Counted from the first letter of the stretch, positions 1-64,000 are shown. The stretch: DNA of 64,000 nucleotides from Carpediemonas membranifera BICM (GCA_019828565.1 JAHDYR010000025.1:930001-994000), one strand, 5' to 3'. Program-made: numbers and translations. Notes: generated from the sequence alone by a model not told the origin.

Positions 1-1
1 C

Positions 2-1309
2 CCGGTCGCCCTGCACACGCTGAACCAGGGCGCGGTGTGGGCGTGTCTGCTGGGTGGCGGGGCCAACCCAGACCTCGAGGACAGGGTGCTGAACGAGGCT
101 CGAGAGAAGTGGCCAGATGAGACCGATATGCATGACAAGATCCGCAAGGCTCTCACGCCCGAGGCCAAGTGCCTCTGGTTCCTCTGCCGCAAGTTCTTCT
201 TCACGCTGAACGTCGCCGAGAAGGACGGCGAGAGCTATCAGTACACAGTATACGGCGATTGCTACCACCACCGCATGTACATGGGCCGACTCTTCATGCT
301 CGACACTGACTATCACGCCGCCCTCACCAGGGCCAGGATGCCCAGGGCCCTCGAGGTCTACAGCGCCTGGTTCACCCTCATCGCCAGGACGCCCAAGGGT
401 CTGTGGGGCTGGGGCGCTTGCTACAATGGTGAGCTGGGGTTCCAGTCATCTGGGTTCGTCGACCCGACCCGCCTCACCTTCCCCGCCTGCCCCAAGGTCG
501 CCGAGCTCGAGGCCAGCCTGCCCGCTTGGGAGAAGCACAGGATGGTGACCGATTTGTCGATGGAGAGATGGCAGACGTTCATACTCACCCCGGTCGGCAC
601 TGTCATGGCTGGTGGCAGTTCAGAAAAGTTTGTCGACCCGGTCGAGCGGGAGAAAAACAAACACCTCTTCCACCCAGTCGCCGTGCCCGGTGGCTTTGTC
701 CCAGATCACATCATGCATGTGGGTCCGTTGCATGCAGTGACTGTTATCCTCTCCATGGGCGATCGGCAGGTGATCAGCGGTGACAATCAGTATGGCCGGC
801 TGGGACTCGGGCACGAGAACGAGATGACTGCCTTCGAGGAGCTGCCCTTCAGCGTGGATCTGATCATGCCCAGCCTTGCAAGAAACTGCAACGTCTTCCT
901 CGGTGACCGTCAACTGCACTTCGCCGGCCTGGCTCTCCTTCATGTCACCCACTCCGGCCTGCTGCCTGGGTACCGCGAGGGCAACCTATGCCTCACAGCC
1001 ACCCAGCTCCGGTTCCCAGAGCGTGTCAAGGGGTTCTTCTGTAATACATCTGCGCTCGCCTGGGTCACTGAGGGCCTCACTCATCTGTGCATAAGAGACA
1101 TCCGGATGTACTGTGTGCAATTTGAGGCGACGGCTTTTGGTCAGTCATTACCCGGTGTCCCAGGGGCTGATGTGTTGCGCGACTCCACTAGCCAGTGGTT
1201 CAGGGTGGCAAGAGTCACAAATCGGGTGGCTGAGATGGTCGAGTGCGAGGTCCCTTCTTCACAATGGGAGATCGCCCCAGTCGACGTCGACCCGTGGCCC
1301 GAGCAGTAA
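2..1309 (+). CDS. RCC1/BLIP-II-like variable family protein, copy 1 (5' end outside window)
   Basis: Open frame from the window edge to TAA 1307-1309. RCC1-like motifs WGWG-x5-LGF and G-x-N-x-YGRLGLG. Near-identical anchor blocks shared with ten other loci here. Confidence 0.8.
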   Translation, partial: PVALHTLNQGAVWACLLGGGANPDLEDRVLNEAREKWPDETDMHDKIRKALTPEAKCLWFLCRKFFFTLNVAEKDGESYQYTVYGDCYHHRMYMGRLFMLDTDYHAALTRARMPRALEVYSAWFTLIARTPKGLWGWGACYNGELGFQSSGFVDPTRLTFPACPKVAELEASLPAWEKHRMVTDLSMERWQTFILTPVGTVMAGGSSEKFVDPVEREKNKHLFHPVAVPGGFVPDHIMHVGPLHAVTVILSMGDRQVISGDNQYGRLGLGHENEMTAFEELPFSVDLIMPSLARNCNVFLGDRQLHFAGLALLHVTHSGLLPGYREGNLCLTATQLRFPERVKGFFCNTSALAWVTEGLTHLCIRDIRMYCVQFEATAFGQSLPGVPGADVLRDSTSQWFRVARVTNRVAEMVECEVPSSQWEIAPVDVDPWPEQ

Positions 1310-1589
1310 ATGATATAGTAGCTCCCCTGCCGTGCATCTCCCTTCTGCCGTGCTCGCATCTCAAGATAGTTGCACTTATTCCTGACAGGTCCAGATCATC
1401 AGATCCTTTGTGGACTGGGGGATCTTTACCCAGCAGTATGAAGAAGACGATCTCCCTACCGACTTAAGACGTGAGTAGGAGGGAGACAGGGCAGTGTTGC
1501 GCAGTATAAACACATTGTTTGACCCTTCAATAGCACACACTCGAGAGCTCTAAACTGCGTCCCTGCCACATTTAGCAGGCAAAGACAAA

Positions 1590-3238
1590 ATGGCCGAATT
1601 CGATTCGCGCATTGCTATTGAGCCTGCCAACTTGTTAGAAGGTGCTTCTAATAGTCAGAACCGAAACGTTGTCCGCGTTATTTCCGACCTTCATCTCGGA
1701 TCTCACTGTTTGTTCAATAACTGCCAGCAAAGTCTAATAGAGCTGATTTTGCTGACAAGTTCCAACGCGTATACTAACACAGGGCATACTAGCGAGAACT
1801 CCAAGGCCCTCTCCGTCTGTCTCGATGAATGCCTCGATCCTGCCACCTTTGTCAAAGCCCTTGTCGTCGGCGGTGATATCCTGGAGCAGTGGCTTGTACC
1901 GCACCACACGTCCCCGCCTAATGTTGTGGACGTTCTTCGCCAGACCAACGTCTTCCCAGTCATTGAGAAACTCCGAGCCGTCTCCAAGAACGGCGTGCAA
2001 GTCTACTACATCCGGGGCAACCACGACGACGAGCTCGACACCCCCTCCCTCCGCGAAGTGTTCGGCGACGATCTCATCATTGTCGAGGGAGAGGAGCTCT
2101 GCTTCAACGGCATGAGGTTCCAGCACGGCCACTACCAGGACCTCCTCAGCATGCCGTACGAGGGCGCCAAGTTCCAGAGGCCCGCTAGCTACTACATGAG
2201 CAGGCTGGCTGCGGCGAGCGGTAACATGCAGGACCGGCCCAATCCGGGTTGGCTCAACTTCTCGTGGCTCGCCGGGAACCGCTTCGTTTGTTTCATTTCG
2301 CTCAGATTCCATTTACATAGTTTACATACTTCCTCACACTCTTTTACTTTAAGCCTGTGACGAAATACTTTATGAGGATGACAATGACCATCTCGTATCA
2401 AAAGAAGTGGCACGAAATCAAGGATGAGCGCGTGCAGCTCAGAAACGGCAATTCCTTGTCCCTCTCAGAGATCGTCACCGAATATTCGGATCTGATCTGG
2501 TACGCGATGGAGAGATACGGTCCTGTCCGGACTGCCGCGATGTTCCGCATGAGCCTCTCCGGCAACGTCGGTCACTGGATGCGGCGCTCGCCCTACCTCA
2601 TCGAAGTCGCCGGCCACTCGCACATCCCCATGTTGAGGTCGTACATGCGGTACAAGAGCCTGCTGTCGGACGGGACCAAGGCGCCGCGGACCCTGCCGAC
2701 CAAGGTCATTTATGCCAACTCGGGTTCATTTACTGGGGGCGAGTCGACCTATGTAGACATCTTGCTCTCTCGCACGTCGCACGAGGTCGGCTGGCGGTCC
2801 TACCTCCCACCCTACCTCTTCGGCCTCGAGCACCCCCGCGACAACCGCTCCTACTACGAGAACTACAAGGGCGAACCCACCACTAATGTGCAGCCTCATA
2901 GTTGGGATCCCGCCGGCTCGATCAATGACCCTGCCCGGCTGACCCAGCAGGAGTCGGGTGTGGCAGCTGGCACGGTGGTCCCATACGAGGTCCGCATGGC
3001 CGAGTGGCGTGACGGAGGCTTCTACATCAGGAAGGCCAAGCGGGTGCCCTACCGGTTCGACCCCACCTCGTTTAACAGAAGAAAGCATGCTGTGAACAAG
3101 TATGACGTGCCCATCGAGTCTGGCTGGGTCACAGCTATGGGCGGGGCCCGGATGGGTGTGCCCGTCACAAGCGTGGACGCTGGGGACATGTGGGGCTGTG
3201 AGGCGTTGCAGACTAGTGACGTCGAGGATATGGTGTAG
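1590..3238 (+). CDS. Calcineurin-like metallophosphoesterase (LpxH-like motif set), two exons
   Basis: Motifs SDLHLG, GGD, RGNHD and HGH in ORF 1590-2360, and GHSH in ORF 2357-3238. The frames are joined by a short GT-AG intron. Confidence 0.8.
2286..2320 (+). other. Putative 35-nt spliceosomal intron
   Basis: GTTTGT...TTTACATAG, AT-rich. Removal joins the two metallophosphoesterase ORFs in frame (NRF|FTYF). An alternative acceptor at 2353 also keeps frame. Confidence 0.6.
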
Positions 3239-3520
3239 GGCTTTACATTTTTTTTTGAAGTTTTGTCTAAAAGTTTTGACCAAGAGAATGCGATGAGGGT
3301 ACGGACTTTGTGGGGTTGCCATGATATCCTTTGGCGGGTGTCCCAGGAAAGTGTCCGAGGCTGAGGCATATCGTCTGCCCACACAGGCGGGACACGTCGA
3401 CTTGTCTCTGGCCGGGACAGCGCGGCTTCCCTGCTGGCCATGAGGCCTGGGGCATGGGCACTGCGGGGCGCGTGTCCGACTGCAGCCGAGTTGCTTGGCA
3501 ACGAACGAACGACATGAGCA

Positions 3521-5170
3521 ATGGAGACGCGAGAGGCGCTGATAGCGCCCCATCGGCTCTCAATAACGGCCACGAGCAGCATCGCAGGCGACATCCCCTC
3601 GCTCATCGCCTGCGCGTACCAGCGTCACTTCAATGAGGAAATCCCGCTCAGATCTGGCATGCTGAACGCATTCAGGACGGATATCCACAATCATACAACC
3701 ACAGACGCGCTGCAAGATGGCCACGATCTCGAATCCCTCCTCGCCACGCTCTCCGCGATCCCCACTCTCGAACCATCCGCGCAAGCCCTCCTCGACCGCG
3801 CCCGCTCGATCCTCACCAGCGGCCCCCCGCTGTCCATGAACGTCGAGCTCGCGGACGGCGAGGAGCTCCCGATCGCCATGCACACGCTGAACCAGGGCGC
3901 GGTGTGGGCGTGTCTGCTGGGTGGCGGGGCCAACCCAGACCTCGAGGACAGGGTGCTGAACGAGGTTCGAGAGAAGTGGCCAGATGAGACCGATATGCAT
4001 GACAAGATCTGCAACGCTCTCGCCCCCGAGGCCAAGTGCCTCTGGTTCCTCTGCCGCAAGTTCTTCTTCACGCTGAACGTCGCCGAGAAGGACGGCGAGA
4101 GCTATCAGTGCAACGACGGCGAGTGGAATGAGTTTGACGGATGCTACCACCACCGCATGTACATGGGCCGACTCTTCATGCTCGACACTACCAAGCACGC
4201 CGCCCTCACCAGGGCCAGGATGCCCAGGGCCCTCGAGGTCTACAGCAACACATGGACCCACATCGCCAGGACGCCCAAGGGCATGTGGGGCTGGGGTGAT
4301 AGCGGCTCTGGTCAGCTGGGGTTCGAGTCGTCTGGGTTCGTCGACCCGACCCGCCTCACCTTCCCCGCCTGCCCGAAGGTCGCCGAGCTCGAGGCCAGCC
4401 TGCCCGCTTGGGAGAAGCACGGGATGGTGACCGATGTGTCGATGGATGGCTGGCAGACGTTCATACTCACCCCGGTCGGCATAGTTGCGGGTGCGGATTC
4501 AACATGGTATGTCGGCCCAGTCGAGGAGGAGAACAGGCACCTCTTCCACACAGTAGCAGTGCCCGCTGGATTTGTCCCAGACCACATCATGCAAGACCTG
4601 TACGATACTGTCATCCTCTCAATGGGCGATCGGCAGGTGATCAGCGGTGACAATCGGTATGGCCGGCTGGGTCTCGGTCACGAGAACGAGATGACCGGCT
4701 TCGAGGAGCTGCCATTCAGGGTCGACCGGATCATACCAGACTTTTCGTTTAATGTCTTCCTCAGCGACCGCCAGCTGCTTTTCGCTGGCGAAGTTCCCCG
4801 TCCTATCGCCCAGTCGGGCCTGCTGCCTGGGTACAGCAAGGGCGACAAGTGCCTCACAGCCACCCCGCTCCGGTTCCCAGAGAGAGTCAAGGGATTCTTT
4901 TGTGACTATGATCTTATCTGGGTCACTGAGGGCCGCACTCACATGTACAGCCGTGACAAACATTACAGCGTGCCCTTTGAGGCGACGGCTTTTGACAGCA
5001 GACAGGTTAGGATAAGAGGCAGATACACCCTCTCATTCCGCAACTCCACCGGCCAGTGGTTTGAGGCGAAGACGGTGTCTGATGGGGTGGCTGAGTTGGC
5101 CGAGTGCGAGGCACCCACATTGCACTATGAGATCATCCCAGTCGACGTCGACCCGTGGCCCGAGCAGTAA
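3521..5170 (+). CDS. RCC1/BLIP-II-like variable family protein, copy 2 (complete, 549 aa)
   Basis: Full ORF with the N-terminal type shared with copy 3, all family anchors and a PVDVDPW end. Confidence 0.85.
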   Translation: METREALIAPHRLSITATSSIAGDIPSLIACAYQRHFNEEIPLRSGMLNAFRTDIHNHTTTDALQDGHDLESLLATLSAIPTLEPSAQALLDRARSILTSGPPLSMNVELADGEELPIAMHTLNQGAVWACLLGGGANPDLEDRVLNEVREKWPDETDMHDKICNALAPEAKCLWFLCRKFFFTLNVAEKDGESYQCNDGEWNEFDGCYHHRMYMGRLFMLDTTKHAALTRARMPRALEVYSNTWTHIARTPKGMWGWGDSGSGQLGFESSGFVDPTRLTFPACPKVAELEASLPAWEKHGMVTDVSMDGWQTFILTPVGIVAGADSTWYVGPVEEENRHLFHTVAVPAGFVPDHIMQDLYDTVILSMGDRQVISGDNRYGRLGLGHENEMTGFEELPFRVDRIIPDFSFNVFLSDRQLLFAGEVPRPIAQSGLLPGYSKGDKCLTATPLRFPERVKGFFCDYDLIWVTEGRTHMYSRDKHYSVPFEATAFDSRQVRIRGRYTLSFRNSTGQWFEAKTVSDGVAELAECEAPTLHYEIIPVDVDPWPEQ

Positions 5171-5490
5171 ATGATAGTACCCCTGCCGTGGCATCTCCAG
5201 TTTATCATACCAGTCTGCCAATCCCTCCCTTTGGCTTTCCAGTCGCATCAAACTCATTCCGAACTCCGCTGATTTACCACACTTGCCCAAGCAATATCCT
5301 CCACATTCCGAGGGGAATGTCCTCGCCGAAACCATCCTCATTACCACACGTGGAGGGGCACTGGCCGCGCAACATGGTCTGGGTGGGTCGCATTCATAAC
5401 AGCAAACGATGAAAGCAGTCTGTCATACGGCCTCCTTCAAGCCCTGAATCGCCAGGGCTCCTAGTAGACTATACGCAGAGGCGCGGAGTC

Positions 5491-5650
5491 CCCCCAAATG
5501 CATCAATTGATTGACTTATGAAAATGACATTTTTGATTTCTGCCACGCACCCGCCTGAGGAGCTACAGTCGGCGCATCCCCTAGATCGCTAGCAACTTGC
5601 TATCCCTAGCGATTAAGTCAATCTCCCGGCGATAGCGTTCAAACTCGTTG
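5491..5650 (-). repeat. Bipartite non-coding element, copy A
   Basis: 5609-5650 is the exact reverse complement of 52674-52715 (42 bp), and 5491-5506 of 52736-52751 (16 bp). Confidence 0.85.
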
Positions 5651-5805
5651 GCAAGTTTTCTTTATGATGCGAAAGCCCTGCCTGACTCTCCTGCTTTCCA
5701 TGTTGATGATGATGTTATGAGATGAGATCGAGAGAGAGCTTGGTGAGCATCCCCACAGATTGTTGGGCAGACCAGCGGGCCAGCTGAGTGGTACCTTACC
5801 TTACC

Positions 5806-6690
5806 GGGCAGGCTGGCCTCGTGCTCGGCGACCTTGGGGCAGGCGGGGAAGGTGAGGCGGGTCGGGTCGACGAACCCAGATGACTTGAACCCCAGCTGAC
5901 CATATCCGCTATCACCCCAGCCCCACAGACCCTTGGGCGTCCTGGCGATGTGTGTGATCTCGTTGCTGTAGACCTCGAGGGCCCTGGGCATCCTGGCCCT
6001 GGTGAGGGCGGCGTGATAGTCAGTGTCGAGCATGAAGAGTCGGCCCATGTACATGAGGTGGTGGTAGCAATCGCCGTATACTGTGTACTGATAGCTCTCG
6101 CCGTCCTTCTCGGCGACGTTCAGCGTGAAGAAGAACTTGCGGCAGAGGAACCAGAGGCACTTGGCCTCGGGCGTGAGAGCCTTGCGGAGCTTGTCGTACA
6201 TCTCGGTCTCATCTGGCCACTTCTCTCGAGCCTCGTTCAGCACCCTGTCCTCGAGGTCGGGGTTGGCCCCGCCACCCAGCAGACACGCCCACACCGCGCC
6301 CTGGTTCAGCGTGTGCAGGGCGACCGGGAGCTCCTCGCCGTCCGCGAGCTCGACGTTCATGGACAGCGGAGGGCCGCTGGTGAGGATCGAGCGGGCGCGG
6401 TCGAGGAGGGCTTGCGCGGATGGTTCGAGAGGGTGGATCTCTGAGAGCGTGGCGAGGAGGGATTCGAGATCGTGGCCATCTTGCGGCGCGTCTGTGGTTG
6501 TATGATTGTGGATAAACGTCCTTAATGCGTTCAGCATGCCAGATCTGAGCGGGATTTCCTCATTGAAGTGACGCTGGTACGCGCAGGCGATGAGCGAGGG
6601 GATGTCGCCTGCGATGCTGCTCGTGGCCGTTATTGAGAGCCGATGGGCCGCGATCAGCGCCTCTCGCGTCTTTTTGTCTCCATTGCTCAT
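5806..6690 (-). pseudogene. RCC1-like family copy 3, 3'-truncated
   Basis: Starts MSNGDKKT at 6690. Family homology stops after EASLP at 5806, and the frame runs on into unrelated sequence to 5662. Confidence 0.8.
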
Positions 6691-7406
6691 GCCGGACCAT
6701 ATGCGACGACTCACAAATGAATCGGACCGAGGGGTTGCCGGCCAGTCTCATCGCATACTACAGCTTGCTCTCTCAGACTCCGGGCCACCACCCGAAGCGT
6801 TAGTTCGTGCCGGTAAATCTGCACCTCGACAACAAGAAATCACATGGGAAATTCTTCAACAGGAGGCAGCGGCGCAGGCGACGGACCTCGCATCGAGACG
6901 AACAGAGGAAAATGCCAGCCTCATTATGCGAACAGCGGCGAATACAATGACACGTTGTAGTGGCACAAGAAATGGATGAGAGAGTCTCCATCTGAGCTTT
7001 CACTCGATAAAACGACCGATTGCTCGCATATTCCTGGTGTAATAACCATCCGTCGTTCCCCCATGGCAAGATATTTGCTCTGAGCTGCCTACCCATTTGT
7101 GGCTGAGCATTAATGACCTTACCAGTTCCATTCTTCGGGCCTACGAGACCTTCCTCCGCATCTTCAAGCCATTACGCGTCAGCCATCGTTCACTACTCCT
7201 CTGAAAGAGTCGGCCTGCTGTTGAGCCAAGACCAAGAAAGGACGAACGAAGTGGGTGAGGAGATGCAACATGAAGCATGGCCTGTGGGCCGTGGTGAGTG
7301 TACGTATGCTTAATGCGCGGCGATTCTATGTGGCTGGCTCAGAAAAAGTGTCTGACTTGTCATAAGTCGACAAGACTTTATAAATTGAAAACGGACGAGG
7401 GAATAC

Positions 7407-7877
7407 TCATATCAGCGCCTTTTTGAGGCGGAAAGCACTGTTTCCCGACAGATAGTAGGCCCGGAGGTGCTTAGTAACGACAAAACCGAGCCCGTCATAG
7501 AATGAGAGCGCCGCCGTGTTGGAGCATTCTGTCTCCAGGCACACCTCCGTGGCTCCTTCATCGCGCATGCCCTGGATCGAGCGGCGGACAAGCTCTCCGG
7601 CGATGCCGCGGTGGCGAAAGTCCGGGTCCACAGCCACCATGGCGATGTAGCCGCGGTAACCATGCTTGCGCTGATCAACCTTGCCGCATATCGCTCCAAT
7701 TATGCAGTTGTGCTTATCAACAGCAACGTGAGCGAGCTTAGGGAACGTTGTGGTGAATATGCGATATGTGTAGATATTGTAGGGTTCTGAGAGATGCTGC
7801 TCGAATAGAGCCATCATATCATCGAGTTGAGACTCATCGGGATTGTACGGAAGATACCGCACCTCGCTGACTGACAT
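7407..7877 (-). CDS. NAA30: N-alpha-acetyltransferase 30 (NatC catalytic subunit, Mak3)
   Basis: LSEPYNIYTYRIF, RGYIAMVAVD, RHRGIA, EVCLETE and YYLSGNSAFRLK match Naa30/Mak3 motifs. Likely start MSVSEV at 7877. Confidence 0.9.
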   Translation of the reverse strand: MSVSEVRYLPYNPDESQLDDMMALFEQHLSEPYNIYTYRIFTTTFPKLAHVAVDKHNCIIGAICGKVDQRKHGYRGYIAMVAVDPDFRHRGIAGELVRRSIQGMRDEGATEVCLETECSNTAALSFYDGLGFVVTKHLRAYYLSGNSAFRLKKALI

Positions 7878-8061
7878 TTGCGTGGATTGGGCGTGCTCGT
7901 CGATCAGAATGAGATTTGATGAGACAAGTCCGGACTGCGTTAAGTGGATCAAAGCGCGTCTGTTCACGTCAAATATGTCGCCCACTGCCGCTGAGGTCGC
8001 TCGTTTTGTCGAGCAACTTTTTTTCATGAAAAAACGAAGAGCTTGAGAGAAAGAGACCAGA

Positions 8062-9120
8062 ATGAACGAACAGCTCGTTGTCCGTCCTATCTCCCTGAAC
8101 GGCCACAACAGACCAGTCAAGCGCGTTCTCTTCACACGGGATGGAGACTTCTTCGTGTCCTCTAGCACGGATCGCACTTGCGTGCTCTGGAGAACCTCGA
8201 ACGCTCACATTACCGGCGTTTACAAGCACGAGGCTGCAGTGGAGACCATGGATCTCAGCCCTGATGACAAGCTCATTGCTGCTGGTGGCTTCGGTGGCAT
8301 CAACATTTGGGACCTCTTCAGTGGCCGCCTTGTTGGTCGCATTGAGGGCAAGAACTATGCCCCTGTCTGGCTCGCCTTCGACTGCAATGGCGACCGCCTC
8401 GCGGTGGTGAGTTCTAAGCGCATGAACACCGCAGCTTCCCTCCGCATTTTCGATGTATCCGAAATGAAAAAGAATGAGACGGACAAGCCGGTCGTCCTGG
8501 ACATCAACGACACGCCCTACATCTCGAAACCCGAGTCCCTCTCGACCTTCCTCCTCCAGCGCGCTACGGTCGTCACATTTGACCGCATGTCGCAGCACAT
8601 CATCCTGGGCACGGACTGCGGCTCGGATGGTGAAGGCGAGCTCTACAAGATCGACCCCGAGACGCTTGAGATCGTCGGGGAGCCCGTATACGCCCACGAG
8701 TCGGCTGTGGCGCAGATTGAGTTCAGCTTGGATTACACCCACTTCCTGACTTGCGGATACAACGACAAGCAGGCCAAGCTCTGGGATTCTGCGACCATGG
8801 AGTGCATCAAGACGTATAACATGAAGGTCCCCTGCCGCGGTGGCGCCATCCACCCCCACATTGACCAGATTATTCTTGCCGGCGGGCAGGATGCCCGTGA
8901 TGTCACCCAGACTGGCTCCACGGAGGATCAGTTCCACATCTTCTTCTACGATAAGATCATGGCCGAGCCCCTCGGCGAGCTGAGCGGCCACTTCGGTCCC
9001 GTTCACTGCCTGGCGTTTTCTCCATCCGGCAAGGAGATCGCTTCATGCTCTGAGGATGGTACTGTGCGTCTTTACGTGTTCGTTGACGGCGACTCTTATC
9101 TGAAGTGGCACTCTGTGTAA
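8062..9120 (+). CDS. EIF3I: Translation initiation factor 3 subunit I (WD40)
   Basis: N-terminal RPISLNGHNRPV, internal LAGGQDARDVT and C-terminal GHFGPVHCLAFSPSG...EDGTVRL are characteristic of eIF3i/Tif34. Confidence 0.9.
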   Translation: MNEQLVVRPISLNGHNRPVKRVLFTRDGDFFVSSSTDRTCVLWRTSNAHITGVYKHEAAVETMDLSPDDKLIAAGGFGGINIWDLFSGRLVGRIEGKNYAPVWLAFDCNGDRLAVVSSKRMNTAASLRIFDVSEMKKNETDKPVVLDINDTPYISKPESLSTFLLQRATVVTFDRMSQHIILGTDCGSDGEGELYKIDPETLEIVGEPVYAHESAVAQIEFSLDYTHFLTCGYNDKQAKLWDSATMECIKTYNMKVPCRGGAIHPHIDQIILAGGQDARDVTQTGSTEDQFHIFFYDKIMAEPLGELSGHFGPVHCLAFSPSGKEIASCSEDGTVRLYVFVDGDSYLKWHSV

Positions 9121-9203
9121 ATGCGGTTTAGTTGTTTGCATTCTGTCGTGGCGGTGGGTTTTGTTCGTTGCGCAGAATACGTTCAGCGTCGAGAAGTCAG
9201 CAG

Positions 9204-10190
9204 ATGATGCCTATTGAGCTTCTGCCAATCGTTCAACAGTCTTTTGCTGAGAACTGGCTATTCTTTGCGCTAATTGCAGTTTGCCTTGGTATTCTTGCCA
9301 TCTCGATGCGCGGAAAGCGGGCAAACACTCTTCGTGCTCGTGAGATCTCAGGCATCCTCCAGGAGCCCGTTTCCGCTGCCTTTGATGAATGCGATCACAA
9401 GCTCTACCGCGTATCCAACTCCTCATTCACCTACCGTGCTTCCGGTCATGCGTTTGCCGAGGGCCTTGTCGCCCACATCAACTTGATGCCTCGCCACGAC
9501 CTCGTAACCAGACTAGCCATGATCCCCTTCACCACTGTCCGTGACGCCGTCGTATTCGAGATCCCGCTGAAGTGCAACAGTCCCAGCCACACGTTTGCTG
9601 CCATCTCGACGAAGGGCCTCGGGGCCACCCTCGACGTTGCCTCCGACCTCCGCAAATACTGCAGCATATTCCCCACCCCTGCTGCTCTGGACGATCCCGA
9701 GGCTACACACAACACGATCAAGATCCTGTCCACCTCTTCTGACCTGAAGAACCAGTATCTCACGCCTGAAGTCATCGAGGCGATCAAATCGCTCGGCACC
9801 TCCTTCCATTCGGTTCATATCACTGATAAGAACACCCGCAGTGGCAACGTTGCCGTGCTTCGCGTGGAAGTGGAGCTCCCGGCCAGTGGTGTGACCACTA
9901 TCGTGAGAGGCGGTCTCCTACTCAGCCTGGCGTTGCTCAACATCGTTCCTGCCATTACGATCTCAAAGAAGGAGATGGCTAGACGCCAGAAGGAGGCCCA
10001 GAAGGCCAAGAAGCAGGCCCAGCACGAGAAGCTCGTCGAGCGTACCCAGCAGAAGCGCCAGGCCAGAGACGAGGCCGAGGAGAAGAAATTGGTCGGCCTG
10101 AGTGGCGCAGAACAACGCAAGCTCGAGGAGAAGAAGGCCAAGAAGGAAGCTAAGCGGTCAGAACGTCGCCAATCAAAGCGGGTCATGTAG
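9204..10190 (+). CDS. CCDC47: PAT complex subunit CCDC47-like (DUF1682)
   Basis: Single N-terminal TM, LxPRHDL and HITD motifs, and a basic coiled-coil C-terminus EQRKLEEKKAKKE. Confidence 0.75.
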   Translation: MMPIELLPIVQQSFAENWLFFALIAVCLGILAISMRGKRANTLRAREISGILQEPVSAAFDECDHKLYRVSNSSFTYRASGHAFAEGLVAHINLMPRHDLVTRLAMIPFTTVRDAVVFEIPLKCNSPSHTFAAISTKGLGATLDVASDLRKYCSIFPTPAALDDPEATHNTIKILSTSSDLKNQYLTPEVIEAIKSLGTSFHSVHITDKNTRSGNVAVLRVEVELPASGVTTIVRGGLLLSLALLNIVPAITISKKEMARRQKEAQKAKKQAQHEKLVERTQQKRQARDEAEEKKLVGLSGAEQRKLEEKKAKKEAKRSERRQSKRVM

Positions 10191-10580
10191 CCCTGCTCGG
10201 CAAGGATGGGGGATGTGAATAAAACTACGACGATATCGCGTGGCATGCCCTGAGCTTGATATGCTGTGGGTGTTTTGGGCTTTAAGATGGACTCATTCTC
10301 CCATTTTCAACGCCTGTCTTTTCGACTCGTTGTGAGTCATTCTTCACTTGCAGCTTCCCCTCGGGAATCTCATCTTGGGACGATCGTCTACTTCTCTTCG
10401 CACCGGAAAACGAACATTCTCTGATACTAGTATCTCACACTTGTACCAGGCACCCGTTTAACGTGCAGCGAATCTTATAGACATAGGACACGACCCTATC
10501 AAGCGCAACTGCTGGCTCAACACACGTTTCGCCTACAGCTATAGCTCAAGTACACTCTATTTTCCTTGTTTGCTTCCTGA

Positions 10581-13169
10581 ATGGAACTTTTTGGACTTGC
10601 ATCAGAAAACGAGACGACAGATGAACAGGCGAGCTCGATGCTGCTCGCCATGCTCTGCGTCTGCATTATCCTTATGGCCCTGACCATCTACTGTATGGTC
10701 TTTCTCAAGATCAGCTGGATCCCCGAGTCGATCGTCACGATTTGCCTGGGTGCCATCGGCGGGCTCGTGATGAAGCTCTCCTCCGCCTACTTCGAGCTGG
10801 GCATTGAATCTCTGTCCGAGTTCGACCCGGAGGTCTTCTTCCTCTTCCTGCTGCCTCCCATCATCTTTGAAGGCGGCTACTCGCTGAACAAGTCGCACTT
10901 TTTCCGCAACATCTTCACAATTTGCCTCTACGCGTATATCGGCACTGTGATCTCCGCGCTGTTCACAGGTATCGGCCTCTGGACCCTCGGCTACTTCGGT
11001 ATCATCTACGAGGCCAGTTTCCTGGACAACCTCACCTTTGGCTCCCTTATTAGCGCCGTCGACCCCGTAGCAACCCTGGCAATATTCAACGCCCTCGACG
11101 TCTCCCCGATGCTCTACATGATGGTCTTTGGCGAAAGTATTCTCAATGATGCCGTCTCTGTCGTGCTTTTCCGCACCCTCCTCAGCTTCAAGGACGCCGA
11201 GGTGACGCCCCTGTCGATCCTCCTCCTGCCCCTCCAGTTCGCATGGATCAACGTCGGCTCCATCGCCCTCGGCATCATATGCGGCCTCGTCACCGCCATG
11301 ATGTTCAAACTGCTCGAACTTCAATTCCACCGCACTCTCGAGATCGTGCTCCTCTTGGCAGCTTCGTACATGGCCTACTTCATCAGTGAGGCGTTCCACC
11401 TCTCTGGCATCATGACGATCCTCTCTGTCGGTGTGATCGCCCAACACTACACGTCGTACTCCCTATCTCCCTCTAGCAGCGACGCCATCACGGAGCTGAC
11501 CCACGCTGTGTCGTTTGCCGCAGAGAACGCTGTGTTTGCGTACCTAGGGGCCTCCATCTTCTCTGTATCGCACAGCGTTAAGTTCAGCTACATTATCGCC
11601 ACCATCGCCCTCATCATCATCGGTCGTGCTCTCAACATCTTCCCGCTGACCGTCATTGCCAACAGGTTCAGGATGTACGAGGTCCCCTTCGTCTTCGGCG
11701 TTCTCCAGTGGTTCAGCGGGCTGAGGGGGGCAGTCGCCTTCGCCCTGGCCCTGACGCTCACGGGCTCGGCCGGCACCATCATAATGACCACCACCCTTGT
11801 CGTCGTCCTCTTTACGATCGTAGTGTTCGGTGGGTCAACCCTGCCGATGATGAAACTGCTCCGGGTTAATACCATCAAGGTCAAACCCAGTAAGAAGTTC
11901 GGACAGAACTACATCAGCAAGGTCTGCTCGAACAAGGTCGGACACTTGCTCGCCGAGATGGGTGTGTTCAGCGAGGAGACAAGGGAAGATGTCATTGCCC
12001 ACTTTGCACGGAAGAACTGGGTCGAGAAGCTCGACGAGATTTACATGCAGCCGACGTTCAGGAAGACTGGAGTGCCACTGGTCCAGACCCTCGCAGACCA
12101 TAAGATCAGGATCGTCTCGTTTATCACCAAAAAGCCCCTGCCCGAACGACTGCAGACCCTCACTGAGGCAAGAATGCAGGATGAGATCAACGCCACCGTC
12201 GGCCGCATCATTATTGAGACCCAAGTCAATCGGTCGACGAAACCCATGGGCAAAACTGCACTCACAGTCACGGGCGTCGACACGCGGGGCATGACGGCCT
12301 CCATTCCACCCGATGAATCCGACGTCGAGGGCGGCCCTATCACCCCACGTGCCCGCGAGACCCTCGTCCAGGACCCCACCGCCCCTGGCCACATGCTCGA
12401 CCAAGCCGCGACAAGCGGGGCGACTCTCCCAGGGGTTGATGGTCGGGCCAGAGCCCTGTCGATGCGGCACACACCCATGTTGGCTCGGAGAAACATGGCG
12501 CCGCGGCACAGCCTCGACCGGGCCCGACCCAGCCAGAGTGTCAGAGGGCCTCTGCCTGTCGGGATGCACATCCACACGTCGAAGGCGAAGAAGCACCACC
12601 ACCGACACGACTCGGCCGCCCCTACTGCTCAGATGACGCCGATTCCAGAGACTGCGACGATTGCCGACATCCCCTCCCGGCAGAGCCAGAGCTCGATTCC
12701 CCGCGTCTCTAGCAGGATCGAAAACCTAGTGCACGACGAGTCGCCCGAACACTCTCCAGTGGGGTCGAGCAAGGTCGAGAAGGGTCCTAACTGGCTCGGT
12801 GACGAGTCGAAGGTGGTCTCTCGCTATAATACCGACGACGACGGTGACAGTGGTTCTGAGGCGCACAGCGAGACCGATGCCCACGAGATGGTAACTGTGC
12901 TGAAGATTGGCATGTCCCGCCCCTCGAACCTGGCCCTTGACTCGGAGGGCAAGTCGTCCCGGTCCATGAGCTACGCCGGAGACAGCTCTTCGGACGAGGA
13001 GTCGCAGCCGGGGGAGATCAGGGCCCAGTCGCTGACTACCACGGCGGTGCCGACGCCTGTGTACAGCGAGGCCGGCTCAGACGCAGATTACAGCGAGGGG
13101 ACGGATAACGCTAATATGACGAGCAGCGACAGCAGTGACGACGGGTTCGGCGCGGACTTCAGGCTCTAA
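10581..13169 (+). CDS. CPA1 family Na+/H+ exchanger (organellar NHE/NHX-like)
   Basis: FFLFLLPPIIFEGG, ISAVDPVATLAIF, FGESILNDAV and GLRGAVAFAL motifs, multiple TM segments and a long disordered C-tail. Confidence 0.95.
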   Translation: MELFGLASENETTDEQASSMLLAMLCVCIILMALTIYCMVFLKISWIPESIVTICLGAIGGLVMKLSSAYFELGIESLSEFDPEVFFLFLLPPIIFEGGYSLNKSHFFRNIFTICLYAYIGTVISALFTGIGLWTLGYFGIIYEASFLDNLTFGSLISAVDPVATLAIFNALDVSPMLYMMVFGESILNDAVSVVLFRTLLSFKDAEVTPLSILLLPLQFAWINVGSIALGIICGLVTAMMFKLLELQFHRTLEIVLLLAASYMAYFISEAFHLSGIMTILSVGVIAQHYTSYSLSPSSSDAITELTHAVSFAAENAVFAYLGASIFSVSHSVKFSYIIATIALIIIGRALNIFPLTVIANRFRMYEVPFVFGVLQWFSGLRGAVAFALALTLTGSAGTIIMTTTLVVVLFTIVVFGGSTLPMMKLLRVNTIKVKPSKKFGQNYISKVCSNKVGHLLAEMGVFSEETREDVIAHFARKNWVEKLDEIYMQPTFRKTGVPLVQTLADHKIRIVSFITKKPLPERLQTLTEARMQDEINATVGRIIIETQVNRSTKPMGKTALTVTGVDTRGMTASIPPDESDVEGGPITPRARETLVQDPTAPGHMLDQAATSGATLPGVDGRARALSMRHTPMLARRNMAPRHSLDRARPSQSVRGPLPVGMHIHTSKAKKHHHRHDSAAPTAQMTPIPETATIADIPSRQSQSSIPRVSSRIENLVHDESPEHSPVGSSKVEKGPNWLGDESKVVSRYNTDDDGDSGSEAHSETDAHEMVTVLKIGMSRPSNLALDSEGKSSRSMSYAGDSSSDEESQPGEIRAQSLTTTAVPTPVYSEAGSDADYSEGTDNANMTSSDSSDDGFGADFRL

Positions 13170-13269
13170 TCGGAACTAAATATTCATACTCACCACCGGC
13201 CGAGACTGTCACGGCGGGCAACAAGGCAAGTTGGTTTAGAGGTTTTATCCTTGGGGTTGGAGACTCCAC

Positions 13270-13620
13270 TTCCACCCATCGTAGACGTGCCCACGGGCTT
13301 TGTCCCAGATTACATCCGGCATGTGGGTTCTTGCCAATCAGCGTCCGTCCTTCCCATGGGTAATCGAAAGATGATCTCTGAATGGAACAAGTGTGACTAC
13401 ATGGGATTCGGGCACGATAAAGATGTATCTTCACGCCGCCCGGAATTAGGATTCAGCGAAATATTAATAAGGTATTAATAAGATACAATGGCTTCTTCAT
13501 CAGCAGCCGCCCGCTGCTGTTCGCTGGTGAGGCTACACATCCTATCGCCGATTCGGGCTGAGATTGTGAAGTGCATGGCGTTAATATCGTACTGGGAGAT
13601 CGCCCAGTCGACGTCGGCTA
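13270..13620 (+). pseudogene. Highly decayed RCC1-like family remnant
   Basis: VDVPTGFVPDYIRHVG...VLPMGNRKMIS...GFGHDK, and nucleotides TGGGAGATCGCCCAGTCGACGTCG matching the family 3' end. Large deletions. Confidence 0.7.
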
Positions 13621-13734
13621 GAGAACCCAATGTAACGTAAAGTGTGTTATAAGTAGTGTCTGACAGCCCGGACATTCAGTGAATAGCCATAGCAATGAGT
13701 GCCATGAGTGCGTCTTTACTATGTCATCAAAACA

Positions 13735-16700
13735 CTACTTCGCCGGGCCTGGAGCAGGTGGGTTAGCCGTGACAGCGTTAAGTCGGCTCACAATCGCGCC
13801 AACCAGCTTAGCATTCAGCCTTTTCAACCGTCGTTCCACCGCAGCGTTGGGCGGGACAACAGTTACAAGGCCGTTGAGCCGAAGATCCACGTCGGGGTGA
13901 GTCAATCTCATCTCAAACACCGCGGGGACAGCAGCAGTGGACCCCATTAGATACAAGGCGACCGTGGCCAAATCTTCCAGGTCGCATCGTGCCCCCAGCC
14001 CTGGGCGTATTATGATCCTCGAGTTCGCGGTTATGGGCGGAATGCAACGGATCCTCGCATTGTGAATCGCCTGGTTGCCTCTACCCACGGCCTTCTCGAG
14101 CTTCTCGCTGTCGGCCGGGTCCGACACTTCATAGGTCAGGTTCCCCCAGATATCGAGGTTGATGACTGCGGCGGGGCGGGTCAGCGTCATGACGAGGGAA
14201 TCGGGGTCGCACCGGGCATTAATCATGTCCACAAGGAGGCCAGAGATGAGATCGAGGTCGTCGATAGAACTCGGGATCTCGCCCGGGATCTGAATGGTGA
14301 GCTGCGCGTGCTGGGTGGTCTTAGTTGCCTGGCAGAAGTCCTTCAGCATTTTGCCGAGTATGAACGAGTTCACGAGGTCCAATGCGGCCTGGACCATCAT
14401 CGCGTGCTCGTGGCCGTCAGTGACCACAAAGAACTTGAGCCTGGGGATGTTGGTCGCTACGCCGTCGGAAAGGCGCACATCAACCTGAGCGAGTTCCACC
14501 ACCACGTCGATGTCCAGCGTTATCTCGAAGCTGGGCGGCAGCACACCCGCCTTCATGATCTGGCCGAGGACGCGAGTGAGCTCCTGCACTCCACACGGAG
14601 TCTGGTCGACTCGAGGTATTGTGACAGGTTGACATGCATTGATGGCCTGTGTTGCCCGAGAGATCATCCACTCAACGTTGGTGTCCTGGATGACCTTGAG
14701 GACGGCAGCATCATCTGTTGACACTTTGAAAAAGCCGACAGGGTCCATAACAATATCTGCTGGCGGGCTGGTAAGCTGCATCTGCAAGGACGCAGGTCTG
14801 ATGCGGCCCATGGCCTTGAGGGCGACTTTCAGGTCCGACAGAGTCACAGCCACCGTCTTATCAGGCGGGGAGATGTTGATGTGCATCTGTGGAGTCACTT
14901 GGTTTGCGAAGAGTCGCCCGATCGCTTGGAGCGTGAGGTGTTCGTTGGCGGCGTTGACGAGGGTTTGGACCTCGGGGCAAACATCAATGGCTCGGAAGAA
15001 CGTGCTCGTCGTGGTTCCATTAGTGGTGAAGGGGCAGGTGAACGTCGATATGCTGGCATCACCGGGGAGAATTCTAATGATGAAACAGGATGGCATGCCG
15101 TGTTTGAATACTGAGGTGATGATCTTGTCGATGATCTCAGCAGAATTGGACACCCATGTCGGAATCTGCAGATTCACATCTCCCGAGAGAACTAAGCTGC
15201 TGACATCAGCGGTCGAACGGTCAAAGATCGTGTGGTTGGCACATTGCAATATCTCATTGACAACATTCGACGGCTCGCCCTCTGTGACCACAAAGAGCCT
15301 TTGCCCGGAAGATATGAAGGGCTCTGGATCGAGCACGACCTTCACCCCCCGCCCTGTCGCTGACGGAAGAACCATGGTAACCTCCGCGGGTTGGACGCCT
15401 GATCGCCCAAAAGTGGCCATGATATACCCGATAGCCGCGGCAAGATCGTTCTCGTCGTACCAGTGCGCTGGGTCCTCCGGCCTCGGCTCCTGGACGAGCG
15501 TGATGGTCATGACTGACGTGATCACAACGTCTCTGAGCGCACGGATGAGCCGCTTAGACCGAGATAGGTTCATTCGGTTCAGGATGGCCTGCACACGCAA
15601 GTCGAATCCGTGTTCCTGTTGGAACTTGTGGTGTGCAAGACGGACGGTCACGTCTGGATCTGTAAGGACGAGGTTAAGGCTGGCCGGATGTCGACCGCTG
15701 TCCTCAATGTAAGTGAGAATTCGTTCCGCCTGGTCGAGTGTGAAATCGACTTGGGCGGGCGTGGACAGATAAATGACGGCGCCCTCCACTGGGCTTGAAA
15801 GGATCTGATCTTGTACACGGCGCAGACGGGCGCCATTGAAGGGGGCTATCACCGTCTCGACCGTGCCAAGCGGCTGCGGGATCGGACTTGCGGGGGCGAT
15901 CTCGATAAACTTACTGGTGTTCATGTAAACCGTAACAGCCGGGACGGCCAGTGACATGGAGAACGAGCGGGGGGCGTCGGCGTGGCCCTCGAGCATCCGC
16001 AAGACGAGGTCAAGCTCATGGACTGTCGCCCCTGGAATCATGAGCATGACATCGGCGGCGGCGATGGAGTTCAGTCCGACGATCGCAGACCTACACTGAT
16101 GGAAGCGATTAAGCATCTCTTGGAGGTCCCTCTTCGGGCAGGTGAACCTATTGCTCTCAGAGAGTGTGACCGCGGTTTTCAGGGACGAGAGATACATATA
16201 GAACGACGTAGGGAGGGTTGGAGAGGCAAAGACGCGATACATGACCGCGAGGAAGGCGGTCATGTCGCATGTGGTGCCATCTACCGAAACGATTCTCAAG
16301 TTCGTCTGCGCGGTGATCTCGTCGCACCCCAGCGCGTGATGGCGTATTTGCTGGTCGACCATGGTCTGATTGGCCTCATCTATGGCTTGTCGGAGGGCAC
16401 CATCTGCCTCTGGACACTGGAAAAACCCGTCGCTGTCCGTAGTAACTGAGGCACGAGGGGAAGAAAGGCATATGGTGCAGCTCACGCGTCTACCCGCCTC
16501 AGCAACAGCATTGGAGAGCGGGATGAAGTCAGCAATCGTCACTGGGACGGCATCTGGCAGATTGATGTTGAGGGAATCATTGCTGGTGAGGTCATGGACC
16601 TTGAGTATGATCATCTGGAGCAGCTGGCTGTTAACGTGAGCGAGGACAGCGTCGACTTCGGCGTTGGGTCCATCTGCGACAAAGAACGTTGCCTGGAGAG

Positions 16701-18825
16701 CAGCACCTCGCACTGTCCCGAGAGATCCTGGCTCAGATTTCACAGTCACACCGAGAGAGCTCAGCCGCATCAAAAACACGGGCGGCAGCACACCTGCCTT
16801 CATGATCTGGCCGAGGACGCGAGTGAGCTCCTGCACTCCACACGGAGTCTGGTCGTCTGGTGTAATGACCAGCGCTGTGTCGGCGTTGACCAAAAGATTG
16901 CCCAGTCCATCGATGAGAGCGTTGGCCATAAACCCGTTGGCGATGCCAAGGATACTCTGCACGACTTCGTTTGGCGGGGCAGCGACGAACACGGGACTGC
17001 TCACGGCTGGCGGTGGGTGGGCTGGTTGCATTGTCACAGTTACACCGGCCACGTTCCTCTCGTTCAGAGAGATGACAAAACTCTGAGGGACGTTAGAGAA
17101 GTGCCCGCGGTGGACCAGGGTAGTAATATTGCCGACTGCCTTTCGGAGTTCATCTTCGCCACAAGGGATCCAGCTTGGGGGGTTGATGATCACATCGCGT
17201 GTCCAGGAAGCCGTGTCAGTGTTGGCGATGCTGCAAATCATTCGCTGGAGAATGAACTTATCGTGAGCTACAACGACGTCTTGCACGGCGTGAAGCGGCT
17301 GTGGGATGGAGTCTTTCGTGGGGTCTTGTGGGATCACCGTCTCGACCGTGCCAAGCGGCTGCGGGATCGGACTTGCGGGGGCGATCTCGATAAACTTACT
17401 GGTGTTCATGTAAACCGTAACAGCCGGGACGGCCAGTGACATGGAGAACGAGCGGGGGGCGTCGGCGTGGCCCTCGAGCATCCGCAAGACGAGGTCAAGC
17501 TCATGGACTGTCGCCCCTGGAATCTCCACAACGAGGGAAGCTGCGGCCATATCCTGCACCGCAGCGATCGCCATCAGCTCCTCCATCACGGCGACATGGT
17601 GCTGCACAACCGGCAGCACTCTCGGGTCCATGGTGGCCACAGCCGGGGCTGTATCACGTGTCAGCTTGACCTGTGCAGGAGGGTTGGCGAGGGTGGCACT
17701 GAATGGCACGAACCTCTTGTTCTTAGAATACTGAGTCGCCCTGCAAGCGAGCAAGGCCTTGAGATCGCCCAGATCGAGGCCCTGCCGGTTCAGGGCCAGG
17801 TATTGGAGGTCACCGCTTGTACACAGAGTGAAGAGGGACTCAAAGCTCGACAAAAGCTGTGTAACCTCGTCGACCTCTGGGGTAGCGGTAAACATTCGCC
17901 CGTTAGTGGTGTCGTCTCGGCGGACAAGAACCATATCTCCGCCGAGGAGGGTCACTTGCATGCAGAACACGAAAGGGAGTGCGCCGCATGCCAGGAAGTG
18001 GTTCAGCATGCGAGAGAGGTCGTCTAGGCAGAATTCCAGGGAGCCATGGCGGGGCTGCTGGCCAAGGGTCGAGGGCTCAGCCGCCGAGAACTGCAGCACG
18101 CTGCCCGCAGTAACCATGCTAGAGCAGGCAAGCTGCATGAGAGTCCTGCTGTATGTGGCGTTTCCCCTGTCGATCACGTCCTTAATACTGTCAGGCGCAT
18201 GGTCGTCGACTGCGAAAAAGAAGGCGCGCGGGGTTGCCCTCAGAACCGCGATATTGGCGTTGTATGGATGCATGCTGGCCTTGAAAGCAGGAGGCAAAGT
18301 TGGCTGGGAAGAAAGATAGGCGATGAGCATATCTGCATCGGCCCAGTCGAGGCTGCCAACGTCGGCCATGCCAGTTGGGGGTGTCTGGTCGACTATTAGG
18401 CGTCTGGCTGGGTCGCTGCTCTTCTCAAAGAGACGAAGCATTCTCTCGACCTCGATGTTCGGTGGTGTGACAGTCAATGACCCGTTGACCAACGCGACCG
18501 TGACATTCGGACTGCTCAGGCGGACTTCGAACACACTTGGAGTGTTTCCATGCTCACGCTGGTCTAGCAAGTGGTATAGTAAGCGAAGGAGGTCGAGCAG
18601 TGAGGTGAAAATCTCCGACGGGGGGTTCAGTCGGAACACTGTTGTCGCGTCAATCATGAGTGCGCGGAAATTGCCGATAAAACAGGCTAGTCTGGCCACA
18701 TTTGCGTTGTACACTATGGCATTGAGCTCTGGATGCGGTTCGGACAGCTGGAAGAATCCTCCGTCGTCCATCGAAACATCGATTCGCGGGGCAGTCAGGG
18801 AAACCAGAAAAGAGGCGGGAATCAC
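13735..18825 (-). CDS. Large repeat protein (>=1696 aa) of degenerate ~85-aa units; unknown function
   Basis: Long ORF with a recurrent (L/V)Px(S/V)F...L..P..xV motif. The frame stays open upstream to ~19071, and GT-AG intron-like segments at 18983-19015 and 19102-19131 suggest the real start is further upstream. Confidence 0.75.
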   Translation of the reverse strand: MIPASFLVSLTAPRIDVSMDDGGFFQLSEPHPELNAIVYNANVARLACFIGNFRALMIDATTVFRLNPPSEIFTSLLDLLRLLYHLLDQREHGNTPSVFEVRLSSPNVTVALVNGSLTVTPPNIEVERMLRLFEKSSDPARRLIVDQTPPTGMADVGSLDWADADMLIAYLSSQPTLPPAFKASMHPYNANIAVLRATPRAFFFAVDDHAPDSIKDVIDRGNATYSRTLMQLACSSMVTAGSVLQFSAAEPSTLGQQPRHGSLEFCLDDLSRMLNHFLACGALPFVFCMQVTLLGGDMVLVRRDDTTNGRMFTATPEVDEVTQLLSSFESLFTLCTSGDLQYLALNRQGLDLGDLKALLACRATQYSKNKRFVPFSATLANPPAQVKLTRDTAPAVATMDPRVLPVVQHHVAVMEELMAIAAVQDMAAASLVVEIPGATVHELDLVLRMLEGHADAPRSFSMSLAVPAVTVYMNTSKFIEIAPASPIPQPLGTVETVIPQDPTKDSIPQPLHAVQDVVVAHDKFILQRMICSIANTDTASWTRDVIINPPSWIPCGEDELRKAVGNITTLVHRGHFSNVPQSFVISLNERNVAGVTVTMQPAHPPPAVSSPVFVAAPPNEVVQSILGIANGFMANALIDGLGNLLVNADTALVITPDDQTPCGVQELTRVLGQIMKAGVLPPVFLMRLSSLGVTVKSEPGSLGTVRGAALQATFFVADGPNAEVDAVLAHVNSQLLQMIILKVHDLTSNDSLNINLPDAVPVTIADFIPLSNAVAEAGRRVSCTICLSSPRASVTTDSDGFFQCPEADGALRQAIDEANQTMVDQQIRHHALGCDEITAQTNLRIVSVDGTTCDMTAFLAVMYRVFASPTLPTSFYMYLSSLKTAVTLSESNRFTCPKRDLQEMLNRFHQCRSAIVGLNSIAAADVMLMIPGATVHELDLVLRMLEGHADAPRSFSMSLAVPAVTVYMNTSKFIEIAPASPIPQPLGTVETVIAPFNGARLRRVQDQILSSPVEGAVIYLSTPAQVDFTLDQAERILTYIEDSGRHPASLNLVLTDPDVTVRLAHHKFQQEHGFDLRVQAILNRMNLSRSKRLIRALRDVVITSVMTITLVQEPRPEDPAHWYDENDLAAAIGYIMATFGRSGVQPAEVTMVLPSATGRGVKVVLDPEPFISSGQRLFVVTEGEPSNVVNEILQCANHTIFDRSTADVSSLVLSGDVNLQIPTWVSNSAEIIDKIITSVFKHGMPSCFIIRILPGDASISTFTCPFTTNGTTTSTFFRAIDVCPEVQTLVNAANEHLTLQAIGRLFANQVTPQMHINISPPDKTVAVTLSDLKVALKAMGRIRPASLQMQLTSPPADIVMDPVGFFKVSTDDAAVLKVIQDTNVEWMISRATQAINACQPVTIPRVDQTPCGVQELTRVLGQIMKAGVLPPSFEITLDIDVVVELAQVDVRLSDGVATNIPRLKFFVVTDGHEHAMMVQAALDLVNSFILGKMLKDFCQATKTTQHAQLTIQIPGEIPSSIDDLDLISGLLVDMINARCDPDSLVMTLTRPAAVINLDIWGNLTYEVSDPADSEKLEKAVGRGNQAIHNARIRCIPPITANSRIIIRPGLGARCDLEDLATVALYLMGSTAAVPAVFEMRLTHPDVDLRLNGLVTVVPPNAAVERRLKRLNAKLVGAIVSRLNAVTANPPAPGPAK
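14533..16855. repeat. Intragenic direct repeat: 14533-14608 ~ 16780-16855 (76 bp, one mismatch)
   Basis: Both encode DQTPCGVQELTRVLGQIMKAGVLPP. Confidence 0.9.
15848..17524. repeat. Intragenic direct repeat: 15848-16039 = 17333-17524 (192 bp)
   Basis: Both copies encode IPGATVHELDLVLRMLEGHADAPRSF...GTVETVI. No nucleotide differences seen on inspection. Confidence 0.9.
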
Positions 18826-19529
18826 AGGGATCGTTGTATATGGCGCTACTAGCTTGGATAGATCGGCCGGAGAGATCGGGGTGTGCGAGTTTGTTGGCTG
18901 GACAACGAGTAGGCGGTCTGTTGACGAGGGACGAGTATTCGATAGGGCATCAATATGTGCCGTTGTGGCGCTACATGAGGCACTGAGTGAGCTTGATTGG
19001 ATTATAAAGCCATACCATGGTTGAGCTCTGAGTAATACTGGAAAAGAGTATTGGCAAACGGTCTGAGGAAGCTAGTAAGAAGAAATACGAACAAGCAGCC
19101 ACTGTGTACGAAATATGTGGAATGAACGTACTTTCCGCAGCAGCGAGGCATAGTATCGATGATGCTTGGAGGTCTGATGAAAGGTGGACCACCCTTGACC
19201 GCAGGCAGGTTTGTCACGATGGATCTATGTGAATCTAACCATGATCATGTCTGTTGGTAACCCCCACCATCATGCGATTCGGGCACCTGGGATACCAGGA
19301 TGCCGGCCGACTCTCTCAGCATTGGTGGGTCTGGCTCGACATGGTCGCATGGGTCGACGTCGACTTGGGGTCCCGTAAGAAACGCTGGAATTGTCTGGTG
19401 TCGACAAGTTGCACCCTTACTGTCAATCTGATACACAGCAACTATCTCTAATCAACGTGTAACCTGCATAATCCAAATTGCGATGCTCCAAGGCTGCTCA
19501 TCATCATGGAAGAGGCAGTGGCCATTCAT

Positions 19530-22361
19530 TTACTGGTTAGCATGCCGTAGCCATGCGACGACCGTGATCTTCTTGGGCAGCTTGAACGTCGGCGACGATG
19601 CGATGCTCTTTGCATTCTCGATGTCACCGCCCATAACGGCCTGGATGAGATGCTCAACGCGCTCCAGGTCTGCGTCCGTTAGACCAGCGATGGGTGTCTC
19701 AGTCAGAGGGCAGACCACGTTCTTGCCGTTCGTGCTGGCGGAGTGGCTCTTGAACTGCGCCATGGCTGCCTCAACACGCCCGAGCAGCGCCTGGCGGGCA
19801 GGGTCCACGGGCGCCTTAGCAGGCGCGGGCCGGGCCACTGGAGCGGGGGTAGGGACGGGCGCCGGCACAAACGACTCCTCGACTGGGGCAGCAGGGGTCG
19901 TGCCGGGTGTGGGTACGAAGCCCTGGATACGGGAGACGCGGGGCTTCGTTGGCACGGGAGCAGGCGGGGGCGGGGCGGCGGGGCCCGTGTTCTCGTTGGG
20001 CGACGGCGTGTAGTTTCCGGGCGGGATAAATGTCGCGGGGGTCGGCTGGTACGACGGGACTGGGGTCGGCTGGAAGTGGTTGCCAACGGGGGCCGGAGCA
20101 GGCTGGAAAGATGCCACGGGCGCGGGCTGGAAGGTCGTGGTCGTGGGCGCGGGCACGGTGCGGGCCGGCTGCTTCGGGGGCTGCTGGACGGGCTTGGCAG
20201 GGGGCTCGGAGCGGCGGCACTGCTGACACCCGCGATGGCGAGGACCTTCTCGGCAGCCTCACCGGCGTTCGTTGCCTTGAGTACGCGAGCGAACCTCTCA
20301 AGCGTACGAGCGGCGATGCCAGAGCCAGTGAGAGTGACGCTGCGGGCCTTAGCGAAGAAGATGATCTGCTCGACGAGAGCGTACATCAGGCTCGGGTCGA
20401 AGCCAGGGATGGTCGGCTTGAGGGCCACAGCGACGAGGTCAGCGCTGCCCGAGCACATGGCGGTGGTGAGCATGGCAAGCATGCGGTCTTCCTCGGCCAG
20501 GGTCGAGTCGTCGCGGACTCTGTCGAAGAGAGCGGCGGCGAGGCCGCGGACCTCCTCCACGCCCTTGGTGTACGTGAGGATGGCGGCGAGGGTCTCGGTC
20601 CAGCACGCAGGAGCGCTCTCGGAGACATATGTGCGGAGATCGTTCTCGGAGACGGCGCGGAGCATGGTCAGGCAGGGATGGCCCCGAGCCCCGAGGAAGG
20701 CGGCCTCGACCTTGGCGAGGAGGTCGTTACCGCCGTACCGGGCGACGAAGAACGCGTCAGCCAGGCGGTTCTCGGCGATGCAGAGGTCAATGGCTTCGGG
20801 GATCCGGCCTGCGTGGAGCAGCGCGCTGATCGACTCCCACTCGATGCTGTGCTCTGAGGGGGCCTTCTCCGGCTCCACATCCACTGGAGTGATGGCGGAC
20901 TCGGGCGTGCTGGCCTCCTCCTCGTTGGTGAGCTCAGCGTCGCGGCTGTTGAAGAAGTCCATTTCATCGACGGGCTCAGCCTCCGGCTCGGGAACGACGA
21001 CAGCGGGCGCTTCGGGTGTTTCTGCGGCAGGGATATGCGCAGGGTTGACTCCGAGCAGGCTGATCATCTCGGCCCGGGCGTTGTCGGACCCGAGGGCCGT
21101 GAGGACGGAGTAAAAGCGGCGGGAGAGCGCATCCTCCGCATCAGCCGCGCGCTGGCGGACAACCTCGGCGCGCTGCCCATCGGGGAGCTCGATGCAGTCG
21201 ATTAGGCCGGCGGCCATCGCCGGGACGCCCTCGATCGCCTCCATGGTCCCGATCCGGAGGGTGCGGCCAAAGACGGCGGCAACCTCACCAGATGGGCCGA
21301 AGACGATGCCTGCCTTCCGGGGCTGGTGCCAGGCGGGGGTGGAGGGGACGGACTCGGGTGCGATTGCGGGCAGAGAGGCGCCCTCGACGATGCCAGCGGC
21401 GGAGCGGGTGTAGTTGGGCATGATCGGCTTGAGGCGGGGTAGTAGATTGACCTGATCGGGATGTCCATTTCGTCCTTGGAGGATGTGGCGAGGAGGCCGG
21501 TCGAGGAGGAGAAGGCCACAAAGTGGTGGCCTTCGAGTATCGTCACCAAGTCGCACGCGGCGATCGCTGTGGCCGCTCTGACCTCAGTCAGGTTGCTGTT
21601 GAACATGAGGTGGATCTCCGTACCCGCGAGCACGGCGAGGAAGCGAGGGTCGACCCTGCTCCAGTCGAGCGACGTGATCGGCTCGGGTGTCTGCTGCTGG
21701 GCGATCGTCTTGTCCGTAGTCTTCGTACGGAGATCATGGAAGCGGATGGTGTTGTCGCCGGTCGTTGCGGCGATTATTGTGGCGACGGCGCGCTCCCACC
21801 GCATGGCAGTAATCGGGGCACTGGCCGCGGCAAATGAGACCTTGGCGGTGCTGTCTGCTGCGCGCAGGTCGAGCACAAAGATTTTGCCGTTCGTGAGGCC
21901 TGCACCAATGATGAAGCCGGCCTTCTCGTTCCAGGCGAGGGATGAAAGCTCGTGGCCCTCGGGGAGCAGGAAGGTCTTGTAGGGGCTTTCGGGAAGCTCG
22001 GCACCGATCTTGTAGACATCGATGGTGCGGTCACTGCCGATGACGACGAAGGATTCGCCGTTGTAAACGCCGTGAGCGATCACAGCATTGTCCTTGTGCT
22101 CGTGGGGGAAAGAACCGAGGTATTCGGCAGTCTCAGTGCTTCCATCGAGCTCATAAACGTGAAGTTTGGCATCGCTGGCAAGACACAACAGTCTTTTCGT
22201 CGCTGAGGAAGACGAGAGAGTTAGTTCATCGTCGTTTGCAGCGGAACGTGGTAGGTCTTGCCGCCATGCTCTTTGACAACAAGCTTGTTCTCGGAGATGA
22301 AATCGTCAGTGATGTCTTCTAGGACACGCACAGCAACTGGGCCGCTGAAACCTTCCTTCAT
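19530..22361 (-). CDS. SEC31: COPII coat protein Sec31 (split over three ORFs; 5' end uncertain)
   Basis: N-terminal WD40 (21202-22188), WxxP-x-GIVFGPSGEV motif, ACE1 solenoid (AIDLCIAENRLADAFFVARYGG), Pro-rich region and short C-terminal domain. Frame changes near G-runs at 21436-21439 and 20200-20204. Confidence 0.8.
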
Positions 22362-22786
22362 GTGTGTCTTAAAGTCAATACGCTCACGTAAACAGCAGCA
22401 AAACCGCGTCTTAAAGTGCGGTGGCCATGGCTGAGACACAGTGCCGTTGGGGTAGAAGTTGTTCTGCCGTTGAGGCGCTGATTGTAAACATCCGTGTTGC
22501 TGGGCTTGAAACGTCACATGTTTGTTGACAATCAACTGATTGGGGCCAAAAGGGGAGGGCACCTACCGGGGTCTACAATGCCTCTGCCAGGGTGCACGCC
22601 AAGTCGAGGCAGAGATTTTACGATGTGTCCTGGGCATTAAGGCAGACCGAGGCCGGGTGACAGCAGATGAATCACCCCGAGTTCAAAGGGAAGCCACACT
22701 CAAAGAGACAGAGGGCTTTGAACGAAGAGGTTGACTGGGCTGACGATGCCCGTTGAGCGGCCGACTTTTAGCACAAGATTTAGTTG

Positions 22787-24410
22787 TTAAAGTTGGGCCC
22801 ACGGGTCGACATTAATCGGGGTGGTTTCCCAGAGCGAAGTTGGTGCCTCACACTCGGCCAACTCAGCCACCCCATCTGCCACCGTCTTCGCGTAAAACCA
22901 CTGGCCGGTGGAGTCGCGGAATGAGAGGATCCAACTGCCGCTAACCTGTCTTCTACCAAGAGCGGTTGCCTCAAAGAGCACACAGTACTGTTTGTCACGG
23001 CTGCGCATGTGAGTCTGGCCCTCAGTGACCCAGATAAGCTCAAAGCCACAATGGAACCCCTTGACTCTCTCGGAACCGGAGCGGGGTGGCTGTGAGGCAC
23101 TTGTCATCCTCACTGTACCCAGGCAGCAGGCCCGACTGGGCGATATGAGGTGTAACTCGGCCAGCGAAGAGCAGCTGGCGGCCACTGAGGAAGACGTTAA
23201 AATCATCTTCAGGAGTCATGATCCGGTCGACCCTGAATGGCAAGTCGACGAATCCAGACATATCATTCTCATGACCAAGTCCCAGCTGGCCTTTCCAGCT
23301 TTCTCCGCTGATCACCTGCCGATCGCCCATTGAGAGGATGACAGCGCTGTTCCATGCATGCATGATGTGATCTGGGACAAATCCAGTGGGCACTGCTACT
23401 GGGGTGAACAGACGTCTATTGCCCCTCTCGGCTTCGCCTATGAACCAATTCGCCTTGTTGCCCGCCATGACAGTGCCGGCTGGGGTGAGGATGAACGTCT
23501 GACCGCTCATTATCGATACACCAGTCACCATCCCATGCTTCTCCCAAGCGGGCAGGCTGGCCTCGAGCTCGGCGACCTTGGGGCAGGCGGGGAAGGTGAG
23601 GCGGGTCGGGTCGACGAACCCAGACGACTCGAACCCCAGCTGGCCATATTCGTTGTAGCCCCAGCCCCACAGACCCTTGGGCGTCCTGGCGATGTGGGTC
23701 CATGTGTTGCTGTAGACCTCGAGGGCCCTGGGCATCCTGGCCCTGGTGAGGGCGGTGTGGTGCCTTGTGTCGAGCATGAAGAGTCGGCCCATGTACATGC
23801 GGTGGTGGTAGCATCTGTCGGGCACAGGGCACTGATAGCTCTCGCCGTCCTTCTCGGCGACGTTCAGCGAGAAGAAGAACTTGCGGCAGAGGAACCAGAG
23901 GCACTTGGCCTCGGGGGTGAGAGCCTTGCGGATTCTGTTATGAATATCGGTCATATGTGGTTGCTTCTCTCGAGCCTCGTTCAGCACCCTGTCCTCGAGG
24001 TCTGGGTTGGCCCCGCCACCCAGCAGACACGCCCACACCGCGCCCTGGTTCAGCGTGTGCATGGCGATCGGGAGCTCCTCGCCGTCCGCGAGCTCGACGT
24101 TCATGGACAGCGGGGGGCCGCTGGTGAGGATCGAGCGGGCGCGGTCGAGGAGGGCTTGCGCGGCTGGTTCGAGAAGGTGGATCTTGCAGAGCGTGGCGAG
24201 GAGGGATTCGAGAGACGGGGCGCTCGTTGGTGCAGAAGTGCTCTTGTTGTTGTGGATCGAGGGCATCTGCTCGCGGAAGTGCCTGGAGTAGGCGTGCTGG
24301 AGCAACGAGGGGATGTCCCCGGAGATGGAGGCCGTTACAACGAGCGACTCGCGGAATGCGGAGATAAGCGCATCTTTGATGGCCGATGGCGAGGAGCTAG
24401 CGCTGTTCAT
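22787..24410 (-). pseudogene. RCC1-like family copy 4, one frameshift near 23065
   Basis: ORF 23040-24410 continues as RVKGFHCGFELIW...PINVDPW in ORF 22787-23206. The shift lies in a GA dinucleotide run, so it could be an assembly error. Confidence 0.75.
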
Positions 24411-24716
24411 GGCTTTCAGCGCTCAGTTCGGTGATGGCCAAATTCTGACTGCCGACTCGCCGACCACCGACGCCAGCTGCGGATCAGACGCGACGCTGTG
24501 AGTCACGAGCTCAGTCTAGAGCCAGCCGCATTTGTCTCCCAACCTGCTGATGGCCTCTAAACTCTGCCCCGCAGTCATCCAAAGAAGACCTCCCAAGCTG
24601 GTCAAGATCAGACCAAAGTTTATCAATCGGTCCCATGAAGCCGACTGCGCAACTTCTACATGCAACCGAGAACCTGAACTGCGCCGAGGCGCTCTAAACC
24701 TCTGCCTGTCACGATG
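24411..24716 (-). repeat. Conserved ~300-bp upstream region of the RCC1-like family; inverted copy at 35667-35972
   Basis: Near-identical reverse complement of 35667-35972. Diverged or shorter versions at ~42502-42740 and ~46378-46458. Confidence 0.85.
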
Positions 24717-24882
24717 GAGATGGCAGAGTTTCTCACCCGAGATGCGTATTCAGTGTGGCTATGCAAGGTTCTTTGAAGCTGCTACTACTTCGAAGCGATG
24801 GTAAGACACACACAAGCGGTGAGGACCAGACAGTCGGCTAACGGTCGACTGACGGTGCAGTTTGTGTCACGAAAGAATTGCA

Positions 24883-27800
24883 ATGGAAAACGACTCGCAG
24901 GAATTGTTCAAAGTTGTTCTCTGCAGTCCAGGTGACAGCAAATTTCTAGATTCCTTTGCTGAATGCGCAGGATTCAGCGACGCGTTCGTTCCTTCAATGT
25001 CGCATTATCCAGAAATACAGAGCAATCCTTTCAGATTGACAACCAGCAAGTATCACTCGGGGTTCGCAACCTCTCACGTTTTGGCTGTTTGAATTCCAAT
25101 TCATTTCCAACCCTGACACAGTTTCCATGCGAAAGCAGCAGTCCAAGCACCGCGAGGCCGCCGTCATCGCCTTTGATGCAACAAGTCAGACCCAGATGAA
25201 CAGGATTACCGAGCACTCAAACTGGTTGGTGCACTCTACTGGCCTTCCGAAGACATTACCGGCCATTGTCGTCGCGTACCATTCGGGAAGCACCCAGCGG
25301 GCTGTAACGACTGCAGAAGCTGCGTTGTTCGCGCATTCCCACGGATACATGTTTATGGAGGTCCCTTATAAGGATACCGACGCCGCCATGCGCAGTTTCC
25401 GTGTGCTTACCCGTCATTTATTGTACAACCGATTAGCCCAACAGCTCCCGAGGAAGGTCGACTCTGAGATGGCCTGGTTCGACCAGTACCAGACCAAGTC
25501 CACCCAGACTGTCAAGAAGCAAGTAGAAGCTATCCTAGCGGCGGACGGGGAGAGGTTCTCGACGCTACAGATTCACCTTGAGGGATTGAAACTCAAGCCG
25601 CTGCGGCTGTGTCATCTGCAGGAGATGCTGAATTACATACTTTCCCGTCCAACGCTGCCTGCCTCGTTTTATTTTTTTGTCCACAAACCCAAGGCGATTA
25701 TTCAACTCCAAGGTGGTCGATTCAAAATTGCTCGGGAACATTATGACACGTCGTCGCCCGACAAGAGTGTTGTGCAGACTATACAGGGCGCGAACGCCGT
25801 GCTTGACTGCATCGGCCGACTCCGAAGCCGCGAGTCACTTGCCGACGCCACGATTGACCTGAGCACATACGAGTATCTCAACGAGGCCGTCCTCGTCCGC
25901 GTTCTTGCGGAGCTCCCCGCCGATAGGGCGCTTCCTAATCAATTGATTTTGCCATTACACACAGCTAACTGCCGAGTCGAGATCACTCCCGACAACTGCT
26001 CCATCCGCGGGCTATTGCCCCGTCAGCCAGCTCTGACACGCTCTATAATTAAGATTTTCCAGTTTTTAACTAGACATGCCAACTTTTATGAATGGCTCCG
26101 GTCTCCGATCACAGCGGACCACAACTTCAACTTCAGCCTCCGGAGTGAGTATGATGACTTTGACCCATGGTTCTTCTATCATCTCTCTCTATTGGGCAGC
26201 AAGATACTCACCACATATGCTGTATCGGGCGTACTACCGACCTCGATCGGTCTGCGGCACGATGAAGCGGTGGCACGGTGCAGGGTTGACCCAGACGTCA
26301 GTCATAAGGCCAGATTCTACGGTGGAAATGCATGTCAGCGGTTTCAGCCAATATTGGATACGTTCAACTACATCCTCGACAGGCTTGATTTGATGAAGGA
26401 CAACAGTGCGCTTGAGCCCGTTGCTGGGGAAGGCCTTCAGCTCGGCCGCCTCGAACTTGGCATTCTCATGAACCATTTTTCTTCGGTCAAGGGTCCAATT
26501 CCGGAAGATTTTTCTGTTTCACTTTACAATCCCATTGGGAACGTCTGTTTCCAAGACCGTTTCTTCTTTACAGACCAACAGTACTTCGAAAGCACCCTCA
26601 TCGAGGTCAATACGGCGCTCACCAAACGGTATTTTGATGAATTCCTCCGTTCGCCAGTCACGCCGCAGTCGGTGTACGTCCTTGCTCCACCCACGTCGGT
26701 TGCTTGGCCGCTGGCTTCTGTTGAGCCACTGCTTGATCACATCGTTTCCAGTGGCACTATTCCAAACAAACTCAGCCTCACTGCGGACGGGTCGGACGGC
26801 TTGCCTGTCGTCATCATGATGACTGGGATGCAGTTTATGGCAGAGCCAGCTGACCCGCCGATTGCAGCCCTGTTGACGGAGAAGACGATGAAACTCCAGG
26901 AAAGTATCATTGCTCGCATGCATCGTGAGCGCGAGGATGAACGCAAGGCAGAGGCAAGCGAAGCCCAGAAGATGAAGGAGGCGATGGCACAGCTACTGAC
27001 ATCATCGGCAGCCTACCACCTCGCGCCCATCCGGGAGGCGGTACAGTACAGTGAGAAGTTCGCCAGAAGCCCGCTTATGCATCACCCGCCGAGGCCCTTC
27101 TCCCTCCCCCCAGGCCTGGCCCCCACCTCTGTGCTCGAGGACAGGCTTTCGGTCGCATGGCGGCTTACTCCTGCCAAGCGTCTTGAAGTCGTCCAGGCGG
27201 TGGCAACAGCCGCTGAGCTCGCGACGAAGGCGTTTACGAAAGCGCAAGAGTCGACCAAGGCTTGCGATGCCTATGCACAATTTATCGTCACTAACACCAG
27301 CGCAGCCGACGTTCCCACGCCCGAGGAAGTGGCCAAGTTGTCTCAGATTCTTGACAACGCGGAAAAAGCCACGATGGTACCAGAATTAGAAGACCTCCGC
27401 CCCGAGCTCTTGGCACGATTCAGCGAGCTCAAGGCATTCCTAGACACCAAGGCATATGAACGATTCGCCTTGGCCCAGCGCCGTCTCAGTGTCGCGCGAG
27501 ATGATTCCATTGCTCTCGAGGCAAAGCGCTACGAGTCCATCTTATCCGAGGCGCGGGCGTATCTCGCCATTATCTCCAAGGTCAAAGACACCCTTTCGCA
27601 GTGCAGAGGCATCGCCCACATTGAGAACCTGTTGCCCAAGTATTACGACCTCTGTCGCCAGACCGAGTTCTCCAGACGCAACGCAGATGCCATACGACGT
27701 AAGAAGGCCGCTGAACATGACATACGAACGCTGCAGCGCCTTCTGGAGCCCATCCTCCCTTTCGCACACCTGTGTCCTGAGCTGGAAGGCATACTAGTCT

Positions 27801-30631
27801 ACCCCGCCCAGTTCAGGATCCTGAGTATCATGGGCCTGGAAAGCATGCTCGACCTCCCGGAGTCGAGGAACTGCCGCGTATTTTCGGACTTCCCTGACGT
27901 TGAAGCCGTCGGAGTGGGGAGAAACAGTGTGTTCCTCACATCGTTCAGGGGAAAGCGGCTGCTCGCAAAGTCGTTCACCCTGGACTCGGATGAGCTCGAT
28001 AACAACAAGCATTGCCTGCAAGAGGCGACCATCCTTTCCCGGCTGTCTCCCAGCGGCATCGTGCCTAAGCTGCACTATATCTTATTTGACGTCCACCCAG
28101 GACCGCGGTCCCACAATGCGCTACACTACAGAGGGAGATGTCTGCTGGTCATGGAGTTCATACAAGACCCGTTCTGGGATGGAACTTGTTCGACACGAAG
28201 TGTTATTTCCCGATTTGGCGCTCTTTTTAGAGCTTTAGCAAAGCTACATGCAGCGGGCTTTGCGCACGGTGATTTGAAACCCGAGAATGTCCGCATGCGA
28301 GGCAGCGAGGCTGTTCTGATCGACTTTGAGACCCTTGATCATGAAGGGACGCAGATGTACAATGCTCCCGAGGAGATGGGCCTGCCCTCTCGCGCTGGGT
28401 TGACACTCGCGCGGAAACAGGCGTGCGATGTCTGCCATGCAGGCTACACCGTCTACGCGCTGACGCTCAATAGGAGAGCACTCAGGACGTTTAACTTTAG
28501 CCAGCTCTCGAGTGAGTCTACAGTCATGACATCCGCGTTATTGGTCAACGTGTTCGAGGTGTCTCCAAAATTTTACAGGTTGCTCCTCCATACCGTATGC
28601 GCTAACCCGCTTCAACGTTTGTCTGCTGCTAAGGCGTTCTCAGTCCACCAGCTGGAAGCTCAGAGGGACTCCCTGTCTCCGACCCAAATAATGAGATATC
28701 ATTGGACGGCTAAGCTTAGGACACCGGTGAAACGTGTCGCGTGTAATTGCGGTCTACCCCAGCAACGGGCTGACACGCTCACTGGACTTCTCACAGTGTT
28801 GTCCGAGCAGGGGTCGAGCGAGGATCACTTGTTTTCGTTCAATGGCGCGAGCATGAATAGCACCCTTTCGGACCTCTATCTATTGACTGAGCACGCATTC
28901 GTCGGCAACCAGCCACTGTTCCGCGCTGGCACGCTTGTCTTCGCGCCGGGCATCCTCGACCTGGAGCTTGCCGAGCTGCGCCCTCTTTTGGTGGGGCTGG
29001 GTCGCGTGCTTCAGCTCATGCTGCTCAACGACATCGCGATGCCCGCCCACATGGCCAGCTCGGCGTGGTTCCGCGCGCTGAAGGGCGAAGGTGTCGACCT
29101 CGAGGCCCTGATGCCCGAGCTCCACTGGGCGATGGTTTCGCTCGCCGCTGCACGCGAGGCGTGCCCGCTCGCTGGGTTCGTCGCCGTCGGCCTCGATGAG
29201 TACCGCGATGAGGTGCGGCGTCGCTTTGCCGAGCGCATGAAAGTCGTCCGCGAGGGAATGGAGAAGAATCTCGGCGACGACACGCTCGCAGCCCTCAGAG
29301 CACTGAGCGTCGATGACCTCCGCGCCATGCTGACCGAGCCCAGCCCTCGCACCGTCGATGACGTCCTCGGCCTTCTGACATTCGACGACAGGACTGCCGA
29401 TATGCAAGCCGTCCTCCGCACCGCCCTCGAGGACGACGAGACGCGCCACAGGTTCGAGCACGTCTTCTTCTCACACGGAACCCCGGAATCCAGGGCGCAC
29501 ATCGTCTTCGGAGACCATGTCCATGATAGACTATACTCGACCCTGACTGACGTCGGGGACATTGCGATACACATCCCGGCCGGGCTGGCCGGTGTTTCTT
29601 TGATCCGCGCTATCCATCGCACTGCCCGGGGCATTCCCTTGGATCTGGTGCAGAGGATCCGCCGCAACGCCTTGATCTCGAGCCTTGATCCCACTCTTAA
29701 CGTCCCGTCTGTACGCCAGTGCCCTTGGTGCGGCAGAATCATCTCTCTGCCAGCCGCCATTCTTTATTCCACCTCTGAAACCATCACGCAGTGCGCTTGC
29801 GCTAACTCCTTCTGTGTGAGATGTCTCCGCTCGCCTGGGGCAACGGCGTCCCGGCATGGCAGGGAAAGGTGCGAGATTCACCCGCCCCAGTCTTATTCAG
29901 GCGCCAAGACAAGCGTGCCTGTCTTGTTCGCCGCATGCTATCGAATGGTGCTGTCTGCCCCATATGTGCTCCCTCCCATCGAATCCAAGCTGATTGAATC
30001 ATATCCCAGATGCCAGAATCAAGAAGAACCATTCCCACCCCGCGCACCCGCCCTTCATCCAACGGCCGACCTACTCGCGATGCTGCTCGACATGCCCTCG
30101 CTTTGTCACTCCAGTCAGACCCACGTCGACGCTGTCGTTCAGGCACTCCTCTGCGAAGAGACGCGTGGTATGTCACAAGAGGTTCTTATCGGGCCTCTGG
30201 CCAGCGAGGAAGCTGCGCGGCGAATTAGCCCCATGTGTCTCTCCCGGCCATCGTTTGGCTGGGCACTGTCATGCGGCAGGCTCTACTTTACGGGACGACT
30301 CCCACCGTCGATTACCAACACCCTTATGGTCAATTCAAAGCTTGTTTACGGTCTTCAATGGATTGTTCCCAACTCTGTCACGCACTTTTGGTGCGACTAT
30401 CATTTTGTCACAATGGCGTATGAGATCAACCATTACACCGTATGCTGGTCTGAGCGATTCAAGCGCTTCAAGCTTCCATTTAGCGCCGTTGCCTGTGATG
30501 AAACCGGGTCAATCTTCCAGTCCGTTGAGGGAGACTGCTTTAGGGTCATTGGAAAGCGTCGAGGGAGAGCCAAGACCAGGCTGGTGAAAGAGAAGAATGC
30601 TGCGCCCATTCCACTGGTCGCTGTGAGGTAG
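24883..30631 (+). CDS. Giant multidomain protein: degenerate Ras/Rho-like GTPase, ~85-aa repeats, coiled coil, protein kinase, HECT-like, IBR/RING2-like zinc finger, RCC1-family-like C-terminus
   Basis: 1834-aa ORF from 25127. Kinase motifs LLAK, HGDLKPEN, DFE, APEE. CPWC...CAC...FCVRC zinc finger. Upstream pieces FKVVL and FQIDNQQVSLGV join via short introns (first intron unresolved). Confidence 0.75.
25087..25121 (+). other. Putative 35-nt intron with branch site next to the acceptor (CTGACACAG)
   Basis: GTTTGA...CCCTGACACAG. Removal joins SFQIDNQQVSLGVRNLSRFG in frame to FSMRKQQSKHREAAVIAFD, restoring a Ras-like fold. Confidence 0.65.
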
Positions 30632-32310
30632 GCCTAAGCGTATTTTGTTCACATGCAGCCAAGTATTTATGGCTTTATCACTTTGTCTAAATCCAGATCG
30701 ATGACACTGAGATACTAAGCGGCACAGACCATGTCGACCCATCTAATTTTGACTCTGAAACCACGGCCATTGGATGAGAGAGCACGACGGCCGGTGATCA
30801 GACATTCTTTTGACCCTCACTGTGGTCCTAGTCAACTAGATATTTACAGACATACTGCTCACTGGTAAAACGCATCGTCTCCGGAATCTTCGTCGTCATT
30901 TCTGTCAGTCTCGAATACCAGCTTCGCATCAGCTTCAAGGCTGGCCACAGCGTCCTCGATATCGGGCATGTCTGGGTGGAACGCCCAGGTCGCCTTCTTC
31001 AGGGACTTCAGCATCAGTAGGTAGTTGGAATAGTGCCTGCATGGGCTCACGGCGAGGGACAACAGCGCAGGTCGCTCCATAGGGCACCCCGTCATCTTGC
31101 CGACCTCACCATCGAAGAGACGGAACTCAGAAGAATAATCATCAGGGTCGAACAGAGGATGACTCGCCATCTTCGACCTTGTCGTCCGTTGGATGTATTC
31201 CTGGTAGTCTTCCAATGCTTGTGGGCAACAAATGTGCTCGACGAGGACCTTCGCGAGCGATGTACGTGCGAAGACATTGAACGGTTCGACCAGCACGGTC
31301 CTGAGGCTGGACAAAAGCTGCTGCGAGTGCTCGACAATGTCTCCCACGCCGTCGAACAACTCATCTGGATGCCGAAGCTCAGGTGGGAACGCATCAGCGT
31401 TGATCTGCACGATCCGCTTCCATTTGGGGATGACTTGATCGATGAGGAACTTCATGGACTTGACGAACTCTTCCTCCACCTTGATGAACTCCATCGCGTG
31501 TCCTCGTCTAGCCACCCGCTTGGAAGCGGTTGCCTCGAATGTCTTCGTGCTGAAAACAACCGGAGTCGCCTTGAAGACGGCCCGCTTCATGGCGTCGGGC
31601 GTGGTTACCTTGGGCGGGAGACGAAGCTCCGTCCCTGCGTTATTCGTTCTGTCCGTTGTTCCAACCGGGACGGCGTTGATGTTTGACCCGCCCAGGCTTC
31701 GAACGACGGAAACCCTCTCATCGGCCCTGGAGGAAGCAAATACATAGTGCTCGAACCTGTGGCGCGTCTCGTCGTCCTCGAGGGCGGTGCGGAGGACGGC
31801 TTGCATATCGGCAGTCCTGTCGTCGAATGTCAGAAGGCCGAGGACGTCATCGACGGTGCGAGGGCTGGGCTCGGTCAGCATGGCGCGGAGGTCATCGACG
31901 CTCAGTGCTCTGAGGGCTGCGAGCGTGTCGTCGCCGAGATTCTTCTCCATTCCCTCGCGGACGACTTTCATGCGCTCGGCAAAGCGACGCCGCACCTCAT
32001 CGCGGTACTCATCGAGGCCGACGGCGACGAACCCAGCGAGCGGGCACGCCTCGCGTGCAGCGGCGAGCGAAACCATCGCCCAGTGGAGCTCGGGCATCAG
32101 GGCCTCGAGGTCGACACCTTCGCCCTTCAGCGCGCGGAACCACGCCGAGCTGGCCATGTGGGCGGGCATCGCGATGTCGTTGAGCAGCATGAGCTGAAGC
32201 ACGCGACCCAGCCCCACCAAAAGAGGGCGCAGCTCGGCAAGCTCCAGGTCGAGGATGCCCGGCGCGAAGACAAGCGTGCCAGCGCGGAACAGTGGCTGGT
32301 TGCCGACGAA
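28898..32310. repeat. 564-bp inverted repeat: 28898-29461 / 31747-32310
   Basis: Both arms encode the same FVGNQPLFRAG...RHRFEH peptide in the two convergent kinase genes. Equal length, no differences seen. Confidence 0.95.
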
Positions 32311-35199
32311 CGTATGTTGCACAGCATCAACCAGACCTGGCAGTGCGTTGGTCGCCTCCACGTCCGATAACGAGATGTTGGCACTGCTGAAATCCTTGCC
32401 TGCGCCAGCGAGCTCGCAAAGGTCGCTGGCCGGAAAACCAGCAAGTTCGAGAGACACGTCATCTCTTGGGCCGTTCCTGAAACTGTCACGGAAAGCAAGC
32501 ATCGCGCCACTCTGACCAGCGAGGCAGGCAAGAGCGTCGAAAGCAGTGAATCGCCGGGCAGGGTCATTGGCGAGCACGCCGCTCAGCGTCTCATTCAGCC
32601 TTCCGGTGGTGTGATCCGCGATCTGCTCCTCAATATAAGCGTCGCGTGGGGGGAACTTAGTGGCATCCACACGGATTCCAGTCAGGAATGCCAAGTACTG
32701 CGCGGCGTCCTTCTGGAAGATGAGGGAAAGGGCGATCAAACCCGCTCTGTACACGTCTGCGGCCTTTGACGCCTCCTCACGCATCATGTGCGTCATGTTC
32801 ACCTCCTCTGGGGCAACGATCGGGCTGCTTAACCCACCGAGGATCTTTGTCGCGGTTGTCGTGTTCTCTGTGCTCGGAGGGGTCCCAAAAGTGTCGTAGT
32901 ACCCGTTCTCGAAGCTGTACAACACAGGTTGGCCGTTTCTCTGACGGATGACGTCAGGATGCAGCGCCCGGTGTGTCGCTCCAGACCTATGCATTCGGGC
33001 AACTACTCTCAGCAGGCTCTCTAGGCGCGACTCTGTCAGAGGAGTTCCGTCACGGAACAGCGTGGGGAGATATTCCATGTAGAGATAGCACGTGCCCCTC
33101 ACCTCTCCCACGGTCGTGTCGTCTGCTAGGTCGAAGATGATGTAGTGCAGTTTGGGCACAATGCGACTAGACGAAAGATGTGATAGGATCGTGGCCTCGC
33201 GGAGACATCTCTTGCTCTCGCCGGCGGCTGGCCGATTGTCAGGGTTTTGTGACCGTCTGGCTCTCAGCTTAAATGCCTTGACAAAGAAAACATCGTCATT
33301 CCGTTTGACAATGCGGTCGACGTTGGTGATGAGCGGATCGCGATCGATCCCGTTCGGGGATATATCGTGGAAATCTGTGACCGTCAAGTTGTGCCGCGTC
33401 TCAGGTAACGCAAGCATATCAGCAATCTTGAGCTGCTTGAGCTTGTCGAGAAGCCCCTGGTCTTCTTTCACAAGGTTGATTTCTGGGCACAGCTCCGCAT
33501 GCTGGTAAACTGACTCGATAAGACTGTCAATCTTACGAACGCGTTCTTCTGAGCTGAGAACGCTACCAGCATGCGCCTGTTGCTGGACGGCGGCGTCACT
33601 CTGGGACTTGTGATACTGGTAGTTGCCCAGGTTCCGGCACTGCTGGATGACCTCTCTGACCTTCTCGAAGATCTCCAGGTCAGCCTCAGCGTTGACCTTG
33701 GTGTTCTTGAGCAGATCAAGCACCTCCTTGTCGGCGTTACGCAATCCGTTCATATGGAGCTCGGCCACCCAGGTCCACTTCCAGTCCTCGGCTGGCTCAG
33801 ATTCTGATATGCCACGGAGGGTGGTGTACAAGCGCTTCTGCTGTGTCGGCTTCAGCACCGAGAGGGAGGGGTGCTCAAGTTCTTCGTCAGCCTGACTGAC
33901 AAGGGCCCGGAGCTCGCTGAGAAAGTCGGAGGGTCGACCTGCATGTTGAAACGATGCAAGCTGGCCAACGACAGTGTGGCTGGCCATGAGCAGCTGGATC
34001 GTCCGGGCAATGTCGGCAATGACAGACTCGTAGGCTTTCTTGCGAGAGGCCGCGCGATCCTGCGCTGCAGATAGTTTGTCCTCACTGGCACCATCATGCT
34101 CCTGACCCAAGTGGACAGAAGAACGCCGGGCTGCGTCAAGCTGGGCTTTCAGGGCATTGAGGTCGGCAGGCGTGGTGTCCTCGAAGACAGTGATCTTGTC
34201 GAACGCCGCAGAGATTGACGTGGCGACTGTGACAGCGAGGGGCATCGTTGTGCAGAGTCTGACTGTCGCCTGTACAGCTTCCTGGAGGGTATCGCGTGCC
34301 ATACGGTCAGACCAGGGCCTAACGGCCTCCTGCAGGTCACTGCTGAGAGGCGCGTTGACTGTAGAGCCGTCTTTCAGGACCCTACGGCATATAACGTCGT
34401 CGGCGCGGCTGACTTCAACCTCGATATCGGGTTGTTTGAGGCGGATTATGACCATGTTGGGGAGTTCAGTCTTAACCACCAGCCGGTTGATGATCGCGCG
34501 CAGGTGGGGAATGCGAAGTTTCAGTGTCCCATTTTGGTTGATGGTGCTGGGAATTTTGTCCCTGTCGATCGAGGCGAGGACATCCTCGACCTCCAAGAAA
34601 ACGGCAACGGCTGCCTGGACCGAGCTGTTGGCTGGGAGGACGCAGTACTTCGCCCTCTGGACAGGACTAGTGTAAGTATGCTCGCTTGAGGGCATGGCAT
34701 CGTTTCTCATCTGTCTGACATCGCGTGTGACGCTGCACTGCGGAACGGTCATGCCGAACTCAAAGCTGATGCGATGGTTGTTCAGGAGCATGGTATCAAG
34801 CACGTTCGAGAAATCATTGAACGTACTGACAACGTTCGCGGGGGGGATGAGTCTGAACCGCTCAAAGGCAAACGGGTCTTCGTTGAAGCGGTGGATCTTG
34901 GAAGTGTACATCAGTGCGTTCAGCTGCTTCAGCAGTACGGTGAAGAGAGAGGGGCAGCCACTCTTGTGAACAAAGAAGCCTTCAATGTTGCTGACAACGA
35001 CTGTAGGCGTGGGGACAGTGATGTAAATCGCCATATTCTCGGGAACAGGGATATTGCTGTTCAGGAAATACAGCAGAACACTTCGGAGGTCATCCTTATC
35101 CACGGCGCCGGAGGGGTACTTCTCCTTTGAATCCGGTTCGCGAGGGAGAATGAACGTCTCGCTGACGTCAAGATCGCCTGCGTAGAGGTTAGTTAGCAC
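30859..35199 (-). CDS. Giant multidomain protein: ~85-aa repeats, coiled coil, pseudokinase, HECT-like, C-terminal RhoGEF (DH) domain
   Basis: Kinase fold with HRALHPDV and YSFE in place of HRDLKPEN and DFG. DH-like AMEFIKVEEEFVKSM...LLSLAVSPCRHYSNYLLMLKSLKKATWAFHPD. True start unresolved (likely a short 5' exon). Confidence 0.75.
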   Translation of the reverse strand: MLTNLYAGDLDVSETFILPREPDSKEKYPSGAVDKDDLRSVLLYFLNSNIPVPENMAIYITVPTPTVVVSNIEGFFVHKSGCPSLFTVLLKQLNALMYTSKIHRFNEDPFAFERFRLIPPANVVSTFNDFSNVLDTMLLNNHRISFEFGMTVPQCSVTRDVRQMRNDAMPSSEHTYTSPVQRAKYCVLPANSSVQAAVAVFLEVEDVLASIDRDKIPSTINQNGTLKLRIPHLRAIINRLVVKTELPNMVIIRLKQPDIEVEVSRADDVICRRVLKDGSTVNAPLSSDLQEAVRPWSDRMARDTLQEAVQATVRLCTTMPLAVTVATSISAAFDKITVFEDTTPADLNALKAQLDAARRSSVHLGQEHDGASEDKLSAAQDRAASRKKAYESVIADIARTIQLLMASHTVVGQLASFQHAGRPSDFLSELRALVSQADEELEHPSLSVLKPTQQKRLYTTLRGISESEPAEDWKWTWVAELHMNGLRNADKEVLDLLKNTKVNAEADLEIFEKVREVIQQCRNLGNYQYHKSQSDAAVQQQAHAGSVLSSEERVRKIDSLIESVYQHAELCPEINLVKEDQGLLDKLKQLKIADMLALPETRHNLTVTDFHDISPNGIDRDPLITNVDRIVKRNDDVFFVKAFKLRARRSQNPDNRPAAGESKRCLREATILSHLSSSRIVPKLHYIIFDLADDTTVGEVRGTCYLYMEYLPTLFRDGTPLTESRLESLLRVVARMHRSGATHRALHPDVIRQRNGQPVLYSFENGYYDTFGTPPSTENTTTATKILGGLSSPIVAPEEVNMTHMMREEASKAADVYRAGLIALSLIFQKDAAQYLAFLTGIRVDATKFPPRDAYIEEQIADHTTGRLNETLSGVLANDPARRFTAFDALACLAGQSGAMLAFRDSFRNGPRDDVSLELAGFPASDLCELAGAGKDFSSANISLSDVEATNALPGLVDAVQHTFVGNQPLFRAGTLVFAPGILDLELAELRPLLVGLGRVLQLMLLNDIAMPAHMASSAWFRALKGEGVDLEALMPELHWAMVSLAAAREACPLAGFVAVGLDEYRDEVRRRFAERMKVVREGMEKNLGDDTLAALRALSVDDLRAMLTEPSPRTVDDVLGLLTFDDRTADMQAVLRTALEDDETRHRFEHYVFASSRADERVSVVRSLGGSNINAVPVGTTDRTNNAGTELRLPPKVTTPDAMKRAVFKATPVVFSTKTFEATASKRVARRGHAMEFIKVEEEFVKSMKFLIDQVIPKWKRIVQINADAFPPELRHPDELFDGVGDIVEHSQQLLSSLRTVLVEPFNVFARTSLAKVLVEHICCPQALEDYQEYIQRTTRSKMASHPLFDPDDYSSEFRLFDGEVGKMTGCPMERPALLSLAVSPCRHYSNYLLMLKSLKKATWAFHPDMPDIEDAVASLEADAKLVFETDRNDDEDSGDDAFYQ

Positions 35200-35972
35200 C
35201 TTGTCGACGTGCTCGCAGTCGGGGATGTGTCAGGAGTAGGGAGGGTGTCATACCATGGGCTGTGGAAGCGCGGAAGAAAGACACAAACGCTTTGGCGCTG
35301 GATAATGAAATTCTAGGGGTACATACGAGCTGAATAAGTTCCTTGGGGGCTACAAACCAGTGCGAGGACAACGGCTTCCGACTTCTGCGTTAGCGCAATT
35401 TTTAGCAAACGTACAAGCTGCATAATGAGCGTAAACTTCTAACAAACGATCTGAATTACAGCTTAGAGGACAAAACGAACCGTCCACAGAACCGTTCTTT
35501 CATAGATTCTGCCAGTTTGGGTTTCTGTGGTGACTCGAGCTACAGTCGGTCGTCGCCGGTCGCGTTCCATCGTGACGGATGACGAATGGTAATCAGATGA
35601 TCTGCTGCGGCTGGCTATCTCTATCGCATAGGGCTCACATCCCCCAGACATCCGCTTTGTCGCTTGTCCATCGTGACAAGCAGGTTTAGAGCGCCTCGGC
35701 GCAGTTCAGGTTCTCGGTTGCATGTAGAAGTTGCGCAGTCGGCTTCATGGGACCGATTGATAAACTTTGGTCTGATCTTGACCAGCTTGGGAGGTCTTCT
35801 TTGGATGACTGCGGGGCAGAGTTTAGAGGCCATCAGCAGGTTGGGAGACAAATGCGGCTGGCTCTAGACTGAGCTCATGACTCACAGCGTCGCGTCTGCT
35901 TCGCAGCTGGCGTCGGTGGTCGGCGAGTCGGCAGTCAGAATTTGGCAACCACCGAACTGAGCGCTGAAAGCG

Positions 35973-37586
35973 ATGAGCAGCGCTAGTTCCTCGCCATCGG
36001 CCATCAAAGATGCCCTTATCTCCGCATATCGCGCCTCGCTCGTTGTAACGGCCTCCATCTCCGGGGACATCCCCTCGTTGCTCCAGCACGCCTACTCCAG
36101 GCACTTCCGCGAGCAGATGCCCTCGATCCACAACAACAAGAGCACTGTTACACCAACGAGCGTCCCTTCTCTCGAATCCCTCCTCGCCACGCTCTCCGAG
36201 ATCCACCCTCTCGAACCATCCGCGCAAGCCCTCCTCGACCGCGCCCGCTCGATCCTCACCAGCGGCCCCCCGCTGTCCATGAACGTCGAGCTCGCGGATG
36301 GCGAGGAGCTCCCGGTCGCCATGCACACGCTGAACCAGGGCGCGGTGTGGGCGTGTCTGCTGGGTGGCGGGGCCAACCCCGATCTAGAGGACAGGGTGCT
36401 GGAGGAGGCTCGTGAGGTGCAGCCAGATGATATTGAGATGCATAACAGAATCCGCAAGGCTCTCACCCCCGAGGCCAAGTGCCTCTGGTTCCTCTGCCGC
36501 AAGTTCTTCTTCTCGCTGAACGTCGCCGAGAAGGACGGCGAGAGCTATCAGTACACAGTATACGGCGATTGCTACCACCACCTCATGTACATGGGCCGAC
36601 TCTTCATGCTCGACACTGACTATCACGCCGCCCTCACCAGGGCCAGGATGCCCAGGGCCCTCGAGGTCTACAGCGACGAGATCACACACATCGCCAGGAC
36701 ACCCAAGGGTCTGTGGGGCTGGGGTGATAGCGGATATGGTCAGCTGGGGTTCAAGTCATCTGGGTTCGTCGACCCGACCCGCCTCACCTTCCCCAACTGC
36801 CCCAAGGTCGCCGAGCACGAGGCCAGCCTGCCCCCCTGGGAGAAGCAGAGGATGGTGACTGGTGTATCGATAATGAGCGGTCAGACGTTCATCCTCACCC
36901 CAGCCGGCACTGTCATGGCGGGCAACAAGGCGAATTGGTTCATAGGCGAAGCCGAGAGGGGCAATAGACGTCTGTTCACCCCAGTAGCAGTGCCCACTGG
37001 ATTTGTCCCAGATCACATCATGCATGCATGGAACAGCGCTGTCATCCTCTCAATGGGCGATCGGCAGGTGATCAGCGGAGAAAGCTGGAAAGGCCAGCTG
37101 GGACTTGGTCATGAGAATGATATGTCTGGATTCGTCGACTTGCCATTCAGGGTCGACCGGATCATGACTCCTGAAGATGATTTTAACGTCTTCCTCAGTG
37201 GCCGCCAGCTGCTCTTCGCTGGCCGAGTTACACCTCATATCGCCCAGTCGGGCCTGCTGCCTGGGTACAGCGAGGGCGACAAGTGCCTCACAGCCACCCA
37301 ATTCCGGTTCCCAGAGAGAGTCAAGGGATTCTTTTGTGACTATGATCTTATCTGGGTCACTGAGGGCCGCACTCATCTATGCGACGGAGAAAACCAGTAC
37401 AGCGTGCCTTTTGAGGCGATGGCAGTTGGTATCACAACTCAAGAAGATGAAGCCTTCAGCTCATTCCGCGACGCTACTGGCCAGTTGTTCAGGGTATCCG
37501 AGGCTGGCGCTGAGCCAGTCGAGTGCGAGACGCCCGAGTCGTGGGAAGACATCATTCCCGTCGACATCGACCCGTATGGTTCATAA
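35973..37586 (+). CDS. RCC1-like family copy 5 (complete, 537 aa)
   Basis: Full ORF MSSASSSPSAIKD...PVDIDPYGS with all family anchors. Confidence 0.85.
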   Translation: MSSASSSPSAIKDALISAYRASLVVTASISGDIPSLLQHAYSRHFREQMPSIHNNKSTVTPTSVPSLESLLATLSEIHPLEPSAQALLDRARSILTSGPPLSMNVELADGEELPVAMHTLNQGAVWACLLGGGANPDLEDRVLEEAREVQPDDIEMHNRIRKALTPEAKCLWFLCRKFFFSLNVAEKDGESYQYTVYGDCYHHLMYMGRLFMLDTDYHAALTRARMPRALEVYSDEITHIARTPKGLWGWGDSGYGQLGFKSSGFVDPTRLTFPNCPKVAEHEASLPPWEKQRMVTGVSIMSGQTFILTPAGTVMAGNKANWFIGEAERGNRRLFTPVAVPTGFVPDHIMHAWNSAVILSMGDRQVISGESWKGQLGLGHENDMSGFVDLPFRVDRIMTPEDDFNVFLSGRQLLFAGRVTPHIAQSGLLPGYSEGDKCLTATQFRFPERVKGFFCDYDLIWVTEGRTHLCDGENQYSVPFEAMAVGITTQEDEAFSSFRDATGQLFRVSEAGAEPVECETPESWEDIIPVDIDPYGS

Positions 37587-37667
37587 ATAGTGACAGCCAA
37601 CCCCACCCCAAGTCTCTTAATCATTTATCACTCGCTCAAGCTGGCCCGCTTGTCGGCCCCGCTGCTC

Positions 37668-38085
37668 ATCCGAAAACGCTCTCACGCCCGAGGCCAAGTG
37701 CCTCTGGTTCCTCTGCCGCAAGTTCTTCTTCTCGCTGAACGTCGCCGAGAAGGACGGCGAGAGCTATCAGCGCCCTGTGCCCGACAGATGCTACCACCAC
37801 CTCATGTACATGGGCCGACTCTTCATGCTCGACACTGACTATCACGCCGCCCTCACCAGGGCCAGGATGCCCAGGGCCCTCGAGGTCTACAGCGACGAGA
37901 TCACACACATCGCCAGGACACCCAAGGGTCTGTGGGGCTGGGGTGATAACGGCTCTGGTCAGCTGGGGTTCGAGTCGTCTGGGTTCGTCGACCCGACCCG
38001 CCTCACCTTCCCCGCCTGCCCCAAGGTCGCCGAGCACGAGGCCAGCCTGCCCCCCTGGGAGAAGCACAGGATGGTGACTGATGTG
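37668..38085 (+). pseudogene. RCC1-like family copy 6, internal fragment truncated at both ends
   Basis: Homology begins at ATCCGAAAACGCTCTCACGCCC, 81 bp after the copy 5 stop, and ends after MVTDV. Confidence 0.8.
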
Positions 38086-38318
38086 CCTCGTGTGACGCCA
38101 CAACAGCGCATAATAATGCCCTATCGAAGGCTACTCCCTCGTCGTGCTGAGCATGAAGCACAATGAGTTGGGGTGAGCTCTGAGGAGTGGTGATGCTGAA
38201 TTGCAGATCGGACAGGCAGATTGCTCAGTTTCTACACGACATTTAATAAAGTACATCGTGTTCTAAAAAGATTCTATCAGTTCTATGCAATAATACACCC
38301 ATGCCAATGTGACAAGCC

Positions 38319-40781
38319 TCACATCTCATCTGGCGCCAAGAGCACCAGATGTCTCCGGGCCCGCTCAACCTTTCGCCCCCACGAGCCGTACAACACGGCT
38401 GCTACCAAGACAGTGAACGAGAACAGGAAACATAAGAAAACGCCAGCCGCTGGGAAAACGACAAATGATGCGTCGAGCGCCACACGAACAAAAAGCTTGC
38501 CAAAGAACCCACCGCCATCGTCGGCCAGGGAGAAGATTATGGGCTCCACAATGAACGTACGCAGACCGGCATGAAGCTCAACCGAAGCTTGCGGCGTATC
38601 AAGCATCACGAGGGGCGTAAACCCATCACTAGAAGCCTGCCCAGCCCCCAACCCCACGGCGACAGCATCCAGCCCGCTGGGAGAGAGGAATATGTTCGCA
38701 GGGGCACACCACTGGCCCTTAGACTCTACCCAGCCTGCCGAGAGATACGTTGTCACGTGCTCACCGACCACCATGATCGCCCAGGGCGTGTCTGTGGCAA
38801 AGGGAGACTCGTCTACGGTGAAGGGGAGCTCGGCAGAGACGGCGCAGATCAGGGCGGGAACGATTGTGTTGGTTTGGGAGATTGTCGGGATTCCGGTCAA
38901 AGATATGTTCAAGATATGGAAATTATCGGAATAAATCTGTTCGTATTCGTAGCTGCACATGAATGTAAAATCGTTATCGTAAAGCGGTGGGCTGTTGAAC
39001 ATCACATCTTGGATGCTCAGGCTATCCCTAAAAAATCCAGGAATCGAATCTGGACAAAAGGGGGTTGGGTGAAATGCCTCGACCGCTGTGTCAACGATTC
39101 TGCGGCGGACCCAATCTGATGCTTTGATCGACTCCGGCACCATGGTGTGAGTCACGACAGTTTCTCCACCATGGGCGTGGAATGTGACCTCCACGTCGCC
39201 TCTGTGGAGAACTGAAGCCGAGAAAGTGAGTGCGATCACAGCCATCGCATCAATTGATTGAATCAACACGCCGCCCCTCGACGAGTCGACCGACCTCATC
39301 CTGCTCTTAAAAGCAGACTCCACCAGGGTTATAGCCTCACCAAAGTGCAGGGTCGACCCGCATATAAACGTGCAAGCGGTGATATGCGGTCTGTCGTCAA
39401 ACGTCATTTCCAGGTAGCCGTCCGGGCACCCTCCCTCGGGGGCATCGAGACAGGAGCTCTGGCCCCATGCTGGCTGGTACTTGGCCACCCCGCACGACCG
39501 CAGCTCCTCTCTGCGGACATCGCCGTCCACTGGCTGAGCGTAGCCTGGTGGGGCAGGCTGGCATCGCCCGTCATTGATGAAAAAGCCCTTGCCGCAAGTC
39601 GTGCGACCCACACCGCAGTCGAGAGGGGTGGGTGAAGTAAATATCGCAGTGGAAGTTAGCCCAGACTGCATAGAGAAGTGCCGGTCGAGCTCCATGGGCA
39701 GAGGGACCTGTACGGGTGTCCGCTGATAAACATCATGGCCCGAGTGGAACGTTCCCAGTCGACCCAGGATTGCTAGACCCACTCCAAACACGCTGTGGCC
39801 CACCCCATCCCACTGCGCTGCGAGAGAAAAGAGCAGGCCAGCACTGACCGCCGTAATGTTTCGAAGACCGGTGTCAGTGAGGGTGGGTGTGGGTGTATTG
39901 TGACCGAGGAAGAGCTCGTAGCCCTCGTTCTTTCCGATGGCGAAGAGCTCGTTGTCCTCACTGATGATTAAGGCGCCAGAGATGGTCGCGCGTGCAGTTT
40001 TTGCTCTGAATGGAAGGTCGATCTTAGTGAATGAGTCAAGAAAGCCATCCAGCCACTGCCCAGAGACAAATACCTCGCCCGTATCTGTCAAAACCAGGCT
40101 AGTGTTGACGATGGAATCGACGGTCATCGGCCTGGAATTCGAGGGCAGGTCGACAATTGTGGGGTATTCAAAGAGCAGCCCTTGATCGACTGACAGGCCA
40201 AGCTGGCCCAGGTCATTGCATCCCATGCCCAGTATAATACCATCGCTCAGGAGCATTGTGTGGCATGACCCGGCTGCAGCGTCGAGGATGGGGGCAAAGA
40301 GGGGTATGACCCTTGGTTTGCACTCGTGGCTGTTCATCTGGCCTGTCCCAAGCTGGCCGTACTCGTTCGACCCGTATGCCATGGTCAGGTTGTTGTTGAA
40401 ACCGACAACAGTGTGTGCCCCACCAACAGCGACGGCAACGGGCTTGATGTCTGCTATACTGGTGTGCACCTTCTCGTAAAGAGAGCGCGGGGCAGACGAC
40501 TGGCGGCCTAGGGCGCAATCTGTGTTGCAGCCAGCCGAATAGAAAGCAGTGGGGCTCAGCATGACGGAAAAGGGGCAGGATGACTTGGAGAGAGCGATCT
40601 GAACTGGCTCATAGTCAGACACGTAGGTTATATTGGCTGGTGGAGTGATGCTGAACGTTGTTCCGAGCTCGTAGAAGGTGTTTCCGCCCCAGAAGACGGC
40701 ATCGGTCGCAAAAGAGAAAGAAAAGAGGCTAACAAGTGCTGCAGTGACAATTATGATATGTATGTTGAAGCAATAGAGCAT
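38319..40781 (-). CDS. Predicted type I membrane protein with canonical RCC1 repeats and a Cys-rich GCC2/GCC3-like segment
   Basis: Hydrophobic N-terminus from Met 40781. VAVGGAHT/YGSNEYGQLG and AAGSCHT/GCNDLGQLG repeats, CGKGFF...CGVAKYQPAWGQSSC, and a C-terminal TM with a short basic tail. Confidence 0.75.
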   Translation of the reverse strand: MLYCFNIHIIIVTAALVSLFSFSFATDAVFWGGNTFYELGTTFSITPPANITYVSDYEPVQIALSKSSCPFSVMLSPTAFYSAGCNTDCALGRQSSAPRSLYEKVHTSIADIKPVAVAVGGAHTVVGFNNNLTMAYGSNEYGQLGTGQMNSHECKPRVIPLFAPILDAAAGSCHTMLLSDGIILGMGCNDLGQLGLSVDQGLLFEYPTIVDLPSNSRPMTVDSIVNTSLVLTDTGEVFVSGQWLDGFLDSFTKIDLPFRAKTARATISGALIISEDNELFAIGKNEGYELFLGHNTPTPTLTDTGLRNITAVSAGLLFSLAAQWDGVGHSVFGVGLAILGRLGTFHSGHDVYQRTPVQVPLPMELDRHFSMQSGLTSTAIFTSPTPLDCGVGRTTCGKGFFINDGRCQPAPPGYAQPVDGDVRREELRSCGVAKYQPAWGQSSCLDAPEGGCPDGYLEMTFDDRPHITACTFICGSTLHFGEAITLVESAFKSRMRSVDSSRGGVLIQSIDAMAVIALTFSASVLHRGDVEVTFHAHGGETVVTHTMVPESIKASDWVRRRIVDTAVEAFHPTPFCPDSIPGFFRDSLSIQDVMFNSPPLYDNDFTFMCSYEYEQIYSDNFHILNISLTGIPTISQTNTIVPALICAVSAELPFTVDESPFATDTPWAIMVVGEHVTTYLSAGWVESKGQWCAPANIFLSPSGLDAVAVGLGAGQASSDGFTPLVMLDTPQASVELHAGLRTFIVEPIIFSLADDGGGFFGKLFVRVALDASFVVFPAAGVFLCFLFSFTVLVAAVLYGSWGRKVERARRHLVLLAPDEM

Positions 40782-40891
40782 ACTTGAAGTGAGTATAGAG
40801 CCCAAACGGCACTGAGAGGTACGATGAACGAACCAAATCTGCTTTCCTAAGGATGCACCTTGGTTGCAAAACAAGGGCCGGCTGACAGTAT

Positions 40892-42501
40892 TTATGAACC
40901 ATACGGGTCGATGTCGACGGGAATGATGTCTTCCCACGACTCGGGCGTCTCGCACTCGACTGGCTCAGCGCCAGCCTCGGATACCCTGAACCACTGGCCA
41001 GTAGCGTCGCGGAATGAGCTGAAGGCTTCATCTTCTTGAGTTGTGATACCAACTGCCGTCGCCTCAAAAGGCACGCTGTACTGGTTTTCTCCGTCGCATA
41101 GATGAGTGCGGCCCTCAGTGACCCAGATAAGATCATAGTCACAAAAGAATCCCTTGACTCTCTCTGGGAACCGGAATTGGGTGGCTGTGAGGCACTTGTC
41201 GCCCTCGCTGTACCCAGGCAGCAGGCCCGACTGGGCGATATGAGGTGTAACTCGGCCAGCGAAGAGCAGCTGGCGGCCGCTGAGGAAGACGTTGAAGAAT
41301 AATTCAAAGGCTATGATCCGGTCGACCCTGAATGGCAGCTCCTCGAAGCCGGTCATCTCGTTCTCGTGACCGAGACCCAGCCGGCCATTCTCGTTCCATC
41401 CGCCGATCACCTGCCGATCGCCCATTGACAGGATAACAGTGTAGAATGAATCCACGATGTGATCTGCGACAAAGCCAGTGGGTACGGCGACTGGGTGGAA
41501 GAGGTGCCTGTTCTCGTCCTCGACTGTGCCGACAAACGCTTTCGCATCCGCACCAGCCATGACAGTGCCGACCGGAGTGAAGATGAACGTTCGAGCTCTT
41601 ATCAGCGATACACCAGTCACCATCCTGTGCTTCTCCCAGGGGGGCAGGCTGGCCTCGTGCTCGGCGACCTTGGGCAGGCGGGGAAGGTGAGGCGGGTCGG
41701 GTCGACGAACCCAGATGACTTGAACCCCAGCTGACCATATCCGCTATCACCCCAGCCCCACAGACCCTTGGGTGTCCTGGCGATGTGTGTGATCTCGTCG
41801 CTGTAGACCTCGAGGGCCCTGGGCATCCTGGCCCTGGTGAGGGCGGCGTGATAGTCAGTGTCGAGCATGAAGAGTCGGCCCATGTACATGAGGTGGTGGT
41901 AGCAATCGCCGTATACTGTGTACTGATAGCTCTCGCCGTCCTTCTCGGCGACGTTCAGCGAGAAGAAGAACTTGCGGCAGAGGAACCAGAGGCACTTGGC
42001 CTCGGGGGTGAGAGCCTTGCGGATTCTGTTATGCATCTCAATATCATCTGGCTCCTTCTCTCGAGCCTCCTCCAGCACCCTGTCCTCTAGATCGGGGTTG
42101 GCTCCGCCACCCAGCAGACACGCCCACACCGCGCCCTGGTTCAGCGTGTGCATGGCGATCGGGAGCTCCTCGCCGTCCGCGAGCTCGACGTTCATGGACA
42201 GCGGGGGGCCACTGGTGAGGATCGAGCGGGCGCGGTCGAGGAGGGCTTGCGCGGATGGTTCGAGAGGGTGGATCTCGGAGAGCGTGGCGAGGAGGGATTC
42301 GAGAGAAGGGACGCTCGTTGGTGTAGCAGTGCTCTTGTTGTTGTGGATCGAGGGCATCTGCTCGCGGAAGTGCCTGGAGTAGGCGTGCTGGAGCAACGAG
42401 GGGATGTCCCCGGAGATGGAGGCCGTTACAACGAGCGAGGCGCGGAATACGGAGATAAGCGCATCTTTGATGGCCGATGGCGAGGAACTAGCGCTGCTCA
42501 T
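40892..42501 (-). pseudogene. RCC1-like family copy 7, one-base deletion at 41672-41674
   Basis: ORFs 41617-42510 and 40892-41623 together give a full-length copy. G3 instead of G4 in the CPK codons. Confidence 0.75.
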
Positions 42502-42766
42502 TGGTCCCAACGCTCAGTTCGGTAGTTGCTCAAATTCTGACTGCCGACTCGCCGACCACCGACGCCAGCTGCGAAGCAGGCGTGTCGCGCGAGTCATGCT
42601 CACAGTGGAGAGCCAACTAGATCATTTCCCAAGCTGCCGAGGGGCCTCTGAACTCTGCCGTGTGAAGGCCTCCCACACTGGTCAAGTTTCGGCAAGCGCG
42701 TCGGGTACAATGTTGGCTGGTGCTCACTCCACATGCAGCAATCCAGCTCGAGAAGACCCCAAACAC

Positions 42767-42960
42767 CTAGTAGCCTTTATTAACATCTACAAGCGACACG
42801 AGGTCATCTCTTCCCTGTGCTATCCGCAGTATATTCTGGGCGATCGGCTCAAAGTACCACTCCTGGGTCATGCTGTCCGCCATGGGGAGCCATGCACGGT
42901 GCGGGGAGAGTACAATGTTGGGCAGGGTATCAAAGGGGTGGGTGAAGGGGAGCGTGTCGT
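42767..42960 (-). pseudogene. C-terminal fragment of a D-2-hydroxyacid dehydrogenase
   Basis: HPFDTLPNIVLSPHRAW...QNILRIAQGRDDLVSLVDVNKGY fits the family C-terminal pattern. No N-terminal or NAD-binding part is present upstream. Confidence 0.65.
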
Positions 42961-43025
42961 CGTGGTGCCTGGCCACGGATACATTGCAGAAGCGAGGAAT
43001 ACTATTCATGTAATTCGTCAAGTAG

Positions 43026-44864
43026 TCAACTATCTATCGGATTGTGACTCCGACAACGGCGCAAAGGGCAGTCAGTCCGGACCATCCGTTGGTCTTGCTC
43101 ATAGACGTCGACCGGGGTGACCTCAGCAGTGCAAGGAGGCGGCCTACCACACTCGATCAGCTCTTTCCCATCCTTTTTCAGCCCGCGCCAGCGCCCGGCA
43201 CTGTCATGGATGTAAGAGGAGCAGGGTTCCCTGGAACCGATGCAGCGGTCATGCCAGGCCACTGCCGTAGTCACAATGTCAAGGCTGACTGGCACACGAT
43301 CGCTGTCGGTGACATGGGTCGCCCCATTGCTGATCCAGACAACCATACGCTCGTTAGAAAAGAAGCCCGAGACATGGGATGAGAACTGGAGCGGCGTGGC
43401 AGTGAGGCATTTCTCGCCCTGCTGGTATCCTGGAAGCAGGCCTGACTGGGCGATGTGCTCTGGGACCCAGCCGGAGAAAAGAAGCCGACTGTCAGCGAGG
43501 AAAATGTTCCAGCTGTTGCCGTGACCCAGCATCAGGTCGACCCCGAAGGGAAGCTCCTGGAACCCACACATCTCATCGTTGTGCCCGAGTCCCAACTGGC
43601 CATTCCAGTTGCGACCGCAAATCATCTGTCGATCGCCAGAAGACAGAATGACAGTTGAGCAAGCTGCCATCACATATTGTGGCACAAAGTGATCTGGAAC
43701 AATGACAAGGCGGAAGAGGCTGGCCGACTTCCCGACGGAGCCGACGAAATGCCAGGATTCATAGCCAGACATCACCACGCCGAGAGGGGTGAGGATGAAG
43801 GTGCCGCCGAAGCACAGCGACACACCGGTCACCACCCTGTGCTTCTCCCAGGGGGGCAGGCTGGCCTCGAGCTCGGCGACCTTGGGGCAGGCGGGGAAGG
43901 TGAGGCGGGTCGGGTCGACGAACCCAGATGACTTGAACCCCAGCTGGCCATATTCGTTGTAGCCCCAGCCCCACATGCCCTTGGGGGTCCTGGCGATGTG
44001 GGCGAGGTGACCATCAAACTCGTGGCTGTAGACCTCGAGGGCCCTGGGCATCCTGGCCCTGGTGAGGGTGGTGTGGTGCCTTGTGTCGAGCATGAAGAGT
44101 CGGCCCATGTACATGCGGTGATAATAGCTATTGTAATGCCCGGTATGTTGGTACTTCTCGCCGTCCTTCTCGGCGACGTTCAGCGAGAAGAAGAACTTGC
44201 GGCAGAGGAACCAGAGGCACTTGGCCTCGGGGGCGAGAGCCTTGCGGATCTTGTCGTGCATCGTGGTCTTGCCGGGCCACTTCATTCGAGCATCATCCAG
44301 CACCGTGTCCTCGAGGTCGGGGTTGGCCCCCGCCTCGACGAGCAGCGCCCAGATCGTACCCTGCAAAAGCGTGAAGATGCAGGGCGGGAGCTCCTCGCCG
44401 GGCGCCAGTGGGATGTCCATGCTCACACCGGGCCTCCCAGAAGAAAGGATGTTGACCGCTTCGGTACGCGTAACCTGACCAGTACAGGAGTGGTCCTCGG
44501 GCAGGTCCTCTCCGAACTCAAGAACGTTGGCCTCACGAACCATCTTTCCAGTGTTGCAAGGCATCTCTGCCTTCTGGGTGGGCAAGTTGGCATGTAGATG
44601 GAAAGTTTTGCCGCTTTCGATGCCTTCGGGGCTCGTAGGCTTCGTAACGCACATCGTCTCGAGACGTGAACGGATTTCGTCCAGTCTGGCTAACAAAGGC
44701 TTGATCTCCCAATCAGAAAGCTGTATACCACGTAACATATTAAGATTACGCCCAATGCCTTCGATGTGGGCATCCAGTTGCTCAAGTTCCTCTTGCCCTG
44801 CCATGAATGATGTGAGCAGGCAATCGACTTCCAACCGAGTCGCTTCTGGTGATGAGCTCGGCAA
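43026..44864 (-). CDS. RCC1-like family copy 8, divergent, with a different coiled-coil N-terminus
   Basis: 612-aa ORF. The central core is near-identical to the other copies while the flanks are diverged. Start uncertain (TTG or downstream Met). Confidence 0.75.
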   Translation of the reverse strand: MPSSSPEATRLEVDCLLTSFMAGQEELEQLDAHIEGIGRNLNMLRGIQLSDWEIKPLLARLDEIRSRLETMCVTKPTSPEGIESGKTFHLHANLPTQKAEMPCNTGKMVREANVLEFGEDLPEDHSCTGQVTRTEAVNILSSGRPGVSMDIPLAPGEELPPCIFTLLQGTIWALLVEAGANPDLEDTVLDDARMKWPGKTTMHDKIRKALAPEAKCLWFLCRKFFFSLNVAEKDGEKYQHTGHYNSYYHRMYMGRLFMLDTRHHTTLTRARMPRALEVYSHEFDGHLAHIARTPKGMWGWGYNEYGQLGFKSSGFVDPTRLTFPACPKVAELEASLPPWEKHRVVTGVSLCFGGTFILTPLGVVMSGYESWHFVGSVGKSASLFRLVIVPDHFVPQYVMAACSTVILSSGDRQMICGRNWNGQLGLGHNDEMCGFQELPFGVDLMLGHGNSWNIFLADSRLLFSGWVPEHIAQSGLLPGYQQGEKCLTATPLQFSSHVSGFFSNERMVVWISNGATHVTDSDRVPVSLDIVTTAVAWHDRCIGSREPCSSYIHDSAGRWRGLKKDGKELIECGRPPPCTAEVTPVDVYEQDQRMVRTDCPLRRCRSHNPIDS

Positions 44865-45129
44865 TCGCTCAGCATGTCAGACTTCTGGCTGACTTGGGGC
44901 CTCCCACCACCTTTTTGAACTTTGTTGACCGTATCATGGCTGAATATGGCGGACTATCCGCGAGCTGAAGCACTGTCCGGTAATACTCCGTCGGTCAAGA
45001 TCAATCTTGGGGCAGCCATCTCTCATTATCTCGCAGAGTAAGATCTTATGATTCATGGGCAGTTTTGGACACAAAGTTGATGGCAAGGATAATAATCGAT
45101 GACACTCACTGTAGACACCAACATAAGTG

Positions 45130-46140
45130 ATGCGCGTGGCTTTCTTTGGCACAAAAACGTTTGATAGAGAGTCTTTTGACGACAGTAACGAGGCCAACCA
45201 TCGTTTCCACTTCGACATCGATTATTTCGACGTTGCTCTCACCGAACGAACGCTTCCTCTCGCACACGGCTACCAGACAGTATGTGCCTTTGTTAATGAC
45301 GATCTTTCGGCGCCAATCCTCCGCGATCTCCACAAGCACGGCACATCCATCATTGCCCTTCGCTGTGCCGGCTACAACAACCTTGACCTCGAGACCGCCG
45401 ACGCCATAGGCATGACTGTTGTCCACGTCCCGAGCTACAGCCCCGAGGCCGTCGCCGAGCACACTGTAGCCCTCATGCTTACCCTCAACAGGAAGACACA
45501 CAAGGCGTACCAGCGTACTCGGGACGCCAACTTCAACCTGGACGGGCTCGTGGGCTTCAACCTCTTTGGCAAGACTGTGGGCATCATCGGCACAGGTCAG
45601 ATCGGCCTGGCAGCCATTAGGATCTTCCGTGGATTCGGCATGAGAGTCATCGCCCATGATCCTCATGAAAGAAGCGAGGCCAAGGAGCTCGGCGCTGAGT
45701 ACGTCGACCTCGACACTCTGTTCAGACAGTCCGACGTCATTACTCTTCATTGCCCACTGTTTGAGGCAAACTACCACATTCTCAACGCTGAGGCGTTCGC
45801 CAAGATGAAGAAGGGCGTCATGGTCATCAACACCAGCCGAGGCGCGTTGCTGAACTCGGCAGACGCTATTGAGGCGCTGAAGGATGGCACCATCAGCGCA
45901 CTCGGCCTCGACGTATACGAGGAAGAAAGCGAGCTCTTCTTCCAGGACAAGTCGAACGAGGTCATCCCAGATGACGTGTTCAGACGGTTGTCCGCATGTC
46001 ACAACGTCTTGTTCACGGGCCACCAGGCCTTCCTGACGAGGGAGGCGCTTGTGGCCATCGCCGACACTACCCTGGAGAACCTAGCCCTGCTCGACAGAGA
46101 CGACCCCTGCGACAACATCCTCCACCACAAAGGAAAGTAA
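45130..46140 (+). CDS. ldhA: D-lactate dehydrogenase, bacterial LdhA type
   Basis: ALRCAGYNN, VPSYSPEAVAEH, GIIGTGQIG, INTSRG, LGLDVYEEE and DDVFRRLSACHNVLFTGHQAFLT. Intronless. Confidence 0.92.
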   Translation: MRVAFFGTKTFDRESFDDSNEANHRFHFDIDYFDVALTERTLPLAHGYQTVCAFVNDDLSAPILRDLHKHGTSIIALRCAGYNNLDLETADAIGMTVVHVPSYSPEAVAEHTVALMLTLNRKTHKAYQRTRDANFNLDGLVGFNLFGKTVGIIGTGQIGLAAIRIFRGFGMRVIAHDPHERSEAKELGAEYVDLDTLFRQSDVITLHCPLFEANYHILNAEAFAKMKKGVMVINTSRGALLNSADAIEALKDGTISALGLDVYEEESELFFQDKSNEVIPDDVFRRLSACHNVLFTGHQAFLTREALVAIADTTLENLALLDRDDPCDNILHHKGK

Positions 46141-46458
46141 ATGGAATGGATGCTCCATAGAAATGATTAGGATGCCCGTCACTCTTTGTGCCAGATCATG
46201 TTGACACAACAGACCTCAGAGCTGTCGCCGCCATGTTCATTGCGTGGTGACGAGCATGTCTCGGCGCTGTCCATGGTCATGCCCCAGCCTCGCTGAGGGT
46301 GTTGCGGTGTCAAGAGCTAAACCCAGGATTAACTAGGGTTAAGGAATGGTTTTAGCTTGACCATCACCAGCATCTCATCGTCTGCTTCGCAGCTGGCGTC
46401 GGTGGTCGGCGAGTCGGCAGTCAGAATTTGGCCATCGCCGAACTGAGCGCTGAAAGCC

Positions 46459-48090
46459 ATGAGCAGCGCTAGTTCCTCGCCATCGGCCATCAAAGATGCG
46501 CTTATCTCCGTATTCCGCGCCTCGCTCGTTGTAACGGCCTCCATCTCCGGGGACATCCCCTCGTTGCTCCAGCACGCCTACTCCAGACACTTCGGCGAGC
46601 AGATGCCCTCGATCCACAACAACAAGAGCACTGTTACACCAACGAGCGTCCCTTCTCTCGAATCCCTCCTCGCCACGCTCTCCAAGATCCCCCCTCTCGA
46701 ACCAACCGCGCAAGCCCTCCTCGACCGCGCCCGCTCGATCCTCACCAGTGGCCCCCCGCTGTCCATGAACGTCGAGCTCGCGGACGGCGAGGAGCTCCCG
46801 GTCGCGATGCACACGCTGAACCAGGGCGCGGTGTGGGCTTGTCTCATGGGTGGTGGGGCCAACCCCGATCTAGAGGACAGGGTGCTGGAGGAGGCTCGGG
46901 AGAAGCAACCACATATGACCGATATTCATAACAGAATCCGCAAGGCTCTCACCCCCGAGGCCAAGTGCCTCTGGTTCCTCTGCCGCAAGTTCTTCTTCTC
47001 GCTGAACGTCGCCGAGAAGGACGGCAAGAGCTATCAGTGCAGCTGTAGTGGATACTACCACCACCACATGTACATGGGCCGACTCTTCATGCTCCGCACT
47101 GACTATCACGCCGCCCTCACCAGGGCCAGGATGCCCAGGGCCCTCGAGGTCTACAGCAACGAGATCACACACATCGCCAGGACACCCAAGGGTCTGTGGG
47201 GCTGGGGTGATAACGGCTCTGGTCAGCTGGGGTTCGAGTCGTCTGGGTTCGTCGACCCGACCCGCCTCACCTTCCCCGCCTGCCCCAAGGTCGCCGAGCA
47301 CGAGGCCAGCCTGCCCCCCTGGGAGAAGCACAGGGTGGTGACCGGTGTGTCGCTGATAAGAGCTCGAACGTTCATCTTCACTCCGGTCGGCACTGTCATG
47401 GCTGGTGCGGATGCGAAAGCGTTTGTCGGCACAGTCGAGGACGAGAACAGGCACCTCTTCCACCCAGTCGCCGTACCCACTGGCTTTGTCGCAGATCACA
47501 TCGTGGATTCATTCTACACTGTTATCCTGTCAATGGGCGATCGGCAGGTGATCGGCGGATGGAACGAGAATGGCCGGCTGGGACTCGGTCACGAGAACGA
47601 GATGACCGGCTTCGAGGAGCTGCCATTCAGGGTCGACCGGATCATAGCCTTTGAATTATTCTTCAACGTCTTCCTCAGCGGCCGCCAGCTGCTGTTCGCC
47701 GGCGAAGTTCCCCGTCCTATCGCCCAGTCGGGCCTGCTGCCTGGGTACAGTGAGGATGACAAGTGCCTCACAGCCACCCAGCTCCGGTTCCCAGAGAGAG
47801 TCAAGGGGTTCTGTTGCATGTTTTTGAGACTCCTCTGGGTCACTGAGGGCCGCACTCATCTGCGCAACCGTGACAAACAGTACTGTATGCCTTTTGAGGC
47901 GACGTCATTTGGCGGCAGAGTAATACGTGGCAGAGAAGTCTACTCATTACGTGACGCCGCCGGCCAGTGGTTTATGGAGAAGACATTGCCTGATGATATA
48001 GCTGGGGTAACTAGGCTGGTCAAGTGCAAAGTACCTACTTCACAATGGGAGATCATCCCAGTCGACGTCGACCCGTGGGCCGAGCAGTAA
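46459..48090 (+). CDS. RCC1-like family copy 9 (complete, 543 aa)
   Basis: Full ORF with all family anchors, ending PVDVDPWAEQ. Confidence 0.85.
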   Translation: MSSASSSPSAIKDALISVFRASLVVTASISGDIPSLLQHAYSRHFGEQMPSIHNNKSTVTPTSVPSLESLLATLSKIPPLEPTAQALLDRARSILTSGPPLSMNVELADGEELPVAMHTLNQGAVWACLMGGGANPDLEDRVLEEAREKQPHMTDIHNRIRKALTPEAKCLWFLCRKFFFSLNVAEKDGKSYQCSCSGYYHHHMYMGRLFMLRTDYHAALTRARMPRALEVYSNEITHIARTPKGLWGWGDNGSGQLGFESSGFVDPTRLTFPACPKVAEHEASLPPWEKHRVVTGVSLIRARTFIFTPVGTVMAGADAKAFVGTVEDENRHLFHPVAVPTGFVADHIVDSFYTVILSMGDRQVIGGWNENGRLGLGHENEMTGFEELPFRVDRIIAFELFFNVFLSGRQLLFAGEVPRPIAQSGLLPGYSEDDKCLTATQLRFPERVKGFCCMFLRLLWVTEGRTHLRNRDKQYCMPFEATSFGGRVIRGREVYSLRDAAGQWFMEKTLPDDIAGVTRLVKCKVPTSQWEIIPVDVDPWAEQ

Positions 48091-48267
48091 ACGAGATCCG
48101 CATCCTTGCGCCATCCTTGTGAGTCGACTCTGCCCAGCTCCGCTCTACATCCGATGCAGCTAATTGATCGCTCCACGCTCACAGGAGTTTTACTTGCCAA
48201 GCTATGTGTGTGGGCGCTTAGTGGACGCGATCTCAATTGATGGTTTCATTTCCAGCGCACAGAACAG

Positions 48268-51200
48268 ATGAACGACGCAGATGAAGATCTAACGCTCTCT
48301 TCCAACAGTGTTGACCTTATCAAACATCCCATTGTGGCGCATGGCCGCATTGTTTCGTCTCTTCTCGCGCTGCAGGAGCTGAGCGTCCCTCCCTCAGTCT
48401 TCTCCAGCGTCTACAACAGCCTCGTAGAAGAACACGGAGCACCTAACCGTGTTTTGATTACAGGAGAGACCGTTCCCCTCACCGAAGAGCAGTTCAATGC
48501 TCGCTACAGTTCCCACCCCCACAGTGTTATCCCCTCGCTCCCCCCGCTCCACCAAATGCTCCCCGCGCCACAGAATCCTGCCCCAACACGCTTCCGTGCG
48601 GCCTTTACTGGCAGGGAGATCCCTCGTGCGATGCACATGGCCCATGCTCTTTCTTCTTATCGCAGGATCCCGCCAAGTGCAATGGCTCTCGCGATCACGC
48701 CTCTTTTTACCGCTTGTGGTCATCTCTCGCCTGTGTTCTGCATTGCGTTCTCTGATGACGGCAGGCTCCTCGCAACGGGTGGGGACGACGGACTGGTCAA
48801 GTTGTGGGACACGCGGACTGGTATGCTACGCCGAACGCTCAAAGGTCATTTCCTCGGGAATACGAAGACGGATGTGATCAGCGAGATCGCCATATCGCCC
48901 GGTTCAGAATACGCTGCGTCATGCGCCGGCACCGAGTCCATCGCTTTGCTCTACCCCTTGACGCCGGGGCCAAGGCAGTACGCCGCGATTCCCCTCAAGG
49001 CGCACGATGGTCAGATCAACTTGGTGCGGTTTATCCCGCCTCATTTATGCAAGGAGCCGACCCTCATCACCGTAGCAGACGACGGACGCGTCTACCTGTG
49101 GCCTGCACGTGGAGCAGAGGCCGCGCTCAACGCTGAAGGCCCTTTTGCCCCACCCCATGAGTTCGTATACGCCTGCGAGGCCGAGGTATGCTGGGTGGAG
49201 GTGTGCCCGACACCGCCGCTCAGGATTGCGGTCGTTAATGCGGCAGGGTCTGTGATTGTCACCAGAAGAGGCCAGGACGGCGCCTGGGCCAGTACAGCTG
49301 TGCACAGCTTCGGAAGCGACGGGTCGCTCGCCAGATTCACAGAGGATGGCGCCATGCTCTTGGCGTGTAGCCAGTCTGCGGTGGCTGCGTTCGATGTCTC
49401 TGACCCCGACTCAAACCCGACTCAACTCTGGGTGTCAGATTTGACTCTGTTGCCGGCAATTGGCCCGCTGAGGAGTAGAACGCCAGTGAAAGCCCAGGTC
49501 GGCAATATGGTCCTCTCCGGCCGCCACGCAGTTGTCACGGCCGTCCAAGAGACGCCCAGAGGCAATGGCAGATTCAGACTAATCGGCATGGCATATCTTC
49601 TAGATCTTCCTACAGGTCGTATCAGATACGGTTGGACCTCAACAACAGGGGACGTGACACCGTCCGTGACGACCATCGGCGGTCTGGTCCTCTTGGGCGG
49701 GGCTGACGGATATGTCCGGTTACTCGACCCAGATTCCCCTACCGTGCCGCTCAAGACCTTTCCCTTCCCGTCATTCAACTCCTTTCCAGGGCCCGAGACG
49801 CAGCGGACTAGCGTTATTGTCAATGTGGCCTGCACGCATGCCGAGTCGAGCCCGACCGGACTCCTCGCCGCTCTAGCCAACGGGGAGGGCCAGATCCTGC
49901 TGGTTGGCCCCCACGCTGCCCGGGAGATACTCTGCCGGGCGCCACAGGAGCAGTTCTTCGAGCACGACTACATGCCAGTCACTGTTGACAGCGCGGGTTT
50001 CTCTGCTGATGTCAACACGGGTCTGCCGCCGCATATGATTCGGGATCAGATGCTGTGTAGTGCCGGGCTCAAGCCATATCGTCCAGGCCTTCCGTACCAC
50101 GCCCAACAGGAGTCTACTTTCACTGAGTTTTTACCAGATATGCGCCCGATCATTTCTGAAGTTGATTGGTATCTTCACGTGGCAGATTTCAAGCGGCAAA
50201 CCCTCACCCGCACATGCGGAGACCCCGATATCTGCCTCCCCACCGCCATCATCAAGCCCGCCCTGCTACTTCAGACCCGACCCAGAGAGAGACCCCGAGC
50301 TCCCCCTGTCCAGCGCCAGGAGGCTGAGCGAGAGGTCGAGGATGAGTCTGACACCGACGACTACACGCACCAGGAGACTCCGGTGCGACGGATCGCCGTG
50401 CGAACACGGCGGCCTGTCCGGGGGTGGTCGGACAGTGACTCGGCTGAGTCGGAACTCGACTTGACTGACTCCGACTTTGCCCCGCAGAGGAGGCGGAGGC
50501 CTGCCCCGCCATCCCCAGTGGCGAGCCCGGAACCAGACCCTAACAGGTATCGCGTGTACTATATCCCTGGATGCGGTCCCGCCCCGGACATGCCTGCCTG
50601 GCCCAACATCCCGTCCAAGCCAGTCGTTGATGCCGCAGACGTTCCTAGGCTCAGGACCCTGCCCGCCTCATCGTCGCGATGCCTCAACTCGTGTGCGCCG
50701 GTCGACGGGTTGTATATCCCGTGCCTGGGCGATCTTGTGGTCTACTCACCCACACTCCACCGCCAGTACGCTGCCAGCTTGCCGTTCATGAGACGCGGTG
50801 TGGCGAATGACATCTATCCTTGCACTTTGCCGGCAGATTTTGCATTTCCGGCACGTGTGGTCGATATCGCGAGTGAATACCATTGGTCTTTTCCGGATAA
50901 TCTTGCCGGGAAGTATTGCATCACGGTCCAGGTCATGGAACTCAAGCCAATATTGCCCATATCGGTTTCCAACATTGATTGGCTCAGGCGCTGGCCTCTG
51001 TGGCCGAATCTGTTGTTTGAGATCGGTGTGACTGAAATTGAAATCCTCGAATATCGCGAGTATCTATTGAGACAATCATCCGCTGTCACCGCCGCGGCTC
51101 CTCTGATCCCCCAAGCTGTCCCGGCGTGGGCGGCGCGACTCTCAGCCCTCCAGTCTTGCCGGCTCAGGGTTGTCACGGTGCCTGAGGTCAGATCGCCCAA

Positions 51201-52545
51201 AATCCCTGCATCTCCAGTGATCTCCGCCCAATCTTTAATAGATTCACTCTCTCGGGTCCAAAGAAAGATTGGCAGTGGCATGCTCGTCACCTCGACCGTA
51301 TCTCTCAAGATCGGATTCGATTTCGTCGATCCTGACCAGACCGCCCCCATGGAGACCCAAGATGACTCCGACATCGACTCCGACTCTGACTCGGCGACTC
51401 ACCTCTACTACGGAAAGACGGAGCGCACCAACAGGGGCTGGCTGTGCCGGGCGGTTGACTACGGCATCCAGGACGAGGATGACAACTACCTTGTGAACGA
51501 TCGCTTCGACCTTCACGCCGCAGCCCAGAGGCTTGAGCCTCCCCATGCTGGGGGTGCGGTGGTCATTAACGACACCACTCTCACGCCGCTCGACCTGGCG
51601 CCGTTGACTGTACTCACGGCGCTTGAGTTTGCTGCGGAACACGCCCTCCCGCTGATTCCCTTAGATTTAGTCCAGGTTATCAAATTCACACGATCTCCGG
51701 ATGCGGATATAGATTCAGCGATCATCCTCCGCTACGCCGGCCGAGTGCCGCTCACCCCACCGCCTCTCCCGACCGCCGCCCTTTTCCCTTTCCACGTGAT
51801 ACAGCTAACTGTCACTGACTTTGAGGACGTGCTCGAGGCCCGCATGCAAGCATCTGAGTCTGAGCTCGATATTTATGAGGAGAGGCAGACCCGTAATAAG
51901 AGCCGGAAGAAGACCCGCACCCAGCGTCGTCGGAAGGCGAAGAAGCACAAGGCGCCTGCAGACGCGGCGACTTGTTTCCTCACGGCTCAGATGCCTGCCT
52001 ACAAGCGCGTGTTCCCAGGCAACAACGAGCTCGGTGATGTCTTCGGTTGCGACCAACTCAAGCTCACGGTGACTCTAACGGACGATCTTGCTCTCAGATT
52101 GCAAGAAGCCAATGAAGAGAGCTACTCCAGGGCCGAGGCGAGCATCGTAGAGCTGCCTGAGGACATGGTCACGTCAGCCAAGACCCCGATGGCAATGCTC
52201 CCCATACCCGATTTCTTGCGCGAAAGAATGGCTCTTTCAATCGCCGCGCTATGCAAGCAGAGGGCGACCGTGAGCCCATGGACTTCAGCGGCAGCACTAA
52301 TCACAGACCCGGGGCAGATCGAGGGATATATGGAGGAGATTCCAGATCCGGTCCATATCTGTCTGATTCTCCGGCGTTTGCTCTCTGGTTGGTATACGCG
52401 ATTGGGCATGATTGACTGCGACTTGGCGACTCTGGCAGAGAACCCGGTGACATTTAGCGGTGACGAGGACCTGGCTGCAGTAGCTAGGGTGTTACAGCGC
52501 GATATCTTGAAGGATTTGGAGATTATCATTCGTACAAAGCGTTGA
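48268..52545 (+). CDS. Bromodomain and WD-repeat protein, PHIP/BRWD-like
   Basis: [15 protein letters not shown]...[11 protein letters not shown]...TLKGH, the BRWD-type motif [10 protein letters not shown]...[17 protein letters not shown], and a degenerate C-terminal bromodomain. Confidence 0.8.
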
Positions 52546-52673
52546 TCGACGTGTTTGAGTGACATTGAGCGTTTAAAAATGCAGGCAAATATGTTTATCG
52601 TTGGAGAGTGGATGGCGTATATTTGGCGAGATTTCAGGGACGACCACTTTTAAAAAATAGGCGCGACCCAGCG

Positions 52674-52751
52674 CAACGAGTTTGAACGCTATCGCCGGGA
52701 GATTGACTTAATCGCGAGTGCTAGCTAGGTGCTAGTTGATGCATTTGGGGG
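52674..52751 (+). repeat. Bipartite non-coding element, copy B
   Basis: 42-bp and 16-bp boxes identical to 5609-5650 and 5491-5506 (inverted), with a 20-nt spacer instead of 102 nt. Confidence 0.85.
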
Positions 52752-52802
52752 AATGAAAGGAATATTTTATATCTGCAAACTGCACAGACTAGCATACAAT
52801 CT

Positions 52803-54806
52803 CTAATCGAACCCCAGATACGCTCTGAGGCAATCCTCCGTCTTTGCCACCAAATCCGCCGCATAAAATGCTACCAGCCGCCCGAGCACCTCCACCGGCA
52901 TCTCCGCCTTTGTATTAGGGAATCCGGGCGCGCACTTCCCGTCACTCCTCAGCACAGGCAGAGTCAGCATTTCCCCGTGGTGACGGTTCCAGTCTCGCGC
53001 CCGGTCGTTGAACGCCAGGAGCTTGGCTCCGCTGAGACTACCAGTGTTTCCTGTTGGGATCAGAGCCTCGATTGCCCGCATGCGGGAGTCTGGGCCATCA
53101 TGGAAGGTGTGCTGGCGCCTGTGACCGGGGTTACCTGGCCGGGTGTGCTCCTTGGATTCCTTGGACCGCCTCGGGTTGGTGCGGAGCTTGGGTTGGGGGG
53201 TTTGGGCGATCTCAGGCGTGAGTGTGGGGTCGGTTCGCGTGTTTTCGATCACAGCGGGCTTCTCAGTCTGCTCGGTCTCGTCCCTTGGCAAGGTGGTGAC
53301 GTTACATTCCCCACCACCCGCCGCCGCCTTCTCATGCTCCTCCTGGGCCCGAGAGGGTACTGGCGGTGCGGGTCCACAAGACTTGCTACACGCGGGGCTC
53401 GAACCCTCGCTCTTCGCCCCACGCCCTTCGTCTACCAACCCGACTGGAGGACCCATGACCTCCAACCTAATTTCCCTGCTATCCCTCTTCTCGCCGAGCT
53501 CAGCCAGCAGTCTAGGGGACATTGGGCTCTCAGCAATGGTGCTCATGCTCGCACTTCTGCTGCGAGGTGTGACAACTGCGCCCAAGCCAGCATAGGGCGA
53601 CTGCCCAATGATCGACCTGGTACCATGGGCCGTGAGGTCGAGTCTGGTGCTCACAGTAGAGGTCGAGGCCCCATGGGCGGCGAAGGTTGAGGTTGAGACT
53701 GTCCTGATGTCTTCAAAAGCGGCCTTCGCAGCGAGGGGGGTCTGCCCGACCAGGCCTGGATCACAGTCGTCCTCTACCCAGGGCCGGAGCAGGCGTGTCT
53801 TTTCGTCCGAGCAGATGAAGACTCCCGCGGCCATGAGGCTGAGATACTCGTGGGAAAAGTAGTACGACTGGCCGACAAACGGGTGGAAGAGAGTCAACGT
53901 GCCGCCGCACAGTTCGCACGTGGCCTGTTTCGATCGGGTGAACAGCGACTGGCATTCTCTGCATCGGAAAGAGTTCAGGTCCCTGGGGAAGGTGTAGTGG
54001 GAGAGCTTCCCGTCCACAACCACCGGTGACAGACGCAGGTTAAGTACCGTGCCCTCCTCGTAGCCCTGGCACGCGGAGGTGACTACCCGGATCGGATCAG
54101 GGTGGCCAATGGACCTGAGCCCGTCAATGACGGCGTCAAGGGTGATCATATCTGCCTCAGAGTCGAGTGAAGTCACGTCAGTGATGGCGTTGGGTGGGGT
54201 GCGTGGAATGCGGGCAGTTATGGCCCTAATGACGGTGGGCATGGTGTGAGCCGTGTAATGCTGCGACCAGTTGACTCGGAAGTGAGCTACCGCGCCGATG
54301 GAGCGTGCAGTCGCCGTCGCCTCTTCCCAGGAGACGTAGTTCGGTGCCCTCGACAACGTAGAGTGAGTGAACGTCGAGTCGAGGTATCTTCTGTTGTCAT
54401 TGAAGAGGGGATGTCCAAGGGGGTCATGCACGCCGACAAGTATCAAGGGCATGTCTGTGCGCCTGCTTTTGGTCATGAGACAGAGCGTGGAGAGGCGGCG
54501 GTACCACATGTCGCGACAGGACTGGAGCGAGGCCTTGGAGCGTGTAGAGTAGAGCATGATTACTGCTGAAGCGTAGTTGAGAGAAAGGCCGAGAACTGCA
54601 TCCCATTCTGGATCCTCTTGACCTGTAGTATCGATCAGTTCAACGGAGAAATCACGCCCATCGATACAGTGGAAGCTGCTGCTGTTGGTGGAGAGTGAAG
54701 GTCCCTCAGAGCGGAGCTCAATCTCAGGATTCGCGATAAAGTTGATGAAGCTTGTCTTGTTGGTGCATTCGTCGCCAACTACCACGATCGATAGGTCATA
54801 AACCAT
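52803..54806 (-). CDS. Atypical Rho/Ras-like GTPase domain protein with a C2C2 motif and disordered tail
   Basis: IVVVGDECTNKTS (G1-like), LIDTTGQED (G3), PLILVG and CRECQ...CELCG. Likely start MVYDL at 54806. Confidence 0.7.
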   Translation of the reverse strand: MVYDLSIVVVGDECTNKTSFINFIANPEIELRSEGPSLSTNSSSFHCIDGRDFSVELIDTTGQEDPEWDAVLGLSLNYASAVIMLYSTRSKASLQSCRDMWYRRLSTLCLMTKSRRTDMPLILVGVHDPLGHPLFNDNRRYLDSTFTHSTLSRAPNYVSWEEATATARSIGAVAHFRVNWSQHYTAHTMPTVIRAITARIPRTPPNAITDVTSLDSEADMITLDAVIDGLRSIGHPDPIRVVTSACQGYEEGTVLNLRLSPVVVDGKLSHYTFPRDLNSFRCRECQSLFTRSKQATCELCGGTLTLFHPFVGQSYYFSHEYLSLMAAGVFICSDEKTRLLRPWVEDDCDPGLVGQTPLAAKAAFEDIRTVSTSTFAAHGASTSTVSTRLDLTAHGTRSIIGQSPYAGLGAVVTPRSRSASMSTIAESPMSPRLLAELGEKRDSREIRLEVMGPPVGLVDEGRGAKSEGSSPACSKSCGPAPPVPSRAQEEHEKAAAGGGECNVTTLPRDETEQTEKPAVIENTRTDPTLTPEIAQTPQPKLRTNPRRSKESKEHTRPGNPGHRRQHTFHDGPDSRMRAIEALIPTGNTGSLSGAKLLAFNDRARDWNRHHGEMLTLPVLRSDGKCAPGFPNTKAEMPVEVLGRLVAFYAADLVAKTEDCLRAYLGFD

Positions 54807-55464
54807 CGTATCGCCGCGGACAGGACGATTGCAAGAGAACGCAGAATAGAGACGACTGTGGGCGACTCCGCACACAATGGGCCAAGGCGGCTGAGGTGTC
54901 ATGCGCACCATGTCTGGCCATCGCGGGGCAAGTGTTGAGCTTCTTTCAATTTTTGATGTCATTCCGATTTCAAAGATCAGATCGTACTTTTGAATTGAGA
55001 AGAATCTTGCTTATGGCACAGGATCTCCCGTGCCCTGGGGAATGGAAGCGTCCATTTTCTCGAGCCAAGGTGGACTTTTCGTGTTGTGTGTCTCCGGTCG
55101 CACAGTTTCTGACCCAAGTTGTGGAGTAATCAATTGATTAACACCCTTTTGCTTTAAGCCAACGCCACAAAGTAGGGTTAAATCGCCACAAGGAAATGAT
55201 CTCCTAGATCTGGGTTGGGCCGAGATAATGCAGCAGTAGTGTCAACAAGCCCAAGTTATTCGTCTGCCTAGCACTTGGTTGCGAATGAACTAACTCGCCG
55301 TCGAGTCGGGCAACAACATGGAGCGGCGTACCAAGCGCTCAAAGCATTCGTGTTGGAATAGATATAAGGATAGCACCCGCCCTGCAAACTATTGTCGACC
55401 AGTGGGCCAGCTTGAGCGAGTGATAAATGATTAAGAGACTTGGGGTGGGGTTGGCTGTCACTAT

Positions 55465-56610
55465 TTATGTCCCATACGGGTCGATGTCGACGGGAATGAT
55501 GTCTTCCCACGACTCGGGCGTCTCGCACTCGACTGGCTCAGCCACCCCATCTGACCCACCCACCATTTCAAACCACTGGCCGGTGGAGTCGCGGAATGAG
55601 AGGACCCAGCTGCCGCTAACCCGTCTTCTACCAAGAGCGGTTGCCTCAAAGAGCACACAGTACTGTTTGTCACGGTTGCGCAGATGAGTGCGGCCCTCAG
55701 TGACCCAGGCGAGAGTCGTGTCATCAGACTGGAACCCCTTGACCTTCTCTCGGAACCGGAGCGGGGTGGCTGTGATGCAGAAGTCATCCTCACTGTACCC
55801 AGACAGCAGGCCCGACTGGGCGATAGGACGGGGAACTTCGCCGGCGAACAGCAGCTGGCGGCCGCTGAGGAAGACGTTGAAGAATAATTCAAAGGCTATG
55901 ATCCGGTCGACCCTGAATGGCAGCTCCTCGAAGCCGGTCATCTCGTTCTCGTGACCGAGTCCCAGCCGGCCATTCTCGTTCCATCCGCCGATCACCTGCC
56001 GATCGCCCATTGACAGGATAACAGTGTAGAATGAATCCACGATGTGATCTGCGACAAAGCCAGTGGGTACGGCGACTGGGTGGAAGAGGTGCCTGTTCTC
56101 GTCCTCGACTGTGCCGACAAACGCTTTCGCATCCGCACCAGCCATGACAGTGCCGACCGGAGTGAAGATGAACGTTCGAGCTCTTATCAGCGACACATCG
56201 GTCACCATCCTGTGCTTCTCCCAGGGGGGCAGGCTGGCCTCGTGCTCGGCGACCTTGGGCAGGCGGGGAAGGTGAGGCGGGTCGGGTCGACGAACCCAGA
56301 TGACTTGAACCCCAGCTGACCATATCCGCTATCACCCCAGCCCCACAGACCCTTGGGTGTCCTGGCGATGTGTGTGATCTCGTTGCTGTAGATCTCGAGG
56401 GCCCTGGGCATCCTGGCCCTGGTGAGGGCGGCGTGATAGTCAGTGTCGAGCATGAAGAGTCGGCCCATGTACATGAGGTGGTGGTAGCATCTGTCGGGCA
56501 CAGGGCGCTGATAGCTCTCGCCGTCCTTCTCGGCGACGTTCAGCGAGAAGAAGAACTTGCGGCAGAGGAACCAGAGGCACTTGGCCTCGGGCGTGAGAGC
56601 GTTTTCGGAT
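55465..56610 (-). pseudogene. RCC1-like family copy 10, 5'-truncated and frameshifted at 56257-56259
   Basis: Same 5' breakpoint as copy 6 and same G3-for-G4 deletion as copy 7. Confidence 0.8.
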
Positions 56611-56865
56611 GAGCAGCGGGGCCGACAAGCGGGCCAGCTTGAGCGAGTGATAAATGATTAAGAGACTTGGGGTGGGGTTGGCTGTCACTATTTATGAACC
56701 ATACGGGTCGATGTCGACGGGAATGATGTCTTCCCACGACTCGGGCGTCTCGCACTCGACTGGCTCAGCGCCAGCCTCGGATACCCTGAACAACTGGCCA
56801 GTAGCGTCGCGGAATGAGCTGAAGGCTTCATCTTCTTGAGTTGTGATACCAACTGCCATCGCCTC

Positions 56866-56967
56866 TGTTGGTTCATCAATAGATTATTTAATAGTCTTGA
56901 GTCGTCCAGCTCGACACATGGGTGTCGAGCTCTATTCTTTGTAAAGCTTTGTTCTCACGAACCCACA
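56866..56967 (+). repeat. 5' LTR (102 bp)
   Basis: TGTTGG...CCCACA. One mismatch to the 3' LTR. Internal perfect hairpin AGCTCGACAC-ATGG-GTGTCGAGCT at 56908-56931. Confidence 0.97.
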
Positions 56968-56982
56968 GTAACGTTACTTACA

Positions 56983-59900
56983 ATGACTGAGGACAAGGGT
57001 CCGTTATGTACTCAACCAGAGATTAATGCTCTGCTTTCGTTTAAGGAGAAACTCGATCGCCATGTCCGAACGGGCGGAAAACGCCGACTTATCAAGCGTT
57101 TGGGTCCGGCTGTCACCTCATACTGTGCAGCAGTTGGTGTAGACGTAGCCAAGACGTACAAGAGCGCGAAGCACAACACAGTGACGGGCGAGAAGCGTAA
57201 GAAACATGAGAGAGAGGACCTCGTTTTCAGAGCGATTGCTAACGCAATTAAGCCCACTGATCCGATCCTAGAGCGCCGTCTTTTCCAGCTAACGACCCAG
57301 GGTATTGACGTGGGACGTCTCTCACTCTATGCCGACAGATTCATCAGCCGCAAGGCCGTCTTGGCTCCCTCTTTCTCCGACGCCGTGATGCGCAGCATGT
57401 TCGTGAAGGGAATCCAGGACGAGGACCTCCGTAGGGAGGTCAAGGAGGCGGCTACAGGGCTTGACCTTAACAGCACCATCCAGGTCGCTCTCCAGACGTG
57501 CAAGCGTCTCCAAGAGGCTGCGATGATTACTTCCAGGACCATCAAGTCCGATTCTCAGCCTCGAAACCGCCCTCCTAAGGACCAGCGCGCAAGCCATTCT
57601 CGAGGTCTGCGCCGACAGGGCGGCCCGCCTCACCCGGGTGAGCACCAGTCTCATGGCAAGCACCAGTACCGGGGAGCCCAGTCTGAAATGCAGAGAAGTC
57701 AGCAGACCGGCTCAAGCACCGATCATCAGAGCACCAGCCGTACCATCGTGTGCTACAACTGCGGCAAGTCCGGTCACACATCGCGCCAGTGTCGGAACCC
57801 GAAGACTGTCTGCAGCAAGTGCGGTAAGCAGGGACATCAAGACAAGTTCTGTCGGGGTACTTCAGTAAACCCCCAGGCTTGTTCATCCTTTTCTCGTGCA
57901 CCCGCTCATGTCCTGACATCGTTGAGTCAGACACACAGCAACGCGCTCCCGATAGTAACAGCAGAGGTTCCGGTCGGTAATGATCACAGTGTGCAATGGG
58001 AGCGTGTACTTTTCGACTGCGGGGCGGATATTTGCTTGGTGAACCCCCAGTCGGCAACCGCTGCTGAACTTATTCCGACGAAGCTCAGTCAACCTATCGT
58101 CATCAAGACTCCAGGGGGATCTATTGAGTCCGACGTTTGCTATGAGATTCCCCTTCTCATGCATAAGTCACCTTTCACTCCAAAGGCACTGTCGACTACT
58201 GTCGCCGCATACGGAGTTGAATGCATCTACGACCTTCTATTGTCGTACCCAACGATGGTTGAGTGGGGCATCCTGCCCAGTGTCGCGGAATCTCAAGCGA
58301 GCCGGGACTCTGACGATATGGAACCGTCCGTCCCCCCAATGGACGCGATGCAGTCCTACACTATGTCAACAGATTTTACAGCGATGCATGCGCGAATCAT
58401 CGCCAAGTTCAGCCGTTGCTTCGAGGAGCGTGAGGGGTTTTCTGCCTTAGAGCCTTATGACCTGATCTTGAAGGAGGACCGAGTAGTAGCGTCCAGGTCA
58501 AATTACATCCCCTCACCAGAAGCAGGGTCTGTTTGATGAGCACGTCCGGGAGCTGTTAGCCAAGAAGTATATTGAGGCGAGTTTCTCTCCGTACTCGTCC
58601 CCAGCTCTCCTCGTCCCGAAGGGCCGAGACAGAACTCGTATGGTTGTCGATTTCAGAAGGATCAACGACCTGACTGAGCCGTTTGATTACCCGATCCCAG
58701 AGGTTCAAGCGTGCCTCGCACGGTTGGCAGGAGCTAAGATCTTCGCCACGATTGACCTTTCGAAGGGTTATCATCAAGTCAAGTTGTCCGAAAGGTCGAG
58801 ACAATACACTGCGTTCCAGACCCCACGAGGCAAGTTCCAGTATACGGGCATGCCGTTTGGATTGAAAAACGCTGGGGCGCATTTCCAGTTTGCAATTGAA
58901 CGGGGATTCCACGATCTACTTGGTACCGCGTGTATCATATATATTGACGACATTATAATTTTCGGCCGCACAGAGCAAGAGTACTTGTCCAACTTGAACA
59001 AGGTGTTGGCGAGGGCCGAAGAGTTGAAACTCAGCCTCAACAAGGAGAAGTCACACTTTGGACTCGCAGAAGTCGAGTTCTTAGGCTGGGTGGTGTCGGG
59101 TACAGGATTTAGAATGGCGCCAGACCGCATTCGGGATGTTGAGACGCTGCGTGTCCCGAAGACGAAGAAGGCCGCTCAAGCCCTAATGGGATTCTTGAAC
59201 TTCATGAGAGATTTTTGTGCCAGGTTTTTCGAGGATCGTGCACCCTTTAGCTCAAGCCGCGTGTGGCAAGGCACCTCCCGACGGCAGCGATCAGGTCGAG
59301 GCTTTGGCGCAGGTCAAAGATCTGCTGTGTCAGGCTCCCGCCCTCGAACACTTCGATGTTACCCGTGAGCACGTCGTCATGACTGACGCGTCAGACCTTG
59401 GAATTGGCGGAGTGTTGCTACAAGACGGTAAGCCGGTGTCATACATGTCCAAGTCTTTCAACGATGTGCAGACGAGATGGAGCACAATTGAACAGGAGGC
59501 GTATGCAATCGTTTCCGCGTTGCAGAGGTGGCGCAGGTTCTTGTGTTGGACACCATTCACATTGCTGACTGATCATCGCAATCTTGTGTTTATGTCGCGT
59601 TCTTCCAACTCCAAGGTTCAACGGTGGTACGAATCAATATCTGATCTTGATTTCACGATCAAACATGTGGCCGGAGTGGATAACAGTGCAGCCGATGGTC
59701 TCAGTCGCGTGTTTGCGGCATCGGCAGATCGGTTGCCAGTGGCGTCTGAGACGGAGATAGCTGAGGCACACAGACACGGGCAAGCTCACCTGCCACTGCA
59801 TACCACGATACAATTCTTGAGGACACATGGCAAGAGGGCGCCCGTGGATCAGGTGGCGAGGGTGATCGACAGATGTCCGGTATGTCAACTCACAGCAAAA

Positions 59901-60987
59901 CCAGCTGAAGCCGCCAGGGCATACTTACATACAGCCGGACTCAGGCCGTTCATGAAGGTAGCAATGGACACTATCGGTCCGTTGCCCGAGTCGCTCGGAT
60001 ACAAGTTCATTTTTAGTAGTAGTCGATATGGCTTCGAGGTGGACCGAGCTCATTCCGCTGAAGACAACGAGAGCCGACGAAGCTGTCAGAGCATTTGCTG
60101 ACCAGTGGATACTCAGGTATGGAGTCCCTCGAGTCCTCCAAACAGACGGAGGCAAGCAGTTTGTCAACAAGCTGTTCAAGGACTTGTCCGTCCGAGTTGG
60201 CTTTTCAATCCATACAACCACTCCATATCATCCACAGTCAAATGGAGTGGTCGAACGAGCGAACAGCAGAGTCGAGCGTATTCTGAGGGCGCGGCAGTAC
60301 GAGCTGAGGTCGGAGCTGTGGTCGGAGTCGTTGCCAGTCGCACAGTACATTGTCAACGCGACACCACACTCAGCAACGCGTTTAACCCCAGCAGAGGTGA
60401 TTTTTGGTAGTGATCTGCGCGTACCGGCCGACATGCTAATCGTCAAAGAACTGGGTGAGAAGGCGGTCAGCCAACCAGCGAGCAACGTAGCTGCTGCCAA
60501 ACTCGCTCGAGAGCTCGCTGAAGCACGTATTAAGGCAATGCACGCTGACGCTCTCAGCAAGCTGCCCCCTCCTGAACCAATTACGTCTGAGTTTGTATTG
60601 GTCAAATACCCGAATGGGCCACCATCAAAGTTGGCTGCAGGGTGGCGAGGCCCCATGCAACTGATCCAGCCTATCATGAGGAATGACTTTCCTGTTGGTT
60701 ACTGGGTTAGAGATGTCAATACGAGGACCGAATTCCAGGTCGCGTCCGAGAGGGTCAGACCATTTTCAGGCGAGCTGTCCATGCAACATGCCCAAGAGCT
60801 AGCAGCAGTGACGATCGGCGAGTATGTCGTGGAGTCGATATACGAAGCAACGCATGAGCGCAGACTCAGCGATCGGCAGTTCCACGTCCGATGGGCAGGG
60901 TACGAGCCTTCGGAAGATACGTGGGAGCCGTACCAGAACGTTAAGGGATGCGAAGCGTTGGATATATATCTGGGGAAGGCCGAATAA
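56983..60987 (+). CDS. gag-pol: Gag-Pol polyprotein (three +1 frameshifts in homopolymers as assembled)
   Basis: Two CCHC knuckles; protease LFDCGAD; RT YIDD; RNase H TDASD/EQEA/TDH; integrase HHCC plus D,D,E (MDT, TDGG, VER); GPY/F-like WRGP; chromodomain YVVESI...VRWAGYEPSEDTWEP. Shifts at 58509-58512, 59212-59216 and 60010-60014. Confidence 0.93.
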
Positions 60988-61012
60988 ATGGCCCCCAAGC
61001 ATCAGAAACTGT

Positions 61013-62134
61013 TTATTCGCAAGTGTCACAACGGACGTTACCATCGAGGGCAACGTCGTCGGCGAGGTAAGACTCGTAAGACAGATGCTCAGTGAGGAAC
61101 TGGGCAACGGCAGGGTGAGTCTGCATGCGCCGAGTAGCGATGGCAATGCTGCTCACATTGGGGCATTCCTCATAACTGACATGCAGGCGCAGAAGACCAG
61201 GGGCGTCAAAACGATAATGCCAAACACGCGAGACCGTGAAGGCTGCAGAAGTCATGTCTTGCAGAGTCAGCGACGGGGCGCGGTCAGCAGTAACCGGCAT
61301 GAAGCCTGACAGAAGACTGAACTCTGCGTCGTCGAAGGAAGCGCCGCTACGCATGCGAGCGAAGTACTGACGAGCGAACTCAGCGCAATCAGCGCGGGTG
61401 AGGATACCGAGGGCCTCTCCCATGTGCAGCACAAAATATAGGTTGACATCGTGGCCGAGCATGACAGCACGGAAGACATGAGGACGCATGGTGACGATGC
61501 TGAGGCCAGAGCGATTCTCGATCTCTTGCTTGAGCGCGTTCGGCACATACGCGCGTTTGTCTCGAACAGCAGTGAGGTAGGCTGAAACGATGGCAGCATC
61601 AGTCGAATCGCGACGTATGGAGAGGTAAGCCGACATCGCCTGGAGTACGATAGCGTCACGGCAGAGATCAGCGCCGGCGTCATGCGAGTGCACTGCAGCG
61701 GAAGCGCGGGTGTAAGAGTGCAGCCGGTTGTCGGTGAGCAGCAGTAACTCAGTCCGGGGAGAGTTCCAGTAGTAGCTGACTGCCTGCCGGGTGACGAGTT
61801 CCACGTAGCCAGAGAGGGATGGCGGGGTGTCGTCCGACTCGGAGTCAGACTCATTGTCGGTTGGGTCAGGAGAAGCCGGAAGGTAGCGTAGGTCGACGGC
61901 GTTAACGCTCTCGCTGTCAGATGCAGAACTGGTTACGGCGCCAGCAAGTTCCTCTGGGACATTAGGGACGTTTTGGCGCCTAGGAGCACGTCGCGGCTGG
62001 TAAGGGGTGAACAGCTCGAGGTAGGAACCAGTTTCAGAGATATGGCGACGGAGGAGACGGCAAAATTGCATTCTCGAAGTGTTAGTCGTAAGACGATTTA
62101 GAATAGTTTCCACAGCGGCGTCGAAATCCCCCAT
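61013..62134 (-). CDS. Antisense accessory ORF inside the retrotransposon (373 aa, unknown function)
   Basis: ATG-initiated uninterrupted ORF, not overlapping pol, convergent with it across 25 bp, and preceded by an AT-rich region. No TM or signal peptide apparent. Confidence 0.75.
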   Translation of the reverse strand: MGDFDAAVETILNRLTTNTSRMQFCRLLRRHISETGSYLELFTPYQPRRAPRRQNVPNVPEELAGAVTSSASDSESVNAVDLRYLPASPDPTDNESDSESDDTPPSLSGYVELVTRQAVSYYWNSPRTELLLLTDNRLHSYTRASAAVHSHDAGADLCRDAIVLQAMSAYLSIRRDSTDAAIVSAYLTAVRDKRAYVPNALKQEIENRSGLSIVTMRPHVFRAVMLGHDVNLYFVLHMGEALGILTRADCAEFARQYFARMRSGASFDDAEFSLLSGFMPVTADRAPSLTLQDMTSAAFTVSRVWHYRFDAPGLLRLHVSYEECPNVSSIAIATRRMQTHPAVAQFLTEHLSYESYLADDVALDGNVRCDTCE

Positions 62135-62891
62135 GAGCTGTGATCGTCTAGAAAGTCGACTTTCCAGAAAGCAAAAAATGCGAAATCGATGAAACGCAAT
62201 GGTTACGCAACAATGCTGTTCAGAAGTGGAACATAGAGTTGTTTACATGGTGGAACTGATGTTGTTATTCAATATAGCCGCGTTTTCGGGATCCAAAAAG
62301 TGTTTCCGGCGGTGCAAAAACGAAAAAGTGCCATATCTCGCGAACGAGAAGGAATTGGAGCCTCTTAACCCGTTTTTTTGAACGCCGTGTAAGATTAGGC
62401 GGAATGTAACCAACCTCTGGTAAGAATTGACATGGGGACATCGATGGCACCTAAAAGTGCGCCATTTGACCCTTTCAGAATCGTCGGGTATGTTTCAAAG
62501 ACTTTCAAGAGGGGCAGGACCCCAGGTAAGGATACCCATAACATAGCGCGCTAATACAGTGGTACCACGCAAGATTTGATCAGATAATATTAGGTAATTT
62601 AGATTTGGTAGTGAGGTAAGCATATCTCAGAAACGTGACTGGACATCACGCCGGGCATAAGACACAGGGTTTTTATAGCCAGTCTGGTCAACGGGTATCC
62701 GGTGAACTCGAAAGTCCCGAGCTCACAACGGTTCAGGCAATAGGGCTTAGTCCATTGCCAACTCCGGCTCCATGGCGAGTCCCCATGGAAGCGACGGTTA
62801 CTGGAGCTTGTATCTGGGCAATTCACCCGGACCAAGCACCTAGCACACCCTTCATAATAGTGTTGAGTTTTTTGATGCTCTACCGGAGCAT

Positions 62892-62901
62892 GGGAGGGAA
62901 G
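62892..62901 (+). other. Polypurine tract
   Basis: GGGAGGGAAG directly abutting the 3' LTR. Confidence 0.9.
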
Positions 62902-63003
62902 TGTTGGTTCATCAATAGATTACTTAATAGTCTTGAGTCGTCCAGCTCGACACATGGGTGTCGAGCTCTATTCTTTGTAAAGCTTTGTTCTCACGAACCC
63001 ACA
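62902..63003 (+). repeat. 3' LTR (102 bp)
   Basis: 101/102 identical to 56866-56967. Confidence 0.97.
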
Positions 63004-63403
63004 CCTCAAAAGGCACGCTGTACTGGTTTTCTCCGTCGCATAGATGAGTGCGGCCCTCAGTGACCCAGATAAGATCATAGTCACAAAAGAATCCCTTGAC
63101 TCTCTCTGGGAACCGGAGTTGGGTGGCTGTGAGGCACTTGTCGCCCTCGCTGTACCCAGGCAGCAGGCCCGACTGGGCGATAGGACGGGGAACTTCGCCG
63201 GCGAACAGCAGCTGGCGGTCGCAGAGGAAGACGTTAAAATCATCTTCAGGAGTCATGATCCGGTCGACCCTGAATGGCAAGTCGACGAATCCAGACATAT
63301 CATTCTCATGACCAAGTCCCAGCTGGCCTTTCCAGCTTTCTCCGCTGATCACCTGCCGATCGCCCATGGAGAGGATGACAGTCACTGCATGCAACGGACC
63401 CAC

Positions 63404-63527
63404 TGTGGTCTGTCAAGACTTAGAAGAACTTTTAGTAAAAGCAAAGAAGAGAGGGTTTGACCCTGCTGTGGTAAATATGGCAATAATAAATATATCAACT
63501 ATGTAAACAATGGGTAGGACCCTGACA
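63404..63527. mobile_element. Solo LTR (124 bp) of a second retrotransposon family
   Basis: AT-rich insert TGT...ACA flanked by a CCAC duplication (63400-63403 / 63528-63531). The empty site is visible in copy 1 at ~711-735. Confidence 0.85.
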
Positions 63528-64000
63528 CCACATGCATGATGTGATCTGGGACAAAGCCACCGGGCACGGCGACTGGGTGGAAGAGGTGTTTGTTTTTCTC
63601 CCGCTCGACCGGGTCGACAAACTTTTCTGAACTGCCACCAGCCATGACAGTGCCGACTGGGGTGAGTATGAACGTCTGCCATCTCTCCATCGACACATCG
63701 GTCACCATCCTGTGCTTCTCCCAGGGGGGCAGGCTGGCCTCGTGCTCGGCGACCTTGGGGCAGTTGGGGAAGGTGAGGCGGGTCGGGTCGACGAACCCAG
63801 ATGACTTGAACCCCAGCTGACCATATCCGCTATCACCCCAGCCCCACAGACCCTTGGGTGTCCTGGCGATGTGTGTGATCTCGTTGCTGTAGACCTCGAG
63901 GGCCCTGGGCATCCTGGCCCTGGTGAGGGCGGCGTGATAGTCAGTGTCGAGCATGAAGAGTCGGCCCATGTACATGAGGTGGTGGTAGCAATCGCCGTAT

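Follow-up and report, generated by a model that had tools for sequence, protein, structure and literature searches.

Exchange between paralogues and selection on one propeller face in an RCC1-like gene family of Carpediemonas membranifera, a candidate intracellular recognition repertoire

The window analysed here, a stretch of 64,000 nucleotides from Carpediemonas membranifera (contig JAHDYR010000025.1:930,001-994,000), holds repeated copies of one gene in which conserved anchors alternate with variable cassettes, and raises the question of how such a pattern arises and what it may serve. The copies are part of a ~200-member protein family, seen in C. membranifera only and making up ~2.5% of its predicted proteome (about 200 of 8,300), with an orphan helical N-terminal domain and a seven-bladed RCC1-like propeller. 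Full-text searches found no description of this family in the literature. The host is a eukaryote noted for its lack of ORC and Cdc6. The reading that we prefer, with a probability of about 0.68, is evolution of the kind seen in Type I R genes, on a new scaffold and in a new lineage, yielding a putative recognition repertoire on one face of the propeller. All results refer to a single assembly of a single strain.

The 11 copies or fragments reported by the initial annotation were all found at their places, all intronless; the decayed fragment listed below and a C-terminal family piece that sits on a 1834-aa kinase ORF had been missed.

2..1309, + strand: copy 1, its 5' part beyond the window edge; full 548-aa ORF in L005
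3521..5170, + strand: copy 2, intact 549-aa ORF; alternative N-terminal type, common to copy 3
5806..6690, - strand: copy 3, 3'-truncated past about residue 286 (blade 2)
13183..13558, + strand: decayed family fragment, blades 4-5, with stops and frameshifts
22790..24410, - strand: copy 4, full length, 2-nt deletion near 23070
35973..37586, + strand: copy 5, intact 537-aa ORF
37675..38085, + strand: copy 6, following copy 5 in tandem; internal piece spanning about residues 162-297
40892..42501, - strand: copy 7, full length, 1-nt deletion near 41675
43026..44654, - strand: copy 8, a divergent member (DNA identity about 74%) with a non-homologous N-terminus
46459..48090, + strand: copy 9, intact 543-aa ORF
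55465..56603, - strand: copy 10, its 5' truncation point identical to that of copy 6; 1-nt deletion near 56259, in common with copy 7
56692..56865, - strand: copy 11, 3' end, on the far side of the retrotransposon
56866..63003, strand not assigned: Ty3/Gypsy-type LTR retrotransposon in copy 11, ~6.1 kb, 102-bp LTRs, 4-bp target duplication GAGG
63004..63402, - strand: middle piece of copy 11, blades 4-6
63403..63527, strand not assigned: ~124-nt TG...CA insert inside copy 11, 4-bp target duplication GTGG, solo-LTR-like
63528..64000, - strand: 5' piece of copy 11, cut by the window edge

Copy 11 is broken by two insertions, the ~124-nt insert and the 6.1-kb Gypsy element, and the block 56194-56865 matches the junction of copies 5 and 6 at 98.7% identity; the origin of the truncated copies was traced to LTR insertion and segmental duplication of the tandem pair. 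Each of the examined intact copies carries an identical-type conserved upstream element of ~70 nt, likely a promoter or 5' UTR. Outside the family, a kinase-like ORF pair in the window shares a duplicated tract of 564 nt, 100% identical, and another unrelated ORF has an internal duplicated tract of 192 nt, also 100% identical.

The structure model and all residue numbers refer to copy 9:

46380..46458, + strand: conserved upstream element (~70-80 nt), shared with copies that have an intact 5' end
46459..47022, + strand: orphan N-terminal helical domain, residues 1-188
47026..48069, + strand: seven-bladed RCC1-like propeller, residues 190-537

The AF2 model of copy 9 has a pLDDT of 88, and its top 50 Foldseek matches, at E 1e-11 to 1e-6, are all propellers of the RCC1-like or a related type, those to WBSCR16, UVR8, RPGR and the HERC RLDs having E values of 1e-11 to 1e-8. 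Pfam PF25390/PF00415 are matched at E 1e-8 to 4e-3, mostly below the curated cut-off, and the family profile matches HERC1, RPGR and UVR8 at E 6e-7 to 1e-4. The predicted fold and the repeat signature agree in placing the family in the RCC1-like superfamily, as first proposed. The N-terminal domain gave no match to a known effector or adaptor domain, and neither Pfam nor structure comparison found a STAND NTPase (NB-ARC or NACHT) with an N-terminal effector domain. Residues 115-188 look F-box-like by eye only, the pattern being suggestive in divergent members; searches by Pfam, PDB profile, hhalign and Foldseek detected no F-box, their power being limited by the short length and by an insertion of 2-43 residues that interrupts the motif. 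For a link to an F-box/SCF-type ubiquitin ligase, this visual resemblance is the only lead. In seven members no hydrophobic signal or membrane segment was seen (maximum 19-residue hydropathy 1.15-1.47), and hence the proteins are probably cytosolic, as the initial annotation had supposed.

On copy 9, the cassettes and the sites identified below as positively selected are located as follows:

47041..47055, + strand: blade 1 A-B turn cassette (after SYQ), site S197
47158..47169, + strand: blade 2 A-B turn cassette (after VYS), site I236
47209..47223, + strand: blade 2 C-D loop cassette (after WGWG), sites D251, S254
47356..47421, + strand: blade 3 A-B and early C-D cassettes, sites R301, A302, A321
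47506..47574, + strand: blade 4 A-B and early C-D cassettes, with the GWNENGR/ESWKGQ site; sites S351, F352, Y353, E370, N371
47650..47718, + strand: blade 5 A-B and early C-D cassettes, with the EVPRP/RVTPH site; sites F398, L400, F401, E416, R419
47812..47877, + strand: blade 6 A-B and C-D cassettes, sites C452, L456, R457, R471

In the structure model, a single face holds all the cassettes, which correspond to the A-B turns and the early C-D loops, the variable residues being neither scattered nor buried. Diversity is 0.72 in these loops vs 0.24 in the B-C and D-A loops (p = 1e-16); the loops of the opposite face are strongly conserved despite equal exposure, and Tyr, Asp, Asn and Cys are over-represented on the variable face. 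The cassette alleles listed in the initial annotation are correct, but its counts were low: at least 12 variable sites rather than at least eight cassettes, and, instead of a few discrete alleles, 5-8 per site in 16 contig-25 copies and 10-15 in 21 young proteins. Since the cassettes align with the GWRH turn and the WGxGxxGQ loop of UVR8, the variable face may be the one used by UVR8, RCC1 and BLIP-II, a correspondence that we assume from sequence alignment rather than from coordinate superposition. RCC1-like propellers are known to hold partners on one face, e.g., in HERC2 (PMC13748646), and the RCC1-like propeller BLIP-II binds its partner on one face as well (10.1101/2024.08.26.609822).

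The copies are mosaics. Two anchors had been described as near-identical down to the codons; those of EAKCLWFLCRKFFF are identical in all ten covering copies, the divergent copy 8 included, whereas SSGFVDPTRLTFP is near-identical overall, with codons varying at a few positions. In copy 8, the anchors at residues ~160-296 are homogenised with the young copies. All four combinations of the blade 4 and blade 5 alleles occur, as originally noticed: ESWKGQ with RVTPH (copies 4, 5) and with EVPRP (copy 11), GWNENGR with RVTPH (copy 7) and with EVPRP (copies 9, 10); copy 11 changes from the copy-1 type to the copy-4/5 type within the VILSMGDRQVISG anchor. Chance is excluded as the source of the mosaics by a PHI-like permutation test, p = 0.0005 in three subsets, which is the floor for 2000 permutations. 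Painting of 25 copies gave a mosaic divergence of 2.8% vs 7.6% from the best single donor, compared with 6.3-6.4% vs 7.5-7.7% in simulations without recombination. Partners switch along the copies in identical tracts of 90-421 nt, and 97.6% of the painted bases come from the same contig, as do 131 out of 143 near-identical protein windows, which form three separate pools. The claim of recombination or conversion between paralogues is thus borne out by the test, the painting, linkage decay and base composition (see below). Exchange cassette by cassette, as had been suggested, is not supported, since the painted tracts (median about 107 nt, longest 421 nt) often cover several cassettes with their anchors and only 23% of them are shorter than 60 nt; nor is independent assortment of adjacent cassettes, which are linked (allele sharing 0.51 vs a baseline of 0.26, reached again at a distance of 4-8 sites).

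Such exchange might be programmed, silent or truncated donors being copied directionally into expressed copies at an elevated rate in clonal growth. It is very dense (about 5 recent segments per kb, many tracts being 100% identical), 23% of tracts are shorter than 60 nt, and intact copies share perfect tracts with broken ones (394 nt between copies 9 and 10, 421 nt between copies 5 and 4), all of which would suit a programmed system. However, many intact copies have their own upstream element and no single expression site is apparent; the truncated copies, once proposed as donors, are accounted for by LTR insertions and tandem-pair duplication; and identical frameshifts recur in otherwise different mosaics, as undirected exchange predicts (the 1-nt deletion of copy 7 in copy 10 and one L002 copy; another in four contig-67 copies). 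Read from one genome, these shared frameshifts suggest an undirected flow of exchange with which lesions spread. Neither a shared recombination motif or inverted repeat nor an adjacent recombinase or reverse transcriptase module was seen, a base-specific spectrum is lacking, and the genome has been called haploid from allele frequencies (PMC8516963). On present evidence, the family is not a programmed diversification system, and we regard this explanation as improbable. A diversity-generating retroelement or deaminase-type hypermutation was rejected, as the per-site frequency of singleton changes (A 0.096, C 0.112, G 0.113, T 0.051) shows an ordinary transition bias instead of a base-specific spectrum, and no template repeat paired with a reverse transcriptase was found, the one RT-like ORF noted in the window being part of a Gypsy element.

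The mosaics might also be created by the assembly (R9.4 nanopore, ABruijn/Nanopolish/Pilon), as consensus or Illumina-polishing chimeras among similar paralogues: tract lengths overlap with the sizes of Illumina reads and inserts, and some of the frameshifts fall in homopolymer or dinucleotide runs. Yet Pilon made 3,483 substitutions genome-wide, against about 1,270 excess sites explained by switching in 25 copies; mis-mapped reads would not respect the confinement of exchange to contigs; and the 1.6 kb genes have unique flanks and 83x long-read cover. Moreover, GC3 of the anchors is 0.86-0.92 vs 0.68 in neighbouring genes (background range 0.61-0.78), and that of the face is 0.46-0.55 in young exchanging copies; this difference between anchor and face is not seen in old isolated copies, and GC3 falls with divergence (rho = -0.85). 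The GC3-rich homogenised anchors are a footprint of gene conversion, though high GC3 could partly be codon preference, and therefore count against an artefact, as the GC3 gradient and the omega pattern require long evolutionary time. Individual mosaic junctions could be wrong; an artefact as the general explanation is very improbable.

Selection favours change on one propeller face. The NG86 estimate of omega reaches 1.01 for the face, compared with 0.42 for the framework, and dS is 0.51 vs 0.21. Site models (M2a vs M1a, 2dL = 109) place 12.5% of sites at omega 3.8, a value that residual recombination and loop misalignment can inflate, locally inferred trees having been used; all 22 sites with posterior > 0.9 lie on the variable face (omega about 3-4), in agreement with the non-synonymous excess anticipated by the initial annotation. 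The signal was kept in two controls, with face-only codons (2dL 29.6, omega 2.7) and with a deeper-genealogy null (2dL 24.4, omega 2.8). The pattern might still be a neutral by-product of a recombination-prone genome, one that has neither NHEJ nor ORC and for which HR-dependent replication is proposed, that homogenises any young paralogues, with loops merely unconstrained, and mean omega over the whole face of only about 1, the many broken family copies, and the 100% identical tracts in unrelated window genes (564 nt, 192 nt) are compatible with this. Omega > 1 outlasting both controls, the conservation of equally exposed opposite-face loops and the bias of the face towards Tyr, Asp, Asn, and Cys argue otherwise, and function over the long term is implied by the size of the family (~200 members), its conserved N-terminal domain and a framework omega of about 0.4; we therefore consider neutrality unlikely, about as much so as programming.

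Family copies are scattered singly among housekeeping genes in both orientations, with local clustering; being intronless and having an upstream element in common, they resemble the cargo of a selfish mobile element whose own interest the diversity would serve, e.g., as an anti-silencing or decoy protein. Against this, terminal inverted repeats, target duplications, poly-A tails and a common 3' boundary are absent from the inspected flanks, viral and metagenome contigs gave no relatives, and the old dispersed members are stably retained, so that this origin is highly improbable. These old members (best partner 39-60% identical, near-identical windows almost nil) are slow, non-exchanging and Type II-like, and live alongside the exchanging young clusters in one genome.

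Undirected conversion between paralogues combined with diversifying selection is very probably the evolutionary mechanism; we infer conversion rather than reciprocal crossover. Local duplication would build the clusters, within which ordinary homologous recombination, i.e., ectopic gene conversion plus some unequal exchange, would copy sequence from one paralogue to the matching position of another in tracts of about 60-420 nt, heteroduplex presumably being seeded in the near-identical framework. Exchange would keep the framework homogenised and GC-rich and re-combine old divergent loop alleles, and point mutation under diversifying selection would renew the face-forming A-B and C-D loops, the outcome being a standing germ-line repertoire in which the scaffold is constant and the binding surfaces vary. 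The host has no NHEJ, and Dmc1-dependent homologous recombination has been proposed as its mainstay (PMC8516963).

As patch swapping and one-face selection are found in plant and fungal immune-receptor genes, the family is a candidate intracellular recognition repertoire; a role in defence or recognition is slightly favoured. The variable face may bind proteins, the putative targets being fast-changing foreign ones (of viruses, transposons, intracellular bacteria or their effectors), and the conserved N-terminal domain may couple to a host effector. It is doubtful that conversion well above the genome background, perhaps fed by recombination-dependent replication, keeps making new faces of variable receptors in clonal populations, with the constant N-terminal adaptor, possibly a split F-box, leading viral or bacterial proteins to ubiquitin-dependent destruction. 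Little is known about the recognition of intracellular enemies by free-living protists, and we found no comparable intracellular repertoire described in the host lineage. With the preferred reading of undirected exchange and selection, the family is a concrete candidate for innate recognition in Metamonada, a natural library of putatively binding propeller faces, and a read-out of ectopic recombination in the host, which bears on its proposed recombination-dependent replication.

Segmental gene conversion underlies antigenic variation in Anaplasma msp2, Borrelia vlsE, Neisseria pilE/pilS and trypanosome mosaic VSG, as well as chicken Ig conversion. Like these systems, the family alternates variable segments with conserved anchors and recombines them through conversion tracts; unlike them, it has no apparent single expression site, promoterless donor array or sign of directionality. 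Judging from the upstream elements and the origins of truncations, an expression site with a silent donor archive is probably absent, and the product does not appear to be surface-exposed. Thus, of the binding repertoire generated by segmental conversion that was initially envisaged, mosaic exchange and the single face stand, but the antigenic-variation analogy is weak, because intact copies have their own upstream elements, truncations are explained, and frameshifts are shared.

Rapidly evolving adaptor expansions are known for F-box/BTB proteins, e.g., nematode F-box families and F-box-RCC1 proteins. Similar to them are the constant N-terminal helical module, the variable, positively selected C-terminal putative binding domain, the hundreds of lineage-specific copies and the F-box-like residues seen by eye; the difference is that formal tests detect no F-box and the motif is split. 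With RCC1, UVR8, RPGR, HERC RLDs, WBSCR16, and BLIP-II the family shares seven blades and the GxxH / WGxNxxGQLG repeat pattern, but it is very divergent (12-16% identity), and the binding face is conserved in known RCC1-like proteins, its presumed counterpart here being hypervariable.

The fungal HNWD NLRs (Podospora het-d and het-e, with WD40 sensors) also have an intracellular beta-propeller with hypervariable selected positions on one surface, reshuffled by recombination, their repeats being 80-100% identical within a gene and shuffled between repeat positions (PMC12222747). Blades within a gene of our family, in contrast, share no detectable DNA similarity (copy 9 has no off-diagonal self-match except two 12-nt palindromes), exchange is position-matched between genes, NACHT and HET domains are lacking, and the propeller is RCC1-type, not WD40; without STAND NTPase and internal repeat conservation, the family does not belong to the NLR/HNWD group.

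The closest parallel is with Type I R-gene clusters, i.e., lettuce RGC2 (the Type I/II model, Kuang et al.), Solanum R2 homologues and Arabidopsis RPP8, where paralogues are likewise patchworks of >99% identical tracts with frequent within-cluster exchange, and fast chimeric members occur beside slow isolated ones (PMC4619397; PMC6771003). Diversifying selection on a solvent-exposed binding surface, here a putative one, is common to both. The family differs from R genes in having an RCC1-like propeller and an orphan N-terminal domain instead of NB-ARC or LRR, and its host is a free-living unicellular metamonad, where a defence role is a candidate only. The family bears every evolutionary hallmark of immune-receptor clusters in plants and fungi, but on an RCC1 scaffold and with an orphan N-terminal domain.

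All eleven copies or fragments of the RCC1-like family reported for the window in the initial annotation were found where described. Alignment confirmed the listed anchors (near-identical stretches) and the alleles of the cassettes (the short variable segments between them), and the example of two linked sites with all four allele combinations is correct as written. Beyond the eleven, there is a decayed fragment at 13183–13558 and a C-terminal family piece ending a 1834-aa kinase ORF. Copies 2, 5, and 9 are intact, as is copy 1 once read past the window edge. A single frameshift disrupts each of the full-length copies 4 and 7; copies 3, 6, and 10 have been truncated, and copy 8 stands apart as divergent. 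A Gypsy element of 6.1 kb (102-bp LTRs; GAGG target duplication) splits copy 11, whose 3′ end lies at 56865–56692. Copy 11 also carries a smaller insert, of which a search of the window and further loci found no second copy. The junction of copies 5 and 6 is duplicated as the copy 11/10 tandem (98.7% identity). Local alignments alone used N to bridge frameshifts and took copy 11 as three pieces in order, with the inserts removed; no joined model was used in any search. Annotated fusions of family members with RhoGEF, ThiF, VPS37, prenyltransferase, WD40, and other domains vary from case to case and probably reflect merged gene models; in the single instance examined, the ORF of the family stands separate.

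Features neighboring or interrupting the family copies
13735–18825, minus strand: 1696-aa ORF, internal repeats of 192 nt (100% identity) and 79 nt (97%), no match in Pfam
25127–30631, plus strand: one 1834-aa ORF comprising a weakly Ras-like N-terminus, kinase domain, IBR zinc finger, and the family piece (E 2e-8)
30859–35199, minus strand: 1446-aa kinase-like/RhoGEF ORF carrying a 564-nt tract
38319–40955, minus strand: 878-aa protein of a different RCC1 family, with canonical RCC1 repeats, inside the cluster
45127–46140, plus strand: 2-hydroxyacid dehydrogenase gene
56866–63003: young Ty3/Gypsy-type LTR retrotransposon, unusually short LTRs at 99% identity
63403–63527: insert of ~124 nt in copy 11, TG...CA ends, 4-bp target duplication GTGG, solo-LTR-like

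The 1834-aa ORF, which by eye also contains a HECT-N-lobe-like stretch, resembles a kinase/ubiquitin-ligase-like chimera. It shares with the adjoining 1446-aa ORF an inverted, 100% identical tract of 564 nt (28898–29461 vs. 31747–32310), a recent domain-level exchange outside the family. The 878-aa protein likely has a C-terminal membrane segment. In the Gypsy element, a gag zinc knuckle, protease, RT/RNase H, integrase, and chromodomain-like region were recognized by inspection, and an additional 373-aa ORF (61013–62134) lies on the strand opposite gag-pol. The dehydrogenase gene adjoins a family copy a second time on the same contig (8399–9436 of locus L005), with no DNA-level match between the two genes. 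Very large FG-GAP/ephrin-receptor-like repeat proteins (up to 5154 aa) adjoin family copies at loci L007, L008, and L010, on three contigs; they are possibly another expanded surface family and, possibly, a good control for exchange rates.

Residues are numbered here by copy 9 (46459–48090, plus strand), which maps to contig JAHDYR010000025.1 (contig 25; 1,024,508 bp) and thereby places the window at 930,001–994,000 of that contig. Its AlphaFold2 model (pLDDT 88) comprises a helical domain (residues 1–188) and a seven-bladed propeller (190–537); Foldseek ranks WBSCR16, UVR8, RPGR, HERC RLDs, and RCC1 highest, and the family profile matches HERC1, RPGR, and UVR8. No hydrophobic segment was found in any member tested. 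The N-terminal domain has no match in Pfam, PDB folds, or viral folds, and the only PDB sequence matches, short ankyrin-like GADP ones and one EF-hand protein (E 0.002), were judged to be chance. By eye, residues 115–188 look like a split F-box, which we take as a lead only: Pfam and PDB sequence searches found no F-box, and hhalign gave a negative result against a single F-box-RCC1 protein. This region was searched as separate pieces, an insertion-free joined profile being omitted as having no reference. Residues 141–160 (46879–46938) interrupt the part of the N-terminus that is otherwise best conserved; this variable segment ranges from 2 to 43 residues among family members (omega ~0.6).

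Mosaicism was assessed by painting 25 copies, namely the window copies and 15 from flanking contig 25 loci and from contig 67, another family cluster, with the divergent copy 8 set aside. Pairs of copies share identical tracts of 90–421 nt and then change partner, e.g., copies 4/5 at residues 293–433, copies 9/10 at 297–429, and copies 5/7 at 150–274 and again at 410–483. Rebuilding a copy from the others leaves a mean divergence of 2.8% vs. 7.6% from the best single relative, compared with 6.3–6.4% and 7.5–7.7%, respectively, in simulations on the same tree without recombination. The recombination claimed initially is thus upheld, also by a PHI-like permutation test (p = 0.0005, the permutation floor). 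Exchange stays within contigs: 97.6% of painted bases have a same-contig origin, 131 of 143 near-identical protein windows are shared within one contig, and the protein comparison resolves at least three distinct pools of exchange (contigs of 1,024,508, 905,863, and 496,590 bp). Beyond these pools, a long tail of dispersed old members has hardly taken part in recent exchange.

Other details of the initial annotation need revision. Neighboring cassettes, held to assort independently, are linked (sharing 0.51 vs. a baseline of 0.26), the linkage vanishing 4–8 sites apart, and the supposedly few alleles number 5–8 per site in 16 contig 25 copies. The median internal tract is 107 nt long (interquartile range 64–256; 23% below 60 nt), an ordinary size for gene conversion. 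Given these lengths and the linkage, the exchange unit is a tract of gene-conversion size, not the cassette.

Could the mosaics be assembly artefacts? ABruijn produced the assembly, followed by Nanopolish and eight rounds of Pilon; Pilon made 3,483 substitutions genome-wide, whereas partner switching accounts for ~1,270 sites over the simulated expectation in just 25 copies. That exchange keeps to single contigs also speaks against an artefact. In young exchanging copies, GC3 is 0.86–0.92 in the anchors (residues 98–300) and 0.46–0.55 on the variable face, the propeller side bearing the cassettes, with 0.68 (range 0.61–0.78) in 22 neighboring genes; the anchor/face contrast is absent from old isolated copies. 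Along the gene, GC3 is inversely related to divergence (rho −0.85), reaching 0.98–0.99 in the most homogenized windows. From established knowledge, this is the trace that long-running GC-biased conversion would be expected to leave, and, being beyond what polishing can make, it argues against an artefact. We conclude that the feature is real, while single junctions and frameshifts may yet differ in raw reads.

The shared frameshifts are, pending raw reads, probably real as well. One 1-nt deletion is common to copies 7 and 10 and one copy of L002, another contig 25 locus, and another lesion to four contig 67 copies, in mosaics otherwise different. Nanopore errors are a less likely source: the stretches of identity flanking the deletion are not longer than those in unaffected copies, and linked substitutions accompany the contig 67 lesion.

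The proposal that the cassettes make up a binding surface fits the model. With strands taken from copy 9, they are predicted to form the A–B turns and the start of each C–D loop, all on one side of the propeller; diversity is 0.72 in these loops vs. 0.24 in the opposite-side B–C and D–A loops (p = 1e-16). Blade-2 cassettes align to two UVR8 elements, the GWRH turn and the WGxGxxGQ loop. Judging from sequence alignment rather than superposed coordinates, we take this to be probably the face by which known RCC1-like propellers bind partners. One-face binding has been described for HERC2 RLD2 (PMC13748646) and BLIP-II (10.1101/2024.08.26.609822).

The face has a pairwise omega of 1.01 (dS 0.51), the framework 0.42 (dS 0.21), and the conserved portion of the N-terminus 0.35 (dS 0.10). 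Site models were fitted with our own codon-likelihood code to half-blade segments, each with its own FastTree tree. They point to excess non-synonymous change on the face: M2a is preferred over M1a (2dL = 109; omega 3.8 at 12.5% of sites). The preference remains when only face codons are analyzed (2dL 29.6, omega 2.7) and when the null permits deeper neutral genealogies (2dL 24.4, omega 2.8); any remaining recombination, like the loop alignment, may push these values up. The 22 sites whose posterior exceeds 0.9 all fall within or border the A–B or early C–D loops.

The truncated copies had been suggested as donors, but nothing indicates an archive or an expression site. Every copy with an intact 5′ end has the same ~70-nt upstream element, and the truncations have mundane causes (LTR insertion, duplication of a tandem pair). 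Lesions recur in different mosaics, the way damage would spread if exchange had no direction. The mutation spectrum is ordinary, with no DGR or deaminase spectrum seen in the family copies, and no mobile-element borders were seen in the flanks inspected. Subtelomeric placement is not claimed: the contig 25 end is LINE-like (by inspection, endonuclease sequence at 1–1500 of L002) with no telomeric repeat, and the contig 67 cluster is internal. A dedicated variable-receptor system is improbable in our estimation. Genes of the window that lie outside the family share perfect tracts too, so ectopic exchange may be a general tendency of this genome. The best-supported explanation is duplication, undirected conversion, and diversifying selection: local duplication builds the clusters, undirected inter-paralogue conversion acts within them, and selection works on one putative binding face, giving the germ line many alternative surfaces carried by one unchanging scaffold.

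C. membranifera is a free-living, apparently haploid fornicate (24.2-Mb genome, 8,300 predicted proteins) without ORC, Cdc6, or NHEJ, in which Dmc1-dependent homologous recombination has been proposed to drive replication (PMC8516963). The family is known in collections from its single assembly; no second source was found in the protein collection at short length, cluster members, metagenome contigs, or viral contigs. The 120 best listed homologues of copy 5 belong to C. membranifera wherever named, and the N-terminal domain, present in 212 retrieved proteins (fragments counted), is found only there, as are all its bearers with source checked. Full-text searches found no description of the family.

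From the evolutionary signature alone, we infer a role in recognizing fast-evolving foreign proteins. Of the features of antigenic-variation systems, the family shows no sign of an expression site with a donor archive or of a surface-exposed product. It evolves like Type I plant R-gene clusters (PMC4619397; PMC6771003) and like fungal HNWD propellers (PMC12222747); it has neither a STAND NTPase nor internal repeat identity, and thus belongs to neither class, the novelty residing in the RCC1-like scaffold, the orphan N-terminal domain, and the lineage.
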